DNA from: Candidatus Woesearchaeota archaeon | GTDB lineage: Archaea; Nanobdellota; Nanobdellia; Woesearchaeales; ARS49 | Reading direction: 5' to 3' | NCBI GenBank assembly: GCA_016929895.1 | Contig: JAFGHW010000001.1 | Location: forward strand, 135 to 64,134 | DNA: 64,000 nt | Shown: piece after piece, positions 1-64,000 of the stretch | Layout of the letters: the number at the start of each line of letters is the position of its first letter | Numbering within the stretch: position 1 is the first letter of the stretch | The notes under the pieces: model-generated | What the model saw: only the letters and a program-made list of their open reading frames with translations | What the model was told of the DNA's origin: nothing | Database searches by the model: none | Translations under genes and position numbers: made by a program

Positions 1-309
1 ATTGCAGCACCAGTAACCTATCTCAGCAGTTCTGTCAACGCAATTATTAGAACCAAAACGATTAACCATTTCACTATAAATCGCTTCATATTCATATCCC
101 TTAGGAATTTTACCTTCGCCTATTAATCTTTCACATAACATTACTGGCTGAGAATAAGTCATTCCACTGCTCTGAACAAATTTTTGTCCTCCTGATTTAA
201 AAGCAACATTGCCTGTGGTGCTTGTATCATACAAAAAATAAATACCGCCTAAAGAAACAACTGCAATAAGAAGAAGAACAACAAATGGCTGGTTTTTTAC
301 GTCCATAAA
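1..309 (-). CDS. Partial gene (start codon at 309, C-terminus runs off the window edge). Small secreted/membrane protein with an N-terminal hydrophobic segment (MDVKNQPFVVLLLIAVVSLGGIYFLY...).
   Basis: Reverse-complement reading from ATG at 309 gives an open frame to position 1 with a signal-anchor-like N-terminus. No stop within the window. Confidence 0.35.
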
Positions 310-571
310 ATCACCTCAAAATAAATATTTTAACTAATTGAAGTTAAACAACTATATAAACATTTCTTTAAAGCAAAGACCAGCGGCGCGCAATCTCTGC
401 AGCCAATTTTATTCTATCAATGCTGGAATGTTCAAGAATATTGCTTCTAATACTGTATCTCAGCCTAATTTTCATTTCAGGCTTCATAATTCATCACCCC
501 ACATGAGCATAATAGAATAACTAGTATATAAATTTTTTGACAGCTTCAAAAAAAAGAAAAAAGAAGGCGAA

Positions 572-722
572 TCACGCCTTTCCAATTATTCTAAAAACTT
601 TTGTACCACACTTAGGGCAAGTGCCTTTCGCTGCTTTCATCTTATTTTTCATAACAACGACCTTAGGATCTTTTATCTTAACCTGCTTTTTACACTTCAT
701 GCATCTTCCTTCATAATCTGCC
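572..722 (-). CDS. Small zinc-ribbon protein, DUF5679-like (~50 aa, two CxxC pairs; MADYEGRCMKCKKQVKIKDPKVVVMKNKMKAAKGTCPKCGTKVFRIIGKA).
   Basis: Manual translation of the minus strand. Below the ORF-track size cutoff. CxxC...CxxC spacing matches a family of small archaeal zinc-ribbon proteins. Confidence 0.45.
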
Positions 723-790
723 ATAATTATTCACCCCAAAGATTATTTTATACTTAATAATAGTATCTAGTATATAAAACTTTCTCAGAA

Positions 791-1366
791 TCACGTATCT
801 ACGAATAACCTGTGCTTTTCTTTGCCGCTAACTTCATTTAAAATACGCTTAATAACAGCCTTTTCAGGGTTAGGCAAGAGCTTAATACGACTCTTTAAAT
901 CTTTAAAGCTCTCAAAAGGCTTATCTTTTCGTTTTTCCAGTATCTCCCACATATGTTTCTTGCCAAGACCAGGAATAAGTTCTAACTGATGCATACGAGT
1001 AGTTAATGGCTGTGCCTTGTTAAAAAACTCAATAAAGGTTTTTTCGTTTTTTAAAACAATATCCTTAATAACATAGTCTAACTCATTTTTAGCAGTGGCA
1101 GTCAGCTTGTCTAATACTAACTTGCCCATAATATGATGAATCTTGTCTCTTTTACCCTCGCCAATATAAATCTCTTCATAAGGCTGCAAAAAAATATCCT
1201 TCTTAGGAACTAATTCCAAAAGAACAAACCTTGATTTGCCTATTGCCTGAACTATAGGACTTTTTTTATGAGACGGCCGCTTATCAAAAGGATAGCCATT
1301 GGGCAAGAAATCTAGAACAACCGCGTACTCTTCTTTCATCTGTTGTTTTTCTCTTGCTATTTCCAT
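791..1366 (-). CDS. DUF655/COG1491-family predicted nucleic-acid-binding protein (OB-fold + helix-hairpin-helix).
   Basis: ORF-track protein with LELIPGLGKK HhH-like motif. Conserved archaeal neighbourhood with rpoF and rpl21e. Confidence 0.55.
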   Translation of the reverse strand: MEIAREKQQMKEEYAVVLDFLPNGYPFDKRPSHKKSPIVQAIGKSRFVLLELVPKKDIFLQPYEEIYIGEGKRDKIHHIMGKLVLDKLTATAKNELDYVIKDIVLKNEKTFIEFFNKAQPLTTRMHQLELIPGLGKKHMWEILEKRKDKPFESFKDLKSRIKLLPNPEKAVIKRILNEVSGKEKHRLFVDT

Positions 1367-1475
1367 CGCTATTAAACCAGTTATTCATATTTTACAAACC
1401 CAACTATCTAAATTAGTCTAAAACAGATTTAGTATATAAACTTTATGCTTAATTAACTATAAAACAAAAAAAAAC

Positions 1476-1832
1476 TTATTTTTTAGAACCAGAAACAACC
1501 TCTTTGATGGCCTGGGCAATTTTTTTTGTATCATCTTTTTTCAAATTTAATGTATACCCCTGCAAAATTACATTCACATCTTCTTCAGAAGCAGGAAGAA
1601 CATCTATTAATTTCTGAATATGAACTTCTTTTAATCGAATGATTTTAAGTTTTTCTAATTCAGTTTTAAGCTCATTAGCCTGCGTTAAACTCAATTTAAC
1701 AACAGGATTCAAATAATCAACTGTCTTCTGCGCCCTGAAATTCAATTCTTGGTCGCGCTTTTGAACCTTTTTAAGCTCTTCTTTAACCTCAACTAAATTC
1801 ATAGGTATTTCATTAATTATTTTGCTTTTCAT
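1476..1832 (-). CDS. rpoF: DNA-directed RNA polymerase subunit F (Rpo4/RpoF).
   Basis: ~118 aa helical protein immediately downstream of L21e, in the conserved archaeal L21e-RpoF-DUF655 arrangement. Sequence resembles Rpb4/RpoF. Confidence 0.6.
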   Translation of the reverse strand: MKSKIINEIPMNLVEVKEELKKVQKRDQELNFRAQKTVDYLNPVVKLSLTQANELKTELEKLKIIRLKEVHIQKLIDVLPASEEDVNVILQGYTLNLKKDDTKKIAQAIKEVVSGSKK

Positions 1833-2122
1833 TTTGATGCTTTAAGATGCACAGGATGCACAATAACCTCCTTTGGCTTATTTTGGTCCTTAATCTGGAC
1901 TAAATAACAATCACCGCGCTTAGATTTGATTATTCCTTTATGACCATAAAATCTCAAATGGCAAATTCCCTTTTGATATGCCGGCTCTGGCTTAATAACC
2001 ACCTTATCTCCTTTCTTGTATGTAGAAAGAAAAGAAGTCAAGCTAATCTTGCCTTTTTTTCTAAAGTGCTTTGACATCAGCTTTCTGGTTTTTCTTCGCG
2101 TAGTCCCTTTTCTACTGCCCAT
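1829..2122 (-). CDS. rpl21e: 50S ribosomal protein L21e.
   Basis: Basic N-terminus. KGDKVVI...HLRFYGHKGII...VHPVHLK matches the L21e family signature. Confidence 0.8.
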   Translation of the reverse strand: MGSRKGTTRRKTRKLMSKHFRKKGKISLTSFLSTYKKGDKVVIKPEPAYQKGICHLRFYGHKGIIKSKRGDCYLVQIKDQNKPKEVIVHPVHLKASK

Positions 2123-2286
2123 AATAATTTTAGAGTTAATGCCTATTTAAAAAGGTTATGTTTTTATAAAACAACAAGACAAAAAATTTTATATAGAGCT
2201 ATAACTCTATTTTAGACAAGCAAAACATTTATATATATGCCATCCAATACTATTCCCAAGTAAGGATAAAACAGGAGGTTACGAGA

Positions 2287-2676
2287 ATGAAAAATTTCTT
2301 CTCTTCACTAAAGGCTAAAATTACAGGACCCGGCTATGAAGAAATGGATTCTGGCGAACCAGAATATGTAGAGCTTGATCATGATAACACAGAATCAAAA
2401 ACAAAAGTAGTAGTGCGACCTTTTCAACTTGATGATTTTGAAGATATCAAACCAATACTAGATTCTTTACGAGAAGGATATACAATTGCCCTAGTGAATA
2501 TCAGACCCTTGAAAGACAGAGACCTGATAGAATTAAAACGAGCAATAAATAAATTGAAAAAAACAACAGATGCAATAGAAGGAGAAATCGCAGGATTTGG
2601 AGAGGACTACATTATCGTAACACCAGCATTTGCAACGATACACAAAACAAAACAGTCAAATATAATGAAAGAATAA
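2287..2676 (+). CDS. sepF: Cell division protein SepF homologue (DUF552).
   Basis: VVVRPFQLDDFEDIKPILDSLREGYTIALVNI...IEGEIAGFGEDYIIVTP matches the SepF core. AGGAGG SD 10 nt upstream. Confidence 0.7.
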   Translation: MKNFFSSLKAKITGPGYEEMDSGEPEYVELDHDNTESKTKVVVRPFQLDDFEDIKPILDSLREGYTIALVNIRPLKDRDLIELKRAINKLKKTTDAIEGEIAGFGEDYIIVTPAFATIHKTKQSNIMKE

Positions 2677-2698
2677 TTCTTATTTTTTCCGCAGGAAA

Positions 2699-2935
2699 AT
2701 GAGCGAAGATAAAAGAGCACAATCTGTTGTTCAACTTGTAATAGAAGATGAAGAAATTCCCTTACTAGACAACCCTGGAAATTGGAATATATTTTTTAAT
2801 CCGTTAAAACCCAATGAAGAAAATTATTTTAAATGGATTCCACATTATGAGGTTGCAACACAAATAAGAAAAATACTCTTGAGAGAAGGAAAATCATATC
2901 AAAAAATATTAGAAAAAATATACCTTAATTCATAA
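2699..2935 (+). CDS. Hypothetical protein (78 aa).
   Basis: ORF co-directional with flanking genes. No recognisable motifs. Confidence 0.3.
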   Translation: MSEDKRAQSVVQLVIEDEEIPLLDNPGNWNIFFNPLKPNEENYFKWIPHYEVATQIRKILLREGKSYQKILEKIYLNS

Positions 2936-2976
2936 AAACAAAAAGATTTAAAAACTAATTCTTCATAATTAATATT

Positions 2977-3525
2977 ATGTCGAAGAAAAAGAAAGAACAA
3001 GCAAATACTTTGGGCGGACAATTATGTCCAATGTGCAGAAAAAAAACACTTACATTGTCCGAAGCAAAAATAGAAGCACCATATTTTGGAAACATATTTG
3101 TATTTTCTATGAACTGCTCCAACTGCAAATACCGCAAAGCAGACCTGGAAGCAGAAGAAAAAAAAGAACCATGCAAATATACTTTTGAAGTAAAAGATAA
3201 AAAAGACTTGAATGTCCGCGTAATCAAAAGCGCAGAAGCATCAGTAAAAATACCACATATAGGAAAAATGGAGCCCGGGCCTGCGTCTGAAGGATTTATC
3301 ACAAATATAGAAGGTTTGATAAAAAAATTCAAAGAACAAATTGAGCAACTCCGGGACACAGAAGAAGATCCTTCTGAAAAGAAAAAAGCAAAAAATCTTC
3401 TCAAAAAAATACAAAAGGTACTATGGGGCTCTGAAAAATTGAAAATAATAATAGAAGACCCGACAGGAAATTCTGCAATTATTTCCAACAAAGCCGTGAA
3501 AAGCAAACTAAAAGGAGGCGCCTAA
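2977..3525 (+). CDS. ZPR1-type zinc-finger protein (COG1779 C4 zinc finger).
   Basis: CPMC...CSNC Cys pairs with the ZPR1 zinc finger + beta-helix arrangement. Preferred over the mirror ORF 2955..3506(-), which is low-complexity. Confidence 0.65.
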   Translation: MSKKKKEQANTLGGQLCPMCRKKTLTLSEAKIEAPYFGNIFVFSMNCSNCKYRKADLEAEEKKEPCKYTFEVKDKKDLNVRVIKSAEASVKIPHIGKMEPGPASEGFITNIEGLIKKFKEQIEQLRDTEEDPSEKKKAKNLLKKIQKVLWGSEKLKIIIEDPTGNSAIISNKAVKSKLKGGA

Positions 3526-3527
3526 CA

Positions 3528-3701
3528 ATGAAAAATTTTTCCCGCAAACCAAAAATAAAAATTGATTTTAAGCTTGCAGATGATTTCTTAAATTTAAAAA
3601 CTTTAGACACAAACATTATCATCAAAAAAATAGAAGATAATATCAAACTGCGCGAAATGAAAATAGAAAAACGCATCGAAAAAGAAATTTTCAAAAAATA
3701 A
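3528..3701 (+). CDS. Possible small Lys-rich protein (57 aa).
   Basis: ATG 2 nt after the ZPR1 stop, preceded by AGGAGG. Below the ORF-track cutoff. Composition-only support. Confidence 0.2.
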   Translation: MKNFSRKPKIKIDFKLADDFLNLKTLDTNIIIKKIEDNIKLREMKIEKRIEKEIFKK

Positions 3702-3775
3702 TTCTTTTATAACCACATTCCATAATCTTTAAATAGTTCTGCCGCCTATTTTTAAATACTAAAAAAGGTGGGCAA

Positions 3776-4405
3776 ATGAAAGTAGATACCAAAAAATTAA
3801 GAGATATACAACGCAAAATTGCCAAGGAAATAAGAACTTCAGATGAAATAAAAAAAGAAGATGTGCATAAAATTGCGGGATTTGAAACCGCATTTGCCGG
3901 CGATAAAATAATCTGCGCAGCTGTTGTTCTTGACGCTAAAACATTTGAAGTTATTGAAAAAAAGCATACTATTTCCAAAATTCCAATGCAATACATCCCC
4001 GGATTTTTAGCATTCCGCGAAGGGCCGGCGATAATGCAAACATATTATTCATTAGAATTTGAACCAGAAGTATTAATGATACCTGGACATGGTGTTGCGC
4101 ATCCATTGAAATGCGGGCTTGCTTCATACATAGGGGTCGAGTTAGAAAAAGCAACAATAGGCGTTTGTAAAAAAATATTAGTCGGCGAAGTAAAAAAAGG
4201 AAAATTAATAATTCTAAATGAAACCCGCGGAGAAGAAGTTACAACCCGCGAGCACGCAAAACCGCTCTATGTTTCGGCAGGGCATATGATTTCATTAAAA
4301 AATTCTGTGGACTTAGTTAAAAAAAGCATTATTCCTCCCCATAAACTGCCCGAACCGCTGCATGAAGCGCGGAAATATGCCAAGAAAATTATTAATGAAC
4401 TGTAA
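3776..4405 (+). CDS. nfi: Endonuclease V (deoxyinosine 3' endonuclease).
   Basis: IAGFETAF...YIPGFLAFREGP...PGHGVAHP...GLASYIGV...TIGVCKK align with conserved Nfi motifs. Confidence 0.85.
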   Translation: MKVDTKKLRDIQRKIAKEIRTSDEIKKEDVHKIAGFETAFAGDKIICAAVVLDAKTFEVIEKKHTISKIPMQYIPGFLAFREGPAIMQTYYSLEFEPEVLMIPGHGVAHPLKCGLASYIGVELEKATIGVCKKILVGEVKKGKLIILNETRGEEVTTREHAKPLYVSAGHMISLKNSVDLVKKSIIPPHKLPEPLHEARKYAKKIINEL

Positions 4406-5066
4406 TCCTTAGTTGCTTAAGCTTTCTATGCAAAGTCTCAAATCTCAAACCAATCTTTTTAGCTGTTTTAGAAATATTATTATTATTTTCTTTTAATGCT
4501 TTCTTTAAATATGCTTTTTCAAACTCTTTTTCTGCTGCAGACAAGGTTAAAGGAGACTTTGGCAATTCCCTCGCAATATTTTTTGAAATCGACGGAGCAT
4601 GCTTATAAAACTCCTTAAGTTTAGTTGGATTCAAAGCAGACTTATATGTTTCAACAGTTTCCTCGACAATATTCTGAACAGCCTCGTGTTTGGTGTATTC
4701 TTCTTTTTTAAATTCTTTTCTAAATTGATCAATCTTAATCTTTAATTCTATAACCAAACGATGAACAGACCGCCTGTCCAAACCAGAAATTTTCGCAACA
4801 TCAGAAATATTTCCTGAATGAGATTTCAACAATCTATGCAAATACATTTTTTTAAAATTCTTTTTTGCTTTTTTAAAAGAAATTTTAGTATCGATTTCAA
4901 ATTCAATTAAAGGAGAATGTTTTATTTTATCAGAAATATCTTCTTCTATCTCGGTTATAGTTACACCTAAAAAATCATGCATCGCCTTTTCAAGAATAGG
5001 CTTGACACGCTTTTTAACAATTAATTCTAGCTCCTGTTTAGTTGTCATTATCGAGAATAAAATCAA
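4392..5066 (-). CDS. DNA-binding protein with two Fis/NtrC-type helix-turn-helix motifs (putative transcription regulator). An alternative start at Met7 (5048) is possible.
   Basis: GNISDVAKISGLDRRSVHRLV and NISKTAKKIGLRFETLHRKLKQL resemble HTH_8 motifs. Confidence 0.4.
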   Translation of the reverse strand: MILFSIMTTKQELELIVKKRVKPILEKAMHDFLGVTITEIEEDISDKIKHSPLIEFEIDTKISFKKAKKNFKKMYLHRLLKSHSGNISDVAKISGLDRRSVHRLVIELKIKIDQFRKEFKKEEYTKHEAVQNIVEETVETYKSALNPTKLKEFYKHAPSISKNIARELPKSPLTLSAAEKEFEKAYLKKALKENNNNISKTAKKIGLRFETLHRKLKQLRITVH

Positions 5067-5110
5067 TTAAGTATATAAAGATTATGATAAAAATGTCGCA
5101 CATGAAAGAA

Positions 5111-5203
5111 CGGGTCCAGAGGGCTTCGATCCCCCGACCACTCGGTTTCCTCCAAAACAAATTGCTAAGAGCCGAGTGCTCTACCAGACTGAGCTATGGA
5201 CCC
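5111..5203 (-). tRNA. tRNA-Lys (anticodon CTT) with a ~19-nt intron at the canonical 37/38 position.
   Basis: Minus-strand fold reads acceptor GGGTCCA/TGGACCC, D-arm GCTC..GAGC, anticodon stem CTCGG/CCGAG, loop CTCTTA(A). The intron lies between the loop and the 3' stem half. T-stem is GGGGG/CCCTC. Confidence 0.75.
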
Positions 5204-5295
5204 ATAGTATTCAAAACTATTATTTCTAATTTAAACCTTTTGGTCAAAACAAAAAAAGAAATGTTTATATACTAAAAAAAGAAATAACAAACCAA

Positions 5296-5538
5296 ATGAC
5301 CAAGAAAAAAATATTAACACAAAACGAAAAAGAGGACATACCAAAAAACATAGTGGTTCTTGTTCTAATGATAGCAATAATAGTATCAGTAACAGGAACA
5401 TGGATGGTTATGGACTCTATACATGGACTAGAAACCGGTGCATCAGTATCAAATAACATCGGTCCGGCAAAAACAATAGCACTAAATATAGAATATGATA
5501 ACACAACACAAGAGGCAGAAAATGGAAATATCAAATAA
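5296..5538 (+). CDS. Small membrane protein (N-terminal TM helix ...VVLVLMIAIIVSVTGTW).
   Basis: ORF track. Paralogous to the adjacent gene. Confidence 0.35.
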   Translation: MTKKKILTQNEKEDIPKNIVVLVLMIAIIVSVTGTWMVMDSIHGLETGASVSNNIGPAKTIALNIEYDNTTQEAENGNIK

Positions 5539-5731
5539 AACACTTCTAGTTCTTGTTCTAATTGCGATAATAGTATCATTAACAGGAACTTGGCTAAGCC
5601 TAAGCAAACTGCAAACAATAACAGGAAAAGTGACTTTGTCACAACAAGAGCAAACACAATTCCACAAAGAAGCAGGCGCACAAACAGACTGCGAAAAATG
5701 CTTGACTCTTTGCAAACAAAGCACATCATAA
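5522..5731 (+). CDS. Small membrane protein, paralogue of 5296..5538 (LLVLVLIAIIVSLTGTW). The start is taken at the internal Met of track ORF 5495..5731.
   Basis: Shared TM-helix sequence with the upstream neighbour. SD-like GAGGCA before the ATG. Confidence 0.35.
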   Translation: MEISNKTLLVLVLIAIIVSLTGTWLSLSKLQTITGKVTLSQQEQTQFHKEAGAQTDCEKCLTLCKQSTS

Positions 5732-5844
5732 AATGACTCTCTACTAAAACCACAACCTTTATAAATGACTTTTTATTTGAATTCTACGGAGAGAGAAGGA
5801 GAGGAGAAAAAAAAGAACTGTCTTCTCACCTAATAAAAGGTGCT

Positions 5845-6198
5845 ATGAAAACAAAACAATTATTACCAAGTCAACGAGAAAAGAAAAGATACTTGGCATT
5901 TGAGATTATCTCAAAAAACAGCATCAAGCAAGTATCAACTATATTTAGCACGATATTAGATGCAGTATTATCCTTTTCAGGACAAAAAGGAGCTGCACAA
6001 GCAGGAATAATAATTATAGAAAATAAATACAACAAAGAAAAACAAAGAGGCCTAATACGAGTAAACAACAAAATGACCGATGTTCTAAAAGCAGCACTGA
6101 TGCTGATAAAAGAAATAAGCGGAGAGCCGGTAGTAATAAAATCAATTGCTACAAGCGGCATCCTAAAAAAAGCTGAAAAGCATATCAAAGGAGCGTGA
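5845..6198 (+). CDS. rnp2: RNase P protein component 2 (Pop5/Rpp14 homologue).
   Basis: N-terminal LPSQREKKRYLAFEII matches the archaeal Pop5 signature. Sits immediately upstream of psmA, as in the exosome superoperon. Confidence 0.7.
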   Translation: MKTKQLLPSQREKKRYLAFEIISKNSIKQVSTIFSTILDAVLSFSGQKGAAQAGIIIIENKYNKEKQRGLIRVNNKMTDVLKAALMLIKEISGEPVVIKSIATSGILKKAEKHIKGA

Positions 6199-6202
6199 TA
6201 AA

Positions 6203-6934
6203 ATGCAACCAATGCCACATCAATTAATGGGATATGACCGTGCGATAACCATGTTTTCCCCAGACGGAAGATTATTACAAGTAGAATACGCTAAAAAAAC
6301 AGTAAAACAAGGAAGCACTGCAATGGGAATTTCATGCAAAGACGGCGTACTAATCATCGCTGACAAAAGGATAGTCGACAAACTAATCATACCAGAAAGC
6401 GTTGAAAAAATATTCAAAATAGACGAACATATGGGTGCAACTGCATCAGGAATATTATCAGACGCAAGAGTCCTAATAGAAAGAGCGCAATTAAGCGCAC
6501 AACAACATACAGTAACATACGGAACAGCGATAGATACAATAAGCATTGTAAAGGATATATGCTCTCTAAAACAAATATGCACGCAATCAGGCGGGCTAAG
6601 ACCATTTGGAGTGAGCATAATACTCGCAGGGATAGACACAGACGGCCCAAAAATATATGAAACCGACCCGACGGGAATATACTTTAGATACAAAGCAACA
6701 GTAATAGGAGAAGGAGAAACAGAAATAGAAGAAATATTTGAAAAAGAATACAAAGAAACAATGACAATAAATGACGCCCTGAAAATGGCAGTGAAAGCCT
6801 TGAACCAGGTTCTTGAAAAAAACTTTCATGTAGACAGAATAGACGCAGCATACATTAAAACAGAAGACAAAAAATTAACTTCCATCAAACCAGAGATAAT
6901 CGAAAAAGTGTTTAAGGAGATAAAAAAGAAATGA
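6203..6934 (+). CDS. psmA: Proteasome subunit alpha.
   Basis: YDRAITMFSPDGRLLQVEYA N-terminal signature and overall 20S alpha-subunit similarity. Confidence 0.9.
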   Translation: MQPMPHQLMGYDRAITMFSPDGRLLQVEYAKKTVKQGSTAMGISCKDGVLIIADKRIVDKLIIPESVEKIFKIDEHMGATASGILSDARVLIERAQLSAQQHTVTYGTAIDTISIVKDICSLKQICTQSGGLRPFGVSIILAGIDTDGPKIYETDPTGIYFRYKATVIGEGETEIEEIFEKEYKETMTINDALKMAVKALNQVLEKNFHVDRIDAAYIKTEDKKLTSIKPEIIEKVFKEIKKK

Positions 6935-7623
6935 CTGAAGTAATGAATCTTGCAAAATGGAAAAAAGGATCAGACAATTTTGAAATAGTTATAAATCCTG
7001 ACAAAGCAATGAACTTTAAAAAAGGAATTGGAGACATACGCGACGTCCTTGTTTACCCAAAAATATTTTCAGATGCAAAAAAAGGCATGACTGCTCCTGA
7101 AAGCAGACTAAAAACAATATTCGGCACAGAAGATGCAAATGAAGTTGCCAAAAAAATTATTAAAGAAGGAGAAGTTCAAGTAACAGCCGAATACAGAAAT
7201 GCGCAAGTCCGGCAAAAAAAACAAAGAATTATCGACATAATTCATCGAAACGGAGTAGACCCAAGAACAAATGCACCGCACCCATTAACAAGAATTGAGG
7301 CTGCCTTAGACGAAGCAAAAATAAAAATTGACGAGTACAAGCCTGCAGAAGAACAAGTTCAGGCAATACTCAAAAAAATCCTTCCAATAATACCAATAAA
7401 ATTCGTAAAAAAAGAAATACAAATAACAATATCTGCAGAATATGCCGGCAAAAGTTATCAAACAGTAAAACAAACTGGAAAAGTCCTAAAAGAATCCTGG
7501 AATAATGACGGCTCGTGGACCGGGCTGGTTGAAATACCTGGGGGCATGGAGCAAGAACTATATGATAAACTAAACAGCATAACGCACGGAACAATACAAG
7601 CAGAAGTAAAACAAGTAAAATAA
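6931..7623 (+). CDS. sdo1: Ribosome maturation protein SBDS/Sdo1.
   Basis: FEIVINPDKA...DPRTNAPHP...SWTGLVEIPGG match SBDS family motifs. Conserved position between psmA and rrp4. Confidence 0.8.
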   Translation: MTEVMNLAKWKKGSDNFEIVINPDKAMNFKKGIGDIRDVLVYPKIFSDAKKGMTAPESRLKTIFGTEDANEVAKKIIKEGEVQVTAEYRNAQVRQKKQRIIDIIHRNGVDPRTNAPHPLTRIEAALDEAKIKIDEYKPAEEQVQAILKKILPIIPIKFVKKEIQITISAEYAGKSYQTVKQTGKVLKESWNNDGSWTGLVEIPGGMEQELYDKLNSITHGTIQAEVKQVK

Positions 7624-7638
7624 TAGGAGGCTATAATC

Positions 7639-8358
7639 ATGGCAGAAACGCTCAAAATAAAAAACAAAGAAATCGTGGTTCCTGGAGAAACACTTGCTGA
7701 AGGAATGGGATTTCTACCAAGCAGAGGAACATACAGAGATGAAAAAACAATCAAGGCCCAAAAAATGGGCATGATAAGTATAGACGGAAAAGTAATCAAA
7801 CTAATTCCATTAACCGGAGCATATGTTCCAAAAGTCGGCGACAAAATTATAGCCAAAATAATAGACATAATGATGTCAGGATGGAGAGTAGACACAAGAA
7901 GTGCATACTCCGCAGTCTTGGGACTAAAAGATGCAACTTCTGATTATATCGCAAAAGGAGCAGACCTGACACAATATTTTGGTTTGGGCGATTATATATT
8001 AACACAAATAACAAATGTAACATCACAAAGACTAATAGATGTAACAATGAGAGGACCCGGCCTAAGAAAACTCAGGGGCGGAAGAATAATAACAATTAAT
8101 TCTCACAAAGTGCCAAGAGTAATCGGAAAAGAAGGAAGCATGGTAACAATGATAAAACAAGCAACAGAATGCAATATATTAGTAGGCCAAAATGGACGAA
8201 TATGGATAAATGGAGAACCAGACAAAGAAGTGCTTGCAGAAGAAACCATAAAAAAAATCGAAGAAGAAGCACATACAGAAGGCCTAACAGACAATATAAA
8301 AAAATTTCTAGAAAAAAAAACAGGGAAAAAAATCGCAGTAAAAGGTGAAACACAATGA
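7639..8358 (+). CDS. rrp4: Exosome complex component Rrp4 (S1 + KH domains).
   Basis: VVPGE..LPSRGTY...GDKIIAKI (S1) and RVIGKEGSMVTMIKQATECNILVGQNGRIWI (KH). Confidence 0.85.
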   Translation: MAETLKIKNKEIVVPGETLAEGMGFLPSRGTYRDEKTIKAQKMGMISIDGKVIKLIPLTGAYVPKVGDKIIAKIIDIMMSGWRVDTRSAYSAVLGLKDATSDYIAKGADLTQYFGLGDYILTQITNVTSQRLIDVTMRGPGLRKLRGGRIITINSHKVPRVIGKEGSMVTMIKQATECNILVGQNGRIWINGEPDKEVLAEETIKKIEEEAHTEGLTDNIKKFLEKKTGKKIAVKGETQ

Positions 8359-9053
8359 AAAGAAATGACGGAAGAAAAAACGACCAACTAAGACCAATCA
8401 CAGCAAAAGTAGGAGTCATCAAAAATGCAGACGGAAGCGCAATGTTCAAGCTAGGCGGAACAACAGCATACTCAGCAGTATACGGACCAAGAGACTTATA
8501 CCCAAGATTTAAGCAGGATCCTGAAAAAGGACTATTACGATGCGATTACAATATGATGCCATTCTCAGGCCATGGCGAAAGAGTAAGGCCTGGAGGAGGA
8601 AGACGGTCAAAAGAAATCTCAATGGTAACACAAAATGCATTATTGCCGGTAATAAACCTAAAAGGCTATCCAAATGCAGTTGTTGATGTTTTCATTGAAT
8701 TAACAGAAACAGACGCAGGAACCAGATGCGCGGGAATAACCGCAGCATCAATGGCGCTAGCTGATGCAGGAATAGAAATGAAAGACTTAGTAATTTCATT
8801 ATCAGTAGGCATGCTGGACGGACAATTGCTTGCAGACATAAATGGAAAAGAAGACTGCGAACTAGGAGCAACAGACATACCAATTGCGTACATACCATCG
8901 ATGGATAAGATATCCTTATTGCAAATAGACGGAGAAATCAGCAGAGAAGAATTAAAAAAAGCATTGGAATTAGGCAAGAAGAAATGCCTTGAAATCTATG
9001 AAATCCAGAAAAAAGCATTAAAACAGAAATATGCAGCAAAGGTGAAAAAATGA
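8355..9053 (+). CDS. rrp41: Exosome complex exonuclease Rrp41 (RNase PH domain).
   Basis: RNDGRKNDQLRPI...ADGSA...GPR...DAGTRCAGITAASMALADAGI match RNase PH/Rrp41. Confidence 0.85.
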   Translation: MKRNDGRKNDQLRPITAKVGVIKNADGSAMFKLGGTTAYSAVYGPRDLYPRFKQDPEKGLLRCDYNMMPFSGHGERVRPGGGRRSKEISMVTQNALLPVINLKGYPNAVVDVFIELTETDAGTRCAGITAASMALADAGIEMKDLVISLSVGMLDGQLLADINGKEDCELGATDIPIAYIPSMDKISLLQIDGEISREELKKALELGKKKCLEIYEIQKKALKQKYAAKVKK

Positions 9054-9826
9054 TATCAGACCAGAAAGAACACATACTACAGGCCCTAAAAAAAGGAATA
9101 AGATACGACGGACGCAAATTACTAGATTACAGAGATGTAAAAGTAGAAACAGGATTTGTACACGGAGCAGAAGGAAGTGCAAAAGTAACAATAGGAGACA
9201 CAGAAATAATAGCCGGAGTAAAAATAGCAATAGAAAAACCATACCCCGACACTCCAGACAAAGGAAACCTAATGGTAAATGCAGAATTAAGGCCGATGTC
9301 TAATCCTGAATTTGAATCCGGCCCTCCTGGAGAAAAAGCAATAGAGCTGGCAAGAGTAGTAGACAGAGGAATAAGAGAAAGCAAAGCAATAGACCAAGAA
9401 AAACTCTGCATAGAAAAAGGAGAAAAAGTCTGGTCAGTAATGATTGACATAGTTCCATTAAACGCTTCTGGAAACTTACTAGACGCCGGCGCATTAGCAT
9501 CATTAGCCGCGTTAAAAAATACAGTATTCCCGAAATTAACAGAAGACGGAGCCATTAATTACGACGAAAAAACAAAAGACAAACTGCCTCTGCAAAAAGA
9601 ACCAATAGAAATAACAGTTCTTAAAATCGGCGATTATTTTATAGTCGACCCATTGCCAGAAGAAGAAGAATTGCTTGACGCACGATTAACTGCAGCAATA
9701 ACAGCAGACAATAAAATATGCGCTGTACAAAAAGGAGGAAGCGAACCTTTAAGTATCGAGGAAATTGACACAATGGTAGGCATAGCTCAAGACAAGGCAA
9801 AAGAGCTAAGAAAACTCATAAGGTGA
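9050..9826 (+). CDS. rrp42: Exosome complex component Rrp42.
   Basis: RYDGRKLLDYRDVKVETG...GSAKVTIGDTEIIAGVK... with the inactive RNase PH-like fold. Follows Rrp41 with a 4-nt overlap. Confidence 0.85.
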   Translation: MISDQKEHILQALKKGIRYDGRKLLDYRDVKVETGFVHGAEGSAKVTIGDTEIIAGVKIAIEKPYPDTPDKGNLMVNAELRPMSNPEFESGPPGEKAIELARVVDRGIRESKAIDQEKLCIEKGEKVWSVMIDIVPLNASGNLLDAGALASLAALKNTVFPKLTEDGAINYDEKTKDKLPLQKEPIEITVLKIGDYFIVDPLPEEEELLDARLTAAITADNKICAVQKGGSEPLSIEEIDTMVGIAQDKAKELRKLIR

Positions 9827-9831
9827 TTATA

Positions 9832-10062
9832 ATGACAGAAAATAAAAAATACACCAAATATGAAATTGCAAGAATGCTTGGCGCAAGAGCACTTCAAATA
9901 GCATCAGGCGCGCCGTTCATGATAAGATTAAGCGAAAAACAAATAGAAGAAATGGCATTTAACCCAATTTCAATAGCCAAACTTGAAATAGAAAAAAACG
10001 CCCTTCCACTAACAATAAAACGACCGCTGCCAAGAGAAGTGCAAAGAAAAACATCAGCATGA
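9832..10062 (+). CDS. rpoK: RNA polymerase subunit K (Rpo6, omega-like). The track ORF starts at GTG 9823; an ATG at 9832 with AAGGTGA SD spaced 6 nt is the more likely start.
   Basis: TKYEIARMLGARALQIASGAP is the Rpb6/RpoK signature. Confidence 0.7.
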   Translation: MTENKKYTKYEIARMLGARALQIASGAPFMIRLSEKQIEEMAFNPISIAKLEIEKNALPLTIKRPLPREVQRKTSA

Positions 10063-10349
10063 ACAACAAGATTACACAGGAAAAGCTGTCAAAGTACTTT
10101 GATGTCACATCGCGCGCAATAGCAAAGGTAAAGATTAATTCTGAGCAAAAGTTTGACTGGAAATCCAAAGCAGAGGACTTTTTAGACATGGCCAACCGCT
10201 ATTTTTCAGATGCAAAACATTTTTCTGAAAGAGGAGATATTGTAACAGCATTTGCTGCATTGAATTACGCCCATGGCTGGCTGGATGCAGGAGCACGATT
10301 AGGCCTTTTTGATGTGGATGGTGATAGTGAGCTATTTACTGTAGATTGA
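10059..10349 (+). CDS. Conserved small archaeal protein of unknown function (possibly DUF357-like).
   Basis: 96-aa ORF overlapping the rpoK stop, co-oriented in the superoperon. Family assignment is from memory only. Confidence 0.35.
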   Translation: MNNKITQEKLSKYFDVTSRAIAKVKINSEQKFDWKSKAEDFLDMANRYFSDAKHFSERGDIVTAFAALNYAHGWLDAGARLGLFDVDGDSELFTVD

Positions 10350-10435
10350 AACAAATATTCTTTAATAAAAAAATAGAAACAACTAAAAAACCCTTGGTTT
10401 TTAGAGCTTCGAAAAATAAGAATATTTTTTCGAAA

Positions 10436-10445
10436 CATTTATAAG
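10436..10445 (+). promoter_or_regulatory. TATA-box-like element (ATTTATAAGC) ~70 nt upstream of the pdaD ATG. Followed by a GC-rich hairpin (GGGCG-TTTAC-CGCCC) in the leader.
   Basis: Position and sequence only. An AT-rich genome makes TATA calls weak. Confidence 0.25.
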
Positions 10446-10513
10446 CAAACCTTTTCAAATAGCCAGTATCAAATATACCAGAAGGAGTGGGCGTTTACCG
10501 CCCGGCGGTGAGA

Positions 10514-11140
10514 ATGAGTTATGGACGTGAAAACCAAAAACCAAAAACAATATTGGTCGGGAACAGAATCCCAAAAAGATTTTTCATAACAAAAGGCAAA
10601 GGCGAGAGTGATCTTGCCGTACACGCTGGTTCTTATCACTTAGCCCTAAAACAAGCAGAAATAGAACGCTGCAATGTAATGACTTATTCTTCAATACTGC
10701 CAAAAATCGCAACAGAAATAGAAAAAACACCTGGCGTAATAAACAGCTTAACACACGGCGCAGAACTAAACACAATAATGGCATGTTCAACAGCTGAAAA
10801 AGGCAAAAGAGCAACAGCAGGGATAATATTCGGATGGCTTTATGACAAAAAAACAGGGGAAAAATACGGCGGACTGGTATGCGAATACAACGGCGATTTA
10901 CCTGAAGAAGAGGCAAAAGAACTATTACATGCAAATCTTAACGAACTTTATACAAACGGATATTCAGAAGAATTTGAACTAAGACAAGGAAAACTAGTAA
11001 CAAAAAGCTTTGTTCCAGAAAAAAGATACGGAACAATACTAGTTGCTCTATGCTTCATAGATTATGAAATGCCGATAATAGAAGAAAAAGAAAACATTCT
11101 TGAAGAAGCAGCTATGCTGGAAGTCATAAGCAGCCAATAA
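10514..11140 (+). CDS. pdaD: Pyruvoyl-dependent arginine decarboxylase (PdaD). The ATG at 10514 is preferred over the GTG at 10487.
   Basis: IPKRFFITKGKGESDLAVHAGSYHLAL (GES self-cleavage region) and overall PdaD similarity. Confidence 0.8.
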   Translation: MSYGRENQKPKTILVGNRIPKRFFITKGKGESDLAVHAGSYHLALKQAEIERCNVMTYSSILPKIATEIEKTPGVINSLTHGAELNTIMACSTAEKGKRATAGIIFGWLYDKKTGEKYGGLVCEYNGDLPEEEAKELLHANLNELYTNGYSEEFELRQGKLVTKSFVPEKRYGTILVALCFIDYEMPIIEEKENILEEAAMLEVISSQ

Positions 11141-12004
11141 TCACTGTTTCTTACTCAAAACCTCATGAAAAGCATCAAAAATAGGATGGTCTGTGCTGAA
11201 ACTGAAAAAACCTGCGCCTATTTCTCCTGCGACTTGCTTTAGTTTAGCCCTGTGGACTGCGATTTTTTCAAGATATTTTTTCCTGCCAAAAGGAGAAATA
11301 AAAGTCCTCAAAATGCCCCTATTTTCAGCGTCAATCAGCTTAAAATCCCCCTCAACATCCTTTAAATCCTTTTCAACAACATCCAAAACCTGAATCAAAA
11401 TAATATCATGCCCCCTAAATCTCAACAATCCATGACGGACCTGCTCAGGGTCGTATAAAAAATCAGAAACAACAACAATTAAAGAACGAGAATTAACAAG
11501 TTTCTTGTACGCAGAAAGAGCTAATTCAAAATTAGTCTTTCCCTGGGGCTTTTTGGTATTAAGATAATCAAGAATAGACATTAACTGATTTTTTCCTTTT
11601 CTAGGCCTAAACAATTCAAGCTTATCTGCAAAAGTAGACAAAACAAACTTTTCATTATTCTTCAAAGCCATATAAGCAAAACCCAAACCAAACATAGAAG
11701 CATAATCTGCCTTTGAAATCCTCTTAGTGCCAAAATCCATGCTTGCACTGAAATCAACAATCACATGAACAACAAGATTTCTTTCTTCCTCAAATCTCTT
11801 AACAAACAATTTATCAGTCCTGGCAAAAGCTCTCCAATCAACACGGCGAAAATCATCACCAACAGCATACTGAGCATGGTCCTTAAAAACAAGACCCTGA
11901 CCTGCATAAACCGCTTTTCTCTCACCAACATAATTAGAAGTCATGCGCTTGTTAATAATCAAGCTAAGACGGTCCAGATGATGCAAAAATGTAGTATCAA
12001 TCAT
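11141..12004 (-). CDS. DUF58 domain protein (MoxR-associated, VWA-like).
   Basis: VGDDFRRVDWRAFARTDKLFVKRFEEERNLVVHVIVDFSASM matches the DUF58 core. Downstream of the MoxR ATPase. Confidence 0.8.
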   Translation of the reverse strand: MIDTTFLHHLDRLSLIINKRMTSNYVGERKAVYAGQGLVFKDHAQYAVGDDFRRVDWRAFARTDKLFVKRFEEERNLVVHVIVDFSASMDFGTKRISKADYASMFGLGFAYMALKNNEKFVLSTFADKLELFRPRKGKNQLMSILDYLNTKKPQGKTNFELALSAYKKLVNSRSLIVVVSDFLYDPEQVRHGLLRFRGHDIILIQVLDVVEKDLKDVEGDFKLIDAENRGILRTFISPFGRKKYLEKIAVHRAKLKQVAGEIGAGFFSFSTDHPIFDAFHEVLSKKQ

Positions 12005-12140
12005 TTTTATTTATCAATACACCAGCACTTGGGTACTGGCGTGAAGCCTCTTTTGCTTCTCAACCTCGCTACGCTCGGGTCGCTTTGTGTACTTTAATCG
12101 ATTCGCCGGCAAGACACACACACACAAGTGCCCTTTGCGC

Positions 12141-13094
12141 TCATTTTATTAACGTCTTAATAACATCATCAACATCCATATTCTGCCTTTCAGCTTCAAA
12201 ACTCAATATAAGCCTGTGCCTTAAAACAGGATAAGCCATTGCATTAACATCCTGTTTTGAAACAAACTTGCGGCCTTCTAACAACGCCCTTGCTTTTGCA
12301 GCCAAAACCAAGCCAATACTCGCTCTGGGAGACGCTCCATACTCAATCAAATTCTTTTTATTCCTTGTAGAAGTCACCAGATTAACAGCATACTTCTTGA
12401 TATCAGAAGAAATCGGGACCTGCCTAACAATCTGCTGCAAAAACAATAATGAATTTTTGTTAAGAACAGATTTAAGCTTGATAGGCTTTTGCTCAACTGC
12501 ATACCGATTTACAATCTCTAATTCTTCTTCTGGATTAGGATACTCTGTTTTTATTTTCAGCAAAAAACGGTCTGTCTGAGCTTCTGGCAAAGGATATGTT
12601 CCTTCCTGCTCAATAGGATTCTGAGTAGCTAAAACAAAAAAAGGCTGTTCTAGTTCAAAAGTAGAATTGCCAACAGTAACCTGCTTCTCCTGCATTGCCT
12701 CTAACAAAGCAGACTGAGTCTTAGGAGTAGCCCTGTTAATCTCGTCAGCTAAAATAATATTTGCAAAAATAGGGCCTGGCTGAAACTTAAAATTCCTTTT
12801 GCCGCTAGAACTATCCTCAATAATATAAGTTCCGGTAATATCAGAAGGCATAAGGTCAGGAGTATTCTGAATCCTGGAAAACTTCAAATCCATTAACTGC
12901 GCCACAGTACGCACAGCCAAAGTCTTTGCCAAACCAGGATAACCCTCTAGCAATGCGTGAGAATTAGTAAGCAAAGAAACAAGAATCTGCTTTACAACCT
13001 CCTGCTGGCCAACAATGACTTTTCCAATCTCATGCGTGATATGATCAAATGTTTTTTTTGTTTCTTCTAATTTCATTTTAATACCTCCTAACAA
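12141..13094 (-). CDS. MoxR-family AAA+ ATPase. The likely start is Met7 (13076).
   Basis: Walker A LLEGYPGLAKT, Walker B ILADEINRATP, VLATQNP sensor and MoxR C-terminal region. Confidence 0.85.
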   Translation of the reverse strand: MLGGIKMKLEETKKTFDHITHEIGKVIVGQQEVVKQILVSLLTNSHALLEGYPGLAKTLAVRTVAQLMDLKFSRIQNTPDLMPSDITGTYIIEDSSSGKRNFKFQPGPIFANIILADEINRATPKTQSALLEAMQEKQVTVGNSTFELEQPFFVLATQNPIEQEGTYPLPEAQTDRFLLKIKTEYPNPEEELEIVNRYAVEQKPIKLKSVLNKNSLLFLQQIVRQVPISSDIKKYAVNLVTSTRNKKNLIEYGASPRASIGLVLAAKARALLEGRKFVSKQDVNAMAYPVLRHRLILSFEAERQNMDVDDVIKTLIK

Positions 13095-13104
13095 TCTTAC
13101 TATA

Positions 13105-14079
13105 TTATGTTTTGGTTATATCCTTAAAATAATTTTTAACAATAGTCTGATAATCCTTTGGAATCGAGTCTTCAAAACTAGCATCTGTCTGGGCAGATAT
13201 TTCCTTAGGAAGAGAAGAACGGAAAGTTCTCTTTCTTGGGTCTTCAATCTTGGAAATATCCACGTCGCTCAAAACAGGATTAATCTGCAATTTAAGCTCT
13301 TCATTGCCCAAAATCGCCACAGACTTATTCCCATAAATATCTTCAGACAAATTTTCTTCATACGCCAGCAATTCCTCATTAATATCGTACTTTCCCTTAA
13401 ACACTCTTAAATCACCAACTTCATCAATCACTTTATTAAAATTAATAAATTGAACATCATAAGCAGAAACACCTGTAACCAAAAAAGCCAAAATAGCCAA
13501 AGTCAACAACTCTCTTGTAAGACGGCTAAAACTAAAAAAATAAGACGTACGAATCAAATGCATTCCTGCAAGAACATCCTTGTTCAATTCCTGAATAACC
13601 GGATTATCCCTGGAAAGATTATCTGCAACAGTGCTTATTTTTTCTTTTAATTCAGGAACCTTTTCTTCAATATAAGAAAACCTTGCTGCCTTTTTTATAC
13701 GATTTCTAACATGAATAACCGAATAAAGCAAAGCAGGAATAACAGACAAATACCAAGCAACAGAAATTAATTTAAAAATCAACAAACAAAGCATAAAAAC
13801 AATCAAACAGTCAAGCCAGCAAACAGAAAAAGTAATCTCAAAAACTGCTTTTTTTAATTCATTCAAAGCATTAGCGATAGGCCGGCCCCTGGAAGAAACA
13901 ATTTTTTCAGCCCTAACAAACTTGCTAAAATCAGGAGCAACAAAAGGAAATTTCTTTTTTGACTGTTTTTCTCTATCAACTGATTTATTTGACAATTTTT
14001 CATTTCTCATATGCTTTTCACTCTTATGCTTATCAGAATGCCTTGCTTGTTTACCTGCTTTTTTCCTAGCCATAATCAA
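13105..14079 (-). CDS. Membrane protein (Lys-rich N-terminus, two TM segments), part of the MoxR/VWA operon.
   Basis: ORF track. Hydrophobic segments CWLDCLIVFMLCLLIFKLISVAWYL and LLTLAILAFLVTGV. Confidence 0.4.
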   Translation of the reverse strand: MIMARKKAGKQARHSDKHKSEKHMRNEKLSNKSVDREKQSKKKFPFVAPDFSKFVRAEKIVSSRGRPIANALNELKKAVFEITFSVCWLDCLIVFMLCLLIFKLISVAWYLSVIPALLYSVIHVRNRIKKAARFSYIEEKVPELKEKISTVADNLSRDNPVIQELNKDVLAGMHLIRTSYFFSFSRLTRELLTLAILAFLVTGVSAYDVQFINFNKVIDEVGDLRVFKGKYDINEELLAYEENLSEDIYGNKSVAILGNEELKLQINPVLSDVDISKIEDPRKRTFRSSLPKEISAQTDASFEDSIPKDYQTIVKNYFKDITKT

Positions 14080-14624
14080 CAGTTATCAATTTCCTCCTGG
14101 CCGTCATATGATTCAAGACAACTTATTTTAGCATTCAACTCATCAATTGTTTCAGACAAATCATCTTTTTGCGATTTTAAAACCTCTTTTTCTTCTTTAA
14201 GATCATCAACCTCAACCTGCAAAGAAGAAGACAAAGCCTTTTCTGCTTCTAAAGAATTCTTAGTGCTGGTAAGCTCAGACTCTGTTTCCACAAGCTCTGA
14301 TTCCAAAGCATTTTTTTGTGTAGTTAACTGCTCATTCTGACCTTCAAGCGATTCCTTTTCCGCACTAACCTCCTGATACTGCTCACCAAGCTGTTCTTCC
14401 CGGGCAGTCTTAATACTTAACTCAGAAGAAACCTCGTGAAGAGACGCCTTCTGCCTGTCCAATTCTTCAGAAATCTTATTCAACTGCTCTAATTTCAAAC
14501 CATATGCTTCGTTAATCTTATCAAAATTATTCTGAAAATAAACAGTCGCGCCAACCAAGGCAGTAGAACTGATAATTATTAAAAATAATAATAAAATATT
14601 TGCGTTTCTGGTAATATAACTCAT
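14076..14624 (-). CDS. Membrane-anchored coiled-coil protein.
   Basis: N-terminal TM helix followed by heptad-rich E/K/L sequence. In the MoxR/VWA operon. Confidence 0.4.
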   Translation of the reverse strand: MSYITRNANILLLFLIIISSTALVGATVYFQNNFDKINEAYGLKLEQLNKISEELDRQKASLHEVSSELSIKTAREEQLGEQYQEVSAEKESLEGQNEQLTTQKNALESELVETESELTSTKNSLEAEKALSSSLQVEVDDLKEEKEVLKSQKDDLSETIDELNAKISCLESYDGQEEIDNC

Positions 14625-14633
14625 TTCGACCTC

Positions 14634-17006
14634 CTATTCTTGTTTGACAATCCTCCTTATAAATATTTCTATCAAAAATAAAACAACAACAGCCATAACA
14701 AAAGGCCATCTAAAATTCTCCTTGGTAATAATTTCGCGTCTTGAACGAGTAATAGTATGATCAACCATGCCGTCAATATCATTCCTGTCAAAAACCTTTC
14801 CACCGGTATTAAACACAACACCTTCTAATTCATCACTAAAACCAAGAGTTTCATACTCAGAAGGATTATTAACAGCAAACGTAGCACCCAACACTTCATG
14901 AAATCCAACTTCCGTAGGAGTAATAGAAGAAGAATACATATTGTCATCAATCTTATAAAAAGAATAACCCTCTGCCTTTGGAGGAGAAGCAGAACGAACA
15001 ATCAACTCAGTAGTTTCAAAAACCCTTGTATCCCTAACATCAACAAATTCTTTTGATTTTCTATCAGGGTCACCAATAACCCAATTAAACATCCTGGAAA
15101 CAACCTTGGAATTAGCAGAACCAAGCATGTCACCATTCCAATTACGTCCATCATCAGTGCTCAAAGCAGCAATCCTTCCAAGACCAAGACGCCACACAGT
15201 AAGAACAGGCTCTCCTGTAGTAGTTGTAAGAAGAAGACGGGCAGATGTCTTTGGAACAACATTGTTAAAACCATGAATCGCTGCCTCAGGATAATAATCT
15301 GCAGTAATAAAATGATTAGGATTAAGAACAATAAGAGCCATAGTATCGCCAATCTCCTGCTCTTCAACATCACCAAACAATAATTTTAACCTAGAACTAT
15401 CTGTAGCCCTAAAATAAATACCATTAGAAATAGCAGCAATATCCTGCATGACCAATTCATTAGTAGTAGGACCAACACCAACAGTATAAATCTTAATACC
15501 CTGATTATGCGCTAATCTGGCAGCATCTCTTGACGCGCCTTCTCCCTGAGTCTTACCATCACTAATAAGAATAATATTCTTGCTTCCCTGCAGCCTCTCA
15601 AGCAAAGCAATAGCCTTCATCAAACCAGCAGTAATAAACGTGCCACCGCCATCAGCCAGCCTAGCAACACGGTCTTCTAACCCTTGTTTTTCATAAACAT
15701 AAGACGGCTCTGAAACAAGATATGCCTCTGTATTAAAAGCAACAAAACCCAAACGGTCATGCAGGCTCAAATCATTCAAAACACCCAAAGCCAAAGCCTT
15801 TTCAACATCTACTGTCTTGTCATCGCCAAAAGCAGCACTAGTACTGCCAGAAATATCAATAACAAGAATAATATTTATTTCCCCTTCTTTCTTGCCAGGC
15901 GCGCCGACAAAAACAGGCAAAATCGATTCAAAAACAGAATTTCTATAATCGCCCTTGTCAAAAGAAGCCTCGCCGCCAATAACCACCATACCATTTCCTT
16001 CTGCGATAAAATCAGTAATAACATCAGAAGCAGGGCCTGTTTTTTCAGCAGGAATATTATTAACAGCAAGAGCATAATAATCACTAAGTGACGAAGGAAG
16101 AGTAGAACCTGACTGAACAACATACATCTGGCCTAACAAAGTCTGCATAGGAGAAGGATTCTCTGTCCAATAAAAAATCTTAGGCTTAGGAACAACCTTA
16201 ACAGTCTTGGAAAAAACATTATTCTGCTCAAAATAATCATTTGTTAATAATCTTGCAACAATCTTATGATAGCCGTAATTCAATGTGTCAACAAACTGCT
16301 TGTTTTCATCAAGAGAAATTTTTTGACCGTCCAATGTAACTTCTAATTCATAACCAGGATTGCCAACCTCTGAAACAAAAACAGTAAAAGTATTAGGAAC
16401 ACCCTCCTGGGTTTTAGCAGGACCCAAAACAATAACACCTGCATCATCATGAATAGTATTCAAACGAACAGAATTAACAGTAGAATTAAGCTGGGCTGCA
16501 AACAAGCCAACATCACCCAAGCTAGAACCAACATTAGCATTGCCGTCTGAAATCAAAATAACACTATCCCTGGGCTTTAGATTGGCAAGAATAGCATCAC
16601 CCACATCAGAATGCTCTGCAGAACCAAAACTATAAACCTCAACAGGCAATTTTTTCTCCAGCTTTTGCGCTAATTCATAACCAATACTTTCATACAACTG
16701 CATTGAAGAAGAATTATCAATCAAAATCTTAATATAAGGGTCTCCTTCAATAGTTTTTTGGGCGTCATAAAAAGGAGAAGCAATTGCGATAAGAATTAAC
16801 AAAGCCATAATTGACCTGGTAATCCACATAATCCACTGAAGCTTTTTCTTTTTCTTAACAACATCTGCATCCTGCTTCATTTTAACAAAATCCCTTCTTA
16901 AAACAAAATACAAGATAACAACAATAGGAATCACTAACAATAGAATATACGGGTTTTCCAAATAGGCATAAGCAAGATTTTCAATTGCTTTAATACCAAA
17001 ACTCAT
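14634..17006 (-). CDS. Large membrane protein with two von Willebrand factor A domains (Bat-like).
   Basis: Two MIDAS-type motifs (ILIDNSSSMQ; ILVIDISGSTS ... GGGTFITAG ... ISDG), an N-terminal TM and a C-terminal TM helix. Confidence 0.7.
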   Translation of the reverse strand: MSFGIKAIENLAYAYLENPYILLLVIPIVVILYFVLRRDFVKMKQDADVVKKKKKLQWIMWITRSIMALLILIAIASPFYDAQKTIEGDPYIKILIDNSSSMQLYESIGYELAQKLEKKLPVEVYSFGSAEHSDVGDAILANLKPRDSVILISDGNANVGSSLGDVGLFAAQLNSTVNSVRLNTIHDDAGVIVLGPAKTQEGVPNTFTVFVSEVGNPGYELEVTLDGQKISLDENKQFVDTLNYGYHKIVARLLTNDYFEQNNVFSKTVKVVPKPKIFYWTENPSPMQTLLGQMYVVQSGSTLPSSLSDYYALAVNNIPAEKTGPASDVITDFIAEGNGMVVIGGEASFDKGDYRNSVFESILPVFVGAPGKKEGEINIILVIDISGSTSAAFGDDKTVDVEKALALGVLNDLSLHDRLGFVAFNTEAYLVSEPSYVYEKQGLEDRVARLADGGGTFITAGLMKAIALLERLQGSKNIILISDGKTQGEGASRDAARLAHNQGIKIYTVGVGPTTNELVMQDIAAISNGIYFRATDSSRLKLLFGDVEEQEIGDTMALIVLNPNHFITADYYPEAAIHGFNNVVPKTSARLLLTTTTGEPVLTVWRLGLGRIAALSTDDGRNWNGDMLGSANSKVVSRMFNWVIGDPDRKSKEFVDVRDTRVFETTELIVRSASPPKAEGYSFYKIDDNMYSSSITPTEVGFHEVLGATFAVNNPSEYETLGFSDELEGVVFNTGGKVFDRNDIDGMVDHTITRSRREIITKENFRWPFVMAVVVLFLIEIFIRRIVKQE

Positions 17007-18802
17007 ATGTCACCTCTAATTTTAATGTAAACCAATTCCAAAATCAACAAAATTGCGCCAATAACAATCAATGCAAACTCAAAATCATACCTTCTATTTT
17101 CCTTAACCGGCCTAAGCTCGTAATCAATAGATTTTGCGCCAAAACTTATCTTCCTGTTAAGATCAGATTCTAAACTATCCAATAAATTAACAGCAAGCTT
17201 TCTGTCTTCCAGCTCATAAATACCTGCTTCTTCCAGCAAATGAGCAGATTTTTTAATGCTTTTTCTGGACGGCAAAATTATTTTTTGCTTAGAATCCAAA
17301 ATCAACGTATCCTTTGTTTTATAATTCAAATTACTCAATTCCTGCTTGTCTGTCAAGTATTTAATCAATTCAGTCCAAAAAATAGGATAACTGGGCGAAA
17401 ACTTAAAATCAGAAGCAGACTCTAAAAAACCAAAATAAACAATCTTGCCTGCCCCTCTTTCTTCAAGAGCAATCAACGAAGAATTATCAGCACTCACTAA
17501 AGAAACCCCTCTTAAACCCGACACTTTAAAAAAAGAATCAACAGTAGAACCAAAATCAATATTCTTGGTAAAACGATTAACCTGGTCAATTACCAAGTAT
17601 GCTTTTCCCTGTTTTTCGCCTAATTTTAACGGAAGAAGCTCGCCATAATTAATACTGCCTGACTCTTCCTGAGCAACAATAACTGCTGAAGCTCCTTTTT
17701 CAACCTTGCTCAAAACATCCTCAAAAGTTCCAGTAAGAATCTTATTCTGCGCAATATTATGAAAAACATAAACATCATGCTCACCAGTCTTAACAACAGG
17801 CGGACTTGTTATATCCACAGTAACTAACCCAGAAGCATCTAAAGCATTTTTCAAAAAAATAGACTCATTATTTGTTGCCAACAAAACCTTTGTGGTTGCT
17901 TCCTCAGGAGCAGAAACATACAATGTATTATCAACTTCAAAATCATCATTATTAGTAATAACCAATTTAGTCATTCCCTTAGGAATTGTAAAAGAATAAG
18001 GCTCGACAGAATTTCCAGGAATGATTAATTGCTTATTTTCATTATTTACTTTCAAATTAATTGTTTTTTCATCAGTATTAAAATTTTTAATAAATGCTGT
18101 GGCCTGATTATCATCCAAAGACAAATCCACAAAACCGATATTAGATATTTCTTTTTCAGCAACATCAATAAAATCAACAACAATACCCTTAGAAGCCACA
18201 ACATTCTTAGCAACTTCAGGATCCTGGCCGCCAGTATTTTGAAAATCACTAATCACAACAACTCTTCCTTCTGTCAAAGCCTCTCCAGCCAAAATAATTG
18301 CATCGCCCAATCTTGACGGCGTATCCAATGGCTTTAATTTACTTAAAAAATCCCTTGCATCACTGCTAGAAGCTTCTTTCAAAGCAATCAAAGGAATACC
18401 CTTAGCCAAAATCACAGTGTTTTTTGAGCCCAAAGATACTCTTGCTTTTTTAATGGCTTTATCAAATCGGGTTGTTAATCCTTCTTTAGCCTGCATGCTT
18501 GCAGAAACATCAATAACTAAAACAGTATTCTTAGCAGTAATATCATGCGGATAAACAGAATACGGCTTTGCCACAGACAATAAAAGAGCCAAAAGCAACA
18601 ACAACTGGATAATAAACAACCAATCCCTGATAAAATTCCTTAAAAACGACAATAATTTATTCCTGCCATAATGCTTTGAAAAAAACATCAACGAAGGAAT
18701 CTTCAAAGTCTTAGGCCTGGGCCTAATAAGATAAAGCAAAATAAAAGGAATCAATGCTCCTAAAGCTATCAAACCTGCTTTTTCTGCAAAACCAATATGC
18801 AT
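17003..18802 (-). CDS. BatA-like VWA domain protein (aerotolerance-type N-terminal membrane domain).
   Basis: N-terminal LILLYLIRPRPKTLKIPSLMFF BatA-like motif, VLVIDVSASMQ MIDAS and a C-terminal TM helix. Confidence 0.7.
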   Translation of the reverse strand: MHIGFAEKAGLIALGALIPFILLYLIRPRPKTLKIPSLMFFSKHYGRNKLLSFLRNFIRDWLFIIQLLLLLALLLSVAKPYSVYPHDITAKNTVLVIDVSASMQAKEGLTTRFDKAIKKARVSLGSKNTVILAKGIPLIALKEASSSDARDFLSKLKPLDTPSRLGDAIILAGEALTEGRVVVISDFQNTGGQDPEVAKNVVASKGIVVDFIDVAEKEISNIGFVDLSLDDNQATAFIKNFNTDEKTINLKVNNENKQLIIPGNSVEPYSFTIPKGMTKLVITNNDDFEVDNTLYVSAPEEATTKVLLATNNESIFLKNALDASGLVTVDITSPPVVKTGEHDVYVFHNIAQNKILTGTFEDVLSKVEKGASAVIVAQEESGSINYGELLPLKLGEKQGKAYLVIDQVNRFTKNIDFGSTVDSFFKVSGLRGVSLVSADNSSLIALEERGAGKIVYFGFLESASDFKFSPSYPIFWTELIKYLTDKQELSNLNYKTKDTLILDSKQKIILPSRKSIKKSAHLLEEAGIYELEDRKLAVNLLDSLESDLNRKISFGAKSIDYELRPVKENRRYDFEFALIVIGAILLILELVYIKIRGDI

Positions 18803-18860
18803 ATAATATAGTCAAAAATGCTTGTTTAAATACTTTTCTTTTTTTATAAGGAGAAAAAAA

Positions 18861-19859
18861 TTATCCAGTTTTCTTAACCTCAAACTTGGGGTAAACGCCC
18901 GGCTCCATAAAAACCTTGGTTGTTTTAACAGCCAAACCCTTATCAGCTAAGATTATTTCTTCACTAGATAATTTTGCCTTGCCAAAAGCAACTAATTCAT
19001 CTTTCAACGTCATAATCACAACAATATCATCTTTTTTAATATCATCATGAAGCCTGCATACACCTGGAATTTTCAAATCAGCACCATGACAAACAGTATC
19101 AACAGCCAAATCATTAATCCAAACCTTAGAAATATGATTAATCGCAAACTCAATAGGATAAATTATTTTTCTTAATGGCAATTCCTTATTTTCATTTTTA
19201 AAATACCAAAAAGCATCTTTTAAATCCTGCAAATAAACCATATCTTTATCACTAAAAGGGCCTGCTTTTGTTCTGATTAATTGAGCCATATGTGCCCCTG
19301 TATTTAATTTCCTGCCAATATCATGGCAAAGCTTTCTAATATAAGTTCCTGCCTGACAGCCAACCCTGAATAAAATATCCTGCTCTTCAATTTCCATAAC
19401 TTCTAAATAATAAATAGTTCTCTTTCTTAATATTCTTCTAACCGCAGACTTAATTGGAGGAAGTTGCTCGATTTTTCCAATAAATTCTTTTAAAACTTTT
19501 TTTAATAATTTTTCATCAACCTTTTTATGCAAATGCATTATCGCAACATATTCTTTTCCTGCTGGCAAAAGAACTTGAGTAACTCTTGTTGCTCTGTCTA
19601 ATGCAATTGGCAAAACACCAGTAACACCAGGATCCAAAGTACCAGAATGACCTGCTTTTTTTAAATTCAAAATCTTTTTAACATGGTCAGCAACAATATG
19701 AGAAGTCGGACCAGAAGGCTTATTAATATTTACAACACCGTATTCTATTAATTTATTAACAGGTCTTTTATACGGATCTAAACCATAATCAGGATTAGTT
19801 TTGCAAGGTCTTTTAGTTAAAATTTCTCTTTCAATTATTTCAAAAGGAAGTTTAGGCAT
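18861..19859 (-). CDS. cbf5: H/ACA RNP pseudouridine synthase Cbf5 (TruB + PUA).
   Basis: GHSGTLDPGVTGVLPIAL catalytic motif and a C-terminal PUA-like region. Confidence 0.9.
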   Translation of the reverse strand: MPKLPFEIIEREILTKRPCKTNPDYGLDPYKRPVNKLIEYGVVNINKPSGPTSHIVADHVKKILNLKKAGHSGTLDPGVTGVLPIALDRATRVTQVLLPAGKEYVAIMHLHKKVDEKLLKKVLKEFIGKIEQLPPIKSAVRRILRKRTIYYLEVMEIEEQDILFRVGCQAGTYIRKLCHDIGRKLNTGAHMAQLIRTKAGPFSDKDMVYLQDLKDAFWYFKNENKELPLRKIIYPIEFAINHISKVWINDLAVDTVCHGADLKIPGVCRLHDDIKKDDIVVIMTLKDELVAFGKAKLSSEEIILADKGLAVKTTKVFMEPGVYPKFEVKKTG

Positions 19860-20004
19860 ATGTTCTGTAAAATTTAAAAGGTATATAAAAGTATCTTATG
19901 GTTGGAAATAAGATGATTATAATAATATACAACAATCTGTGGTTAATAAGACTATACGAGTTACAGTAGCTTTATAAATAACCATAATTTATATTAGTGT
20001 TAAG

Positions 20005-20466
20005 ATGAAGAATTTACTATATCGCGCCGGGGCTACAGTATTGGCATTGACAGCGAGTTGTATTAGTCCGAATCCCGAGTATGAAGCATTGCATAGGGAT
20101 CTTAATGAACTTGAAGTGAAAGTTAATGCACGTCGCCGTTCGGTTGATGAATTGGAAAAAATGAGTTCTGAACTAACTAAAGAACGCAATCAAATATTAG
20201 AATTAAGTGCACTTGTTGAACAGAAACTGGAAGATCTTTCATTAATGGCTACAAAGAGAATTACAGGCCGTGGAAAACTACTGTCTTGTATTATTGATGA
20301 TATATCTAAAAAATTAGAAGACGATAAACTTACTCATGAACAAAGAGAAGAACTTAACAAAGACTATTTGAAATTTATGTCACTATACAAAGAAACCATG
20401 GATTATCTTATACAATTTATAGATTCGAAAAATGAATTAATAGATTCGCAAAATTCTAAAAAATAA
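20005..20466 (+). CDS. Hypothetical coiled-coil protein with a lipoprotein-like N-terminus (LALTASC). The 5' part is GC-richer than its surroundings.
   Basis: ORF track. No recognisable family. Confidence 0.35.
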   Translation: MKNLLYRAGATVLALTASCISPNPEYEALHRDLNELEVKVNARRRSVDELEKMSSELTKERNQILELSALVEQKLEDLSLMATKRITGRGKLLSCIIDDISKKLEDDKLTHEQREELNKDYLKFMSLYKETMDYLIQFIDSKNELIDSQNSKK

Positions 20467-20574
20467 ATTTAGATAAACAAGATTTACTTTAAATTCCCTC
20501 CTCTTCTAAAAACATCACAAATAAGTTCTTCCTAATATTTTTCTGAGCAATCTTTCTACTATTAATTTTTCAGC

Positions 20575-20684
20575 GCCGACGGCGGGATATTCGGCTCCCA
20601 CCTTGACGCTCGAACCCGCAAAACGCTAGTTAGCGTCAACGCAATCTTAAGTTGCGCGCGGCTACCAATTTCGCCACCTCGGCT
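20575..20684 (-). tRNA. Candidate tRNA-Leu (anticodon TAA) with a ~21-nt non-canonical intron in the T-loop.
   Basis: Minus-strand fold reads acceptor GCCGAGG, D-arm GCGA-AATTGGTAG-CCGC (Leu-type), anticodon stem CGCAA/TTGCG, loop CTTAAGA. Long variable arm ACGCT-AACT-AGCGT. T-stem GCGGG/CCCGC encloses TTCGA[21 nt]AT. One G:G mismatch in the acceptor stem. Confidence 0.5.
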
Positions 20685-20957
20685 TTGCTGAAAACCACAA
20701 AGTTTTTATACTTCATGAACATTATTTATTATGCTGGTTAGTGTTAATGTAATTTTAAACTGTGTGCGTTAATCAAATTTCGCCGCACTATTTTTCTTTT
20801 TTTTATAACATTTTACTTCTTAATAACACTTATTTAACAAAATTCAGAATTCTTCCGAATAGATCAGAAATAATACTGATTTAACCAAACAAAATTAAAA
20901 ATAAAAGAAAAAAAACAAAATAAATACGAAAAAATCGGAAAAAAAGAAATAAAAAAA

Positions 20958-23900
20958 TTATTTTACTGCCTTGTCAATATCTTCCTTAGACCATCCCTGC
21001 TGTCTTAAACTCTGCCTTATTCTTGGCTCTTTAAAACCCTTGCTTTTTGCGTCCTTAACATATTTTTTCAAAGGAGACAAAACATCAGGTTTTTTCAAAA
21101 ACTTAACATAATAAACCAAAAAGCCCAAAGCAATAGCAGTAGCCAACAAAATAATAATTACAGGAACAAGCCATGCAGGCTTTTCAACACGGCAAGGAGC
21201 ACAAGGGCCTCCGCAATCAATACCTTCTTCGCCTTGGTTTTGAATACCATCAAAACAACTAGCAACAGGCTTGGCAGGAGGAACATATTCTGGAGTACAT
21301 GATTGTGTTTCAGCAGGTTTTTGCAAGATTAAATGACACTCAGGATAATCATTCAAAAAGCAAGTCCTTGTCTGAATACCATTAGCACTGCACGCACTCC
21401 ACGCATTACAAATCCAGTCATCCATGCACTCAGTAACTTCCTGCTCTGCAACTGTCTGCTTATACCAGCTACTTCCGCCGCCACCGCCTCCAGTAGCACC
21501 AGGAGTTCCAGGAGCAGCAGGAGGATAAGAAGGTTCAGGACAAGCACCGCAAGAACCACCACAATCAACACCAGTTTCATCATAGTTCTGAACATTATCA
21601 AAACAATGAGGGAAACTAACAGTAATCACATTAGCGCTATAAACAATATCAACTCTAGGGCCATGCAAGTTAAATACATCTCCCCTGTTTAACACGTCTA
21701 AAGCAACCATAACACCAGTAGCAGAATCGCCAGCAACAACCAACCTGTAAGGATTATGTTGCACTAAAATCAAAGCCCTGCCTGTTGTCAATGCATTACA
21801 TTCTGCGGTTCCAAGAACATTTTCAACCCAGCTGTTATCATTACAAGTTCCTATTAATACTGTATTCAAATTATTAAAATTATTCAAAGAAAGACCTGCA
21901 GGAGGTATTGAATCAGGTATTGAAATCCTATAAGAAGTTATTACAGTTGGCGGGTCCTCACAAACATTTGTGCTAGGATTGCAATAACCAGAAGTACAAT
22001 CCGAATCATCACTGCAAGAATGACCATTAGCCCACGGAGGCGTTGTGTCACATAAATTAGTGTCAGGATTACAATAACCAGAAATACAATCTGAATTATC
22101 AGAACAAGCATAACCAATAGGCCAAGGAGGACCAGTAGCATTACCAACACAGACACAGCCAATACAGTTCTGATTAACAGTGCATTGGTAATCAAACTCG
22201 CATTGCTCACCAACATCAATATTGCCGTCACCACAATACGGTCCTGAAGGCACAGGAACACCACCAAGAGCTATTGCGTCTATTAAAAAATTATAATCTG
22301 CTCCCTCATTATTATAACCTTCACAAGATGCATCAGTTGAAATCATATGGTCAAAACGACCTTCAGTAATATGATCAGGAGCATTCCAGCAAGCATATAA
22401 TTTCTTTGTTCCAGACACTACATCTACAGGGGCATAACCTAATACGCTATACTGATAAGTTTCATCAGGGCAAGAAGTTCCTGAAAAAACAAAATGATCA
22501 ACATAAGTATGACCATCATATCGCTCCTGCCTATAACACTGAGCAACAGGAACAGTATCTGGCTGCTGTTCTTTATACAAATGACCCAACAATCCATCAA
22601 CACTATTTCCTCCGCAATTTGATTCAAAAGATACATAATGGTTTACAACATGGGGGCCGCCAGACCAATGCTGAACCCAGTAACATCTATAGATTGGATT
22701 TGTTTCATACTGCTGGTCCATGCAAACAAAAGTATCTGCATCACAATAACCTGAAACACAAGCAGAATTATCAGTGCAAGAATGGCCATTAAGCCAAGGA
22801 GGAGCAGTGCAAACATTACCTATACAATCAAGACCCTGCACACAATCAGCAGCAATTAAACAAGATTCGCCTTCCTGATTAGGAGCAATAACTGGCTCTA
22901 AAAAATTAAATGAAATGCCTTCATTATCATAACCTTCACAAGCAAAATCAATAGAAACCATATGGTCAAAACGACCATCACTAATATGGTCTGGACGATT
23001 ATGACAGCTATGTACGCCAACAGTATTTGATGCCTCGATTAAAGGGGCATAGCCTAATAAAGAATGAGTGTTCGTACCATCAGGACAACCATTAGAAACA
23101 ACAAAATGGTCAACATAAGTATGATGATCATGTCTTGTATTTCTTATACACTGATACAATGGAACAGTATTTGCCTGCTGATCAGTATACAAATCACCAA
23201 TAAAACCATCAACATGATTGCCCTCGCAATTAGCATTTTCAGACAAATAATGATTAATAACATGAGGGCCGCCAGACCAATGCTGAGACCACCAGCAACG
23301 GTAAACATGATTTCTCTTAGGCAATGGAGAATCAGCACAAAGGCCGCTGCTTTGGTCGCAATAATTAGAACCACAATCTGAATTCAAAGTGCAGGAATGC
23401 CCATTAGGCCAAGGAGCTGAAACACAAACATTATTAAAACAGTCAAGACCGCTTTCACAATCAGAAACAACATTACAAGCTTCTCCTTCTTTAGATTTCG
23501 CGCCCTCTGGCTTTAAAAAATTAAAAATCACATACTCATTATCATAACCTTCACAAAGAACATCTGATGAAACCATATGATCAAAACGACCATCACCTAC
23601 ACTGTCTGGACGATTCCAACACCTATATACTTCTTTTGATTCAGGCACAGCAGTTTCAGGAGCATAACCCAACAAGTTATACTCGTATGATATCTCAGGG
23701 CAAGAAGTTCCTGAAAAAATAAAATGATCAACATAAGTATGACTATCATGCCTTGTCTGCCTATAACATTGAGCAACAGGAACAGTATTCGGCCTTTGTT
23801 CTATATACAAATCACCAACAACACCATCAACAGTATCTCCGCCGCAATCGGGGTCTTCTGATAAGTAATGATTAATAACTGTAGGGCCGCCAGACCAATG

Positions 23901-25388
23901 CTGGTTCCAATAACAACGATAAATAGTTTTTCTTATAGTAGGAGCTGGAGCAGTGCAAATACCTGCAGAACAAGTGGCACAATCAACAATTTCTTCGTTT
24001 ATACCAGAACTAATCCTTTTATTATCACAAAAATATTCATGCAGTTTTCCATTGCTATCACAATAATCTGTTTTAGATTCCTGAGCAATATTACTTGTAG
24101 TAGTTCCCTGAACTAAATGCTCTCTTCCATTATCTGTTTCCTCGCAAAAAGGAAACATATACCATTTGCCTTCAAGAACACTTTCGCTAGGGCAAGCATC
24201 GGCACTTATTTGAAAATGCTCATCCTGCTGTGAATTCAACAAAACAGGTGCGCTGCCAAGCTCAGTTTTACACCTTAATAAAGGAACAGTCCCTGCCTGT
24301 TCATTATGGTAAACATATCCCAAGTCAGCCCTCCATTCAGTTGCAGGGTCGCATTCATTGGCTGCAATTAAATGGTCATCACCAGCAGGCCAATAACAAT
24401 AAACAAGCTTAACAGTATCATCATGCCTATCCTTGAACACATTGCCGAGAACAAACTCCATATTACCTTCAGGACAAGAAGGGCTCGTATGAACATAATA
24501 ATCATTAGCACCATTTGCTTTAGTTCTTTTGCAAACATATAAAGTGGCTTTTTCTTCTGTAACAGGGGCAGCACTAACCTGTTTTATAAAATTAAAAATT
24601 ATATTTTCATTATTATAGCCTTCACAACCTGCAGAAGAAGAATCCATATGGTCCCATCTTCCGTCTCTAACACTATCCGGAGCATTCCAGCACCTGTAAA
24701 TCTTCTTAGTATCAACAGTTTCTGCTGCCGGAGCATAACCTAAAAGTCCATCCAAACTAGTTCCATCAGGGCAATTGCCTGCAACAGTAAAATGGTCAAA
24801 ATAAGTATGACTATCATATCTTGCATTTCTTATACACTGATTAATAACAACTGTATCAGGCTGTTGAGTCTTATACAAATAACCAACCAAACCGTCTGCA
24901 TTATTGCCATCACAATTAGAATTTTTAGACAGATAATGATTAATAACATGAGGGCCGCCAGACCAGTGCTGAGTCCACCAACAACGATAAACAGGGTCTA
25001 CTTCTGAATCAAGAACAACATTTCCAGTAACAAAATTTGCGAAAAAAGAACCAGTAGGAGTGCTAATAACAGTATCACTCATATCATTGCAATCATAACC
25101 TGCGCCATTAACAATCTCGCACATTTTGGTTTGAAGAAGATCATAAAGAATCGTTATATCATAGCTTGAGTCAACAACAATAGCATCTTCAAAAGAAAGA
25201 ATATAATCAACATCATCATCAACTAAAAACTGCTCAGGAAAATCAGACAATTCAGGAATAGATGGAGGTGTGTACGTATGAATTGCTTTACCATAAAATC
25301 TGCTAAACATGCCTGGCTGGTCAGTGCAACCTGCAAGAATGAATAAAGAAATAATCAGAACTGTAAGCAATATATAGTTACTCTTCAT
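20958..25388 (-). CDS. Giant (1476 aa) secreted type I membrane protein: signal peptide, four ~200-aa Cys/Trp-rich repeats (YRCWW.QHWSGGP.VINHYLS...), EGF-like Cys knots (GHSC..NSDC.SGYC) and one Myxococcus-type CGDG..EQC motif. C-terminal TM helix plus a short basic cytoplasmic tail.
   Basis: Single uninterrupted ORF. Repeats visible at protein and DNA level. N-terminal MKSNYILLTVLIISLFILAGC and C-terminal PVIIILLATAIALGFLVYYVKFLKK. Confidence 0.7.
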   Translation of the reverse strand: MKSNYILLTVLIISLFILAGCTDQPGMFSRFYGKAIHTYTPPSIPELSDFPEQFLVDDDVDYILSFEDAIVVDSSYDITILYDLLQTKMCEIVNGAGYDCNDMSDTVISTPTGSFFANFVTGNVVLDSEVDPVYRCWWTQHWSGGPHVINHYLSKNSNCDGNNADGLVGYLYKTQQPDTVVINQCIRNARYDSHTYFDHFTVAGNCPDGTSLDGLLGYAPAAETVDTKKIYRCWNAPDSVRDGRWDHMDSSSAGCEGYNNENIIFNFIKQVSAAPVTEEKATLYVCKRTKANGANDYYVHTSPSCPEGNMEFVLGNVFKDRHDDTVKLVYCYWPAGDDHLIAANECDPATEWRADLGYVYHNEQAGTVPLLRCKTELGSAPVLLNSQQDEHFQISADACPSESVLEGKWYMFPFCEETDNGREHLVQGTTTSNIAQESKTDYCDSNGKLHEYFCDNKRISSGINEEIVDCATCSAGICTAPAPTIRKTIYRCYWNQHWSGGPTVINHYLSEDPDCGGDTVDGVVGDLYIEQRPNTVPVAQCYRQTRHDSHTYVDHFIFSGTSCPEISYEYNLLGYAPETAVPESKEVYRCWNRPDSVGDGRFDHMVSSDVLCEGYDNEYVIFNFLKPEGAKSKEGEACNVVSDCESGLDCFNNVCVSAPWPNGHSCTLNSDCGSNYCDQSSGLCADSPLPKRNHVYRCWWSQHWSGGPHVINHYLSENANCEGNHVDGFIGDLYTDQQANTVPLYQCIRNTRHDHHTYVDHFVVSNGCPDGTNTHSLLGYAPLIEASNTVGVHSCHNRPDHISDGRFDHMVSIDFACEGYDNEGISFNFLEPVIAPNQEGESCLIAADCVQGLDCIGNVCTAPPWLNGHSCTDNSACVSGYCDADTFVCMDQQYETNPIYRCYWVQHWSGGPHVVNHYVSFESNCGGNSVDGLLGHLYKEQQPDTVPVAQCYRQERYDGHTYVDHFVFSGTSCPDETYQYSVLGYAPVDVVSGTKKLYACWNAPDHITEGRFDHMISTDASCEGYNNEGADYNFLIDAIALGGVPVPSGPYCGDGNIDVGEQCEFDYQCTVNQNCIGCVCVGNATGPPWPIGYACSDNSDCISGYCNPDTNLCDTTPPWANGHSCSDDSDCTSGYCNPSTNVCEDPPTVITSYRISIPDSIPPAGLSLNNFNNLNTVLIGTCNDNSWVENVLGTAECNALTTGRALILVQHNPYRLVVAGDSATGVMVALDVLNRGDVFNLHGPRVDIVYSANVITVSFPHCFDNVQNYDETGVDCGGSCGACPEPSYPPAAPGTPGATGGGGGGSSWYKQTVAEQEVTECMDDWICNAWSACSANGIQTRTCFLNDYPECHLILQKPAETQSCTPEYVPPAKPVASCFDGIQNQGEEGIDCGGPCAPCRVEKPAWLVPVIIILLATAIALGFLVYYVKFLKKPDVLSPLKKYVKDAKSKGFKEPRIRQSLRQQGWSKEDIDKAVK
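22300..25050 (-). repeat. Internal tandem coding repeats (4 units, ~600 nt each) within the giant surface-protein gene.
   Basis: Recurrent near-identical peptide blocks (HWSGGP, YRCWN.PDS..DGR.DHM, NF[IL]). Mirrored by repeated spurious opposite-strand ORFs beginning MINNMRAARP at ~23.1, 23.9 and 24.8 kb. Confidence 0.5.
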
Positions 25389-25509
25389 CTACTCAACCTC
25401 CTTTTACACTATAACTATAAGTATAAATTAATGATAAATTAGAATAAACTATATATAAATGTTTCTATCAAATCAATAGAATCATACTCAATATTTCTTA
25501 GAAAATAGC

Positions 25510-25974
25510 TTAGGTTTTCTTCGGTTCTTTTTTCTCTACTGGTTTTGCCTTGGGTTTCTCTTGCATTACCTTTGGTTCAGATTCTTCTGCTTTAGGCGTT
25601 TCTATGATTTTCTTTTGCTCAATCTTGGGCGCAGACTTTTCTTTGGTTTTCTTTTCTTCCTTTGTTTTGGCTGGTTTCTTTTTACCCTTAACTTCTTTTT
25701 TCTTTTCTTCAGGAGCGCCAACCAATTCAGCAGTTACAATACCCTTGTCATCCTTTTTAACATTAATTCTAATCCTGCATGGGGGATTTTTCATTCCATG
25801 CTTCCACAACTCCTTATTAAGATACTTCCCAATCTTAACATTTTTTTCATCAGCCTTCATATGCTTAATCAAGAAAGCTTTGACTGCATTAACTGCCTTT
25901 TTAGCTCGCCTGTATCGCGGAGCTTTTTGCCATTCCTTTCTTAACGGAATTGTGTAAGTTCGTTCAATTGCCAT
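25510..25974 (-). CDS. rpl31e: 50S ribosomal protein L31e with a ~70-aa Lys/Glu-rich C-terminal extension.
   Basis: RTYTIPLRKEW..APRYRRAKKAVNAVKAFLIKHMK...ELWKHGMKNPPCRIRINV matches L31e. The tail is KKEVKGKKKPAKTKEEKK... Confidence 0.8.
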   Translation of the reverse strand: MAIERTYTIPLRKEWQKAPRYRRAKKAVNAVKAFLIKHMKADEKNVKIGKYLNKELWKHGMKNPPCRIRINVKKDDKGIVTAELVGAPEEKKKEVKGKKKPAKTKEEKKTKEKSAPKIEQKKIIETPKAEESEPKVMQEKPKAKPVEKKEPKKT

Positions 25975-26365
25975 CTTCTGCCTTTAGAACCTCATTCATT
26001 CCTGAATAAATCATAGATTCAATACTTTCAAACTTGTCAATAGTATCGATTATTGAATCATCTTTTGCATACTTAGAATCAAGCCAACAACTTAACAACT
26101 TTGCCTTTGCATTAAGAACTCTATCTCCTGTTTTTGCAGAATATCTAACTACATCACCTGCAATACAAAAAGCAATATCACCCACGGAAAACATTTTTCC
26201 TGAAATAATTTCCCCGCCTAAATCACTCATTCTATCTACAACAAAATCCTGCAAAAACGCATTTCTGCTAACAGGCGCTTTTGAATCTCTTGAAAAAAAA
26301 TATTCAAAATCAGTATCTTGTTCACGTTCTTCCATTATCCCGCCTATATCCGCCAAACAATACAT
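25964..26365 (-). CDS. Hypothetical protein (133 aa) inserted between L39e and L31e.
   Basis: Co-oriented ORF with tight coupling: start 26365 vs L39e stop 26368; its end overlaps the L31e start. No family recognised. Confidence 0.4.
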   Translation of the reverse strand: MYCLADIGGIMEEREQDTDFEYFFSRDSKAPVSRNAFLQDFVVDRMSDLGGEIISGKMFSVGDIAFCIAGDVVRYSAKTGDRVLNAKAKLLSCWLDSKYAKDDSIIDTIDKFESIESMIYSGMNEVLKAEDGN

Positions 26366-26367
26366 GT

Positions 26368-26541
26368 TTACACCTTTAACTTAGTTCTTCTCCATGAACG
26401 CTTAACCTTGGTATGCCTTCCAGGATGAACACGTCTTCCTTTGCCGTATTTCTTAGGAACAGTCCAAAAAGGAGCCCAACGAGTACGGCGAGCTCTTTTA
26501 ATCAAACGCTTTTTCCTTGCCAAATGCTTGTATCTCGCCAT
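26368..26541 (-). CDS. rpl39e: 50S ribosomal protein L39e (57 aa), missed by the ORF track.
   Basis: Manual translation: MARYKHLARKKRLIKRARRTRWAPFWTVPKKYGKGRRVHPGRHTKVKRSWRRTKLKV. Matches the L39e consensus (..RR.P.W...K......HP.RR.WRRTKLK). Confidence 0.7.
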   Translation of the reverse strand: MARYKHLARKKRLIKRARRTRWAPFWTVPKKYGKGRRVHPGRHTKVKRSWRRTKLKV

Positions 26542-26542
26542 T

Positions 26543-27211
26543 TTATTTGCCAGATTCCTCTTGAGTTTTATTTTCAGATTGTTTTTCCAAACTTTCTTTT
26601 TTCTCTTCTTTAACTTCTTTTGATTCAGGTTCCTTTTCGGGCATTATTTTTTTAACTTCATTTTTAACAACTTTTTTCTTAACAGCCTTCTTTTTTCTCT
26701 TCTTAACTTTTCTTTTCTTTTTCTTTTTAACAACATTAGTAAATCTCAATTCTTCCTCAGGCCTCTTAGGAATAACAATATTTGATTCTTTCATAATAGA
26801 AATAGCAACCTTATTCAGCAATTTATCGCCGTCAGGAGTAACAATTCTTCCTTTATGAACGCCTTTTTCGTCTTTTTTAACAAAACCTGCTTTTTCCAAC
26901 TGCTGCAAAACCTTTCTAATAATAGAACCAGAACCTTTATAGAAATGCTCAGGCCTGTAACCCCTATTTTTTCTGCCGCCGTATTTTATCCTTAACTTTT
27001 GAGTGCCAATAGGACCTTTAATCTTAATTGCCCTTAAAACTGCTGCTGCACGAACATACCACCAATCCTTTTGAACAGGAGGCCTTTCCTTATGCATTCC
27101 TGTCTTGCAAAACAAACTCCACTCAGGAGACTTGATAGAGTCAACAGTTTTCAGTTCTTCAGCTAACTTCAAAATAAATTCATTTATAGGCACATCAAAT
27201 ATATTTCCCAT
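26543..27211 (-). CDS. rps19e: 30S ribosomal protein S19e with a Lys-rich C-terminal extension.
   Basis: SPEWSLFCKTGMHKERPP..DWWYVRAAAVLR...GP.G...L...YGGRKNRGYRPEHFYKGSGSIIRKVLQQLEKAG is the S19e signature. The tail is KKKKKRKVKKRKKK... Confidence 0.85.
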   Translation of the reverse strand: MGNIFDVPINEFILKLAEELKTVDSIKSPEWSLFCKTGMHKERPPVQKDWWYVRAAAVLRAIKIKGPIGTQKLRIKYGGRKNRGYRPEHFYKGSGSIIRKVLQQLEKAGFVKKDEKGVHKGRIVTPDGDKLLNKVAISIMKESNIVIPKRPEEELRFTNVVKKKKKRKVKKRKKKAVKKKVVKNEVKKIMPEKEPESKEVKEEKKESLEKQSENKTQEESGK

Positions 27212-27343
27212 AATTATAACCTCGCGGTTTACAATGAAAGTCTTTTCGATCTTTCAGATGAGTATTAGAATTCATTGATTGTTTATAAAGGTTATGGAAA
27301 TGTATGCATTTGTGTAACCTCAAAAATCTTTGATTTTTGATGG

Positions 27344-27943
27344 TTATGGTTTGTATTTTCTAAAACCCTTAAAACCAGTAACATAAGAACATTCAACTTT
27401 TGCTTTTTGAAACTTTTTGGTTCTTGAATTCCAGTAATAGGCGGATGTTAAAAAATTAAAATTATTAATAGAACCAAACAAATCTCCTTTTTTGGTCTGT
27501 TTTGGAGCAAACCATTTATTTTTGAATAATGATGTTATTATATAAATATAATTTCTATTTTTTTCCATGCTTTTCAAATCATAATCACTATATCTTGCAT
27601 TATAAATAAGATTATTCAAAACTTCATCCAATGTCTTTGGTCGTTTATCGTAATCATATCCTTTTTTTAGTATATGCGAATGAAAATCACCTATATATTT
27701 TGCGTCGGCTAAACGAGATACTAGATTCATAACTCTTTCATCTCGTTTTTCATTGGGCGACACTTCCTTGCTCCTTCGTTGAGCTGTCAAGGAAGGCAAA
27801 ATAAATTCAGGGATAAATCTCTCATTTCCAGAAGTTCTAGAAGTCTTGTCACCAAATAAAAGACCATAATATTCTTCTGGGTAAGATTCGATGGCTGGAA
27901 TTAATAAATGAATAAATTGATAATACTTAATAATTAGCTTCAT
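27344..27943 (-). CDS. JAB/MPN-like protein with a degenerate JAMM motif (E...GLLFG ... FHSH; the downstream Ser/Asp are not canonical).
   Basis: Pattern resemblance only (EEYYGLLFG, IGDFHSHILKKGYDYD). Overlaps the upstream nuclease gene by 4 nt. Confidence 0.3.
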   Translation of the reverse strand: MKLIIKYYQFIHLLIPAIESYPEEYYGLLFGDKTSRTSGNERFIPEFILPSLTAQRRSKEVSPNEKRDERVMNLVSRLADAKYIGDFHSHILKKGYDYDKRPKTLDEVLNNLIYNARYSDYDLKSMEKNRNYIYIITSLFKNKWFAPKQTKKGDLFGSINNFNFLTSAYYWNSRTKKFQKAKVECSYVTGFKGFRKYKP

Positions 27944-28941
27944 TCTTTTCTATCCTCCCAATATACTTCAATTTTTTGTTCTAATTCCTCTGGAGAAAGA
28001 ATTAAATTTTGGTTTCTTGCATCTTCATATTCTTTTACAACACCTTCTAAACAAAAATCATAATAGTCACAAAAAGTACAGCCATAATTAACATTTCGTT
28101 CAAAAATACCTTTCTCAATAACTTCGGTTGCTTTACAAAGAGAATTTTCCAATAAATCATAATCCTTTTGGATTTTTCTAACAGGAACAAGAGGATTTGC
28201 ATTAATATCTTTAGCAAGAGTTCTTACATGCAGAAGATATCTGCCAACAATTTCATATTGTGGAAACAATTCTGCTAAAGCCAAATCATAAATAGTAAAT
28301 TGATGGCCTGGATGGCGCAAAACCATTAAATCGTCAGGAGTTGCCTTTCTTTTATCTGTCTTATAATCAAAAAAAACAATTCCGTTGTTGTGCCTGTCAG
28401 TCCTATCAATATTCCCTCTGATTGAATAACCGCGAAACTTAATCCTGAAATTCAATTCAACTTTTGGAAATAAATTCAAACTATTCAAAAATTTCTTTTT
28501 TTTCTTTGCTTTAGCACTTAATAATTTTGCTCCTCTTAAAGCAGAAATTCTTTGCTCTTCGAGTCTTTGTCTTCTATGAATATCCCTCTTATAAAAACTA
28601 GTTAAAATTCTTGTTCCAAGACCTTTGTAATACCCAAAAATATGATTTCTTGCTTTTTCATCTGCGACTTTTACTATTCCTATTCTTTTATTATTATTTT
28701 CTCTTATTTCATACCAATATCTCTTCCAATAATTAATAAAAGATTCTTCTGACTTGAAATTATTGTTATAAAACAATTCGAGCATTCTATGAATCGCGAT
28801 ACCAAATGCAAATTTGAAATTAGTCGGAATTTCTATATCTTTTCTAAGATAACAAAATTCATAATACTTATGGCATTTAGCAATTGCACTTAGTTTAGTT
28901 GCACTGAAAACTAATTTATTAGATTTTCTTGTCTTGGGCAC
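27940..28941 (-). CDS. Cas4-like PD-(D/E)xK nuclease with a 4-Cys Fe-S cluster motif (RecB-family nuclease domain).
   Basis: N-terminal Cys (AKCHKYYEF), RecB motifs GNIDRTD and VFFDYKTDK, and C-terminal CTFCDYYDFC. No CRISPR array or other cas genes nearby. Confidence 0.65.
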   Translation of the reverse strand: MPKTRKSNKLVFSATKLSAIAKCHKYYEFCYLRKDIEIPTNFKFAFGIAIHRMLELFYNNNFKSEESFINYWKRYWYEIRENNNKRIGIVKVADEKARNHIFGYYKGLGTRILTSFYKRDIHRRQRLEEQRISALRGAKLLSAKAKKKKKFLNSLNLFPKVELNFRIKFRGYSIRGNIDRTDRHNNGIVFFDYKTDKRKATPDDLMVLRHPGHQFTIYDLALAELFPQYEIVGRYLLHVRTLAKDINANPLVPVRKIQKDYDLLENSLCKATEVIEKGIFERNVNYGCTFCDYYDFCLEGVVKEYEDARNQNLILSPEELEQKIEVYWEDRKE

Positions 28942-29048
28942 TAATCATCACTCCCACGCCACTATTAATAAAACATCATTTATAAATATTCTGACTAAAA
29001 TGAATATTTTCGACATATTTAAATACAAAACCGTTCTATCTAATACTC

Positions 29049-30761
29049 ATGGATCCCAAACAAGAGAAGACAAGGCACAGTGCAGCACACATACTTGCAT
29101 ATGCCATACAAGAACTTTATCCTGATGCAAAGAATACAATAGGGCCTCCTGTGGAAGAAGGATTTTATTATGACTTTGAGAATTTAAACATTACTCCTGC
29201 TGATTTTCCAAAAATAGAATCAAAGATGAAAGAAATAATCAAAGCAAACTATTCTTTTAAGAAAAAAACAGCAACACTTCCTGAAATAAAAAAAATATTC
29301 AAAGAAAACAAATATAAAATAGAAATGGCAGAGGAATTCAAAAAACAAAAAGAAAAACTAACAATTTATTCCTGCGGAAAATTCAGCGACTTATGCAGAG
29401 GACCGCATGTCAAATCAACAGGACAAATAAAAGCAATAAAACTAACAAAAATAGCAGGAGCCTACTGGAGAGGAGATGTTAAGAACAAACAATTAACAAG
29501 ATTATACGGCATTGCATTTGAAACAGAAAAAGAAATGAAAACTCATTTACAATTATTAGAAGAAGCATCCAAAAGAGACCACAGAAAAATAGGAAAAAAT
29601 CTGGAACTATTTTCTTTTCACGAAGAAGCGCCAGGAATGCCTTTCTGGCATGCAAAAGGAACAATCATATGGAATGAATTATTAAAATATTGGAGAGAAG
29701 AACACAAAAAAGACGGATATGAAGAAATAAGAACACCAGTAATCCTGAACAAAAAATTATGGCTGCTGTCAGGACACTGGGAGCATTACAAAGAAAACAT
29801 GTATTTTACAAAAGTAGACGAGCAAGACTATGCATTAAAACCAATGAACTGCCCAGGAGGAATACTTGTCTACAAAAACCGCGTAAGAAGCTATAAAGAA
29901 CTTCCTCTGCGAATGGCAGAGATAGGACTTGTCCACAGACATGAGCTAAGCGGAGTGCTAGCTGGACTATTAAGAGTAAGAGCATTTAACCAAGATGACG
30001 CGCACATTTACTGCATTCAAGAAACACTAAAACAAGAACTAAAAAAAGTGATACAGCTGTCTGACAGAATATACAAAAAATTCGGGTTCCAATACAATGT
30101 TGAATTAAGCACAAAACCAGAAAAAGCAATGGGCGACCCAAAATTATGGGAAAAAGCAGAAAAAGAATTAGCCGCCGCACTGGATGAATTAAAAATGAAA
30201 TACAAAATAAACCCTGGCGACGGAGCATTTTACGGACCAAAAATAGATTTTCACCTAAAAGATGCGCTGGGAAGAACATGGCAGTGCGGAACATTACAAT
30301 TAGACTTTCAAATGCCAATTAAGTTTAATTTGAAATACATGGGAGAAGATGGAACACAAAACCATCAGCCAATAACCCTGCACAGAACAATTTATGGAAG
30401 CATAGAAAGATTCATAGGAATACTATTAGAGCACACAGGAGGAAAACTGCCTCTATGGATATCACCAATACAAGTAAGAATATTAACAGTAGCAGACAGA
30501 TTTAATGAATACGCAGAAAAAATAATAAAACAAATGGATGAACAGGGTATAAGAGCAGAACTAGATGGCCGCACAGAAAGCATTGGCAAAAAAGTCCGAG
30601 AAGCACAACTGCAAAAAATAAATTATATTTTAGTAGTTGGAGAAAGAGAACTAAGCGAAGGAACAGTAACAATCAGAACAGTAGACAACAAAATCCAAGG
30701 CGCAAAAAAAATAGACACATTCATAAAACAAGTTGTTAAGGAGATTACAGAACGCAAATAA
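29049..30761 (+). CDS. thrS: Threonine--tRNA ligase (class II), lacking an N-terminal TGS domain.
   Basis: HSAAHILA (N2/editing-domain motif), RDHRKIGKNLELF, class II motifs and a C-terminal anticodon-binding domain. Confidence 0.85.
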   Translation: MDPKQEKTRHSAAHILAYAIQELYPDAKNTIGPPVEEGFYYDFENLNITPADFPKIESKMKEIIKANYSFKKKTATLPEIKKIFKENKYKIEMAEEFKKQKEKLTIYSCGKFSDLCRGPHVKSTGQIKAIKLTKIAGAYWRGDVKNKQLTRLYGIAFETEKEMKTHLQLLEEASKRDHRKIGKNLELFSFHEEAPGMPFWHAKGTIIWNELLKYWREEHKKDGYEEIRTPVILNKKLWLLSGHWEHYKENMYFTKVDEQDYALKPMNCPGGILVYKNRVRSYKELPLRMAEIGLVHRHELSGVLAGLLRVRAFNQDDAHIYCIQETLKQELKKVIQLSDRIYKKFGFQYNVELSTKPEKAMGDPKLWEKAEKELAAALDELKMKYKINPGDGAFYGPKIDFHLKDALGRTWQCGTLQLDFQMPIKFNLKYMGEDGTQNHQPITLHRTIYGSIERFIGILLEHTGGKLPLWISPIQVRILTVADRFNEYAEKIIKQMDEQGIRAELDGRTESIGKKVREAQLQKINYILVVGERELSEGTVTIRTVDNKIQGAKKIDTFIKQVVKEITERK

Positions 30762-30835
30762 TTCTCTTAAATATATTTTAAACAATAATAATACTTATTA
30801 ATAATGCTGCAACTACCTAAAAACAGGGTGAATAG

Positions 30836-31312
30836 ATGAAAAAAATATGGTTGATAGGACTATTACTGCTTGCATTCTCATTAGGATGGGCGATAAATGA
30901 TACAGAAATAAGTCCTGAAACAGAAATGCCCTTAGGAACAAACACAGGAATCTCTCCAAATGACTGGATAAAGCAGGATGATATACATGTTTACCGCTCG
31001 CACATAGAAATAGACCTTAAAAATGCTGTGTGGGCAAATTTTACAGACACAAACTCAATGACCCCTGTTCTTGGCTCAAAAAGCAATGCAATACAAGTAA
31101 AACCACAAAATGAAGAAGATATTCATATAGGAGATGTTATTTCATTTAGAAATAAAGTAAACAAAAGAAGAATAATTCACAGAGTTATAGGCATAGGAAA
31201 TGACCCTGAAGGAAGATATTTTTTAACCAAAGGAGACAATAACAAAGAAGAAGACAATATCAAAGTTCGCTTTAACGACATAGAAAGAGTTCTTGTAGCA
31301 GTAGTTTATTAG
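30836..31312 (+). CDS. Signal peptidase I (archaeal/ER S26B type).
   Basis: N-terminal TM, NSMTPVL (Ser box), GDVISF, IHRVI, TKGDNN boxes. Confidence 0.65.
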   Translation: MKKIWLIGLLLLAFSLGWAINDTEISPETEMPLGTNTGISPNDWIKQDDIHVYRSHIEIDLKNAVWANFTDTNSMTPVLGSKSNAIQVKPQNEEDIHIGDVISFRNKVNKRRIIHRVIGIGNDPEGRYFLTKGDNNKEEDNIKVRFNDIERVLVAVVY

Positions 31313-31371
31313 TTACCAATTGGTGATGACAAAACGAAAGGTTTATAAAGGACCTTGATTTTATTCTCGGC

Positions 31372-31806
31372 ATGGATTCACAACAAGAATATTTAATAAA
31401 CAGAGTATATGACACAACAGTAAGAAAACTTGACTTGCTTGATTATAGACATGACTGTGGTATAACTGATTTTTATAAAAGAACATCAGTTCTTGCGCTC
31501 AAAAAAGACAGTCTAAACGGAAAAGCATTAGCACAATGCACTTCGCGAGAAATATGCCGCGCGCTAATAGATGAAAACAAGGAGACAGAAGATTATCTTA
31601 AAGAAAACAAACATTTAGATGGCATAACTGCAACAGACCCAAAACTAAGAGAGATAATCAATTCTCTTGAAAACCTAAAAAAACTAGATGAACTAAAAAA
31701 ACACCAAGTATTGCCTGCTGCAAGAAAAGTAATAGATGCAATAAAACATAACTGGCCATACAATAAAAGACTTGTACGTGCAGTGCAAAAACAATTTAAT
31801 TTCTAA
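31372..31806 (+). CDS. Hypothetical protein (144 aa).
   Basis: ORF track. No motif recognised. Confidence 0.3.
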   Translation: MDSQQEYLINRVYDTTVRKLDLLDYRHDCGITDFYKRTSVLALKKDSLNGKALAQCTSREICRALIDENKETEDYLKENKHLDGITATDPKLREIINSLENLKKLDELKKHQVLPAARKVIDAIKHNWPYNKRLVRAVQKQFNF

Positions 31807-31833
31807 GAAACCTTTAAAAACCAAACGAATATT

Positions 31834-32190
31834 TTGATTTCTATGGAATACAAACAAGTAATACTAGTAAGAAAAGATTTAAAACTATCAAAAGGAAAAA
31901 TGAGCGCACAGGTTGCGCATGCATCTTCTGAAGCAGTTCTAAAATCACACAAAGACGATATAACCAAATGGAGAAACCGAGGAATGAAAAAAGCAGTTCT
32001 ACAAGTTTCCAGCAAAGAAGAATTATTCAAATACAAACAACAGGCAGAAGACGCAGGATTAATCGTTTCTTTAATAACAGACGCAGGAAGAACAGAACTA
32101 GAACCAGGAACAATAACCTGCCTGGGAATCGGACCAGATAAAGAAGAAAAAATAGACAAGATTACAGGAGAATTAAAACTATTATCATGA
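31834..32190 (+). CDS. pth2: Peptidyl-tRNA hydrolase, archaeal type (Pth2). An alternative start is at 31843.
   Basis: KQVILVRKDLKLSKGKMSAQVAHAS and the C-terminal GLI..L.TDAG.TE..PGT.T.LGIGP motifs. Confidence 0.8.
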   Translation: MISMEYKQVILVRKDLKLSKGKMSAQVAHASSEAVLKSHKDDITKWRNRGMKKAVLQVSSKEELFKYKQQAEDAGLIVSLITDAGRTELEPGTITCLGIGPDKEEKIDKITGELKLLS

Positions 32191-32519
32191 GTCTAATACC
32201 AATAATATGGCTTCTTGGATTAATAACAGCATTAGTATTGGGTGTTTGTGTTAATAAACTATTAAAAAAAATATTTAAAAAAGAATGGCTTACATGGGTA
32301 TTAACAATACCTGCTGCATTTATACTTGGATTGATTTATTCTGGCATTGGAAAAATATTCTTTTTTGTAACAATGCCCGGACCAACATCATTAGGAGGGG
32401 CGCTAGCAAAAGGAATAGGACTAGCGATAGCATATTTGCTTTTTATAATCTCTGGAATGCTGAGTTTCTTAATCGCAAGCACAGTAACATCGATTGTCAG
32501 ATTGATAAGAAAAAAATAA
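32187..32519 (+). CDS. Small integral membrane protein (3 TM).
   Basis: ORF track. Hydrophobic throughout. Confidence 0.35.
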   Translation: MSLIPIIWLLGLITALVLGVCVNKLLKKIFKKEWLTWVLTIPAAFILGLIYSGIGKIFFFVTMPGPTSLGGALAKGIGLAIAYLLFIISGMLSFLIASTVTSIVRLIRKK

Positions 32520-32521
32520 TT

Positions 32522-33706
32522 CTAAACCCAGCCAAAATACATAGCAACAAACATTCCAATACCTAATAACAAGATTATTATTCCTGCAATCAAATGAAGA
32601 ATCTTTAACTGCTTTTTTCTCCACTTCTCTGCCTTATGCGTTGTTGTCAAGCCAAAATAAATCGCTCCTGTAATCAGCAGCATAGGAAGAATAAAAATAA
32701 GATTATAAATCAGCAAAAGAAGCAAAGCATAATTCTTTGTAGCAGTCTTTGCAAGCAAACCAAGAATAACAATATACGGGCCAGAAGTGCAAGGCAAAAG
32801 AAACAAACTAACAATAAAACCAATCAAAAAAGCACCAGGAACAGAAGTAACGCCGCCAATAATGCATTTAAGCCTTGGACGCCAAGACACAGGAACTTCC
32901 ATAACAAACCATTTTCCATAAGCAAAAAAATCTTTCAAATTAAACAAACCAACCAAAATTGCAAGAACAGCAACAATTGTATAAAAGTAATGAGTAAATT
33001 TTGCTGCCTGAATAGCAGAATACAAACCCAAACCCATTAAAAAATACGAAATATAAATCGAAAAAGTAAAAGCCAACCCAGCATAAAGAGCGCGCTTTCT
33101 ATTATCTGCTGCCAGAATAGTAGTCAATAAAATAATCAATACAGCAAAAGCACAGGGATTAATAGCATCAACAGCAGCAGCAGAAATAACTGCTCCCAAA
33201 GTCAAGCTCTGCTTTAATTTTGTTTTACCCGGGTCTTCAAGAGGAGAACTCTCAGCAACAATAGAAGTAGTTTCAGGAGTTTTAACATGCTCCATTGGGT
33301 CGTTACATCCGTCTAAAGAACATCTTTCAATCTCTTTTTCTAAAGAAGCTCCAATAGAATCACTAAAACCAACAAAAACCTTATCATCAATAAAAACAGT
33401 AGGCACGCCAGAAATCTCCTCACCAAATGAAGCCGCCATATCCTGAAATAATTCACGATTAGCATCATCAAAATAAATTTCCTTTTTAATAATCTTAATA
33501 TTGCTATATTTTAATTCGATATCATCAAGAAAAGAAATTAACTTAGCACAATGAGGACATCCTTTTCCATAAAAGTCATAAAGAATCACTTCTTTAGACC
33601 CTATACCAATAACAGTTCCAGTGGATGTAAAATTATTAATAGAAAAAACAAGCGCAATAATCAATACAAAAAATAAAAAAAAAGCTGCAATGCCTATTTT
33701 TTTCAT
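32522..33706 (-). CDS. Thioredoxin-domain / CcdA (DsbD-like) fusion disulfide reductase membrane protein.
   Basis: CPHC thioredoxin active site in the periplasmic-like domain. The CcdA TM domain has the conserved Cys pairs INPCAF and LLPCTSGP. Confidence 0.7.
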   Translation of the reverse strand: MKKIGIAAFFLFFVLIIALVFSINNFTSTGTVIGIGSKEVILYDFYGKGCPHCAKLISFLDDIELKYSNIKIIKKEIYFDDANRELFQDMAASFGEEISGVPTVFIDDKVFVGFSDSIGASLEKEIERCSLDGCNDPMEHVKTPETTSIVAESSPLEDPGKTKLKQSLTLGAVISAAAVDAINPCAFAVLIILLTTILAADNRKRALYAGLAFTFSIYISYFLMGLGLYSAIQAAKFTHYFYTIVAVLAILVGLFNLKDFFAYGKWFVMEVPVSWRPRLKCIIGGVTSVPGAFLIGFIVSLFLLPCTSGPYIVILGLLAKTATKNYALLLLLIYNLIFILPMLLITGAIYFGLTTTHKAEKWRKKQLKILHLIAGIIILLLGIGMFVAMYFGWV

Positions 33707-33740
33707 GGTTATCTGGTATTTGCAAACATATATTTTAATT

Positions 33741-34262
33741 TTATGCTCTTGTCATTAATGTTCCACATTTAGGACATTTTCTTTGCACACAAGGAATTCC
33801 AATCTTATGAGGAACCCTATTACCGCATTTAGGACATTTGCATTCACCAGAAGGACCTGCGGCAAATCCGCCCATTCTTCCGCGGCCTGCGCCAGGACCT
33901 ATTCCCCTTCTCAAACCTCTGCCAGCGCCCATTCCACGGCCCATGCCCGGGCCCATGCCTCTTCTTGGAGCAACCATCTTATAAACACCTCCTTCAATTC
34001 TTATAGACTTACCGTTAACAAGAGCATCAGCCAGTTTTTTTCTTGCAGACAATAAAATTCTGTGCAAAGTTGGCTGAGAAATATTCATTTTCTTGGCAGC
34101 ATTTTTCTGCTCAGTCTCTTCTAAATCACAAAGCCTAATTGCTTCAAATTCATCCACAGTAAGAATAACTTCCTGCAGTTCAACCAAACGAACTCCTGAA
34201 GGCTTAAAAAAAGTAACCTCAGGATTAAATCTAACTCTTCTAAATAATCTAGGCCTGGGCAT
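33741..34262 (-). CDS. DUF134 (UPF0251) sigma-70-region-4-like HTH protein, fused to a Gly/Arg-rich linker and a C-terminal double CxxC zinc ribbon.
   Basis: MPRPRLFRRVRFNPEVTFFKP...DEFEAIRLCDLE...MNISQPTLHRIL matches the DUF134 signature. CKCPKCG...CPKCG at the C-terminus. Confidence 0.6.
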   Translation of the reverse strand: MPRPRLFRRVRFNPEVTFFKPSGVRLVELQEVILTVDEFEAIRLCDLEETEQKNAAKKMNISQPTLHRILLSARKKLADALVNGKSIRIEGGVYKMVAPRRGMGPGMGRGMGAGRGLRRGIGPGAGRGRMGGFAAGPSGECKCPKCGNRVPHKIGIPCVQRKCPKCGTLMTRA

Positions 34263-34569
34263 TTATTACCTCTTTAACAGTCTTGCCAGTTAAACTCTTA
34301 TGCTTTATTTTCTTATCCCTGATAAAATCTTCCATCTTTGGACCCATTTTGCCGCTAATAATTAATTTGACACCTTCATTATGAAGCATTTGCGCAACAC
34401 CAATGCCTGCGCCGCCGCCGCCAAACTGAAATGGATTTTTAATAGTCTTAATCAATTTCTTGTTTTCAAAAATCAAATAATACTCTGCCCTTCCGCTAAT
34501 AGGACTAACTTCTGAATCAATGGTTTTGCCACTTGAAGCAACAGCTATTTTCATTTTTACACCTCGCAT
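34249..34569 (-). CDS. Dinitrogenase FeMo-cofactor-binding (NifX/NifB C-terminal-like) domain protein.
   Basis: MKIAVASSG...SPISGRAEYYLIF...GGGAGIGVAQMLHNEGVKLIISGKMGP matches the PF02579-type fold signature. Confidence 0.6.
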   Translation of the reverse strand: MRGVKMKIAVASSGKTIDSEVSPISGRAEYYLIFENKKLIKTIKNPFQFGGGGAGIGVAQMLHNEGVKLIISGKMGPKMEDFIRDKKIKHKSLTGKTVKEVINAQA

Positions 34570-35057
34570 AATTTTTCAACAATAATTCCCTGAAATATTG
34601 AAACAAAAATCATTACAATAGTCAAAACAATTGTGTATGTCAAACCAAAATAAAAAATAATCAATGGAATCAAAGCAGGTTTTATAGCGCGATTGTAAAG
34701 AAATGCTGCAATCAAACCATTTCGCATGCCCTGCTTTTGCAATTCATTAAGCAAAGGATACCACATATAAATAGGCCCAGTAGAAATAATTCCGCCAATA
34801 ATGGCTGCAAACCATCCCTTAATACCTGATTGTTTTCCTAAATATTTTGAGACTGCCTTTGGATTAATAAAATAATTTACTAATACCAATAAAACAAAAA
34901 CCAAAATAAAAACCCACCAAATTTTCTTAAATATTCCAAGAAAAAAATCAAGACTGGGAATTATAAACTCAAACCTAAAAAAAGCAGTTATTAGGTATAA
35001 AAGAATAACAATTACCAAAAAATACCAGCCAATTCTGCTAACTTCGCTCTTTGCCAT
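34557..35057 (-). CDS. Integral membrane protein, putative permease half (pairs with 35058..35486).
   Basis: 4-5 TM segments. Similar glycine-rich TM motif (AAIIGGIISTGP) to the neighbour (GSAIGSFLAGNP). Confidence 0.4.
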   Translation of the reverse strand: MAKSEVSRIGWYFLVIVILLYLITAFFRFEFIIPSLDFFLGIFKKIWWVFILVFVLLVLVNYFINPKAVSKYLGKQSGIKGWFAAIIGGIISTGPIYMWYPLLNELQKQGMRNGLIAAFLYNRAIKPALIPLIIFYFGLTYTIVLTIVMIFVSIFQGIIVEKLCEV

Positions 35058-35486
35058 CTAAATAACACCTAAAATCAAAACAGTTAATATTGCAACAACA
35101 ACTGCAAATAAAAAAGCAGTAATATTTCTTATGATTGCAAACTTTTTTCCCAGTAAAATCGATTCGGCGGGCAATTGAACAACACCAACACTTACCCATG
35201 AAACCAAAAAAGCAGTTACTGCTGTAAGACTAATTCCCTGAGAAAGCAATTCTCCGCCAAGAATATAGCTGGTTACAGGATTTCCTGCAAGAAAACTGCC
35301 AATAGCACTGCCTATAAAAGAATCCAAAACAATATTTTTGCTAAACAAAAAAACAAAAGCAGATTTTGGAATAACAGAATGGAACAAACTCACTAAAAGA
35401 ATCACGCCAAGCAAAATAGGCAAGCTCCTCCACATAGCTTTAGCTGACTGCTTCACAGCCTGCTTTAAACCTGACTGTTGATTCAT
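35058..35486 (-). CDS. Integral membrane protein, putative permease half.
   Basis: ORF track. 4 TM segments. Abuts the neighbouring membrane gene with a 1-nt gap. Confidence 0.4.
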   Translation of the reverse strand: MNQQSGLKQAVKQSAKAMWRSLPILLGVILLVSLFHSVIPKSAFVFLFSKNIVLDSFIGSAIGSFLAGNPVTSYILGGELLSQGISLTAVTAFLVSWVSVGVVQLPAESILLGKKFAIIRNITAFLFAVVVAILTVLILGVI

Positions 35487-35860
35487 TATTTCAACTCTTT
35501 TAGTCTTTTCTTAATTTCATCAAGTTCTTTATTTAAGAGTTTCTGTTCTTGTTCTATTGTTTTGGCTTCCTGCTCAAGGGCAAATTTTGCTTCTTCTTTT
35601 GTTCTAGGTTCAGAATAATCTGACTCAGCATAGCCAGATTCATCATATACTGGAGCAAAAGCCATTCTTCTGCCAAAACCTCTGCCAAATCCACGACCAA
35701 AACCTCTGCCTCTGCCAAAACCACGGCCACCTCTAGGCATTCCTCTGCCAAAGCCAGGGCTATTAAAACCTGCGCAAAAACCAAGTCCTCTTCCAGTCAT
35801 AGGTCCAAAACCATCAGGACCAGTTTCATCTCCATAAGGCATTTTATTTTCCTCCCTCAA
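35486..35860 (-). CDS. DUF5320-like protein (Gly/Arg/Phe-rich repeats + C-terminal coiled coil).
   Basis: GRGLGFCAGFNSPGFGRGMPRGGRGFGRGRGFGRGFGRGFGR followed by coiled-coil KEEAKFALEQEAKTIEQEQKLLNKELDEIKKRLKEL. Confidence 0.55.
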   Translation of the reverse strand: MREENKMPYGDETGPDGFGPMTGRGLGFCAGFNSPGFGRGMPRGGRGFGRGRGFGRGFGRGFGRRMAFAPVYDESGYAESDYSEPRTKEEAKFALEQEAKTIEQEQKLLNKELDEIKKRLKELK

Positions 35861-36016
35861 ACCGGCTTAAGTCGATTTGAATACTAATTCATAACTAATA
35901 ATGAATATATATTCATTAGACTATATAAAGGTTTTGGTTTTTTCTCGGCCCAAAGCTATTTTTTCTGTTTTTCACTACCGCAACGTTTATAAAGGACTGT
36001 CAAATACAAAAGGACT

Positions 36017-36430
36017 ATGGTTACCTTTAAACTCGTAATAGGAACAAAAGGCGGCAAATGCCTGCAGAAAGAAGTGCCAGAACCAGATTCTAAAGGCTTC
36101 CTGGGCAAAAAAATAGGCGAAGCAATCAAAGGAGAACTTATAGGGCTGACAGGCTATGAATTCCTAATAACAGGAGGAAGCGACTATGCAGGATTTCCAA
36201 TGAGAAAAGACATCACCGGACCTGGAAGAAAACGCATACTCGCTATTCAAGGAATCGGATTAAAATCCAAAAGAAAAGGACAAAGACAAAGAAAAACAGT
36301 CTGCGGAAACACAATTCACAATAATATTTCACAAATAAATCTAAAAGTAACAAAAGAGGGGCCAGCACCCTTAGAAATACCAAAAAAAGAAAGCGAAAAG
36401 CCAAAAGAAAAAAAAGAAGAAGCAAAATAA
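36017..36430 (+). CDS. rps6e: 30S ribosomal protein S6e.
   Basis: KLVIGTKGGKCLQKEV...KKIGE.I.GELIGLTGYEFLITGGSDYAGFPMRKD is the S6e signature. Confidence 0.85.
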   Translation: MVTFKLVIGTKGGKCLQKEVPEPDSKGFLGKKIGEAIKGELIGLTGYEFLITGGSDYAGFPMRKDITGPGRKRILAIQGIGLKSKRKGQRQRKTVCGNTIHNNISQINLKVTKEGPAPLEIPKKESEKPKEKKEEAK

Positions 36431-36482
36431 AATAATAAAATTTAAATAATCAGCAAATAAGCCATACTAAAAGGGGTGGAAA

Positions 36483-37082
36483 ATGGCAAATATAGACCTC
36501 ATACAAAGGTTCATTAAAATCTACAGTTCTGCACAAGTAGCAATAGACTCAAATAACAAAGATACTGCAGAACAAAAATACCAAGAACTTCTTGACCTAT
36601 ATAATATAATAAAAAACTCTGACTTAGACTATAACCATAAAAAAATAGCATACACCCAAATACAAAAAGTATACAATGGAATAAAAGGAATAGACACAAG
36701 AACAAGCATAAACAGATATGTCTTTGCAATAGCAGTATTTGTAATACTAATAAGCTTTGCAGTCTTTGCAAAACCATCATTCTTCGGGCTAACAGTTCTG
36801 GAAGAAGGACTGTATGGAAACCAAGCACCATATTGGAACTCAGAACAAAAAAACTTCGAATTCCAAGACCAACTAACACTAAACCTAAATGAATACTTTG
36901 CAGACCCAGAAGGAGATGAACTGACATTCCTCACAAAACACCAAAAAGGACTAAAAATCGCATTATCTGGAAACCAAATAACTGTACAAAACGACGGAGC
37001 CCGAGGAGAAATCCCATTAGAACTAATAGCATCAGATGGAAAAAGAATGACCAAAGAAACAGTAATACTTACTTCTAAATAA
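36483..37082 (+). CDS. Single-pass membrane protein (helical N-domain, TM, extracytoplasmic C-domain).
   Basis: ORF track, preferred over the low-complexity mirror ORFs 36514..36927(-) and 36629..37114(-). Confidence 0.4.
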   Translation: MANIDLIQRFIKIYSSAQVAIDSNNKDTAEQKYQELLDLYNIIKNSDLDYNHKKIAYTQIQKVYNGIKGIDTRTSINRYVFAIAVFVILISFAVFAKPSFFGLTVLEEGLYGNQAPYWNSEQKNFEFQDQLTLNLNEYFADPEGDELTFLTKHQKGLKIALSGNQITVQNDGARGEIPLELIASDGKRMTKETVILTSK

Positions 37083-37147
37083 ATTATGCACATGTACAAA
37101 ATATTTATATACAACAGAACAAAATAGACTTTAAAAGGGGAAAATAA

Positions 37148-38572
37148 ATGAAGAAAATAATAGTGCTAATTATAATTCTACTAATCACGGCTCCATTAAG
37201 CAATGCAGAAATTTTCAGACTGGCAAATGTAAAAACATCTCCTTCTAAAATAGATAGAAGAACAGCAACAATAACAGAAGTGCCAGTTCAAATACAAACA
37301 GTATTTCTGCAAACAAATCCCAGAGAAGAAGCAAAAATAATATCAGCAAAAGCAAAATGTGAATCAGAAGACTTAATTGACTATTTCATAATAAAAGAAA
37401 CAACAAGAACACCAATAATTATCACAAAACTAATGCCTGCTACTGAAAAAAATTCAACAGAAATAAACTGCACAATACAATTAAAAATACTGCAAAACAA
37501 TAATACAATAGAAGAAGAAAAACAAATACAACAAACAATCCAATTATACTCAAATCCACTGGGCGAAATAAATGAAAACATACAAAACAAAATAAACCAA
37601 ATAAATGAAGACATACATGATTTTGAAAAACAAATAGCACATCTGGAAAGAACAAACCGAGTTCTGGGACAAATCGCGTCATATTCAGAAACAGCAGCAA
37701 AAGGAGACGCAATAATAACACAAGTACTCGGAGTAATATGGCCAATAGCAGTAGCACTTGAAGAAATCCCCACGCCGTACACAAAAGCAGCAGGAAGACT
37801 CTTATGGAATATAGCCGGAAAAGGACTTCATTCAGGCCACACATTTGTTTTATGGGCGATATGGAATCCCGGGTACAGCATAACAGGAGCCAGCACAATA
37901 CTAAGCACATTCACAAAAACATTGACAATAATGCAATCATGCCAGCTTTGCGATTATTCAGAAACACATACTGCCCTGATAGAACAAGCAGCAGGGGAAA
38001 AAATATTCACATTAGACGACAAACATGGAGAACCAACAACAATAGAGCAATTCACGATATATGAATGGGAGCCATATAAAAGCATACACGTAGCACAAGC
38101 ATGCCTTTGCCTGCCAGCAATTTCATACAATCTGGAAAAAGAAAAACAAATCAAATGCATTTACAAAAACTGCATAGAACAAAACGCAGAATACGGATTC
38201 CCTTTAACAGAATGCGAAAAAACACTAAAACAACAACAATGCCTGTATGTTGACGGAGCAGCCTGGAAAATATCAGGAGGAAATGCAGCGGCGCAAATAT
38301 TCTCTGAAATAACCAACACAATAATGAAACAACTGCCCGTAATATTTGCAGGAGAAATATGGCAAAACCTTTGCGATTATGAAACAGGAGTGTTTTCACA
38401 AGAAGCATATCCTGAAACATTTGGCCAGCCAAATATTCTCTCTGATATGGCCGTGCCATTATGCGCAGCAACAGCAGGAATGCAAATGCTTCAAGAAACA
38501 GGATTTTTCAAAGGAAACAAATACAAATGGGACCAGTACACAGGAAAACTAAAAGGAGATGATTATTGTTGA
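37148..38572 (+). CDS. Secreted protein A of the surface-protein cluster: signal peptide, coiled coil, hydrophobic helices and the shared Cys-rich module (ACLCLPAISYNLEKEKQIKCIYKNC...).
   Basis: Signal peptide MKKIIVLIIILLITAPLSNA. C-terminal module shared with the 1104-aa and 1865-aa proteins. Confidence 0.5.
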   Translation: MKKIIVLIIILLITAPLSNAEIFRLANVKTSPSKIDRRTATITEVPVQIQTVFLQTNPREEAKIISAKAKCESEDLIDYFIIKETTRTPIIITKLMPATEKNSTEINCTIQLKILQNNNTIEEEKQIQQTIQLYSNPLGEINENIQNKINQINEDIHDFEKQIAHLERTNRVLGQIASYSETAAKGDAIITQVLGVIWPIAVALEEIPTPYTKAAGRLLWNIAGKGLHSGHTFVLWAIWNPGYSITGASTILSTFTKTLTIMQSCQLCDYSETHTALIEQAAGEKIFTLDDKHGEPTTIEQFTIYEWEPYKSIHVAQACLCLPAISYNLEKEKQIKCIYKNCIEQNAEYGFPLTECEKTLKQQQCLYVDGAAWKISGGNAAAQIFSEITNTIMKQLPVIFAGEIWQNLCDYETGVFSQEAYPETFGQPNILSDMAVPLCAATAGMQMLQETGFFKGNKYKWDQYTGKLKGDDYC

Positions 38573-39030
38573 ATAAAAAAATAATATTTTTAATTATAGT
38601 GATTTTATTAGCCGCGCTTGTTTACGGCGGAGTTAGAACACCAACAACACCGTGGTATGAAGTAGAAGAATGGGAAATAGAAGTCTGCTCAAAATTCGCC
38701 GGAAACACTGCTCCTGAAAATGCAGAAACAGAAACTGGATTTGCCGCGTACGGAACAACAAGCATGACAATACAAGCATACAAAACAAATCTGGGCGATG
38801 AAAACTTCTATGAAGTATATTATTACATCGAACCATATGAAGAAACACAACAATATATTTTACAATTAGTTAATGAAAACCAAAAACTGAATTATGAAAT
38901 AGCATCAGGCACAATAGGAATAAATGCAGGAGTTGCAGATTATTACACAAATTATTCAACACAAAACTTTAATGAAGTGCGATTAGTGCACAAATACGGA
39001 GCATTCAAGGTTCCGATAATAGAAAGATGA
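38566..39030 (+). CDS. Membrane-anchored small protein B (N-terminal TM, Tyr/Glu-rich ectodomain).
   Basis: ORF overlapping neighbours by 7 nt and 4 nt (translational coupling). Confidence 0.4.
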   Translation: MLNKKIIFLIIVILLAALVYGGVRTPTTPWYEVEEWEIEVCSKFAGNTAPENAETETGFAAYGTTSMTIQAYKTNLGDENFYEVYYYIEPYEETQQYILQLVNENQKLNYEIASGTIGINAGVADYYTNYSTQNFNEVRLVHKYGAFKVPIIER

Positions 39031-41483
39031 AAACAAATAAAGCCAATGCCGCGCCACGTTATGGAAGCAAAGCACAAGTAACACTATTTATTATCCTTGG
39101 AATAATTATTTTACTTGCATTAGGATTAGGAATATACTTTGCAACAAAAGTAATTATCAAGCCAAAAATGCCGGCGACAGAAACCGCGATACAAGAATAT
39201 GTCCAGGAATGCATAAAACAAACAGCAATAATCGCGCTAAAAAAAATAGGGGACAATGGAGGATATATTTCATTTGAAAACAAATACAGAGAATTTAATT
39301 TACAAACAGAACCAGCAGAAGGAGACGGGCTGCCAATCTCTGAAATAGAACTGTACTCAATACCCTGCTGGTGGTATATGAAAACACCAAACCAATGCAA
39401 CAACTGCTATTTAACATCAGACAATATGCCATTACTTCCAGAAATAGAAGAACAAATCAATGAGTATGTTGCTAACAATTTAAACATATGCATTAAAGGA
39501 TTTGCGCCGTTCACTAACCAATACACAATCAAAACAAAACAAGAACCAATAATAGAAACACAAATCACAAAAGACTCAATAAGAATAACTTCTGAATACC
39601 CTATAGAAATCTCAAAAGCAGGGCAAACAACAAAAATAAAAGACTTTGAAACAGAAATAAATGTAAAATTCAAGGACATATATGATTTGGCCACTGAAAT
39701 AATAAACCTGGAAAAAGAAAAATCAGTAATTGAAGAAAGAATAATGCACATGCTGAGCGCGCATATGGGCGCGTCTTATGACAAACTGCCGCCAATATCA
39801 GAAATAACACACGACTATTATCTAATCACATGGGCGAAAGAAATAGTAAAAATAAAAATACAACAAACACTAAACAGTTACATGCCATTGCTTAGATTTT
39901 ACGGAACAAAAAACTCCAAAGAAATAAACTCAAAAAACAAATACACAAAAGGATTTTACAATGCAATGCAAATAAATGACCTCAACAAAAAATACAACTT
40001 ATTTTTAGACATATCCTATAATGACTGGCCGATTTATTTTTCAATAAACCCAGAACCATTAACAGGAACATATCACAAACAAAACTTCCCATATGACATA
40101 CTCCCGCCAATACAAACAAATACATATGAATTTTATTACGACCTGTCTATCCCGCTTTTATTCCAAATAAGAGACTCAAACGCATTTGGAGGAGAAGGAT
40201 ATACTTTGAATTTTGCAGTAGAAACAAACATAAGAGACAATAAAAACCCAAACAACTGGAATATCGGACAAGGAACATTAGGACCATGGGATTCAAGCAA
40301 AACAAAACAAGAAACACTAATAATCAACAGAACATCAGGCAAATGCACTGAAACAGCAGGAAAATACCAATGCAGTATTGACAACAAAAAATACGAAACA
40401 ATAACACAATGCACAGAAATGTGCTACACAGAAAAAAGAATAAGCCAAACAAAAAAAATATTTAAAACAGAGTTCTGCTCTGCTGAACAAAAACTAAGCG
40501 GAAAAATAAAAATAATCGTAAAATCAGGGCAAGAAAAAATAGAAACCGCAGGAATAAGCTACCGCTGCGGAAATTATAAAACCTGTTCTATAGGAATTAC
40601 CGACGAGAACGGAGAAGCAGAATTCCAACTGCCAATCTGCTATGGCGGAGCATTATCAGTACACAAACCAGGATATAAAACTGAAAAAGTTTCATTAAAC
40701 ACAGAAATAAACAAAGCAGAAATAATCAATTTTGACTTGAAAAAAGAAAAAGAATTCACAGTCAGCTTTAAAAAAATGCCTATAACTTCAACAGAAACAA
40801 AAAATGGAATAGAAGCAAGCTGCTGCGACAAAAAACAAAACCCTATTTCAACACAAAAAGCAACATTGAGCATAGAAAAAGTCAAAGAAAATCCTATTGA
40901 CACCTCGTTTGTACAAGCAATTGTTATTGACCAAGATTCAAAAATAAAATTAGTCCCGGGAAAATACAAAGTAACAATGCAATACCTTGACGAAATAGGA
41001 ATAGTAATCCCAGCAGAATGCAAATCAGTCTGCATAGAAGAAAAACAAAACAACGCAATCAAAGCATGCAGCACCGCATGCAAGGAAAACACAGAAATAA
41101 GCAAAACCAGCTGCAAAATAATATTCCCATTAAAACCAGAATGGTGCGAAGACCTGGACTTTGCAAAACAACAATGCGAAGAACACTGCGCAAAAACAGA
41201 ATGCAAAAAATGGATGAAACTGCCTGAAGAAGACATGAACATCAGGCCGGCTTTATTAGGCGGAGCAATGATTGATTCTGAAAACGGATACTGGATTGTT
41301 ACAGAAGCAGACATAAACTCAGGACTCACCAATATCAATTTTTACGTTCTAGAAGTACCAACGCCAACATGCCTTGATACAACAGGATGTGCATACCCGC
41401 CATGCATAGGATTAGACGAAATAGGAAAAATAAAAGAATATTCTGACTTATTCAGACAAGAATTAGAACCAGTATTTAGCTAA
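39027..41483 (+). CDS. Large (818 aa) surface protein P1 with a class III (type IV pilin-like) signal-peptide-like N-terminus and a carboxypeptidase-regulatory-like beta-sandwich motif. Paralogue of P2 and P3.
   Basis: N-terminal ...RYGSKA|QVTLFIILGIIILLALGLGIYF. Conserved blocks GDNGGYI, PCWWYM, GGEGYTLNFA, and TDENGEAEFQLPICYGGALSVHKPGYK. Confidence 0.55.
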   Translation: MKTNKANAAPRYGSKAQVTLFIILGIIILLALGLGIYFATKVIIKPKMPATETAIQEYVQECIKQTAIIALKKIGDNGGYISFENKYREFNLQTEPAEGDGLPISEIELYSIPCWWYMKTPNQCNNCYLTSDNMPLLPEIEEQINEYVANNLNICIKGFAPFTNQYTIKTKQEPIIETQITKDSIRITSEYPIEISKAGQTTKIKDFETEINVKFKDIYDLATEIINLEKEKSVIEERIMHMLSAHMGASYDKLPPISEITHDYYLITWAKEIVKIKIQQTLNSYMPLLRFYGTKNSKEINSKNKYTKGFYNAMQINDLNKKYNLFLDISYNDWPIYFSINPEPLTGTYHKQNFPYDILPPIQTNTYEFYYDLSIPLLFQIRDSNAFGGEGYTLNFAVETNIRDNKNPNNWNIGQGTLGPWDSSKTKQETLIINRTSGKCTETAGKYQCSIDNKKYETITQCTEMCYTEKRISQTKKIFKTEFCSAEQKLSGKIKIIVKSGQEKIETAGISYRCGNYKTCSIGITDENGEAEFQLPICYGGALSVHKPGYKTEKVSLNTEINKAEIINFDLKKEKEFTVSFKKMPITSTETKNGIEASCCDKKQNPISTQKATLSIEKVKENPIDTSFVQAIVIDQDSKIKLVPGKYKVTMQYLDEIGIVIPAECKSVCIEEKQNNAIKACSTACKENTEISKTSCKIIFPLKPEWCEDLDFAKQQCEEHCAKTECKKWMKLPEEDMNIRPALLGGAMIDSENGYWIVTEADINSGLTNINFYVLEVPTPTCLDTTGCAYPPCIGLDEIGKIKEYSDLFRQELEPVFS

Positions 41484-42145
41484 GAAATTTCCTGAATATC
41501 TGAAATAATAAAACAATTATTCCTAACATTTGCAGAAACAATATTCTCGCAATATTCTTTGTTTGACTGGCCAAAAAAGAAAAAACAATTGTCCCTGATA
41601 TCTGAATTTACTATTTGATTGCAGGCATTTGCATTATCAGAATTCTTTGCAACCAGAGAAATACATTCATCACTATTTTCCAAAAGACTGCACTGTTCTA
41701 ATGCAGATTGCGGATTAGAATTACTAAGCTCGCGAATCTCTTCCAAGGTTTTGGACGGGATAGCTTCTGTTTTTTTAACAAATTCTTTTTCAACAATTTT
41801 TTCCTCTATTTCTTCTTCAACATACGGCTCAGAAGGAGCAGCAGGCCTTTCGGACGGAACAGCAATCCATTTCTGCGCTTGTGTTTGTTTTTCAACAGGA
41901 ACCTTTACTAATTCTTCTGCAGGACGAATAAAAGAAATAAAAACCAAACCAACAATAACAAGAATTATTGCAATAATCAATAAAATCGAAAAAGAAATCA
42001 AAAAAGAACGCCTCTTAGCCCTGACGTCTTCCAAAGCCTGCTCAATCTGATAAGAAGAAAAACCCCTTTTCATAAGCTCAAGCTTTAATTCAGGCAAAGG
42101 CATGCCAGAATGCTTTTTAACATAATCCAACAAAGCTCTATCCAT
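41480..42145 (-). CDS. Single-pass membrane protein with a Cys-rich C-terminal domain (opposite strand, inside the cluster).
   Basis: ORF track. TM helix FLISFSILLIIAIILVIVGLVFISFI. Repeated C...N..C spacing at the C-terminus. Confidence 0.4.
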   Translation of the reverse strand: MDRALLDYVKKHSGMPLPELKLELMKRGFSSYQIEQALEDVRAKRRSFLISFSILLIIAIILVIVGLVFISFIRPAEELVKVPVEKQTQAQKWIAVPSERPAAPSEPYVEEEIEEKIVEKEFVKKTEAIPSKTLEEIRELSNSNPQSALEQCSLLENSDECISLVAKNSDNANACNQIVNSDIRDNCFFFFGQSNKEYCENIVSANVRNNCFIISDIQEIS

Positions 42146-42176
42146 ACAAGAATGATTAATCAGTTGTTATAAATAT

Positions 42177-42593
42177 TTATTGGTCAATCTTGGACAAATC
42201 CTGATTAAGAATGATTGGATTCATCCCAATCAATTCATCACTCAGACTATTATTTTCAGGAATAGGATTCATCAAGAAAACCGGCTTTCCTAACTCAAAT
42301 GCTTTAAATATCTCAAGAAAAGTTGCTCCGCCAATATAATTCTGTTGCCCGCGCTTTTCAAAATTCATAACAAGAATTGCATCATTTGCCATTACTTTTT
42401 CAATCTGTTTTCTTAAATAATAACTCTTAACCCTAATATGCTCTTCTCTTCCTTTTGCTTTAACTTTTTCTTCCAGCATAGGATCATCAAAACTATTAGG
42501 TAGAGTAATAGAATGACCTTTTTTTTCTAATTCTTCCTTAATAGGAGGAATCAAATGATACAAATGCTTGCTGGCACAAATAAAGATTTTCAT
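42177..42593 (-). CDS. Nucleoside 2-deoxyribosyltransferase-like protein (PF05014-like Rossmann fold).
   Basis: MKIFICAS...DAILVMNFEKRGQQNYIGGATFLEIFKAFELGKPVFLMNPIP resembles the deoxyribosyltransferase family pattern. Confidence 0.4.
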   Translation of the reverse strand: MKIFICASKHLYHLIPPIKEELEKKGHSITLPNSFDDPMLEEKVKAKGREEHIRVKSYYLRKQIEKVMANDAILVMNFEKRGQQNYIGGATFLEIFKAFELGKPVFLMNPIPENNSLSDELIGMNPIILNQDLSKIDQ

Positions 42594-42697
42594 AACTCCA
42601 CTAAAAAGTGTACAAAATATAAATCTTACTATTCACTCATAAAAAACAGTTAAATTTAAATACCCTAATTCTAAAATACCCAATATATAGTGATATG

Positions 42698-42797
42698 TCA
42701 AGAACCACCATTCGAATACAGGTGGTATGATAATTTGACTTTGCATCGAGTGGTTCTTGATGCTCAGGATTTCATCAATCTGGCGGTTCTTGAGCAC
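42698..42797 (+). promoter_or_regulatory. Array of three copies of a TGG[T/C]GGTTCTTGA motif (one inverted) plus a 6-bp hairpin, in the divergent intergenic region upstream of P2.
   Basis: tcaagaaccacca (42698-42710, inverted), tggttcttga (42751-42760), tggcggttcttga (42781-42793). TATA-like taaatataaa and AAGGAGGT SD precede the ATG at 42865. Confidence 0.3.
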
Positions 42798-42864
42798 AAC
42801 ATATTCCACTTAAATATAAACTAACAGATTGGTGGAATCCTGTTGTTAGAAAAAGGAGGTATTA

Positions 42865-45045
42865 ATGTATAATAAAAGAGGACAAGTAACTATATTCATA
42901 GTTATAGGACTCATACTTCTACTAGCAGTAGGCATAACAATCTACTTATATTCTGTTCAGGAACCAAGAGTAATTGAACAGGCAGAACTTCCAAGAGTGC
43001 AGCAAGTGCCAATAGAAGCAGAACCAATAAGACAATATGTGCGGGCATGCATAGAAGAAACAGCAAAAGAATCATTAATAAAACTAGGAGAACACGGAGG
43101 ATACATAGACACAACAGGATTTGCATACAATCCAATAGAACCGACAGAAGGCACTGCAGTTCAGTTCTCAAAAAATTCTGAATTAATAATACCATACTGG
43201 CGGCATATGGACTCGCCTAACACCTGTTTCTCAAACTGCCAATTTGACAGCAAAAGACCAACAATACAACAAATCAAAAAACAACTAGAAACCTATATGA
43301 ACCAAAACATAGAAAACTGCCTGGGAAATTTTGAAGCATTCCCAGAATACATATTCTCAAAAACAAAACCGCCACAAACAACAGTAACAATAGGACAAAA
43401 AAACATAGTATTCTACGTAGAATATCCGTTACATGCAACAAAAGGAACAACAACATTTGAAATACCTGACTATGCAACAAATATTGATTTGAATCTAAAA
43501 GAAATATACGATGTATCAACAAAACTAGTAGAACTAGAAAGCCAATACGGATACCTGGAAAAATACACAGGCCAATTAATCTCAGTATTCTCCAGATTAG
43601 ATGAAGATGCACTGCCGCCAATAGCAGAACTAGACATTGGACTAGGAGCAGGAACAATATGGACAGAACCACAAATCAAAGAAAAACTAACAGGAATGTT
43701 AACAAGCTATATCCCATTGCTACAAGTACCAGGAACACTAAACTACAAAGACAGAAACGCACCACAAGGAACAACAGACCCAGAACTATACAGAACCCTT
43801 TACAACAGAAACACAGCAGTATTATTAGACGAAGAAATAAAAGAATTACACCCAGAACTAAAAATCAATTTCAACTATCTTGACTGGTGGGATCCATACA
43901 TAGACGTATGCCCTGGCCAAGTCTGCCAAGCAGAAACAGCAACAAGCTCAATGCCAATGCTGGGAATGGTAATAGGAATACAAAGATACAATTTTGCATA
44001 TGACCTAAGCTTTCCAATACTAATCGAACTAACAAATCCATACTCGTTTAAAGGAGAAGGATACACATTCAAATTCTTCATAGAACACAACATGAGAGCA
44101 AACCAGCCAATGAAAACAAACTATCAAAGAACTCAAATGCTTGACATATCTGAAAACACAATGCTATGCAAAAAAGAACACTGGACTTCAGAAGAATTCA
44201 CGATAAAAGTAAATGACGGAAAAACAAAACAACCAGTAGATGAAGCACAAATCGCCTTTAACTGCGGAACAGAAAGCTGCAACATAGGAACAACAACCAA
44301 CGGAGAAATAAAAACAAAACTCCCGCAATGCATAGGAGGAATGATTCTTGTAGAAAAAAATGAATACCATCCTGCCAATGCTCTTGCAGACACGTCAAAA
44401 AAAGAAGAACAAACAATCACAATAACTCTTGAACCATACAGGCTGATAGACATAAACACAATGAAATGGCTAGTCAAGAAAACAGGACAAAATGCATGGA
44501 GCCTAGATGAAACAGGAAAAGCACACCCAGAAAAAGACGAAGAAACACTGATAATGCTTGAAAGACAAACCTCTGACTTAGAAGAAGCATTCAGAACTTC
44601 AGCACAAATATGCGGAGGACTAACAAAAGCAAAAATTCCATGCGGAGACCCTCCACGAGACAATTCAAAAAACATCAGAATGCTGCCGGGAAAATACAAA
44701 GTAAAAATATTCAATTTCAGATACCCACAACCAGCAGTAATAATACCAAAAGACCTGAGAACATTTGACGCCGGCCCATTTGCAGACCCAAAAAAAGTAT
44801 ACATACCTTCAGAAGACATAGTTTTTGACCAAAAACAACCACTGCCAACAGGAATAGCAGAATTTGAATGGGAACTAACAAAAGATGCACTAGACTCAAC
44901 AAATGAAATAACATTCAATTACTTATACTTTGCACTTGACAAAATACCAAAAAGCAACAGAAAAATCGAAGACTTAGAACAAATAGGAAAAATGCAATCA
45001 TACTCAACACTCTACAGAAAATATCTGGAGCCAGAACTTATATGA
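42865..45045 (+). CDS. Large (726 aa) surface protein P2 with a class III signal-peptide-like N-terminus (MYNKRG|QVTIFIVIGLILLLAVG). Paralogue of P1 and P3.
   Basis: Shared blocks GEHGGYID, PYWRHM, FKGEGYTFKFF, and FNCGTESCNIGTTTNGEIKTKLPQCIGGMILVEK. Confidence 0.55.
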   Translation: MYNKRGQVTIFIVIGLILLLAVGITIYLYSVQEPRVIEQAELPRVQQVPIEAEPIRQYVRACIEETAKESLIKLGEHGGYIDTTGFAYNPIEPTEGTAVQFSKNSELIIPYWRHMDSPNTCFSNCQFDSKRPTIQQIKKQLETYMNQNIENCLGNFEAFPEYIFSKTKPPQTTVTIGQKNIVFYVEYPLHATKGTTTFEIPDYATNIDLNLKEIYDVSTKLVELESQYGYLEKYTGQLISVFSRLDEDALPPIAELDIGLGAGTIWTEPQIKEKLTGMLTSYIPLLQVPGTLNYKDRNAPQGTTDPELYRTLYNRNTAVLLDEEIKELHPELKINFNYLDWWDPYIDVCPGQVCQAETATSSMPMLGMVIGIQRYNFAYDLSFPILIELTNPYSFKGEGYTFKFFIEHNMRANQPMKTNYQRTQMLDISENTMLCKKEHWTSEEFTIKVNDGKTKQPVDEAQIAFNCGTESCNIGTTTNGEIKTKLPQCIGGMILVEKNEYHPANALADTSKKEEQTITITLEPYRLIDINTMKWLVKKTGQNAWSLDETGKAHPEKDEETLIMLERQTSDLEEAFRTSAQICGGLTKAKIPCGDPPRDNSKNIRMLPGKYKVKIFNFRYPQPAVIIPKDLRTFDAGPFADPKKVYIPSEDIVFDQKQPLPTGIAEFEWELTKDALDSTNEITFNYLYFALDKIPKSNRKIEDLEQIGKMQSYSTLYRKYLEPELI

Positions 45046-48000
45046 AACCAAAAATAATTGCAGGAATACTAGCAATGCTCGTAATAATGCTAACACCAGC
45101 ATATGCAGCACAAATGGACATAACAAAATACTCAGGAACAGACGAAATAAACGGGTATGCAAGAAGTTCTGACCAAATAACAATAGAAGCAACAGCAGAA
45201 ATGTACGGAAGCCCGTCAATGGAAGTTGCAGCCAGAAGATTAAAAATATATCACTCAGGAATAAGCGAAAGATTCCAAACCTGCTCAACAATAGGAAAAA
45301 CAGCATACAAATGCACATACACAACAACAGGACCATACTCAGGACAAAAACAATTCAAAATAGAACTGCTTGATGCAGACGGAAATGTAATAGAAGCAAC
45401 AGAAAAAACAATAATCATTGACAATCTCGCGCCGATAATAACTGACTTCAGCATAACACCATTACGCGGAACAAACAAAAAAGTAACAATTAATTACAAA
45501 GCAGAAGATTACGCCACAACAACAAGCGACACTTCAACATGCTCTGGAATAAAAGAAATTGGATTCTACATCAACAACATAAAAGTTGCAGCAGAAGCAG
45601 GGCAAAAAGAACAATGCCAAAAAGAAAACGCGATAGACTATACAAGACAAGTTTCAGATTATGAAAAAATAAATTTATGCGCCAGAGCAACAGACATGAT
45701 AAACCAACAAAGCGACCCAGTATGCAAAGAATATGAAATAGACAACCAGCCGCCGCAAATCATATCATTACAACTAAAAGATGCAGACGGATTTGACATA
45801 ACCGGAATGAGAAGCGGAACAAGCCTTACAGGAAGCATAGAAGCAGTAGTCAAAGGAAATAATGATGATGTAGATGCAGTAACAGCAGACCTGTCTTATC
45901 TAAATCCATCACTAACAGGAGAAAAAATGCCTGACGAAAGATACGGAAATAATTACGTATGGAAAGACATATCAATAACCAATCCATCAAACTGCAAAGT
46001 AACAATAAGAGCAATAGATGATTTAGGCAATGAAATAATAGAAACAAAAACATGCACAGTACCAGTAGATGACACAGGACCAGAAGCAGTAAAAATAGAA
46101 ACAAACAAAACAGATGAAGACGGAACATTATTAATCGGAAAAAAAGGAACAATAACACTTGAAATACGAGAAGCAGGAGCAGGATTATTCAAAAAACACG
46201 TTTACCTTGACTTGGCATCCCTTGGAAGAAAATATTCATCACAACAAAGAGCAGACACATGCGAAATAAAAACAGGAGATGTATGGGAATGCACATGGGA
46301 AATAGAACCAATAGTGCCAGACAAAGATTATACTATTCGTTTAAGCCCTGCAACACGAGATGACTTGGACAATTCAATAAGCAGTTCAATAGAAACAACA
46401 ATCCGAATTGACAAACAACCGCCAACAATAGAAGACTTTGCATTTTCAGTAAAACATGCATTTGCAGAATACGGAGAAAAAACAGTAAAAGGAGACACAA
46501 TGGAATTCAAAATCAAAACCTACGGAACATTCTATGCATATGCAAACTTCACAGGCATTGGAGGAAACTATGCACCAGGAACATGCGGAGGAGAAAATAT
46601 CAGAACATGCGAATTCAGCCAATTAATTACTCGTTCAGGACCAGACAATGCAACAATAGAATTTGAACTCTTTGACAGAGCAGGAAATAAACAAACATAT
46701 TCCCATGATTTAATAATTTACGGCTTATCAGATGACACATCACCAGAATACTGGAACTCAACAGTTTCATGTTCTCCAAAATTAATCGACCGCAGCACAA
46801 CAGAACAAAAAGAACAAATGATTTACTGCCATATCAATCTTGATTCTACTAATGATGATGCAGAACCTGTTTTTACTTCTATTGATAAATCATTATCAGA
46901 ATGCCGGGGACAACTCGCAGGAATATCAGAAATACAAATGATGAACAATGGATATGGAAGCAAAGACCCATACATGGTAATCACACTAGAACTTGCAGAA
47001 TTTGCAATAAACAACATGAGCTTTAGCTGTCCAATCCATATTGCATCAAAAGTGGGGGACTATTTTTCAAAAGCAGATGAAAGAGAAATAATTGATGTAG
47101 AACTGGAATTTTATGACCTGCCAATAGGAGAGGTATATGAAAACATTGAAAAAGACATTCATCATGAAATGCGAAAAGCAATGACAACAATGAGCTGGAT
47201 AGATGATGTAGAAAAAATCACAGAAATAGCAAGAAAAATCTGCGGGTACAAATCAACAATAACAAGCCTATTAAGTGCATTAGATGGAGTATTCGCATTA
47301 TTCCCACTGTTATATTCCGCATTATACGCATCAGGACAAAAAGGAACAGTAGATGACTTAGAAGCATACAGGGCATCAATGTGCAATGATGCAAGAGGAC
47401 CAGCAGAACAGTTTATATTTGGTCTTGGAGAAAAAGAAGCAAAAGAAAAAAATGCAGAGCCAGAAGCAGCAAAAACAATAGTAGAAAGAATAGCAGGAAC
47501 AGAATCAAGCGAAGCAAAAGCTGTGCAAGATTTTTGGGAATTCATAGACATGTTTTGTGATTTTCTAAACTGCAGACTAACATGGGATGATGCAAAATAT
47601 GCAACACACAAAAAAGGAGTAGAAGCAGGCTGGAAAGAATCAAAACTAGGAACAGGCGAAGAACTATTTCTAATAGGCGGAGGAGGAGGCGGATGGGGCA
47701 AACAAGGCTCTATATGCACTGGTGCTCAAAACATGCTCGGAGCAAGCTGGTTTAGCGAATACCAAACAATGCAGGACAAAATGAGAGGGCCAGGAGAACA
47801 AAGACAACAATTAGTAGATGTAAAAGAAAGCCTGTTCTGGAGCACACTATGCTTTTGTGGGCCAGGAATAATTTATAATTTAAACAAAATCAGGCAAATT
47901 AATTGCAAATACGCACTATGCTTAGCTGAAGAAGTAAAAACACAAGGAATAGACCCTGCATGGTGCCGAGCTGAAAAAGCATACCTAACATGCACATATG

Positions 48001-48356
48001 TAATGGGAGAAATATTTGCGATATTCCCATTATTATCATTTTACGACAAAACAGTCAACATGGTAAAAGAATGGTTTGAAAACCCAATAACAATCCTAGG
48101 AGCAGTATCAGGATGCTTGTGCGGAGGATGCGCAGAATTAGGAATAAATCCATTCTGCGGAGAAGGAGAACTAAAAGATGATCCTTTAAGACAAGCAGCA
48201 GGATATGTAATATGCATTTTACCAAAAACAGCTGCAAAAATAATGGATGCAGTAGCAAGCATAAAATCAATGCCAACATCAAAAGATTATAAAATCGGAA
48301 CAAGCTATTGCGACAAAGCAAGAGAACTAGAACTAGACACAAAGTATGGCAAGTAA
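45042..48356 (+). CDS. Large (1104 aa) secreted protein G: signal peptide, Ig-like repeats, hydrophobic helices and the shared Cys-rich module (CFCGPGIIYNLNKIRQINCKYALC...).
   Basis: Signal peptide MKPKIIAGILAMLVIMLTPAYAA. C-terminal ~350 aa alignable with proteins A and K. A GGGGGGWG stretch. Confidence 0.55.
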   Translation: MKPKIIAGILAMLVIMLTPAYAAQMDITKYSGTDEINGYARSSDQITIEATAEMYGSPSMEVAARRLKIYHSGISERFQTCSTIGKTAYKCTYTTTGPYSGQKQFKIELLDADGNVIEATEKTIIIDNLAPIITDFSITPLRGTNKKVTINYKAEDYATTTSDTSTCSGIKEIGFYINNIKVAAEAGQKEQCQKENAIDYTRQVSDYEKINLCARATDMINQQSDPVCKEYEIDNQPPQIISLQLKDADGFDITGMRSGTSLTGSIEAVVKGNNDDVDAVTADLSYLNPSLTGEKMPDERYGNNYVWKDISITNPSNCKVTIRAIDDLGNEIIETKTCTVPVDDTGPEAVKIETNKTDEDGTLLIGKKGTITLEIREAGAGLFKKHVYLDLASLGRKYSSQQRADTCEIKTGDVWECTWEIEPIVPDKDYTIRLSPATRDDLDNSISSSIETTIRIDKQPPTIEDFAFSVKHAFAEYGEKTVKGDTMEFKIKTYGTFYAYANFTGIGGNYAPGTCGGENIRTCEFSQLITRSGPDNATIEFELFDRAGNKQTYSHDLIIYGLSDDTSPEYWNSTVSCSPKLIDRSTTEQKEQMIYCHINLDSTNDDAEPVFTSIDKSLSECRGQLAGISEIQMMNNGYGSKDPYMVITLELAEFAINNMSFSCPIHIASKVGDYFSKADEREIIDVELEFYDLPIGEVYENIEKDIHHEMRKAMTTMSWIDDVEKITEIARKICGYKSTITSLLSALDGVFALFPLLYSALYASGQKGTVDDLEAYRASMCNDARGPAEQFIFGLGEKEAKEKNAEPEAAKTIVERIAGTESSEAKAVQDFWEFIDMFCDFLNCRLTWDDAKYATHKKGVEAGWKESKLGTGEELFLIGGGGGGWGKQGSICTGAQNMLGASWFSEYQTMQDKMRGPGEQRQQLVDVKESLFWSTLCFCGPGIIYNLNKIRQINCKYALCLAEEVKTQGIDPAWCRAEKAYLTCTYVMGEIFAIFPLLSFYDKTVNMVKEWFENPITILGAVSGCLCGGCAELGINPFCGEGELKDDPLRQAAGYVICILPKTAAKIMDAVASIKSMPTSKDYKIGTSYCDKARELELDTKYGK

Positions 48357-48396
48357 AAAAATTTGGGGCAAATTTTTTTGTGTTCATAATAAAATT

Positions 48397-49446
48397 ATGA
48401 ACAATAAAAAATTAATTGGAATATTATTTGCAATGATTTTGTTAGTTAGCATTATTGTTAACGGAGACACAATAAATATCGGAGACAAAATATATCGTGA
48501 AGAAGAACCGCCAAAAGAAAAAATACCAGAACCACAAGAAGAAAAATATCCGATTTTAGACGTATTTGTAACAACAAAAAAACCAGCAACAAGCGCAGAA
48601 GAATTCTTAGAAGAAGATGAATACCCATTTCCAGAAGAAATAGTAACAAAAAAAAGACTGACAGCAGAAGAATATGAACAATTAGAAGCATGGAAAAAAA
48701 GAAAAGCACAAAGTACAGGAGAACCAAGACCATTAGTTGCAGCATCACAATTCCTAACATATTATGAAGAATACAAAGGATTTGCACGATTTGGCTCGTT
48801 ATTCTTTACAAGCGACGGATGGGAAAGACACAGAGAAAAAATAAACCAAATATTCTGCGACACAATACTCTTAGGAGGAACACAATGCTGGACCTCAAGA
48901 ATATGCGACACACAACTATACCCGCTAGTTCCAAGAAGCGTATTTGCAGGAAGAACACCGAGCGGAGAAAGAACAGCAACAGCAAGCATACAAGGAGAAA
49001 AATCATTAACAATACAAGGAGTAGACGATTTTGACAATCCAGTAACACTCCGCCTTTACAAAACAACATATGCAATAAACAACCCATACGAAGAACAAAC
49101 AATAGAATACAACATACAATACAGAACAGAAGATGGATTTAAAATAAACTGGTTTAATGATTCCCAAACAATTCCGCCAGGAACAAGCGCAAAAAGAACA
49201 GAAGCAAATCCACTAATAGACTATGGAAAAAATGATTACACAGAAGCATGCATAATATTCCACCCATCAATAATAGACTACAGAAACTATCTGGGCAGAA
49301 GAATAAGAGAATGGTGCACTCCAATAATAGAATACGTTGGAACAGCAACAAAACCATACCCCACAGCAACAAACACAACAGAAGAAACACCAACACCACA
49401 AGCACCAGAAGAACTTCCGCAAACATCTGGAAAAACAGGTTTTTAA
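48397..49446 (+). CDS. Secreted protein H (350 aa). The start is taken at the internal Met of track ORF 48346..49446.
   Basis: Signal peptide MNNKKLIGILFAMILLVSIIVNG. Acidic Pro/Glu-rich N-region. Thr/Pro-rich C-terminus. Confidence 0.4.
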   Translation: MNNKKLIGILFAMILLVSIIVNGDTINIGDKIYREEEPPKEKIPEPQEEKYPILDVFVTTKKPATSAEEFLEEDEYPFPEEIVTKKRLTAEEYEQLEAWKKRKAQSTGEPRPLVAASQFLTYYEEYKGFARFGSLFFTSDGWERHREKINQIFCDTILLGGTQCWTSRICDTQLYPLVPRSVFAGRTPSGERTATASIQGEKSLTIQGVDDFDNPVTLRLYKTTYAINNPYEEQTIEYNIQYRTEDGFKINWFNDSQTIPPGTSAKRTEANPLIDYGKNDYTEACIIFHPSIIDYRNYLGRRIREWCTPIIEYVGTATKPYPTATNTTEETPTPQAPEELPQTSGKTGF

Positions 49447-49447
49447 A

Positions 49448-50227
49448 ATGAAACAAATGAAAAAAGAAAAAAAATCAATCAAACAAATAATACAAAGAAC
49501 TTTTACAGAATTTTTAGCCAGCTTTAAAGACAAAAACATAATATGGGTATTTTCCTATGACATATGCTTTTTGCTAACCGCCGGAATACTGGCAAAAGCA
49601 GCATCAAAACTAATGTCAACACAATTAGCCAGATTAGGACTAACAAACGTGCAATCACTAACACCAGAAATAATAAGCCAACAACTTGGAGCAATAAAAA
49701 CACTTGCAATAACCTTTTTCATAATAATAATCATTTTTTATCTGCTGTTAATACTCGATTATGCATTATTCAGAGCATGGATATGGACCAAATTATTAAA
49801 CCAAAAACCAACAAAAGCATTTGTAAAACGATTTTTTATATTAAACCTGATTTGGGCAACCGGCTGGGTTACACTGTTTGGCATAGGAGCAACAATACTA
49901 ACCCCAGAATACTATGTTTACATGCTTGGGATAGGAACAATCCTGTACATACACCTAACAACAGTGCTGCATCACAGCTTTGCATGGAAACAAGAAATCA
50001 AAAGAGCAATAGGAAAAGCATTTACAACAGGAATAGGCCATACCGGCTTGTTTTTTATACCATATATTTATATAATAATTATTTATATAATCCTAACAAA
50101 AGCATTTACACTAATACCAGAACAAATACAGTATCCTGCAATATTTTTGATTATCATAATATTCATGGCCTGGTACAGAGTCTATATGAACCAGGTTATA
50201 AAAAACATAGAAAAAAGAGGTATATAA
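49448..50227 (+). CDS. Polytopic membrane protein I (~5 TM). The start is taken at 49448 (MKQMKKEKK), downstream of the track ORF start 49337.
   Basis: Hydrophobic segments throughout. ATG 2 nt after the preceding stop. Confidence 0.4.
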   Translation: MKQMKKEKKSIKQIIQRTFTEFLASFKDKNIIWVFSYDICFLLTAGILAKAASKLMSTQLARLGLTNVQSLTPEIISQQLGAIKTLAITFFIIIIIFYLLLILDYALFRAWIWTKLLNQKPTKAFVKRFFILNLIWATGWVTLFGIGATILTPEYYVYMLGIGTILYIHLTTVLHHSFAWKQEIKRAIGKAFTTGIGHTGLFFIPYIYIIIIYIILTKAFTLIPEQIQYPAIFLIIIIFMAWYRVYMNQVIKNIEKRGI

Positions 50228-52191
50228 TGGGGAAAAAAGCACAAGTTACGCTTTTCATAATATTGGGCGTAATACTCCTTCTAAGCATAGGACTGGTAGT
50301 TTACTTAACAACACAAAGAGTAGTAAAACCAGTAGAAGAAAAACTAATCATACCAGAAGGAACAGAACAAGTATACGAATACATATCAGAATGCGTTTAT
50401 CAAACAGCAAAAGAAGGAATAATCAAACTTGGACTGCAAGGAGGATATGTAAACATGCCTGCAGAAATAAAAAACACGCCTGCAAGCCGTATTTCCCTAG
50501 ACCCTTATGAAGCCTTTTACATACCGTACTGGTTTTATCAAAACCAAGACAGAACACCAACACTAGAACTTCTACAAATGGAAATTGATTCATACCTAAG
50601 ACAAAGACTGCAAGACTGCGTTGATTTTTCAAGCTTTACACCCCAGTACAATGTTAGAACAAGAGGGGAATTCATCCCAAAAACAACAATAACAAAAGAC
50701 AAAGTAATAGTAGAACTAATCTGGCCAATAGAAATAATCAAAACAGACAAAACAATCCAATTAAACAAAATAGTAAAGGAAATCGATGTCAAGCTAAAAG
50801 AAATCTATGACATAGCCACAACAACAATGGAATTTGAAAACAAAAAAGCGGCATTTGAAAACATAACACTAGGACTAATATCTGCAAATCCAGACATACC
50901 AACAAACGGAATGATACTAGACTGTACGCCAACAAGATGGTATTTACATGAAATAGAACAAGAAACAAAAAACATGCTTGCCTACAATATTCCATCAGTA
51001 AGAATAGAAAACACACCATACACTCCATTTGATGCATCAAGAAGAACATATTCAAACCTGGAAAAAGATTACGAAGACATACTCAAAGAATTAGAAAAAG
51101 ACAAACAACCAAAATTTCCGTCTGAAACACCAGATGATTCCTATGAATATTTCAAAATGCTGTTAGACATAGGAATCAAGCCAACAGAAATAAAAACAGG
51201 ATTTATCTACAGGCCAGAATGGGAACTAACAATAATACCGTACCCGCACCAAGGAAATGTGCTAAAATCAAACAAAATACAAGGAGCAAGAAAATACCTA
51301 AGCTACTTATGCCTAAACCAATGGCACTTTGTATATGACATAGAACATCCAGTTGTAATGATTTTAAAAGATGACACAGCATTCAAAGGGGAAGGATACA
51401 CATTCCAATTCGCATTCCCTGTGTTAATTGATGACAATGAAGCAAAAAGAGAAATACTAGACCGAAGACAATTCACAACAGACAAATACTATTATGAATT
51501 CTGCGAAGAAACAGGAGAAAAAACATACGACATAAGAGCAATAGGAATAACACCAGGAGCAATGTTTGCAACAGAACTAGAAGGAGCAAACATCACATAT
51601 ACCTGCTTTAACAGATACTGTGAACTAGGAAAAACAATAGGTGATGGTGGAATCTACCGCCTAAGAACCTCATTACCAACCGGCTGTGTAAACCCATTTA
51701 TTGCAGCATCAAAACAAGGATATTTACCTTCAACAAAACAAATGACAGAAGATACAATAGAAATTCCTCTGAAAAAATTGAAAAAAATGAATTACAAGAT
51801 AATCATACACAAGTACAATTCATTAACAGGACAATACGAACAAACCAGAACAGAACTAAAAGACACTGAAAACATTGCAATAGTCCTGGGAATACTTGAC
51901 TCAGACCATTACCAATACAAAACATACACTGAAGAAGACACAATAGACCTTGTAGACGGAACAGCAGACTATGAAATAGACATATTACTAACACGGGTTG
52001 ACTCTTTGGTAGGAGGATACAGCCAAGAAAAAGTAAAAATCGATTACAACGAACTTGCAGGAAAAAATACAATCGTATTCCACATATTTGAATACTCACC
52101 AGTCCCTCTAAATGATGAAGGAAGAGCAAAACTTGCAAATTATCTCTATGAAGGAGAATATGATGCTATTTTAAAACCAACATTTGAATAA
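50227..52191 (+). CDS. Large (654 aa) surface protein P3 with a class III signal-peptide-like N-terminus (MGKKA|QVTLFIILGVILLLSIG). Paralogue of P1 and P2. It is the in-frame C-terminal part of track ORF 49564..52191.
   Basis: Shared blocks GLQGGYVN, PYWFYQ, FKGEGYTFQFA. AGAGGT SD before the ATG at 50227. Confidence 0.55.
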   Translation: MGKKAQVTLFIILGVILLLSIGLVVYLTTQRVVKPVEEKLIIPEGTEQVYEYISECVYQTAKEGIIKLGLQGGYVNMPAEIKNTPASRISLDPYEAFYIPYWFYQNQDRTPTLELLQMEIDSYLRQRLQDCVDFSSFTPQYNVRTRGEFIPKTTITKDKVIVELIWPIEIIKTDKTIQLNKIVKEIDVKLKEIYDIATTTMEFENKKAAFENITLGLISANPDIPTNGMILDCTPTRWYLHEIEQETKNMLAYNIPSVRIENTPYTPFDASRRTYSNLEKDYEDILKELEKDKQPKFPSETPDDSYEYFKMLLDIGIKPTEIKTGFIYRPEWELTIIPYPHQGNVLKSNKIQGARKYLSYLCLNQWHFVYDIEHPVVMILKDDTAFKGEGYTFQFAFPVLIDDNEAKREILDRRQFTTDKYYYEFCEETGEKTYDIRAIGITPGAMFATELEGANITYTCFNRYCELGKTIGDGGIYRLRTSLPTGCVNPFIAASKQGYLPSTKQMTEDTIEIPLKKLKKMNYKIIIHKYNSLTGQYEQTRTELKDTENIAIVLGILDSDHYQYKTYTEEDTIDLVDGTADYEIDILLTRVDSLVGGYSQEKVKIDYNELAGKNTIVFHIFEYSPVPLNDEGRAKLANYLYEGEYDAILKPTFE

Positions 52192-52194
52192 AAA

Positions 52195-55100
52195 ATGAAA
52201 ACAAAAAAAACAATTGCAATAATGATGATGGTTTTAATAGTGATGATGCCAATTGTTTATTCAGAACCTTCTGAAACATTTGAATTATTTGCAACAGTGC
52301 CGACTGCAACAAAAGACAACACAGTAACAATAACAGGAACAACCAAAGCAAACATTGATGTAGTTGTAAGCGTAAACAAAGCGCGTGTTGCTGAAATAAT
52401 AAGCGATTCTAATGGAGAATTCTCAACATCACCAATTACTCTTGTTCAAGAAAACAATGACATAACCATAAAAGCAACAGATTCCCAAGGAAACATCAGA
52501 ACATTAACCTACAATATAAAACTAGACAACAGTCCTCCAAAAGTTACTTACATAAACATACCAACAGGAAGCCAAACAAGAACAATAACCATCACTGGAA
52601 CAACAAATGAACCAGTAACAATTGACTGGAAAACAAGCAATTTAACAATCTACAAATCAGTTCAAGCAAAGGATACTTTTAATTTTAATATTGACTTAGA
52701 AGACGGATTAAACAAACTCGAACTAATAGCAAAAGACTCGGCAGGAAATCAAGACAAGCAAGAATTTGAAATAATGCACGATGTAGTTGCACCAAGCTTT
52801 TTATTAACAAACCTTGACGGACTAGACAATTGCTATCTGGATTTCCCGGCAATAAAAGGAAAAAAAGTCGACATAACAGGACAATTAAATGAAAAAGCAA
52901 CAATATTTGTATATGTAAACCATGAATCAAACCCAAGCAAAGTAAGAACAACAGATGAAACAGGATATTTCAGAATAAAAGATGTTCTGCTTGAAGGAAC
53001 ACTAAAAATAAAAACAAGCCCAACACAAACAACAATAGAAACAGGAAACCAATACGAAAATCACATCCGACTTGTTGCAAAAGACCTTGCAGGAAATGAA
53101 GCCCAAATAGAAAAAACAATCACCTGCGAAACATGCGGAGGGGGCGCAGCAGGATATTCATTAAACACAGCATCAGCACTACAAGCAATGACACCGACAG
53201 AATTATTGCCAAGCCTTTTAATAACAGGCATAGAAACAATTACAATACCATTTAACCTAAGCTATGTCGGACTAAATGAAGCAGCAATACGGAGCATACA
53301 AGTAACACCAGTAATAATGGGGCCGGAATATGAAAAAGACTATGATAATGACAAAATAACTGCATCAGTCCTGCCTTTATACTCCAGAGACAAGCAAACA
53401 GCAACAGGAATCATACAAATAAAAATAAACAAATTCGACCCATTAGGAAGTTCTGAAAAAGATGCAACACACTACAGAAGAGAATACAATGTATCAAGGC
53501 ACAGATATGGAAAATGCGCATTCCAGCCAGAACTAGGAAAAGACTTAGATTACGGATGCATGAGATTCTTTCTAATGATGGAAGTACAATACCAAGAAAC
53601 AACTGAACAAACTTATCTAGACCCAAATGTCCAGCAAACAGGACTAAAAAGAGAAAACAAAATACAAAAAATCTGTTTTTCAAACATAGAAGTATCAATA
53701 GCCAAAGTAACAGAACAGTATATTCCTAAAAAAATGGTCAAAAAATGGATAAAAAACATAGACCATATCCTAAAAAAAGCAGAACCAGTAAAAGAATATC
53801 TTGACACTGCAACAGAATATGCAACTTACACATGCCTGGCAAGCGCAGGAACACTTGCACTTGCAAGACTGGCAGAACTAACAACGTGCCAAATATCAGA
53901 ATGGATTGCCTCTATTGGAGAAGCCAGCTGGCACTCAGAAATAGCAGAAGCAGGAATATGCGAACTAGTATATCATGAAGATTTTGATAAAAAGGGCAGT
54001 GAAAAAGGAATCAAAGGAAATGAAAGAGCAAGAAACTCATGCATAGCCTGCTCTGAAATGATAGGACTAAGAAAATGGATAGAATATGAAGTAATGCACC
54101 GTGCATGCGACAGAGTCGGGTGTCCTGCAGCCAAAACATTCAAATCATACATTCAAGACAAAGCAGGAAAAATAAACGACATAACACCATACATAAAAAC
54201 TCATTTTGACAAAGCAAAAGCACAAGGAAAAGAAACAGAAAGCAAAATGCAGACAATACTAACAGAACACGGCGCGCCAATGACACAACAAACAAATGTT
54301 GCCAACAAGAGAGTATTTGTAGGAAATGACTGCGGATTTACAACAACACCAAAATACATCAGCACAACATACAGCGACATTTCTGGAAAAGGAATAAAAA
54401 CATTATACGAATACACAAAAGCCCAAGGACCAAGAGAATACTGCACAAAATATTTGCGGGCAGCACAGCCAGAATGCTGCGGCATAAATTATGCGCGCGA
54501 ATGGAGCACAGCATGCGGAATAGGACAAGTAAGCGGAGAAAATGTTTTCTTACTAGACACATTTGACGAACTAAAAGAAAGCACATGCTATGCAGCAAGA
54601 CAAGCAGGAGACCCGTCAGCAGCAGGAACAGGAATAGACTGCAGCGGAGGAATGCTATGGAATGCAATGGCAGGATTTTGCGAGCCAAACACAGGGGCTG
54701 CAGTAGACGAAGTAATCCACACAGGAATGAATTACGAACCAAGAAAACAAGACTCAGAAGACAACAGAGTTTATGTATTTGTAACACCAGAAATAAATGC
54801 AAAAAAAGAAACAGAAGACTATAAAATATACCGCGGATATGCTGTCAATAAACTAAAATACGAAGCCAACAAAGAAGAACACAAAGACGCAAAAAGATTA
54901 ACACAATCATTATACAAAGTTTATGACAGTGAAAACCTTGCGCATATTTTCAAAAACGAAAAAACTAGTGACAAACAAAAACAAGCTGAACTGAAAACAG
55001 CACTATGCGAAAAAAATAAAAAACAAGATGTTGAAAAATGCGAGAATATAGAAAGAACATACAACAGAATAAAAGAAATAATCGGTTCAGAAGACAACAA

Positions 55101-57792
55101 AGAATACATTGTAAGAGCAGACACAGGACTATTACGCTCAATACAATGCATCTGCTTTCCAGCTGTAAAAGCATGGGTAGACCAATGGCTTAAAATCCTG
55201 ACAATGCTGCGCAACTGCCTGGCAACAGTAGAAATAGGAAAAGGAGATGCAGGAGTATGCGATGATTTCTTATCACAAGTAGTATGCGACAGAATATATG
55301 AATTACTAAAATGCTTTTCAAGCAAAATCGGATGGTCAGGAGCAGGAAAAAGAATAACAGGAGACTTTGGAATAGGAAGCATAATAGGAATACTAACCAA
55401 TACTGCATCAGAAATGAGCAAAACAATGGAATCAAGATATGGCGAAACAAGCATGTGGACAGCATTATTCAATGAACGCGACCTTGTACACGGAGTATGC
55501 ATGTGGGCATTCACAGGAAAATATGACCTGCAAATAGAACAAATAGTCCAGCACACAACAGAAGAAATCGCAATAGAAAGCCAGCCATTCATAGGAGAAT
55601 GCAAACGATACTTCAGAGGATATTCACCAACAACAGTGCCAACAGGACTAACAACATGGGCATATGAATGCGGAATGGCAATGGTAGCCGGAGCAAATAT
55701 AACCTACCAAATAAAACTACAATGCAGCAATGACTTCAGATGCTCTGAAAAAGACGGATTTAGAAACAATGAATGCGACTGCGTAGGAAAAGACCGGCCG
55801 CAAATACACATAGCAGAAAGAGGACCAATGAACAAAGGAGACATGTTCAACAAGAAATTCACCTGGCCAATACAAGCAGGACAATCAGGCTCAAAATACA
55901 GGTATGACACAGCAATACTATACTATGAATGGATAGACCCAAAAACAAATGAAAAAAGATCAAACCAAGCAACAAGATACATAGGACAAGCAGGAGCAGA
56001 ACCATTTGGATTCTGCGCATTTGACCCAGTCACAGTCGCATTTAGATGCCAGTTTGGAAAACAAGAAGGAAGCATAAAAATCAAAGACATAGACCCAGAC
56101 TACAAAGACAGCGAGCATCCAACAAAGAAAACAAAAGTATTCTTCATGGACCAGCCATTCACATTTGAAGCAAAAATCAAACAAAAAATGCCAGACGACC
56201 CGGCAGAACAACAGGAAGCAAAAAAATTCCTATACTACAAAATAATTAATCACGCAGGAAGCACTGTAAAAGAAATAAAACCAGAAGAAGACACTGCAGT
56301 CTGGGTATTTGAATCAAACGGAGACTACACAGAAGAAATAGAAATAGAACTTCCAGAAGATGACATAAAAAAATATCTAGACCAAACACCAGGAGAAATA
56401 GCAATGGCACAAATAGAAACAGACGGAACAACAAAAACAGCAGAACCAACAGATTACATATCATCATACACAGTATTCAAAAGAGAAAAAAAAGAAAAAG
56501 GCAAAGAAGAAATCAAAAGCATCTCAGCAATAATAGAAATGACCTCAGAAGAAATAGCAATATACAACACAAGAAGCAAAACAGCAAGCACGTTCTACAA
56601 AGGAGACATAATGCTAGCAAAACAACCAAATGAAGAAGGCGAATTACATGTTCCATCAGAAGTAAACCAATACCAAATAAAAGTGACAATAGAAAAACTT
56701 CCAGAACCAGGACAAACAGTACGCATATACGTTCCTGCACAAACCTCTTTAGTGCCGACTCCATTAAAAACCAAAGACCCGGCAGACTGGAGAGCAATAT
56801 TCACTTTATACGATGCAAACAAATACGGAGAAACAACAGACCAAGTAACAATAAGCCCTGACGGGCAAAAACAAATAAAAGAAGTCACTTTCAAAGTAGC
56901 AGGCATGACAGAAGAAGAAGGCGGAAAATTTGTAGCAGAAGAGAAAAAAGAAATATCCAAACCAACACCTAGTAAATACATGTTAATACAACCTCCATAT
57001 AAATTTTATTCAGAAGATAGTGGCAAGACATGGACAGTATATAAAACTCAGCCTGATTTAACAGTTGACGTAGTTGATAAAGATTTAGATATTCAAAAGG
57101 TTGAAACAAAATATGACGTAACAGAAAAAGAACTGCTAATACCCATGGTTAATGTTGAAATAATTTCTCCTCAAAAATCAATAATTGGACTGAGATTGCC
57201 TATTATTAATACAGGATTAAAAGTCACATTTGAAGCAGAGGCAACAGGAGGAACAGGAACCGGATACACATATGAATGGCTCATCTCAGGAAAAACATAT
57301 ACCGGCAATAAATTCAGTATTGATTATTCAACTAAAGACGACTTTAAAGAAGGACAAGGAGAACAAGCACACATTATTGCCACAGATAGCGCAGGAAATG
57401 GCAATACTGAAACTATAACATTTTATCCGCGAACTCGTAATTCGCATGTTATTTTATTAAATGATGGCACTAGTTTTTTAGAACAAGATAAACTAGATTT
57501 TGAATATATAGATAATGAATGGCAATTGCTTACTCAGAGTTGGAGAATGGAAGAAGCATACTCCGGCGGTATTGATCCGTGGTGGAACAAGATTTTTGAA
57601 GAAATGCGAAAAGTAAAAAATGATTATTCCCAAGGAGTGGAAGTCCTTGTCAAAGCAACTAATAAAGAATGGGGAACAAGACGAGGCATTGATCCATATT
57701 TAGTTGTTATGAGATCTAAATATCAAGAGTTAACTCATAAGTGTTGTGATATTGATGCAGAAGAAGTTAAACAGCAAGCCAGAGAAAATTAA
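52195..57792 (+). CDS. Giant (1865 aa) secreted protein K: signal peptide, tandem Ig-like domains, the shared Cys-rich module (CICFPAVKAWVDQWLKILTMLRNC...) and a long C-terminal beta-rich region.
   Basis: Signal peptide MKTKKTIAIMMMVLIVMMPIVYS. N-terminal Ig-like repeats (TVTITGTT...; TITITGTT...). Single uninterrupted ORF. Confidence 0.6.
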   Translation: MKTKKTIAIMMMVLIVMMPIVYSEPSETFELFATVPTATKDNTVTITGTTKANIDVVVSVNKARVAEIISDSNGEFSTSPITLVQENNDITIKATDSQGNIRTLTYNIKLDNSPPKVTYINIPTGSQTRTITITGTTNEPVTIDWKTSNLTIYKSVQAKDTFNFNIDLEDGLNKLELIAKDSAGNQDKQEFEIMHDVVAPSFLLTNLDGLDNCYLDFPAIKGKKVDITGQLNEKATIFVYVNHESNPSKVRTTDETGYFRIKDVLLEGTLKIKTSPTQTTIETGNQYENHIRLVAKDLAGNEAQIEKTITCETCGGGAAGYSLNTASALQAMTPTELLPSLLITGIETITIPFNLSYVGLNEAAIRSIQVTPVIMGPEYEKDYDNDKITASVLPLYSRDKQTATGIIQIKINKFDPLGSSEKDATHYRREYNVSRHRYGKCAFQPELGKDLDYGCMRFFLMMEVQYQETTEQTYLDPNVQQTGLKRENKIQKICFSNIEVSIAKVTEQYIPKKMVKKWIKNIDHILKKAEPVKEYLDTATEYATYTCLASAGTLALARLAELTTCQISEWIASIGEASWHSEIAEAGICELVYHEDFDKKGSEKGIKGNERARNSCIACSEMIGLRKWIEYEVMHRACDRVGCPAAKTFKSYIQDKAGKINDITPYIKTHFDKAKAQGKETESKMQTILTEHGAPMTQQTNVANKRVFVGNDCGFTTTPKYISTTYSDISGKGIKTLYEYTKAQGPREYCTKYLRAAQPECCGINYAREWSTACGIGQVSGENVFLLDTFDELKESTCYAARQAGDPSAAGTGIDCSGGMLWNAMAGFCEPNTGAAVDEVIHTGMNYEPRKQDSEDNRVYVFVTPEINAKKETEDYKIYRGYAVNKLKYEANKEEHKDAKRLTQSLYKVYDSENLAHIFKNEKTSDKQKQAELKTALCEKNKKQDVEKCENIERTYNRIKEIIGSEDNKEYIVRADTGLLRSIQCICFPAVKAWVDQWLKILTMLRNCLATVEIGKGDAGVCDDFLSQVVCDRIYELLKCFSSKIGWSGAGKRITGDFGIGSIIGILTNTASEMSKTMESRYGETSMWTALFNERDLVHGVCMWAFTGKYDLQIEQIVQHTTEEIAIESQPFIGECKRYFRGYSPTTVPTGLTTWAYECGMAMVAGANITYQIKLQCSNDFRCSEKDGFRNNECDCVGKDRPQIHIAERGPMNKGDMFNKKFTWPIQAGQSGSKYRYDTAILYYEWIDPKTNEKRSNQATRYIGQAGAEPFGFCAFDPVTVAFRCQFGKQEGSIKIKDIDPDYKDSEHPTKKTKVFFMDQPFTFEAKIKQKMPDDPAEQQEAKKFLYYKIINHAGSTVKEIKPEEDTAVWVFESNGDYTEEIEIELPEDDIKKYLDQTPGEIAMAQIETDGTTKTAEPTDYISSYTVFKREKKEKGKEEIKSISAIIEMTSEEIAIYNTRSKTASTFYKGDIMLAKQPNEEGELHVPSEVNQYQIKVTIEKLPEPGQTVRIYVPAQTSLVPTPLKTKDPADWRAIFTLYDANKYGETTDQVTISPDGQKQIKEVTFKVAGMTEEEGGKFVAEEKKEISKPTPSKYMLIQPPYKFYSEDSGKTWTVYKTQPDLTVDVVDKDLDIQKVETKYDVTEKELLIPMVNVEIISPQKSIIGLRLPIINTGLKVTFEAEATGGTGTGYTYEWLISGKTYTGNKFSIDYSTKDDFKEGQGEQAHIIATDSAGNGNTETITFYPRTRNSHVILLNDGTSFLEQDKLDFEYIDNEWQLLTQSWRMEEAYSGGIDPWWNKIFEEMRKVKNDYSQGVEVLVKATNKEWGTRRGIDPYLVVMRSKYQELTHKCCDIDAEEVKQQAREN

Positions 57793-57856
57793 AAAACCTT
57801 TATATATAATAAAAGCAAAAAATATTAAAAAAGGTGATAAATTGCAAAAAATAATG

Positions 57857-58444
57857 GGATTTTTTTTCTTTATATCATTCTTAGGATTTGGACTGATGCT
57901 TGGAGGACTATACATAATATCAACAGGAGAATTTGTTCTTCAGCCAATAGAAGAATTCGGTCTGTTTGAAACATCGCAAATGTTCAGCACAGGACAAGCA
58001 TTTGAACAACCAACACTGACAGTACAACCACAACTTCAGGAAGGAGAAATGCCAAAAGACTCATTAATACCTGCAGACATACAATTATACGTCAATAGAA
58101 TACCAGTAGCAGCCAATTTTCAATCAGCATTCATACCCATATATCACGATGACATGAAAACCTTTTCAGGAAAATTCGGGCCATATGATTTTGACCCAAG
58201 ACAATTCATAGGAGCAAAGCTATGCTCTTTTCCAAAAACATTCCCAGACATGCTAAACTGCGAAACAGTAGCATTAAACTATGCAAACGGCTATGTTCAT
58301 TTTGCAAGAGGATACATGCATGACGAATACATAGGAAGACAAGCACTAAAAAATTACGGCGCAGTATATTTTATAGTAAGCCCGACATACGGCAACATAG
58401 CCCAAAGCCCAACTGCAATCATAAAGGTGGTAGAACATGACTGA
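57857..58444 (+). CDS. Membrane-anchored protein L (N-terminal TM MGFFFFISFLGFGLMLGGLYII). An alternative TTG start at 57842 follows an AGGTGA SD.
   Basis: Internal start of track ORF 57746..58444, chosen to avoid a 47-nt overlap with K. Confidence 0.35.
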   Translation, partial: GFFFFISFLGFGLMLGGLYIISTGEFVLQPIEEFGLFETSQMFSTGQAFEQPTLTVQPQLQEGEMPKDSLIPADIQLYVNRIPVAANFQSAFIPIYHDDMKTFSGKFGPYDFDPRQFIGAKLCSFPKTFPDMLNCETVALNYANGYVHFARGYMHDEYIGRQALKNYGAVYFIVSPTYGNIAQSPTAIIKVVEHD

Positions 58445-59162
58445 ACAAACAAAAACAGTATTCTTTGCAATCATTGCATTAACAGGAATGATGGCATTAT
58501 TCTTCACAATAGGAAACAACCTAGAAACAACAGGACAATCAATAGGCCATACACAAGCAGTAAATTATGAAGCACAAACAAAAGTTACAGCATCAGGAAG
58601 CTTTGGAGGACTAGGAAATGGAAGAGCATCACTAAGTTTTTCTACCTCTGCAGGACCTGCAACAGGAACATTCTCAGGAGAATATGAATCCGGACCAATA
58701 CAAGCAATATACAACGGACAATTATCAGGAACATTTGCAGGAGGAGACGGAGGAACAGTTTCAGGAACAATGAGCGGAAGAGGACAAATGCTGTCAGGAA
58801 ACCTACAACAAGGATGGCAGCCAATAAGCGGAACATTCAAAGGAATAATATCATTTTCAAAAGGAACAGTAACAGGAAACTGGAATGGCGGACAATCAGG
58901 AGGACAATTTAATCTACGCTTTACACCAATACAAGGAATACAAAAAGCAACAACACCATCAACAGTCACACAATACGGAGTAACAACAACACAAGTAGAA
59001 GCACCATTAGGATACTGCAAATGCAGAACAAGCAGACCATACATAGTAGGAGTAGGAGGAGACCCATACGGAACATCAGAAGGACTAGACTTCAAAGGAT
59101 TCATGACATACCAAGCATGCCAGAACACCTGCCCTGGAAGATATGTATGGAGAGAGAGGTAG
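58437..59162 (+). CDS. Membrane-anchored Gly/Thr/Ser-rich repeat protein M with a Cys-containing C-terminus.
   Basis: N-terminal TM. Repeated GTFxG / SGxxxG blocks. C-terminal CKCRTSRPY...CQNTCPGRY. Confidence 0.4.
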   Translation: MTEQTKTVFFAIIALTGMMALFFTIGNNLETTGQSIGHTQAVNYEAQTKVTASGSFGGLGNGRASLSFSTSAGPATGTFSGEYESGPIQAIYNGQLSGTFAGGDGGTVSGTMSGRGQMLSGNLQQGWQPISGTFKGIISFSKGTVTGNWNGGQSGGQFNLRFTPIQGIQKATTPSTVTQYGVTTTQVEAPLGYCKCRTSRPYIVGVGGDPYGTSEGLDFKGFMTYQACQNTCPGRYVWRER

Positions 59163-59203
59163 AATTATTGTAAATATAAATTAAAAAATAATAAAGAAAG
59201 TAT

Positions 59204-59593
59204 TTATTTATATTGATCAAACAATAACTTGCCTAACATTGCTTCATTTTCTTTTTCAATAGATGCAATCTCATCAAGTTCTTCTACAGGAATTCCTGTA
59301 TCTTCTATTAATCTTTGTTTTTGTTCTGGAGTTAAACGACTTAGCCTTGAGTCCAGTGTGCCTCCAGTATATTTTGAGATAGGAACTTTTTTTATCCTAA
59401 TTTCCCCGTCAGGTTCTGTTCTATACTCAAATTCAAGAAAATCACCCCCATAATCAATTTGTAATTGTAATGTTGTTATTTCTCTAAATCTAACATTCTT
59501 TTTTGGTTTAACTGCGGGTTCTATATATATTGTTCTACCATGCCTTACTTCAGGCAATTGTAATTCATATGAACTAACTTTTTCTTTCACCAA
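59204..59593 (-). CDS. Hypothetical protein (129 aa).
   Basis: ORF track. Convergent with the surface cluster. Confidence 0.35.
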   Translation of the reverse strand: MVKEKVSSYELQLPEVRHGRTIYIEPAVKPKKNVRFREITTLQLQIDYGGDFLEFEYRTEPDGEIRIKKVPISKYTGGTLDSRLSRLTPEQKQRLIEDTGIPVEELDEIASIEKENEAMLGKLLFDQYK

Positions 59594-60472
59594 CTATTCC
59601 AACCCCTGCTTAAGAATATCTAATAACTCATCTTGATTTTTATTTGGAGTTTGTACAGGACTAACTTCTTCTGGTTTGGATTCTGAACCAACAGGCAAAT
59701 CAATATTATCTTCTGTCTGAATATCCTCAAAAAAAGAATCAAGCTCACTATCAGTAGAAACAACATCAGAAACAGTTGGAGTATTATCAACAACACCAAC
59801 AAAACCCATCTTATAAACCACAAAAGCAAGAATAACAATAACCAAGATACCTGCGCCCCATTTCCACAAACCAAACCCCTTCTTAACAGATTCTTCTTTA
59901 ACAGAATCCTCCTTAAAACTGCTATCAACCATATCATTAACATCCTCTTCCTCAGGACCAGGGTGTTTTTCAGGCTCATCCTCTGGCTCATCCTCTGGCT
60001 CATCAGGCATTGGCTCTTCAAACTCATCTAATTCCTCTTTTCCCAGAGAGCTTTGCTCGATGGGCGCAGAAAAATCATCCTGATTTTTCTCGCGTGTATC
60101 TACCACGTCTTCATCCTGCACAGCCTCATCATCAATTATAGGAGGAATTTTATCAGCAGAAATATCTTCAGAAGCCATTTCTTCTGTATACGCATCATCA
60201 GAACTAGTATCAAGATTAGGCTCGTCATCATCATCAGATTCTTCAAAATCGTCATTTGGAGAATTAAAAGAACCAGAACCAACCTCAATATCTTCCTTTA
60301 TATCATCAAGAATATCCTTTTCAACACTATCAGCAGAAAGATCTTCACCAGTAGGAGTATCCAAAGGTTCTTCTTCAACTACCATTTCTTCTTTATCCTC
60401 AGATTCTTTATTTTTTTCCTCGCTTTCCAAGGATTTTCCAACGTCCAATGAATAACCAAATCTCTCAACCAT
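59594..60472 (-). CDS. Highly acidic (Asp/Glu-rich) single-pass membrane protein.
   Basis: Preferred over the mirror ORFs 59620..60027(-) and 60053..60451(+). TM helix GAGILVIVILAFVVY. Confidence 0.4.
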   Translation of the reverse strand: MVERFGYSLDVGKSLESEEKNKESEDKEEMVVEEEPLDTPTGEDLSADSVEKDILDDIKEDIEVGSGSFNSPNDDFEESDDDDEPNLDTSSDDAYTEEMASEDISADKIPPIIDDEAVQDEDVVDTREKNQDDFSAPIEQSSLGKEELDEFEEPMPDEPEDEPEDEPEKHPGPEEEDVNDMVDSSFKEDSVKEESVKKGFGLWKWGAGILVIVILAFVVYKMGFVGVVDNTPTVSDVVSTDSELDSFFEDIQTEDNIDLPVGSESKPEEVSPVQTPNKNQDELLDILKQGLE

Positions 60473-60552
60473 TTAACCCACCGTGACTATAATACTCCTA
60501 TTAATACCTAATTTAAATAGATTTATATACCGCGCACTATATATAGAAGAAT

Positions 60553-61539
60553 ATGAATTTTCAAGGACTTGCCAAAATAGAAAAGCCAGACTTTTACATA
60601 GATGTAGCTTTTCGCAAAGCAAACAAACGCGCCGGAAATGTTCGCAGCAAATTGCAAGGCAAAAAACTTAACAGAATGAAAAAATCCAAAATAATCGAAC
60701 TAGACAAAATAGCCACTGTAAAACAATCCTTAATCAATCAAATGGACAACATACTAACTTCTTACCCCCAAACAGCACATTTAAACCCGTTTTATTTAGA
60801 ACTAGTAAAATCCACCTTAGACTATTACATGCTTAAAAAATCATTAGGCGCACTGAACTGGGTTAAAAAACAAATAAACATATTATTTAGAAACTACAAC
60901 GAAAAAATTAAAAAAAGCAAAAACCTGGAATCCATAAACAAATACCGGAATGAATTCTACGGCAGAGCAGTATCTGTAATCAAACAAGTCAAGAAAAATC
61001 TGGAATACTTAGAGCATGCAAGAAAAATAATGAAAGAATACCCCTCAATAAAAACAGGAATGACCACAATAGTAATTGCCGGCCACCCAAATGTTGGAAA
61101 AAGCACTTTATTAAAAGCATTAACCGGCGCAAAACCCGCGATAGCAACCTATCCATTTACCACAAAAAAAATAATGCTTGGATACATAGAAAAAAAAATA
61201 CAATTCATTGACACGCCGGGATTATTAGACAGGCCTATTGAAAAGCGAAACAAAATCGAAAAACAAGCAATCTTAGCTTTAAAACATTTAGCTGAAAAAA
61301 TGATATTTATGCTAGACCCATCTGAAACATGCGGATACTTAATACAAGACCAAATTAAATTAATGAATGAGATGAAAAAGACATTAAAAATTAAAACAAT
61401 AGTAGTTCTTAATAAAATTGATTTGGCTTCAGCAGAACAAATGAAAAAAATTTCAAAACTAAAAGCACTGCCTATTTCTGCTGAAAAAAATAAAGGAATA
61501 GATGAACTGAAGAAAAAAATAATCGTTCTGGCTCAGTGA
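60553..61539 (+). CDS. Nog1-family GTPase (NOG1 N-terminal domain + Obg/DRG-type G domain).
   Basis: G1 GHPNVGKSTLL, G2 YPFTT, G3 DTPGLLD, G4 NKID. Long N-terminal helical NOG1-type domain. Confidence 0.8.
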   Translation: MNFQGLAKIEKPDFYIDVAFRKANKRAGNVRSKLQGKKLNRMKKSKIIELDKIATVKQSLINQMDNILTSYPQTAHLNPFYLELVKSTLDYYMLKKSLGALNWVKKQINILFRNYNEKIKKSKNLESINKYRNEFYGRAVSVIKQVKKNLEYLEHARKIMKEYPSIKTGMTTIVIAGHPNVGKSTLLKALTGAKPAIATYPFTTKKIMLGYIEKKIQFIDTPGLLDRPIEKRNKIEKQAILALKHLAEKMIFMLDPSETCGYLIQDQIKLMNEMKKTLKIKTIVVLNKIDLASAEQMKKISKLKALPISAEKNKGIDELKKKIIVLAQ

Positions 61540-61583
61540 TAACTAACCGAAGCTTTAAATACTGCCAAAAGCCAATTTCTAAG

Positions 61584-63041
61584 ATGAGCATATGTAGTTC
61601 ACTAAAGAATATTGCGACTAAAGCAGTTATTGGAGGGATAATAATAGGAAGTTTTCTATTTGGAGAAAAAGCAAATGCAGAAGATGCAAAACCGCAAAAA
61701 GAACCAACTCCAATAATGAAAACAAACCCATCAGAACAATTCAAAAAACCAGAAAGAAAGACAATACTAAATCTTGCCAAATCCCCATTAGACGATTTTA
61801 GCGCAAATTCAAAAATATGGTATTCTATCAATCAAGGATTTGGAAAAATAAGCGATGAACTCGCAGGAGAACTAAACCTTGACGACCACATATTAGGAAG
61901 AATAGGACAAGTAGCAGTTTTTGGTTATCTAAATTATGCAACAGAATATTATTCACACGAACTGGCGCACAATTATGAAACAAGAAAAAAATCATTATTT
62001 AGCGGAGTTGGAATAGATTTTTCAGACTGGAGCATGGGCGTTCCAAAATACAACAGCCCCGCGTATATAGTTCGGTTATACGATTTATTTGATATTTTTA
62101 CAACAGAAAAAGAAGAAAAAGAGTATTTAAGAACAATAACAAACGGACTAAACCAAGACGAACTAGACGCCGCGCTAGTTCACAGGGAAAGCGTCCTAAA
62201 GAAAAACCTCAGTTTTGATGAAGCAATATCTTACCTTATACCTAAAAATCTGGATTTATTCTATATAATACTATCAACAAAAGGAGGACTTAACTACCGA
62301 GCAAACTACAAACCGATAAATAAATTACAATCCAACTTTGAACCAAGCATAGAAAACCAAGGATTATGGAATGACATAGACATGTACCTGCATCATTTGC
62401 ACAGAAAAGGCTTATACAGGCAAAAAGCAGATGATCCTTACAATTATTTAGCATTTGGATGGAAAGAAGGCATGACATTCAAAGGAATTGAGCTAAGCAA
62501 AAAAGAATTATTTATTCAGGCATTGATTGCAGACGCACTTTCAGTAAAAACATATGACAGCACAAGGGCATTGTATAAGTACATTGCAAAAGGTGAACGA
62601 AACACAAAACCATTCACATTCAAACTGGGCAGAACAGAAATAACACCTCCTCAAATAACACATCTTTTAACAAAAGAAGGAAGTTTTTATGACACTAACG
62701 CATTTTTTAATATTGCAGGAAAAATCTTATTAGAAACCAATCTGGGTACAGATGTAGATTTTATAGGACATGGAAAAGCAAGGCATTTAAGAACAGGAGG
62801 CAAACTGCACATGACTGAAAAAGGAATAAACATAAGGCCTTTTTTATACATTAACTCAAGCAGAGGAAGAATATTCAAATACAAGGGAATTTCTTCAGGA
62901 TTAGAATTGGCACTAGGAATGCCTGATTCACTTGAAATTATAGTTGGTGCAGGATTCAATGAAAACGATTTGATAGAAAATGATGTGAAAGGAAAAGAAA
63001 ATGGAATCGATTTTACTGTTGGAGTAAACATTATTTATTAA
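61584..63041 (+). CDS. Secreted protein with an HExxH motif (putative zinc metallopeptidase). The start is taken at the internal Met (MSICSSLKN...) of track ORF 61536..63041.
   Basis: Signal-like AVIGGIIIGSFLFGEKANA. YYSHELAHNYE contains HELAH. Confidence 0.35.
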   Translation: MSICSSLKNIATKAVIGGIIIGSFLFGEKANAEDAKPQKEPTPIMKTNPSEQFKKPERKTILNLAKSPLDDFSANSKIWYSINQGFGKISDELAGELNLDDHILGRIGQVAVFGYLNYATEYYSHELAHNYETRKKSLFSGVGIDFSDWSMGVPKYNSPAYIVRLYDLFDIFTTEKEEKEYLRTITNGLNQDELDAALVHRESVLKKNLSFDEAISYLIPKNLDLFYIILSTKGGLNYRANYKPINKLQSNFEPSIENQGLWNDIDMYLHHLHRKGLYRQKADDPYNYLAFGWKEGMTFKGIELSKKELFIQALIADALSVKTYDSTRALYKYIAKGERNTKPFTFKLGRTEITPPQITHLLTKEGSFYDTNAFFNIAGKILLETNLGTDVDFIGHGKARHLRTGGKLHMTEKGINIRPFLYINSSRGRIFKYKGISSGLELALGMPDSLEIIVGAGFNENDLIENDVKGKENGIDFTVGVNIIY

Positions 63042-63569
63042 TCATCTTATAATCCTTGCCCTGGGACCAAAAACCCTCTTAGCCAAAGAACGCGTTGTTT
63101 CTCTTCTTGAATACCTTATTCCCAGCCAAATAAAAATAACACCTATCAAAATATAGGAAACAGTCAACGCCCAGACACGAGGCATTGAATGAGCAAGATA
63201 AGTATCCAAATAAGGCTCAATAAGATTAAATTGTTTTAGATATGTTCTAATAAAACCAAAAACAAACTCCTTGTTATAAACAGAAAAAACCAAAGCCAAA
63301 CTTCCTGGAACAAACGTGGCAAGACCTAAACTAAAAAAAGTTCTTCCGATAGAATTATTATAAATATAAAGAACAAAAGCACTAATTACAACCAAACCAA
63401 CAGCAAAAAAAATCATAGACTTTGCATAAACAACAGAAGTCCACAAATGCTCTGGAAAAAAAACAAAAAACAGCAAAGGAATCATAATTGAGAGACCGGC
63501 AATATAAACAAAATGAGCAATAAAACTAATTAACAAGCCGACTATTACAGACCTCTTTTTTTCTCTCAT
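63042..63569 (-). CDS. Integral membrane protein (5 TM), unknown function.
   Basis: ORF track. Hydrophobic profile. Confidence 0.4.
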   Translation of the reverse strand: MREKKRSVIVGLLISFIAHFVYIAGLSIMIPLLFFVFFPEHLWTSVVYAKSMIFFAVGLVVISAFVLYIYNNSIGRTFFSLGLATFVPGSLALVFSVYNKEFVFGFIRTYLKQFNLIEPYLDTYLAHSMPRVWALTVSYILIGVIFIWLGIRYSRRETTRSLAKRVFGPRARIIR

Positions 63570-63753
63570 TATTATGCAAAGAAATTTTGAAATTTATAAA
63601 CGTTTTGGAAGAAAAAAAATGGAAAACATAAATAAGCCATATAAATGTTATGCTTTCCAAACTGTAGTTGAGGAAAAATCTATGCAAATATAACAGTTTC
63701 CTCAGCTAAAAAATAGCGAAAGATATAAAAACACCAAATATAAAAAACAGCAT

Positions 63754-64000
63754 ATGCTCACACTAACAATATTATTATTTGTATTAAGCTGTGTAGTATT
63801 AGTAGTAAGCGGTTCTTTTTTAGTAAGAAGCCTTGTAATAATAACGAGATTTCTAAAAATCACTGAATACATGGGCGCATTTATAATAATGGCGTTCTCC
63901 ACATCATTACCAGAACTATTCATAGGAATAAGCTCTGCAATAGCAAAAAATTCTTCTCTAGCCTTTGGAACTGTTATTGGTTCTAACATAGCAGACATAA
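63754..64000 (+). CDS. Na+/Ca2+ exchanger (CaCA family) membrane protein, 5' part only (runs off the window).
   Basis: Manual translation MLTLTILLFVLSCVVLVVSGSFLVRSLVIITRFLKITEYMGAFIIMAFSTSLPELFIGISSAIAKNSSLAFGTVIGSNIADI contains the alpha-1 repeat signature (TSLPEL ... GTVIGSNI). Confidence 0.6.
   Translation, partial: MLTLTILLFVLSCVVLVVSGSFLVRSLVIITRFLKITEYMGAFIIMAFSTSLPELFIGISSAIAKNSSLAFGTVIGSNIADI

Follow-up and report, generated by a model that had tools for sequence, protein, structure and literature searches.

In canonical archaeal pre-tRNAs, the anticodon stem serves as the outer helix of the splicing motif, the intron pairs with the four bases that lie immediately before the final two of the 5' exon, and both splice sites lie two bases 3' of this central helix, each within a 3-nt bulge (PMC4090602). 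Introns at 59/60, in the T-loop, are an already known, rarely detected kind in archaeal tRNAs, and this position is listed as a recurrent non-canonical intron site (PMC4090602). In the DPANN archaeon ARMAN-2, the endonuclease of the organism cleaves, in vitro, a tRNA-Cys precursor whose 13-nt hBH intron lies at 59/60, and tRNA-Pro has introns at both 53/54 and 59/60; relaxed motifs of the hBH/BHL type are cleaved by EndAs of broad specificity (PMC3239211). Diverse DPANN lineages are reported to possess an EndA of the alpha4 type that has an additional L3 loop, to have many tRNA genes that are disrupted, and to yield incomplete sets of predicted tRNAs; a Woesearchaeota genome is one of the four new DPANN genomes that were analysed in that work (PMC5829648).

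Here we describe a tRNA-Leu(UAA) locus within a 64-kb stretch of Woesearchaeota DNA (the window), which, to judge from its sequence, is likely to be a functional tRNA gene that is spliced at a relaxed-BHB intron in position 59/60. A complete class-II tRNA with an insert in its T-loop is present at this locus, far beyond what chance would produce. The original prediction of a Leu-type tRNA on the minus strand is borne out by a covariance model, built here from 36 bacterial tRNA-Leu(UAA) genes, which has its single match in the 64 kb at this locus (61.2 bits, E 3.5e-13). This match covers the model from end to end (positions 1-82 of 82), the T-loop holding a single insertion of 21 nt, and alignment to the model with filters off places the insertion after TTCGAG. 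Because the T-loop carries the insert, the gene is missed both by ARAGORN, which makes no call at the locus on the unedited sequence in default, intron and low-threshold modes, and by Rfam, which gives no match there at gathering score or at E<=10. When between 19 and 23 nt within the T-loop are removed in silico, however, ARAGORN calls tRNA-Leu(taa) in each case, so that the ARAGORN check suggested with the original prediction comes out negative on the sequence as it stands and positive once the insert is removed. In addition, the identical tRNA-Leu sequence is found in a Logan assembly made independently from the same sample, and the locus is therefore not an assembly artefact.

The coordinates of the gene and its surroundings are collected in Table 1; because the discriminator sits at 20574, the gene bounds differ by one base from the interval of 20575-20684 that had first been assigned. 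The architecture that had been described is otherwise present, with a 3-bp D-stem, a CTTAAGA anticodon loop, an ACGCT/AGCGT variable arm, and T-stem halves that stand 28 nt apart. U8 and G9 are the two bases between the acceptor 5' strand and the D-arm, and the variable region (TTG-ACGCT-AACT-AGCGT-TTT) forms a class-II long arm with a 5-bp stem and a 4-nt loop, which is found together with the Leu anticodon UAA, both being leucine-type features. Pairing is perfect throughout the D-, anticodon-, variable- and T-stems, and the sole mismatch is G6·G67, which corresponds to the one G:G mismatch that had been noted in the acceptor stem. The exons have a GC content of 61% in a genome of ~35% GC.

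Table 1. Positions of the tRNA-Leu(UAA) gene, its parts and the associated features, numbered along the window.
Feature	Position	Strand	Remarks
Whole tRNA-Leu(UAA) gene	20574..20683	minus	110 nt with the predicted 21-nt intron and G73; 89 nt when spliced
5' exon, Sprinzl 1-59	20609..20683	minus	Acceptor 5' strand through T-loop TTCGAG; read from sequence and model alignment
Acceptor 5' strand GCCGAGG	20683-20677	minus	
D-arm GCG-A-AATTGGTAG-C-CGC	20674-20658	minus	
Anticodon arm CGCAA-CTTAAGA-TTGCG	Anticodon TAA at 20649-20647	minus	
T-stem GCGGG and CCCGC	20619-20615 and 20586-20582	minus	28 nt between halves, not 7
Predicted 21-nt intron at 59/60, CGTCAAGGTGGGAGCCGAATA	20588..20608	minus	Fold of T-arm with insert, and model alignment
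3' exon	20574..20587	minus	U60, CCCGC, CGTCGGC (G67 opposite G6), G73
Leader TTTTCAGC (-11..-4)	20687..20694	minus	Exact complement of trailer; pairs in minimum-energy fold with flanks
Trailer GCTGAAAA	20567..20574	minus	Begins at discriminator G73; pairs with leader
Decayed partial copy, gene positions 9-59	20733..20784	minus	49 nt upstream, same orientation

When the canonical splicing rule is moved to position 59/60, it follows that the T-stem becomes the outer helix, that T54-G57 pair with intron bases -6 to -3, and that the 3' bulge includes U60. All three of these features are present in the sequence. Intron bases -6 to -3 read CGAA (20593-20590) and form a central 4-bp helix as the perfect complement of T54-G57 (UUCG), the TTCG/CGAA helix stacks directly on the 5-bp T-stem, and the last two intron bases (UA) make up a 3-nt 3' bulge, UAU, with U60. 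When the T-arm and the insert are folded with RNAfold, 13 of the 13 structures listed within 3 kcal/mol contain the T-stem, the central helix and the 3' bulge UAU. Moreover, the chance of encountering CGAA in the required register is ~0.003, rising to ~0.02 if G·U pairs are allowed. The geometry of the 5' splice site (A58 and G59 followed by C) is less regular, in that it appears as a 1-nt bulge in the minimum-energy fold and not as a clean 3-nt bulge, and a strict 3-4-3 fold with a 2-bp inner helix has an energy of -7.4 kcal/mol vs -15.0 kcal/mol for the minimum-energy fold. Folding thus gives a canonical 3' bulge but not the second 3-nt bulge of a strict 3-4-3 hBHBh' motif and, since the 5' bulge is only 1 nt, the motif as modelled is of the relaxed hBH/BHL class and not a strict BHB.

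These results support the non-canonical, archaeal-type T-loop intron that was originally proposed, through the helix-bulge geometry and the archaeal host, and they show by folding that a BHB-type motif, in relaxed form, can be built around it. Besides the relaxed form of the motif, two details of the proposal are refined. The intron had been assigned to either 58/59 or 59/60, and only the latter survives; an intron at 58/59 was rejected, as the T-stem could not then remain the outer helix. The removal of 21 nt restores a 7-nt loop as anticipated, but its sequence is not the TTCGAAT that had been given: with the BHB-defined splice at 59/60, the mature T-loop is TTCGAGT. This is the commonest T-loop among related tRNA-Leu(UAA) genes (35/56), and TTCGAAT is found in 1/56. 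The predicted spliced junction reads GGGUUCGAG/UCCCGC, where the slash marks the point at which the exons meet. Tandem duplication was tried as the origin of the insert and set aside as weakly supported, the 21 nt upstream matching it at 4/21 positions in register.

We infer that the gene is transcribed, and that its precursor is cleaved and ligated before the product is charged with leucine. In the precursor, the T-stem GCGGG/CCCGC would continue into the 4-bp helix between UUCG (T54-G57) and the CGAA of the intron, with the last two intron bases and U60 forming the 3-nt bulge on the 3' side, and with A58, G59 and the first intron base lying at the matching 5' site, where they would be only partly bulged. 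An archaeal splicing endonuclease of the EndA type would cut two bases 3' of the central helix, that is, between G59 and C at the 5' site and between A and U60 at the 3' site, after which an RtcB-type ligase would join the exons to give the 7-nt T-loop UUCGAGU, and CCA would be added after G73. When the whole precursor is folded to minimum energy, the structure is dominated by a competitor helix of 8 bp that joins the variable region to the intron (TTGACGCT/AGCGTCAA); this fold has an energy of -50.5 kcal/mol vs -31.7 kcal/mol for a cloverleaf that contains the hBH motif.

The host is archaeal (Woesearchaeota, DPANN), as the intron reading needs, and the window encodes the proteasome alpha subunit, SBDS, the exosome proteins Rrp4, Rrp41 and Rrp42, L31e, S19e and Cbf5. 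No EndA or RtcB gene lies within the 64-kb window, and the splicing enzyme of the host would be expected to resemble those described in the DPANN literature (PMC5829648). The tRNA-Lys(CUU) gene at 5111-5203, which is the sole Rfam-recognised tRNA in the window (52.6 bits), has a 19-nt intron in its anticodon loop, and the organism therefore probably uses protein-dependent tRNA splicing. The tRNA-Lys intron folds with a 4-bp helix beside the stem and with bulges of 1 nt on the 5' side and 4 nt on the 3' side; because it shares the relaxed geometry, the enzyme that processes it should accept the tRNA-Leu precursor too. Codon usage provides a separate view of the gene. TTA is the commonest Leu codon (254/801 in 16 ORFs), and when Cbf5 is aligned with 59 homologues, the positions that it encodes by TTA are matched by Leu or other hydrophobic residues. 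Given this heavy use of TTA, read as Leu, a tRNA-Leu(UAA) is indispensable to the organism. Reassignment of UUA to Ser, an idea prompted by G73 and the long variable arm, was rejected as the main decoding, with Ser being at most marginal in the Cbf5 alignment.

The body of the tRNA resembles that of bacterial tRNA-Leu and apparently not the archaeal form. The D-arm has the bacterial-type form GGCG-N-AAUUGGUAG-N-CGC, with a placement of G18G19 that is typical of bacterial tRNA-Leu. We scanned 185,579 GTDB species genomes for the combined signature of D-arm and anticodon loop, AATTGGTAG-N-CGC-N6-CTTAAGA, an exact pattern that would miss archaeal genes with an anticodon-loop intron, and obtained 85 loci, all of them bacterial (CPR/Patescibacteria, Mycoplasma, Proteobacteria) except two. 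These two exceptions are short contigs that were binned as archaeal, and both contain ordinary bacterial-type Leu tRNAs, one of which encodes CCA. None of the 85 matches has the A13/C22 combination of the tRNA-Leu gene. The closest bacterial tRNA among 56 related genes is only 79% identical, and a fresh transfer is therefore not indicated. The acceptor 5' strand GCCGAGG is common to five of the 56 (L046, L057, L075, L084 and one more), all five of which have C67 where the tRNA-Leu gene has G67. In addition, the discriminator is G73 here and A73 in 56/56 of the related genes. A73 is an identity element for LeuRS in Bacteria, Archaea and Eukarya; with G73 in its place, the tRNA-Leu(UAA) gene lacks this part of the leucine identity set, and leucine charging would thus have to be deduced from the anticodon and the body only. 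The bacterial look of the body suggests that the gene was acquired horizontally and gained its intron later, a history that is plausible but unproven.

The tRNA and an orphan ORF sit in a lineage-specific insertion of ~1.1 kb. At the syntenic site of relatives in which Cbf5 is 69-81% identical, the tRNA is absent; the same flanking genes are separated by a spacer of only 71-78 nt in two of them (L091, L161) and by an unrelated 150-aa ORF in another (L090). The neighbouring ORF153, with a lipoprotein-like product, shows no relationship to the 150-aa ORF of L090, and our search for homologues of ORF153 returned none. Eight related Woesearchaeota loci beside Cbf5, amounting to ~90 kb, contain no tRNA, with no match to the covariance model or to Rfam at gathering score. 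Moreover, no homologue that carries the insert was found in the 185,579 GTDB species genomes, the JGI metagenomes or IMG/VR. The scan of the JGI metagenomes with an A13/C22-specific pattern yielded two ordinary bacterial tRNAs only, and a scan of IMG/VR with 'GGGTTCGAG..CGAANNTCCC' gave 61 matches, two of which have complementary outer stem bases, neither being an insert-bearing T-arm; a second IMG/VR scan, with the D-arm/anticodon pattern, gave 3 loci, and for IMG/VR the negative result covers the first scan. In phage and plasmid collections, BLAST searches with the spliced form of the tRNA returned nothing close. Downstream of the tRNA-Leu gene there is no oligo-T tract within ~55 nt.

Upstream of the gene lies a decayed partial copy that spans the D-arm, the anticodon arm and most of the variable arm. 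The local alignment score between the two copies is 28, the highest score among 2000 shuffles being 22, and the decayed copy is a weak match to the covariance model (3 bits with filters off). Its anticodon stem is broken, and its differences from the gene are mostly from G/C to A/T. Because this adjacent copy shows how unselected sequence decays in this genome, comparison with it argues that the intact copy, which has escaped the drift toward A/T, is under selection. Neither of the two marks of a pseudogene, broken stems and drift to the genomic composition, is seen in the intact copy, which has a single mismatch, at 6·67, and 61% vs ~35% GC.

The composition of the region differs in part from what was originally described. 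A GC-rich surround of ~300 nt (20467-20760) had been claimed, but the island covers only ~20555-20700, which is the tRNA itself, and the GC content of 20467-20550 and 20710-20760 is 17-30%. Similarly, the GC-rich 5' part that was ascribed to ORF 20005..20466 holds for only ~60 nt (20020-20079), a segment that encodes an Ala/Gly-rich, lipoprotein-type signal peptide. Other GC-rich islands in the window were also considered as hidden tRNAs: those at 33815-34003 and 35659-35794 were rejected, as they code for RGG-rich stretches of protein, and the one at 12012-12143 gave no Rfam match.

The flanks of the gene form a helix of their own, in which the leader pairs with the trailer and a 3-nt AAA bulge (20686-20684) lies between the leader helix and G1. 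Flank helices of at least 8 bp occur at 17/20000 random window positions and in 2/201 control tRNA genes. The tRNA-Lys gene has no such leader-trailer helix, and the palindrome TTTCAGCGCTGAAA does not occur as a repeat within the window. The same flank bases can also be drawn as a 3-4-3 BHB that has a CAGC/GCUG helix and an AAA bulge on each strand, its outer helices being the acceptor stem on one side and just two A:U pairs on the other. Pairing of the leader with the trailer is unusual for RNase P substrates. The helix may be a signal for processing, a scar left by insertion of sequence into a palindrome, or a product of chance. It is conceivable, at a low probability, that a bacterial-type tRNA-Leu(UAA) was captured and gained a 59/60 intron, that a terminal BHB-like motif of leader and trailer lets the endonuclease excise, and possibly circularise, the pre-tRNA, and that G73 marks an unusual identity or maturation route.

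Several observations count against a working tRNA, namely G73, the G6·G67 mismatch, the lack of a near oligo-T tract, the competitor helix and the lack of an orthologue. The main rival of the functional reading is a non-functional relic, in which a horizontally acquired, bacterial-type tRNA-Leu(UAA), perhaps borne by a mobile element along with the orphan ORF, is decaying, its insert being an ordinary indel and its BHB-like pairing fortuitous. We regard such a relic as unlikely, though by no means negligibly so. It would be consistent with a D-arm and anticodon-loop signature that matches bacteria only, save for the two short archaeal-binned contigs, with the presence of G73 for the A73 of 56/56 relatives in addition to the G6·G67 mismatch, with the absence of the gene from the syntenic site of close relatives, with its position next to a decayed partial copy and an orphan ORF, and with the missing oligo-T terminator. 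Moreover, TTCGAA is palindromic, and a partial duplication of the T-loop would itself yield a CGAA that pairs with TTCG. A decaying gene would not, however, be expected to have internal stems that are all perfect and exons so far above the genomic GC content, unlike its decayed neighbour, or a CGAA helix and a 3-nt bulge in the one register that restores the commonest 7-nt loop; the 79% identity to the nearest bacterial tRNA, hence no fresh transfer, also speaks against it.

T-loops are classic integrase crossover sites, and an integrase-type element might have used the T-loop, or else a 5' portion of the tRNA gene, for recombination and left partial duplicates as scars. This explanation, which we consider very improbable, draws on the same-orientation copy of positions 9-59 that lies 49 nt upstream, the ~1.1-kb insertion relative to relatives, the 8-bp inverted repeat that brackets the tRNA, and an internal likeness between 'AGCGT..GCGGG..TTCGA' and 'AGCGT..GTGGG..CCGAA'. 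The likeness is weak, however, at about 12/20 positions by eye, the insertion contains no integrase or mobile-element gene, its sole ORF being an orphan with a lipoprotein-like product, and att duplications flank a whole element instead of lying 49 nt apart or inside a loop. Past integration would, in any case, be compatible with the intact copy being a working, spliced gene. Smaller still is the probability that we attach to a functional tRNA in which the 21 nt are retained as an additional hairpin at 59-60. Positions 59-60 of the T-loop project outward, and extra bases are tolerated there in the T-loop motifs of other RNAs; the insert lies exactly in this insertion-tolerant place, between A58 and the 3' strand of the T-stem, and folding indicates that a small stem-loop can arise within it. 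In the stablest local fold, however, the insert pairs with T54-G57, and the T54-A58 and G18/G19-Psi55/C56 contacts would therefore be destroyed. We know of no tRNA with such a T-loop expansion, whereas the geometry fits a splice motif for which there is experimental precedent (PMC3239211).

As a functional, spliced tRNA-Leu(UAA), the gene would widen the range of T-loop introns at 59/60 to include a class-II tRNA from Woesearchaeota. Among the leucine codons UUA is used most, and the gene may fill an apparent gap in the tRNA set of the host, of a kind that has been described for DPANN genomes (PMC5829648). Should the body prove to be bacterial in origin, the locus would offer a dated example of an archaeal intron that was gained after the arrival of the gene, and would bear on the spread of BHB introns. 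The bacterial-type body, G73 and the terminal helix are leads rather than findings.

The locus can be compared with several known systems. Bacterial tRNA-Leu(UAA) genes have a near-identical D-arm (GGCG-N-AATTGGTAG-N-CGC), the same CTTAAGA loop and the T-arm GCGGGTTCGAGTCCCGC that splicing would produce here, but they differ in having A73 in 56/56 cases and a T-loop insert in none, and where bacterial tRNA-Leu(UAA) is interrupted, as in several of the scanned genes, it is by a group I intron in the anticodon loop. BHB-bounded processing of leaders and trailers has reportedly been described by Randau in 2005 and by Soma in 2007, and we know of no ordinary archaeal tRNA that is processed in this way. 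The pairing of leader and trailer beside the mature domain resembles that in split and permuted tRNAs and in archaeal rRNA (PMC3978253), but the present gene is neither split nor permuted, the outer helix would consist of just 2 A:U pairs, and the same flank bases form a plain 8-bp helix more stably. The non-canonical BHB introns of Crenarchaeota are said to have been treated by Marck and Grosjean in 2003 and by Sugahara et al. in 2008. Those of Thermoproteales and other Crenarchaeota, which range from 20/21 to 59/60, are alike in that the 4-bp helix and the splice sites have moved off the anticodon arm, in that 59/60 recurs, and in the occurrence of relaxed hBH and HBh' variants (PMC4090602). 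These organisms are thermophiles with an (alpha-beta)2 EndA and often several introns per gene, whereas here a single intron is predicted in the AT-rich genome of a mesophile-like DPANN archaeon. ARMAN-2 shares a DPANN host, the 59/60 site, a T-stem that acts as the outer helix and a 5' splice site without a clean bulge (PMC3239211). The present case differs from the tRNA-Cys of ARMAN-2 in that the tRNA is a class-II Leu species, the intron is 21 nt instead of 13 nt, and the intron is a prediction made from DNA sequence; moreover, the host phylum differs, and the ARMAN-2 enzyme is of the epsilon2 type, whereas an alpha4 EndA with an L3 loop is reported for diverse DPANN lineages, in an analysis that covered a Woesearchaeota genome. 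In ARMAN-2, as here, intron-bearing tRNA genes are also missed by default tRNA finders.

The ~1.1-kb region (window 19860-20957) that lies between a large surface protein gene and cbf5, and that contains the tRNA-Leu gene together with an orphan lipoprotein-like ORF (20005-20466), is absent as a whole from close relatives, in which the spacers at the equivalent site are 71-78 nt in length (L091:2174-2250 and L161:9930-10000 in two related Woesearchaeota loci). The related locus L090 carries an unrelated 150-aa ORF at this site, so that the interval between the surface protein gene and cbf5 is an indel hotspot. A decayed copy of tRNA-Leu, in the same orientation as the intact gene and 49 nt upstream of it, suggests that the locus underwent a tandem duplication or a rearrangement long ago.

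The leader and trailer of the intact gene can form a helix that is separated from G1, the first base of the acceptor stem, by an AAA bulge, and that can be drawn alternatively as a weak terminal 3-4-3 bulge-helix-bulge (BHB) splice motif. Such a complement is rarely expected by chance (about 1e-3). The window also contains an intron-bearing tRNA-Lys(CUU) gene, for which ARAGORN gives no call in its default mode and the incorrect label Ser(cga) in its intron mode. The BHB of this gene is relaxed, as is that predicted for tRNA-Leu; in its minimum-energy fold, tRNA-Lys has a 1-nt 5' bulge and a 4-nt 3' bulge. The T-loop of tRNA-Lys is AUCGAAG, with A54.

Features of the window and related bacterial loci
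Feature	Position	Strand
tRNA-Lys(CUU), 19-nt intron inside anticodon loop	5111-5203	-
GC-rich (53-57%) intergenic island, DUF58/VWA gene to MoxR ATPase gene	12012-12143	
Exact 8-bp leader/trailer complement (TTTTCAGC/GCTGAAAA) either side of tRNA-Leu	20687-20694 and 20567-20574	-
Partial tRNA-Leu copy, D-arm to variable arm, decayed and AT-drifted	20733-20784	-
Bacterial tRNA-Leu(UAA) loci with group I intron	L025, L030, L031, L035, L043, L049, L050, L061, L062, L065, L078	

A (GT)7 run lies in the intergenic island, as does a stable hairpin (CCAGCACTTGGGTACTGG). The island has a folding z-score of -2.0 and no Rfam match, and may be an unannotated small RNA. GC content is highest in the window (up to 69%) at 33815-34003, which encodes the tail of a DUF134 protein, and at 35659-35794, an unannotated reading frame; each encodes an Arg/Gly/Met-rich, low-complexity segment, and neither is an RNA gene. 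Further along, a long series of large ORFs (up to 1865 aa) occupies the forward strand at 36483-59162. No Pfam matches were obtained for the eleven of these ORFs that were scanned, a set excluding the largest (52195-57792), and the series may represent a lineage-specific block of surface or mobile genes.

Scanning species genomes for the D-arm/anticodon-loop pattern reveals that many proteobacterial tRNA-Leu(UAA) genes carry a group I intron of the classic type in the anticodon loop, directly 3' of CTTAAGA. In bacteria, tRNA-Leu(UAA) is thus interrupted by a quite different type of intron.

Follow-up and report, generated by a model that had tools for sequence, protein, structure and literature searches.

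A gene pair for a Cas4-like PD-(D/E)xK nuclease and a JAB/JAMM homologue at a fixed chromosomal site in a small clade of Woesearchaeota

The window (the whole stretch of DNA analysed, 64 kb) comes from Candidatus Woesearchaeota archaeon. Two ORFs of its minus strand are considered here: 27940-28941 (333 aa, GTG start) and 27344-27943 (199 aa), both as given in the ORF list. The 333-aa protein is identical to the NCBI entry 'PD-(D/E)XK nuclease family protein' of Candidatus Woesearchaeota archaeon (P0001); the 199-aa protein is identical to NCBI entry P0006, annotated there as hypothetical. The features of the locus are given below with, in brackets, the basis of each assignment.

28942..29048, no strand assigned: divergent intergenic region common to the nuclease gene and thrS, 107 bp (direct sequence reading).
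27940..28941, minus strand: gene of a Cas4/AddB-like Fe-S PD-(D/E)xK nuclease, PF12705 (ORF; PF12705 match).
28873..28875, minus strand: C23 codon, N-terminal Cys of the predicted four-Cys cluster (invariant in 5 homologues; coordinates derived from the ORF).
28477..28569, minus strand: Lys-rich segment, about residues 125-155 ('LLSAKAKKKK'; L140, L141, S142, A143, K144, A145, K148 and K149 invariant).
28360..28407, minus strand: catalytic core D179...D192-Y-K194 (GNIDRTD...FFDYKTDK), PD-(D/E)xK motifs II and III (invariant; inside the PF12705 match).
28288..28302, minus strand: Q214-x3-Y218 (HQFTIYDLA), RecB-family QhxxY motif (invariant).
28051..28080, minus strand: C288-x2-C291-x5-C297, C-terminal cysteines of the AddB/Cas4-type cluster (invariant; codons verified).
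27940..27943, minus strand: ATGA overlap, nuclease stop and JAB start (sequence reading).
27344..27943, minus strand: gene of a JAMM/MPN+ (JAB) metalloprotease homologue (ORF; Prok-JAB match of 20.6 bits; family profile reaching JAMM structures).
27872..27874, minus strand: E24 codon, JAMM general-base glutamate (invariant in 79 sequences).
27674..27682, minus strand: H88-S-H90, histidine pair of the JAMM motif, both zinc ligands (codons CAT TCG CAT).
27590..27673, minus strand: insertion of 28 residues that separates HxH from SxxD in the window subfamily only (spacing counts and alignments).
27578..27589, minus strand: S119-D-Y-D122, SxxD, with the oxyanion Ser and the third zinc ligand Asp (codons AGT GAT TAT GAT).
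27315..27346, minus strand: AT-rich hairpin spanning the stop codon of the JAB gene, its 3' arm containing a T5 run (folding energy).

Positions 27940-27943 are tcat on the plus strand and hence ATGA on the minus strand, which gives the 4-nt overlap that the first-pass annotation of this DNA had reported. The shared stop and start bases suggest translational coupling of the two genes. The overlap is 4 nt in locus L001 and 17 nt in L002 and L004, and the genes overlap or abut in all four relatives in which both were called (L001-L004). The motif strings quoted in that annotation are present: AIAKCHKYY (with C23), GNIDRTD, DYKTDK and CTFCDYYDFC in the nuclease; EEYYGLLFG and GDFHSH in the second protein. 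The intergenic region shared with thrS contains A/T-rich TATA-like boxes (TTTATAAATA at ~28990) and is a putative promoter region; a Shine-Dalgarno-like element, GGAGTGA, precedes the GTG start of the nuclease gene. The hairpin downstream of the pair (-12.9 kcal/mol, z=-6.2; 0/200 shuffles equally stable) is a possible transcript end. Of the 'hairpin terminator' proposed earlier, the hairpin is retained; a scan of 26500-29500 for G+C-rich stems followed by a T run found no terminator site, and a conserved terminator is rejected, the hairpin not being conserved in L001, L002, L003 or L050.

The 333-aa protein matches PF12705 (PDDEXK_1) with E=3.4e-20 and 73.5 bits (cutoff 22) over profile positions 2-246 of 247. 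Because of this score, and because the residues are invariant in homologues, its motifs are regarded as beyond chance: C23, D179, D192, K194, Q214, Y218, C288, C291 and C297 are unchanged in five homologues (53-58% identity), and 4/4 homologues were precomputed as PF12705. The Cys codons at 28078-28080 and 28051-28053 read TGT (aca on the plus strand). The arrangement C...C-x2-C-x5-C presumably holds a Fe-S cluster. The Lys-rich segment follows the N-terminal helices, precedes the nuclease core and is not found in minimal Cas4; an AlphaFold2 model of low confidence (pLDDT 39.9, 5-sequence alignment) puts it in a long helix. Other matches are weaker or partial: TIGR00372 cas4, 23.2 bits (cutoff 65, not reached); PADLOC Cas4 models, 1.3e-5 to 2.6e-3; phrog_69 'exonuclease', 4.7e-15; AddA/AddB-type nuclease domains, the top NCBIfam partial matches (~70 residues, 17-22 bits). 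PF01930 is absent from the Pfam matches at E<=1, and PDB sequence searches with the single nuclease and with a small subfamily profile gave no relevant match. Judged by these profiles, the protein is Cas4-like, a member of PF12705 outside Cas4 proper, because the curated Cas4 model is missed (23 vs 65 bits). Of the 'full Cas4 signature' claimed at first, the Cys pattern thus stands and the membership does not; the description as a stand-alone Cas4/AddB-type Fe-S PD-(D/E)xK nuclease without CRISPR context is borne out.

The 199-aa protein alone scores 20.6 bits against Prok-JAB (PF14464), below the gathering cutoff of 25. Among 79 members of its family, 66 match Prok-JAB and 40 match JAB (PF01398). 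The profile of these 79 sequences retrieves the PDB entry 2kks at 1.9e-11, and also BRCC36, Rpn11, CSN5 and PfJAMM1; only this profile reached JAMM structures, PDB searches with the single protein and with a small subfamily profile having given nothing relevant. The window subfamily aligns with a Prok-JAB-positive subfamily at 98.7% (hhalign), and blastp finds a 'Mov34/MPN/PAD-1' protein at 1.5e-18. The earlier proposal of a JAB/MPN homologue is upheld by these matches, from which a JAB (deaminase-like) fold is predicted; the AlphaFold2 model is too poor to show a fold (pLDDT 43.9, 4-sequence alignment). The family is found in CPR, Nitrospirota, Asgard, Bathyarchaeia, Methanosarcinales and DPANN, and its members share a conserved C-terminal extension (W...GxLxG...AY...CP). 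No RadC (PF04002) match is listed in the Pfam scan of the JAB protein at E<=1 (one hmmscan run, in which most matches weaker than E~0.1 are filtered out), and RadC is absent from the families matched by the 79 members.

The same protein had been described as possibly inactive, with a downstream Ser and Asp that are not canonical. The S119-x-x-D122 motif is present, merely shifted by the insertion, and seemed non-canonical because 28 residues, not 7-12, part HxH from SxxD. Across the 79 members, E24, H88 and D122 never vary and H90 and S119 are kept in at least 90%; spacing alone differs. In the family the spacing is 12 residues in 115 proteins, 7 in 29 and 13 in 24, and reaches up to 34, with the catalytic residues kept. 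The protein is therefore probably an active enzyme. That it is a catalytically dead scaffold, as the spacing of 28 residues against the canonical 7 and the score under the Prok-JAB threshold might indicate, is very improbable in view of these residues; inactive MPN- domains such as that of Rpn8 have typically lost them. A complete JAMM site split by an insertion is also an annotation issue, the protein being hypothetical in NCBI and below the curated Pfam threshold.

The JAB gene lies directly downstream of the nuclease gene in 7/7 loci that carry the nuclease subfamily, a narrow clade of which these seven are the loci known. thrS lies upstream of the pair in all six loci with upstream flank present, and S19e downstream in the three with sufficient downstream sequence (window, L001, L003). 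Flanking genes are 75-85% identical across the loci and the pair 46-58%, the pair being still intact. The surrounding genes of the window are housekeeping genes (exosome, proteasome, SBDS, S6e, Cbf5 and EndoV among the matches listed); there is no helicase gene directly beside the pair and no helicase domain in the nuclease. A search for related loci with the nuclease alignment gave none in GTDB genomes and, in JGI metagenomes, no more than two short contigs. Two genes forming a tightly coupled pair, as first described, agrees with the ATGA overlap and with the adjacency in all seven loci; the search for homologous pairs suggested at that stage was positive in related archaea and negative in viruses. 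A conserved housekeeping neighbourhood (thrS-pair-S19e) was found in the small clade that has these genes, and such a neighbourhood in the lineage was what the first-pass annotation had named as refuting its reading. Compared with the window genes, the GC content of the pair is low (0.29 vs a mean of 0.353 +/- 0.029, ~2 SD) and its codon usage ordinary (KL divergence 0.21-0.25). A foreign origin deduced from composition was rejected: GC is low, yet the codons used are the usual ones and the window has other genes that are as AT-rich.

No tandem array of a period suitable for CRISPR was found in the 64-kb window. Among 50 window proteins PADLOC gave no Cas match other than the weak one of the nuclease itself, and the flanks of L001-L004 contain no cas1, cas2 or CRISPR. 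The absence of a CRISPR array and of other cas genes from the window, already stated in the first-pass annotation, holds at the sensitivity used. Searches of viral contigs, phages and plasmids returned zero relatives of either protein. Near the pair there is no tRNA and no integrase, and no bounding repeats were found, only low-complexity ones. Described anti-phage systems (PADLOC) gave weak single-protein matches only (Cas4 1.3e-5; JAB 0.037), their partner genes being absent. Within the window, no genuine reading frame of 50 aa or more was found to have a terminal GG, and ThiF, ThiS and MoaD are not among the Pfam families listed for it (25 of 47). The 89-aa ORFs beside the JAB gene in L003 and L053 were rejected as a third, Ubl-encoding gene; they are mutually unrelated and lack a GG tail.

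Outside Woesearchaeota, a CPR clade (Yanofskybacteria-like; L007, L012-L015) has the JAB gene followed by a different PF12705 nuclease gene, an order opposite to that of the Woesearchaeota pair; a Cas4/DUF2779-RNaseH-like protein often comes next. As far as was found, this CPR neighbourhood (JAB, then PDDEXK_1) is itself undescribed in the literature. The Woesearchaeota and CPR nucleases have no detectable similarity apart from the PF12705 match of each; one common subfamily was rejected, as hhalign covers the N-terminal Cys region only, at 5% probability. In a Bathyarchaeia locus the JAB gene is followed by Mrr_cat. Of the two nearest insertion-bearing JAB relatives, one lies beside a tyrosine recombinase and the other in a tight run with a HhH-GPD Fe-S glycosylase. 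Most neighbours in the broader family are unrelated (NusA, amino-acid permease, FAD oxidoreductase, OTCase, ELP3-like, M1 peptidase); a nuclease neighbour is therefore not obligatory for the JAB family.

The preferred reading, to which a probability of about 0.5 is given, is that the pair is a vertically inherited chromosomal two-gene operon of one small Woesearchaeota clade, co-expressed and acting jointly in DNA-end processing, repair or recombination. It looks like an inherited module of DNA-repair type rather than a defence module or a mobile-element remnant. Both proteins would be co-expressed from the overlapping genes and may be physically or functionally coupled. The nuclease would resect or trim DNA, like other solo Cas4/AddB-like enzymes. 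The JAMM partner would hydrolyse a peptide-like or extended substrate tied to DNA processing, or would regulate the nuclease. The option of a 'solo Cas4 repair nuclease', one of those first proposed, fits the evidence (solo nuclease, no CRISPR context). For a joint role counts the recurrence of JAB-nuclease adjacency in CPR and of JAB-Mrr_cat in Bathyarchaeia, with the recombinase and glycosylase neighbours of the nearest insertion-bearing relatives; against it count that every characterised JAMM enzyme acts on ubiquitin-like tails and none on DNA-linked substrates, that most members of the JAB family have unrelated neighbours, that the Woesearchaeota and CPR nucleases share the PF12705 match only, that the GC content of the pair is low, that the clade is narrow, with seven loci, and that the link between nuclease and JAB could be an operon of convenience.

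Such an operon of convenience, in which a general housekeeping JAMM isopeptidase or peptidase is merely co-transcribed with an independent solo Cas4-like repair nuclease, is rather unlikely. Like PfJAMM1 and HvJAMM1, the JAMM would, for example, remove ubiquitin-like tags of the SAMP/ThiS/MoaD type. This explanation agrees with a widespread JAB family whose neighbours are mostly unrelated and whose profile matches PfJAMM1, Rpn11 and CSN5, and with the fact that the biochemically characterised JAMMs are all Ubl-specific peptidases (PMC3239186). It does not agree with genes that overlap or abut in 4/4 relatives and are adjacent in 7/7 loci, with an independent nuclease adjacency in CPR (in the opposite order) and a Mrr neighbour in Bathyarchaeia, or with a 64-kb window in which no small ORF ends in Gly-Gly. 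An anti-virus or anti-plasmid module is improbable. It would combine a Cas4-like effector nuclease with a JAB protein that controls the nuclease or counteracts a modification, cf. CBASS (Cap3) and Bil-type systems. Cas4-family nucleases and JAB domains are each known from defence systems, the PADLOC matches exist though weak, the pair evolves ~2x faster than the flanking genes and has a lower GC content, and a defence role has been left open for solo Cas4 in small genomes (PMC5704561). However, no PADLOC match at the system level was obtained and no partner, be it E1, E2, a cyclase or another, was found; the thrS/S19e position is fixed in relatives with enough flank, not a variable island; no homologue from mobile elements or viruses was retrieved; and purifying selection on solo cas4 genes is ordinary and shows no sign of an arms race (PMC5704561).

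The remaining proposal, a remnant of a mobile element or virus integrated beside the ribosomal-protein cluster, is largely refuted and its probability is close to nil. The low GC content (0.29 vs 0.353), the frequency of PF12705 nucleases in phages (PMC5704561) and the phrog_69 match would be in its favour. They are outweighed by an insertion site that is the same in lineages whose thrS genes are only 75-83% identical, by the lack of integrase, tRNA and direct or inverted bounding repeats, by searches that retrieved no relatives of the two proteins from viruses, phages or plasmids, and by catalytic residues retained in both proteins (H90 and S119 included, at least 90%) together with typical codon usage. 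The 'defence/mobile-element remnant' of the first-pass annotation finds no support, given the same fixed thrS-pair-S19e site and the same negative searches.

A more specific proposal, quite improbable, is that JAMM and Fe-S nuclease form a module for the repair of DNA-protein crosslinks or covalent intermediates: the protease would cut back whatever protein or peptide is stuck on the DNA, and the nuclease would remove the adducted strand end. A hint comes from neighbours, in the insertion-bearing branch and in relatives, that cut DNA or pass through a covalent intermediate with it: the tyrosine recombinase, the HhH-GPD Fe-S glycosylase, and the Mrr-type and PF12705 nucleases. If true, this proposal would assign DNA repair to JAB domains outside the RadC clade, and archaea with small genomes, like CPR bacteria, would have their own repair route.

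A partner at a fixed place, and apparently coupled in translation, offers a concrete starting point for the cellular role of solo Cas4-like nucleases. If JAMM and nuclease act together, a protease family known only for the cleavage of ubiquitin-like tails would gain a tie to DNA metabolism, in organisms whose repair repertoires are minimal; otherwise two ordinary enzymes share a lineage-specific operon. That DPANN have solo Cas4-like nucleases is established; for the pairing with a JAMM gene no describing paper was found, and literature searches for a link between Cas4 and JAB, or between JAMM and PD-DExK, gave nothing relevant.

Among known systems, the solo Cas4/PF12705 nucleases of DPANN and CPR share with the window nuclease the stand-alone C...CxxCx5C PD-(D/E)xK architecture, a CRISPR-free small-genome archaeal host and vertical inheritance. 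DPANN archaea and CPR bacteria have more than their share of solo Cas4-like nucleases, and most DPANN have a vertically inherited solo Cas4 without CRISPR, for which repair or defence has been proposed; JAB or MPN is not mentioned in that study (Hudaiberdiev et al. 2017, PMC5704561). The window nuclease differs in scoring with PF12705, not with PF01930/COG1468, and below the TIGR00372 cutoff; in its length (333 aa, with a conserved Lys-rich insert, against Pfam/TIGR models of 160-180 positions for typical Cas4); and in the overlapping or abutting JAMM gene always present downstream in its subfamily. With the AddB/RecB/Dna2 nuclease domains it has in common the catalytic motifs and the 'iron-staple' Cys arrangement; unlike them, it has neither a helicase domain nor an adjoining helicase gene.

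The prokaryotic stand-alone JAMM/MPN+ proteins (2KKS, 2KCQ, PfJAMM1 5LDA, AfJAMM 1R5X, Caldiarchaeum Rpn11-like 6FJU) are single domains with E...HxH...SxxD, like the window JAB. The family profile matches these structures (chains of ~120-230 aa) with E from 1.9e-11 to 3e-5, AfJAMM at ~0.02-0.03. In contrast to them, the window subfamily has the 28-residue insert inside the catalytic motif and its family a C-terminal extension; its genomic partner is a nuclease, with no Ubl or E1 seen nearby. RadC is bacterial and usually HhH-fused, and the nuclease or DNA role of RadC itself has merely been deduced. The Pfam scan (E<=1) listed no RadC match for the window JAB. RadC-type and other JAB clades resemble the window JAB in that the domain occurs, by context, among DNA-metabolism genes, and for some clades a nucleic-acid role has been proposed from gene context (Iyer et al. 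2011, PMC3239186). In the CPR neighbourhood the nuclease differs (243 aa, CxxC...CxxC, no blastp similarity), as does the JAB spacing (12 residues); the JAB family is the same (hhalign 98.7%), and a PF12705 nuclease gene adjoins it on the same strand with short gaps.

Both ORFs which the first-pass annotation reported on this contig of a Candidatus Woesearchaeota archaeon were recovered on the minus strand at exactly the positions it gave, and all motif strings quoted in it were found in their translations.

27940-28941, minus strand: nuclease gene, ORF of 333 aa, GTG start
27344-27943, minus strand: JAB gene, ORF of 199 aa
27315-27346, minus strand: AT-rich hairpin of 14 bp taking in the JAB stop codon (-12.9 kcal/mol, z=-6.2, strongly non-random)

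The JAB start codon shares 4 nt with the nuclease stop codon (ATGA at 27943-27940, minus strand). The products are 100% identical to the NCBI entries 'PD-(D/E)XK nuclease family protein' and 'hypothetical protein JW851_00185', respectively. Of the hairpin terminator proposed previously, the hairpin stands and may mark a transcript end; a scan of 26500-29500 for G+C-rich stems followed by a T run gave zero sites, and no hairpin was found at the equivalent position in the 4 relatives compared. The reading with the most support, at a probability of about one half, is that of a vertically inherited operon: an Fe-S nuclease of Cas4/AddB type and a JAMM hydrolase, taken to be active, would cooperate in DNA-end processing or repair. 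That the two form a complex, which pathway they serve and what the JAMM cleaves are inferred. The pair has identifiable domains, intact catalytic residues, overlapping genes, fixed synteny and no mobile-element or defence hallmarks.

The nuclease covers practically the whole Pfam PF12705 (PDDEXK_1) profile (E=3.4e-20; 73.5 bits, cutoff 22). Its score against the curated Cas4 model TIGR00372 (23.2 bits) is far under the 65-bit cutoff, PF01930 is absent from its Pfam matches at E<=1, and PADLOC gives weak Cas4 matches only. In PHROGs it matches phrog_69 'exonuclease' (4.7e-15). Residues C23, D179, D192, K194, Q214, Y218, C288, C291 and C297 are invariant among five homologues (53-58% identity) and make up the D...DxK core, the QhxxY motif and the C...C-x2-C-x5-C arrangement, known from AddB, Cas4 and Dna2 as the 'iron staple'. 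An extra element, conserved and rich in Lys ('LLSAKAKKKK'), spans about residues 125-155. No PDB relatives are detectable by sequence search, and the AlphaFold model is poor (pLDDT 39.9). The Cas4 signature seen earlier thus holds for the Cys and catalytic motifs and fails for membership of Cas4 proper; judged by sequence, curated models place the protein in PF12705. The PF12705 match, the Cas4 models not reached and the invariant motifs together point to a PF12705 member of Cas4/AddB type, predicted to work like such an enzyme.

Taken alone, the JAB protein scores 20.6 bits against Prok-JAB (cutoff 25) and gives zero matches in a PDB search; its AlphaFold model is poor (pLDDT 43.9). Searching 1.84 billion representatives exhaustively with a profile gave 127 relatives of 160-230 aa. 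Prok-JAB is matched by 66/79 family members and JAB by 40/79. The family profile matches solved JAMM structures (2KKS, 1.9e-11; also BRCC36, Rpn11, CSN5, PfJAMM1 and AMSH), hhalign pairs the catalytic residues of the window subfamily with those of a CPR subfamily at 98.7% probability, and a Nitrospirae 'Mov34/MPN/PAD-1 family protein' is matched by blastp (1.5e-18). JAB homology, as first assigned, is secure at the sequence level. The alignment of 79 relatives shows no variation at E24, G31, G85, H88 and D122; conservation reaches at least 90% at G27, H90, S119 and G157. The Ser and Asp had been called non-canonical; S119 and D122 are kept across these relatives, and only their spacing from HxH (28 residues) is unusual. 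The textbook H-x-H-x7-S-x-x-D is present in many family members, the commonest spacings being 12 (115 proteins), 7 (29) and 13 (24). Since the residues are conserved with variable spacing, Ser and Asp are displaced by an insertion rather than lost, and the active site is complete in residues. That the protein is an inactive scaffold is quite improbable.

In 7/7 loci with this nuclease subfamily (the window and related loci L001-L004, L049 and L050), the JAB gene lies directly downstream of the nuclease gene, overlapping or abutting. thrS is divergent and upstream of the pair in 6/6 loci with an upstream flank (L050 begins inside the nuclease), and S19e follows it in 3/3 with enough downstream sequence (window, L001, L003). 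Identity across the loci is 70-85% for thrS, S19e and PTH2, 53-58% for the nuclease and 46-54% for the JAB protein. By these values (46-58% against 70-85%), the pair evolves faster than its neighbours, yet it has stayed intact at a single chromosomal site. Between relatives, its rate of divergence is about double that of thrS, S19e and PTH2. Its GC3 is 0.20-0.22; its GC and GC3 are the lowest in the neighbourhood. Another small ORF lies nearby, and L001 and L003 have, in the same place, ORFs of comparable length that are not annotated (148 and 144 aa).

25964-26365, minus strand: 133-aa ORF between the L31e and S19e genes, no Pfam match

The pair is surrounded in the window by housekeeping genes (L31e, S19e, thrS, PTH2, exosome RNase PH subunits, proteasome; further SBDS, S6e, Cbf5, NOG1 GTPase, endonuclease V). 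No tRNA genes were found in the window context of the pair and no repeats bounding it. Scans of the window gave no CRISPR-like array and no other cas or defence-system genes, bearing out the first reading. The search for homologous pairs, proposed with it, gave seven loci, the window included; no relatives of either protein were found in IMG/VR, INPHARED phages or PLSDB plasmids. Its composition check gave a divided result: GC is low (0.29, about 2 SD under the window gene mean of 0.353 +/- 0.029), codon usage is typical, and equally AT-rich genes occur elsewhere in the window. Low GC and fast divergence could reflect weaker constraint instead of a foreign origin. The fixed thrS-pair-S19e site in relatives, the housekeeping context, the absent hallmarks and the typical codon usage speak against an origin from a mobile element or a defence island. 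The remnant suggested initially is thus very improbable as a mobile-element relic, and a defence module is rather improbable.

JAB-family loci in GTDB are found in bacteria (CPR, Nitrospirota, Edwardsbacteria) and archaea (Promethearchaeota, Bathyarchaeia, Methanosarcinales, Aenigmatarchaeota, Nanoarchaeia, other Woesearchaeota). Their neighbours are in majority unrelated to DNA nucleases: nusA (NusA) just downstream in four or five CPR loci (L016, L017, L019, L033 and L009/L010), an amino-acid permease in one Methanosarcinales and one Woesearchaeota locus (L031, L043), FAD oxidoreductases in Nitrospirae-type loci, and OTCase, an ELP3-like protein, one HD and one PHP protein. Whatever function is proposed for the family must also fit the recurrent non-DNA contexts (nusA, permease). 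These neighbours leave room for an operon of convenience in which the JAMM is a housekeeping Ubl-type isopeptidase, as do Ubl tails, the substrate of all characterised JAMMs (PMC3239186); this is unlikely, though to be reckoned with. That protease and nuclease together form a module repairing DNA-protein crosslinks is improbable.

Three other regions of the window were noted.

20958-25388, minus strand: 1476-aa protein, N-terminal signal-like segment, C-terminal membrane anchor
39027-57792, plus strand: six large same-strand ORFs (818, 726, 1104, 366, 875, 1865 aa)
about 11141-19859, minus strand: cluster of MoxR-type AAA_3 ATPase, DUF58, VWA and BatA/DUF7407/DUF7408

Four long repeats rich in Cys and Trp (YRCWW.QHWSGGPHVINHYLS...) lie inside the 1476-aa protein, which is without Pfam match at 1e-5; its gene has the highest local GC (0.39-0.44). 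Among five of the six large ORFs scanned with Pfam at 1e-5, 4/5 are without match, the exception being the 1865-aa protein (Ig-like or Glucodextran_B); the run may encode surface or appendage proteins. The third region is an ordinary Bat/MoxR-like operon whose sole oddity is its small-genome archaeal host.

Solo Cas4 without CRISPR is found in most DPANN, including Woesearchaeota (Hudaiberdiev et al. 2017, PMC5704561); its inheritance is mostly vertical, the versions from CPR and DPANN cluster with one another, and the Cas4-like proteins of PF12705 are not associated with CRISPR (PMC5704561). JAB or MPN is not mentioned in that paper. A solo Cas4-like nuclease is already a known kind of gene in the phylum. 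JAB clades of RadC type, and some from archaea, have been assigned nucleic-acid-related roles by inference (Iyer et al. 2011, PMC3239186). Full-text literature searches turned up no relevant item on a Cas4+JAB or JAMM+PD-DExK link. We could not find any description of the obligate overlapping JAMM partner, with its split but complete active site, which would be new; the JAMM-partnered nuclease is restricted to a narrow clade.

DNA enzymes adjoin the JAB gene elsewhere. An Mrr_cat (Mrr-type restriction-fold) protein directly follows it in a Bathyarchaeia locus (L029, 3995-5738). It lies beside a tyrosine recombinase in L051 (5001-6554) and, in L053 (196-1795; also L054), on the same strand as an HhH-GPD Fe-S glycosylase in a closely spaced run, with a single 89-aa ORF separating the two; among relatives with the insertion, these last two JABs are the closest to the window protein. 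In a Yanofskybacteria-like CPR clade, JAB precedes a PF12705 nuclease of 243 aa (CxxC...CxxC) and, in three loci, also a third gene encoding a ~480-aa Cas4(weak)/DUF2779/RNase_H_2 (RNase H-like) protein.

L012, 4947-8840: JAB-nuclease-Cas4/DUF2779, trio conserved
L014, 3992-6889: JAB-nuclease-Cas4/DUF2779, trio conserved
L015, 2590-5899: JAB-nuclease-Cas4/DUF2779, trio conserved

The CPR JAB-nuclease loci, being partly syntenic, were counted as one lineage. Recurring nuclease or DNA-enzyme neighbours, from a handful of lineages rather than a census, are suggestive of a DNA-related role. Apart from the shared PF12705 match, no similarity of the Woesearchaeota and CPR nucleases is detectable. 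The CPR neighbourhood has the same JAB family and a PF12705 neighbour as the window, but in reversed gene order and with a different nuclease.

Follow-up and report, generated by a model that had tools for sequence, protein, structure and literature searches.

Gene content and extent of the locus

The locus raises the question of whether a long run of co-directional genes for secreted and membrane proteins in a Candidatus Woesearchaeota archaeon forms a functional unit, and what such a unit could do at the cell surface. The window, i.e., the whole 64-kb contig segment analyzed, carries these genes on the + strand between 36.5 and 59.2 kb. ORF calls and translations reproduced the gene coordinates of the initial annotation. 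Each + strand product of this region had a hydrophobic segment at its N-terminus (signal peptide, signal anchor, or transmembrane [TM] helix), which bears out their assignment as secreted or membrane proteins. The features are listed below; the slash in the signal sequences marks the predicted cleavage position.

U199, 36483..37082, + strand: type II membrane protein between rpS6e and the cluster
A, 37148..38572, + strand: truncated paralogue of G, with a Sec-type signal peptide and then a Cys-rich helical module, without an Ig stalk
B, 38566..39030, + strand: small protein with a signal anchor that corresponds to H in position, putative TTG start
P1, 39027..41483, + strand: accessory paralogue of P2 and P3, class III-type signal SKA/QVTLFIILG
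X1, 41480..42145, - strand: single-pass membrane protein in divergent orientation, its extracellular repeat rich in Cys
X2, 42177..42593, - strand: 138-aa cytoplasmic protein outside the conserved cluster
Structured insertion of about 150 nt, 42690..42850, + strand: flanked by a conserved promoter-like sequence and the ribosome-binding site of P2
P2, 42865..45045, + strand: core member of the block, class III-type signal
G, 45042..48356, + strand: secreted protein of 1,104 aa with a signal peptide, an N-terminal region of ~600 aa, and a Cys-rich C-terminal module
H, 48346..49446, + strand: signal-anchored, with a spacer rich in Pro and Glu and a conserved domain at the C-terminus
I, 49448..50227, + strand: polytopic, with at least five hydrophobic segments corresponding to about 5-6 TM helices
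P3, 50227..52191, + strand: core protein with the class III-type signal KKA/QVTLFIILG, directly upstream of K
K, 52195..57792, + strand: secreted protein of 1,865 aa with a signal peptide, Ig-like residues 38-193, a Cys-rich core, a beta-rich region, and a variable tail
L, 57746..58444, + strand: small protein with a signal anchor, conserved after K
M, 58437..59162, + strand: signal-anchored, rich in Gly, Ser, and Thr, with Cys residues clustered at the C-terminus, lineage-specific

Gene overlaps were found, as reported before, between A and B (38566-38572), B and P1 (39027-39030), P2 and G (45042-45045, 4 nt), and L and M (58437-58444), and base 50227 is common to I and P3; the gap between P3 and K is 3 nt. 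The unit does not begin at 37148, as had been assumed, but upstream of it, because U199 is kept with the cluster, a homologue occupying the same position in 27 related loci. Residues 79-97 of this protein form a TM helix; the N-terminal part is helical and cytoplasmic, and an Ig-like domain, which matches Big_9 weakly (E = 0.04), lies outside the cell.

The DPANN affiliation of the organism suggested earlier was confirmed: P2 is identical to NCBI JW851_00285 of Candidatus Woesearchaeota archaeon, and the flanks consist of archaeal housekeeping genes. Woesearchaeota are tiny and probably partner-dependent archaea. A membrane protein with DsbD-TM and thioredoxin folds is encoded 3.5 kb upstream of the cluster. 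The GC content is unremarkable, and all cluster members are annotated as hypothetical.

Pfam and NCBIfam searches revealed no enzymatic, ATPase, or transport domain in the cluster products, in agreement with the initial annotation, but recognizable domains are not missing altogether: the sole significant matches, Glucodextran_B, Big_6, and Big_13, are Ig-like and fall in residues 38-193 of K. Cys makes up 1.2-3.3% of the cluster products other than B and L versus 0.8% of the cytoplasmic proteins of the window. N-glycosylation sequons are depleted in the ten + strand products (18 observed versus 42 expected by composition), and P2 has none.

Conservation of the gene order

A synteny scan covered 148 related loci (25-80% identity) and revealed the conserved block P2-G-H-I-P3-K(-L). 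G comes after P2 in 83 of 95 loci; among the 84 loci holding K, 74 have it after P3. The complete order P2-G-H-I-P3-K was recovered in 25 loci, I was found between H and P3 for 60 ORFs, and L follows K in 17 loci. Since the block often adjoins the rpS6e gene (15 loci) and is surrounded by housekeeping genes, it belongs to the vertically inherited core genome. The cluster is real, far beyond chance, and the proposal that a DPANN archaeon (Woesearchaeota) here encodes secreted and membrane proteins as a coherent set was supported. As far as the record titles and their taxon names show, it is confined to Woesearchaeota / class Nanoarchaeia.

The synteny of the 148 loci did not support the triplicated module of three equivalent units (A-B-P1, P2-G-H-I, and P3-K-L-M) that had been proposed. 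Instead, a single heptad, P2-G-H-I-P3-K-L, is conserved, accompanied in a restricted lineage by a degenerate duplicate, A-B-P1. The arrangement A-B-(I')-P1 was seen only in L150 and 5 scanned loci, the latter all with B; an I paralogue is present there, and A is a G paralogue of full length, about 1,057-1,084 aa (as in L007, L010, and L150). P1-type homologues are P0067-P0073, and P1 also occurs in L150. A-B-P1 is a degenerate extra copy of a G-H-I-P unit, present in few genomes.

M and both minus-strand genes are outside the conserved membership. No M homologue was detected after L in other loci, and M could not be retained as a unit member. X1 (TM residues 52-70, 6 Cys) lies on the minus strand beside P2 in 30 loci, so it is a frequent upstream neighbor; it is shorter here than its homologues of roughly 400 aa. 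For X2, phmmer gave no match among the scanned loci, and Pfam and PDB sequence searches, which yielded no match either, lend no support to its earlier label of a deoxyribosyltransferase-like protein. The supposed repeat-containing regulatory region at ~42.7 kb proved to be the ~150-nt structured insertion, present in a single copy in the window. It contains inverted repeats (11 nt perfect; 18 nt at 89%) and has a folding MFE of -54.3 kcal/mol (z = -4.47). The insertion is absent from L004, the closest relative compared, where X1 abuts the P2 upstream region and only the flanking 'cactcataaaaaacagttaaatttaaataccct' is kept.

P proteins with pilin-type signals

The paralogy of P1, P2, and P3 noted earlier is evident from BLASTP (E = 1e-58 for P1-P2, 9e-44 and 5.5e-40 for the other pairs). 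Each of them fits the FlaFind-type class III signal pattern. The strict motif K-[KR]-[GAS]/Q-x-T-x-F-I-I-I-G...Y(+21), located after a 4-9 aa leader, was present in 112 of 160 P proteins, and Q7 was invariant among 73 aligned P sequences; window-wide, the motif was found in P1-3 only. Such an N-terminus is conserved far beyond the needs of a plain anchor. No hydrophobic segment occurs in P proteins past this anchor.

The AlphaFold model of P2 (pLDDT 86.5) comprises a TM helix (residues 5-31), a low-confidence linker (32-39), an alpha/beta domain (about 50-420), and CnaB/transthyretin-like beta-sandwiches (about 445-690). The alpha/beta domain had no match in PDB or BFVD. The modeled sandwiches matched SlaB, TIE proteins, and CnaB domains of Gram-positive pilins and may be stalk or adhesin modules, but these matches are generic, the P2-SlaB TM-scores being 0.12-0.17. 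The fold search with P2 gave no solute-binding-protein match, and profile searches found no such domain.

The initial annotation had described P1-3 as minor-pilin-like. This description suits the signal peptide only and not the predicted fold, since pilins have a continuous alpha1 helix packing on a beta-sheet head, whereas in the P2 model the N-terminal helix is parted from the globular part by the linker. The genomic context does not favor it either. Genes for a prepilin peptidase, a filament ATPase, or a platform protein were not found in the 64-kb window; within 10 kb of the cluster in six annotated relatives (L001, L002, L084, L085, L150, and L151), the only filament gene was a Peptidase_A24 gene located 10 kb downstream in L084, and small major pilins were missing from both the window and these neighborhoods.

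Secreted proteins G and K and the small membrane members

Both G and K start with a cleavable Sec-type signal and lack an anchor at the C-terminus; neither PGF-CTERM nor C-terminal TM signals were found in these two proteins, in A, or in the P proteins, all of which have polar ends. The N-terminal ~600 aa of G can be read as tandem Ig-like domains from 'D-x-x-P-P' motifs at 233, 342, and 456 and weak Big_3 matches. Its C-terminal module is Cys-rich and mostly helical, with one conserved hydrophobic helix at about 733-761 according to hydropathy. The AF2 model of G, a beta-sandwich followed by helices, is of low confidence (pLDDT 50), and no PDB sequence relative of G was found.

A Cys-rich module had been considered common to A, G, and K. 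For A and G this holds: the G-family HMM matches A residues 27-415 (E = 2.2e-39; BLASTP E = 3e-5 only), and 10 of the 13 invariant columns of the A-G alignment are Cys. The G-family HMM, in contrast, does not detect K, and the sole link between K and G is a Cys motif aligned profile to profile over 67 columns (K968-1034 to G920-987, hhalign 86%, E = 4.6e-6).

The K family, with 397 representative homologues, combines a conserved core with heads and tails of variable length. According to the conservation profile, the core of ~1,000 aa spans about 300-1300, with a peak at 1000-1200; the beta-rich region reaches about 1600, and the variable tail lies beyond. A profile of full-length K homologues matched only fn3/Ig domains in PDB. 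Tails range from 0 to 1,461 aa, and in 3-4 of 41 homologues scanned with Pfam they contain peptidoglycan hydrolase domains (Amidase_2, Glucosaminidase, Peptidase_M15_4/VanY, and SLT). The K of the window, like ~90% of the scanned homologues, has no hydrolase tail. Visual inspection suggested a possible HExxH motif in P0213. The K family yielded no toxin or immunity pairs.

The remaining members are smaller, and Pfam domains were not found in H, I, or L. H (TM residues 23-41) is conserved in position; its homologues are about 350 aa long in ORF calls and 842 and 985 aa in annotated loci, and its translation may in fact begin at the ATG at 48397. The profile of B (TM residues 5-23) weakly matches the C-terminal domain of H (hhalign 27%, E = 7e-4, 80 columns). 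Translation of I likely starts at the ATG at 49448, one base past the H stop, though the ORF opens at 49337. L (TM residues 40-58) probably starts at 57755 or 57854. The TM segment of M comprises residues 8-26.

Proposed function and alternative explanations

We tentatively interpret the cluster as a cell-surface partner-contact complex in which P anchors present G and K, although our confidence in this sequence-based reading is somewhat below even; host attachment is our best guess. We know of no experimental demonstration that a Woesearchaeon attaches to a host. We infer the cleavage of P signals, the docking of G and K on P proteins, surface exposure, and the role in partner or host contact. 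The leaders of P2 and P3 would be cut after K-[KR]-[GAS] by a prepilin-type peptidase encoded elsewhere, and the proteins would stay in the membrane via the conserved N-terminal hydrophobic helix. Each P could then display its globular alpha/beta domain on a short CnaB/transthyretin-like beta-sandwich stalk. Co-translation of P2 with G and of P3 with K would supply each P with a giant Sec-secreted partner, built of Ig-like domains and a disulfide-stabilized Cys-rich body. Since G and K lack their own membrane anchors, docking onto P, H, L, and U199 would keep them at the surface, while polytopic I may help in assembly or anchoring. The working end touching the other cell could be the variable tail at the C-terminus of K, and in the window the extra degenerate A-B-P1 unit would add a second G-like head. 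Murein hydrolase tails make contact with a bacterial wall likely in some K lineages and provide additional indirect support for host attachment. On the other hand, the P2 alpha/beta domain and the G and K cores have no relatives in structure or sequence, and therefore nothing ties these parts to adhesion.

The same conserved signal, with Q at +1, G at +9, and Y at +21, would also suit an accessory set of a type IV filament, where P1-3 are giant minor pilins or a tip/priming complex, G and K are filament-borne adhesins like PilY1/PilC, and the machinery is encoded elsewhere. EppA-processed Methanococcus pilins likewise have Q at +1. Loci of archaeal type IV filaments are often accompanied by large Ig-rich or PilY-like adhesin-like proteins (preprint 10.64898/2026.04.22.720090), a metatranscriptome study reported high expression of archaellin genes in Woesearchaeota (PMC11606122), and the Peptidase_A24 gene downstream of the L084 cluster fits this explanation as well. 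Nevertheless, we consider it unlikely, since no ATPase, platform, or small major pilin is encoded in the window or within 10 kb in the six relatives, the N-terminal helix of modeled P2 is split off unlike the continuous alpha1 of pilins, and P subunits of 650-900 aa are far bigger than known pilins. A structural envelope role, where P2/G and P3/K form a two-component S-layer-like coat of membrane stalk and large canopy, similar to SlaB and SlaA of Sulfolobales, with H, I, and L as assembly or anchoring factors, also seems improbable. The SlaB match is limited to generic beta-sandwiches, and SlaB consists of beta-sandwiches, a coiled coil, and a C-terminal TM segment, whereas P proteins are anchored N-terminally. 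No S-layer Pfam or NCBIfam domain was found in the cluster products, which are depleted in sequons rather than rich in them. Variable and sometimes enzymatic tails, as in K, would be unusual in a lattice protein, and seven genes with two different giants exceed the known complexity of S-layers. Separately annotated S-layer genes, which may or may not coincide with those of the cluster, are reported to be among the top-expressed ones in Woesearchaeota (PMC11606122).

DPANN archaea depend on scavenging, and the cluster could instead encode a nutrient-capture or exo-hydrolase scaffold which binds or degrades polymers, e.g., cell-wall debris, for uptake and not for cell-cell contact. Class III-signal proteins that are not pilins but bind substrates, known as the bindosome, are indeed encoded apart from archaeal filament machinery (preprint 10.64898/2026.04.22.720090), and the murein hydrolase tails of some K homologues would be useful for this purpose. 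Such a scaffold is, however, very unlikely, since the core members contain no transporter, binding-protein fold (the P2 fold search included), or enzyme domain, and the only ABC transporter linked to the cluster in annotated relatives, that of L085, is convergent and unrelated. That we are dealing with a chance run of hypothetical secreted genes or with an island of viral or mobile-element origin is hardly credible. The hypothetical annotations and unremarkable GC content would be compatible with it, but the preservation of gene order in about 150 loci refutes it for practical purposes; PHROG matches were limited to an Ig-like stretch, no relatives were found in IMG/VR, and the flanks are housekeeping genes.

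Comparison with known systems

No description of this cluster was found in the literature, which is consistent with the initial statement that it matches no described archaeal pilus, archaellum, or S-layer locus. Several known systems resemble parts of it. The sortase-dependent pilins of Gram-positive bacteria, MSCRAMM, and TIE adhesins have only the CnaB-like fold in common with the P proteins; the archaeal host and the mode of anchoring are different, there is no sortase or sign of isopeptide bonds, and direct reading of the translations revealed no LPXTG near the C-termini. Polymorphic surface or toxin proteins (CdiA, Rhs/teneurin-like) and the giant SPEARE proteins of Nanohaloarchaeota, the latter also in a DPANN context, are similar to K as giant secreted proteins in which the scaffold is conserved and the C-terminus varies, being enzymatic in some cases. 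Nevertheless, no sequence or domain kinship was detected, neither an immunity gene nor a dedicated transporter is evident, and the K tail enzymes are murein hydrolases rather than nucleases or proteases, except possibly in P0213.

The SlaA/SlaB pair of Sulfolobales shares with the cluster an anchored beta-sandwich stalk and an adjacent outer protein of over 1,000 aa, and SlaB was among the top fold matches of P2. The P proteins, however, use an N-terminal pilin-type helix instead of a C-terminal TM segment and have no coiled coil; the cluster comprises two pairs plus H, I, and L, and its products are Cys-rich and sequon-depleted, with variable tails in K. Type-IV-filament systems 2, 4A/B, and 4G (preprint 10.64898/2026.04.22.720090) also combine class III-signal proteins, membrane accessories, and large Ig-rich adhesins. 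G and K, the Cys-rich cores of which have no sequence match in Pfam, NCBIfam, or PDB, may resemble the latter; in contrast to these systems, here no ATPase, platform, or small pilin is encoded in cis. The Sulfolobales bindosome is similar in that a short basic leader with G/A at -1 and a conserved hydrophobic helix precede a large extracellular part that is not a pilin, and the genes lie away from those of the filament ATPase and platform. The P proteins differ from it, since they lack a solute-binding fold and are not encoded beside ABC transporters; with 650-900 aa, they combine the unmatched alpha/beta domain with CnaB-like sandwiches, and each has a giant secreted partner.

Gene content and genomic context

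The cluster is embedded among archaeal housekeeping genes encoding proteasome alpha, SBDS, the exosome components Rrp4, Rrp41 and Rrp42, Cbf5, ThrRS, ribosomal proteins S19e, L31e and S6e, and NOG1. P2 (42865–45045) was 100% identical to the NCBI protein JW851_00285 of Candidatus Woesearchaeota archaeon, and A corresponds to JW851_00260. The GC content was 32%–39% across the window, without a compositional break at the cluster. Together, the flanking genes, the identity of P2, and the even GC content indicate that the cluster is chromosomal DNA of a DPANN archaeon, the origin proposed in the initial annotation.

The ORF positions given there were reproduced, as was the secreted or membrane nature of the products: an N-terminal hydrophobic segment is present in every plus-strand product from 36483 to 59162, and I has at least five hydrophobic segments. 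The proteins had also been described as lacking recognizable enzymatic, ATPase, or transport domains. Indeed, significant matches in Pfam and NCBIfam were limited to Ig-like domains at residues 38–193 of K, and a PHROGs scan of the cluster members gave nothing beyond Ig-like domains. Among the database entries seen, all cluster proteins are named "hypothetical protein." Overlaps hinting at translational coupling were found between B and P1 (4 nt), P2 and G (4 nt), I and P3 (1 nt), and L and M (8 nt), while P3 and K are separated by 3 nt; where exactly translation starts is in doubt for B (TTG), H, I, and L. The paralogy of P1, P2, and P3 is clear (E = 1e-58 to 5.5e-40).

Conservation of gene order

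Relatives of P2 were collected with a pattern scan in which each GTDB species was represented by one genome; this gave 99 hits, of which 80 loci were retained. The K core was used for an exhaustive HMMER search, which yielded 397 representative proteins, all of them giants of about 0.7–3.1 thousand residues, and a scan of metagenomes with the K profile added 64 loci. The matching records were labeled Woesearchaeota, Nanoarchaeia, or Nanoarchaeota, plus a few others; the stray labels ("uncultured Methanosarcinales," Binatia, and Aenigmatarchaeota) were taken to be mislabeled bins. ORFs were called ATG-first and searched with the window proteins (single-sequence phmmer, E ≤ 1e-4), and since both procedures are simple, the resulting gene-order counts are lower bounds.

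P2 was followed by G in at least 83 of the 95 loci having a P2-type gene, and P3 by K in at least 74 of the 84 K-bearing loci. The full order P2-G-H-I-P3-K was found in at least 25 loci, and K was followed by L in at least 17. The block lies directly 3' of rpS6e in at least 15 loci and downstream of a homologue of U199, the 199-aa membrane protein encoded at 36483–37082, in at least 27. X1, a minus-strand gene of the window located between P1 and P2, is divergent and upstream of P2 in at least 30 loci; in the closest relative (L004), it directly abuts the P2 upstream region. No counterpart of M was detectable in the other loci scanned, and X2, the second minus-strand gene, had no phmmer match across them.

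The A-B-P1 unit was confined to five scanned loci and L150, where the order is A (1,057–1,084 aa)-B-I' (254–268 aa)-P1. This arrangement resembles G-H-I-P and seems to be a paralogous copy of it; the copy in the window is degenerate, with the Ig stalk missing from A and the I paralogue gone. The C-terminal domains of B and H showed a weak likeness (hhalign 27%, E = 7e-4). A single family comprising B, H, and L was rejected, as the support for B and H was weak and L was unrelated to both.

Thus, the triplicated module proposed initially (A-B-P1, P2-G-H-I, and P3-K-L-M) gives way to a conserved heptad, P2-G-H-I-P3-K-L, with U199 and X1 as frequent neighbors. The cluster encodes extracytoplasmic proteins and is inherited vertically, as a block, throughout the lineage. 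It holds two pairs in which a class III-signal protein is matched with a giant that has no anchor, and three more anchored or polytopic membrane proteins. A minimal two-gene version in locus L085 (10001–15608) consists of a P3-like protein of 650 aa directly followed by a 1,215-aa protein in which no K or G homology was detectable and only a faint TSP3_bac match was found; it suggests that a P protein and its giant partner are the basic module.

P proteins

The N-terminus of the P proteins comprises a basic leader of 4–9 residues, then K-[KR]-[GAS], Q-x-T-x-F-I-I-I-G, and a conserved Tyr at +21. The strict pattern was present in 112 of 160 P proteins, and Q7 was invariant in a 73-sequence alignment with a mean column identity of 26%. 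This N-terminus matches the pattern of a predicted class III (prepilin) signal, and the constraint on it is much more than a simple anchor would need. The motif was sought in the other ORFs of the window and found in none of them.

The AlphaFold model of P2 (pLDDT 86.5) consists of a helix (residues 5–31), a disordered linker, an alpha/beta domain (about 50–420), and beta-sandwich domains. The N-terminal domain, for which no match was found, holds the invariant Trp, Tyr, and Pro of the family (positions 112–384) and most of the near-invariant residues. The designation of P1–P3 as pilin-like therefore stands for the class III signal but not for the fold, since the canonical pilin fold is absent from the P2 model.

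The Cys-rich module of G and A

A, G, and K had been assigned a shared Cys-rich module. For A and G, the relationship is strong: residues 27–415 of A matched a profile of 61 G-family sequences with E = 2.2e-39, and 10 of the 13 invariant columns of the alignment are Cys. The link to K is moderate and was seen only in profile-profile comparison. K was not found by the 61-sequence profile, but 146 K cores compared with 46 G modules gave a probability of 86% (E = 4.6e-6) over 67 columns, centered on a common motif C-x-C-[LIV]-P-[GA]-[IV] ... C ... C ... C (residues 968–1034 of K and 920–987 of G).

Both G and K have cleavable Sec-type signals and lack a C-terminal anchor. The N-terminal region of G (about 600 aa) is read as probable tandem Ig-like domains because of "D-x-x-P-P" motifs at residues 233, 342, and 456 and weak Big_3 matches. 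The Cys module of G was modeled by AlphaFold as a beta-sandwich followed by helices, with low confidence (pLDDT 50) because only 11 sequences were supplied. Within the module, a single hydrophobic helix is conserved at about 733–761 (median Kyte-Doolittle value of 1.9 over 19 residues). A simple transmembrane topology of G was rejected, given the charge distribution and the Cys-rich region that follows the helix. A search of PDB sequences with the G-module profile revealed no relative.

The K family

Ig-like/fn3 domains were found at the N-terminus of most of the 41 K homologues scanned. The Cys-rich core is conserved, with a peak at residues 1000–1200, and conservation is poor past about residue 1600, the length of the tail ranging from 0 to 1,461 residues. 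No hydrophobic segment was found in K beyond the signal peptide, and a full-length profile of K homologues matched only fn3/Ig domains among PDB sequences.

Domains that hydrolyze murein occurred in three or four of the 41 scanned proteins and were of four kinds in Pfam: Amidase_2, Glucosaminidase, Peptidase_M15_4/VanY, and SLT. These domains are C-terminal in K-family giants, namely, the protein at 11850–16649 of locus L084, the homologues P0211 and P0230, and members of the K-homologue alignment A7. Other tails, inspected by eye, contained coiled coils, Cys-rich repeats, or an HExxH motif (P0213). K thus has a modular, variable distal end. The hydrolase tails point to probable bacterial partners or prey for the lineages that have them.

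Cysteine content and disulfide chemistry

Apart from B and L, every cluster product had a Cys content of 1.2%–3.3%, compared to 0.8% in the cytoplasmic proteins of the window (a two- to fourfold enrichment). N-glycosylation sequons were depleted in the plus-strand products of 37148–59162 (18 observed versus 42 expected) and absent from P2, L, and M. This composition suggests that the surface proteins may be stabilized by disulfides rather than glycans. The following gene fits extracytoplasmic disulfide chemistry:

32522–33706, minus strand: membrane protein with DsbD/CcdA-type transmembrane and thioredoxin-fold (Glutaredoxin) domains, 3.5 kb upstream of the cluster

It is plausible that this protein supplies thiol-disulfide chemistry outside the cytoplasm to the Cys-rich surface proteins.

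Intergenic element, X2, and other features of the window

A structured element was found upstream of P2:

42690–42850, intergenic: element of about 150 nt between promoter-like sequence and the Shine-Dalgarno sequence

The promoter-like sequence on its 5' side is conserved. The element itself contains two inverted repeats, one perfect over 11 nt and one of 18 nt at 89%, folds with an MFE of -54.3 kcal/mol (z = -4.47), and is missing from the closest relative, L004. It matched no Rfam family at the gathering score. A repeated MITE was rejected, as only a single copy occurs within the window. The element may act as a lineage-specific regulator in the 5' UTR, or it may represent a small insertion.

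The annotation of X2 (42177–42593, minus strand, 138 aa) as deoxyribosyltransferase-like found no support in searches of Pfam and PDB sequences, which gave no match at E ≤ 10 beyond noise; its segment "GGATFLEIFKAFELGKPVF" resembles, by eye, the motif of the deoxyribosyltransferase family, which leaves room for the label.

Other features of the window are as follows:

5111–5203, minus strand: 93-nt tRNA (Rfam covariance model, 52.6 bits), missed by ARAGORN
11141–18802, minus strand: Bat-like operon (MoxR AAA+ ATPase, DUF58, DUF7502, coiled-coil, vWA, and BatA/vWA/DUF7407/DUF7408), the second membrane-associated multi-protein system of the window
20958–25388, minus strand: 1,476-aa ORF, a surface protein unrelated to the cluster families
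59594–60472, minus strand: convergent, extremely acidic 292-aa protein with a long D/E-rich N-terminal region

The tRNA probably contains an intron; tRNA introns are common in archaea. The 1,476-aa ORF has a lipobox-like signal (LFILAGC|TD), 85 Cys residues, several internal repeats of about 200 aa ("YRCWW.QHWSGGPHVINHY..."), Cys repeats of the "CGDGNIDVGEQCE" type, a C-terminal transmembrane helix, and a basic tail. The acidic protein has a single transmembrane helix (residues 209–227). Neither had a Pfam match.

Possible function of the cluster

We tentatively favor a role in contact with other cells, a proposal that has a reasonable chance of being correct. P2 and P3 would be processed by a prepilin-type peptidase encoded elsewhere, kept in the membrane by their pilin-like helix, and hold G and K on the cell surface, while the tail of K, and perhaps the Cys modules, would touch another cell. 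The main argument is the recurrent fusion of varied murein hydrolases to K: to our knowledge, these archaea lack murein themselves, and the hydrolase tails therefore suggest that the distal end of K meets a foreign, bacterial, envelope. There are precedents for such a system: the genes of archaeal non-pilin class III-signal proteins (the bindosome) lie away from filament loci, and archaeal type-IV-filament systems are accompanied by large Ig-rich adhesin-like proteins (preprint 10.64898/2026.04.22.720090).

Several other explanations were considered. A genuine filament tip or minor-pilin complex is unlikely here, given that an ATPase, a platform protein, and a major pilin are absent from both the window and the 10 kb around the block in six annotated relatives, and the modeled fold of P2 is not that of a pilin. 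A scaffold for scavenging similar to the bindosome appears very improbable. An S-layer-like two-component envelope would agree with the core-genome status of the cluster and the stalk-plus-giant logic, but it is made unlikely by the depletion of sequons, by tails that are variable and enzymatic, and by how complex the locus is. Chance or mobile assembly can practically be dismissed: it is excluded by the synteny, and the lack of viral relatives rules out a viral or mobile origin.

The contact role of P2/P3, G, and K can be extended to the whole heptad, which might be an undescribed archaeal contact machine, an attachment and feeding device of Woesearchaeota; this is a speculative version with a low probability. 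If true, pilin-signal anchors would display two giant disulfide-rich proteins, and the helical Cys modules, with the hydrophobic helix of G, would act together with the K tips to bind and breach the envelope of the partner. The C-terminal tips of K would be interchangeable, with murein hydrolases in some lineages. Such a machine would need no dedicated ATPase in cis and would be unrelated to pili, archaella, S-layers, and known secretion systems.

Relation to known systems

Few uncultured archaea are as widespread as the Woesearchaeota, and we know of no molecular basis for the attachment of these and most other DPANN archaea to partner cells. Attachment organelles of cultivated relatives have been described by cryo-ET, and term searches of one such study (PMC11420986) showed that neither gene clusters nor pilins nor proteomics are mentioned. 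Full-text literature searches revealed no description of the cluster or its families, nor did term searches within papers covering the activity of Woesearchaeota, the genomes of Nanobdellota, the attachment organelles of DPANN archaea, and the diversity of archaeal type-IV filaments. The locus provides a defined, lineage-wide candidate gene set with a recognizable processing signal and at least four protein families lacking Pfam, NCBIfam, or PDB sequence relatives. If the contact reading is true, the known uses of class III signal peptides would extend past pilins and binding proteins. The families of the cluster are new; their general kind, in which class III-signal surface proteins occur alongside giant Ig-rich adhesin-like proteins, is known.
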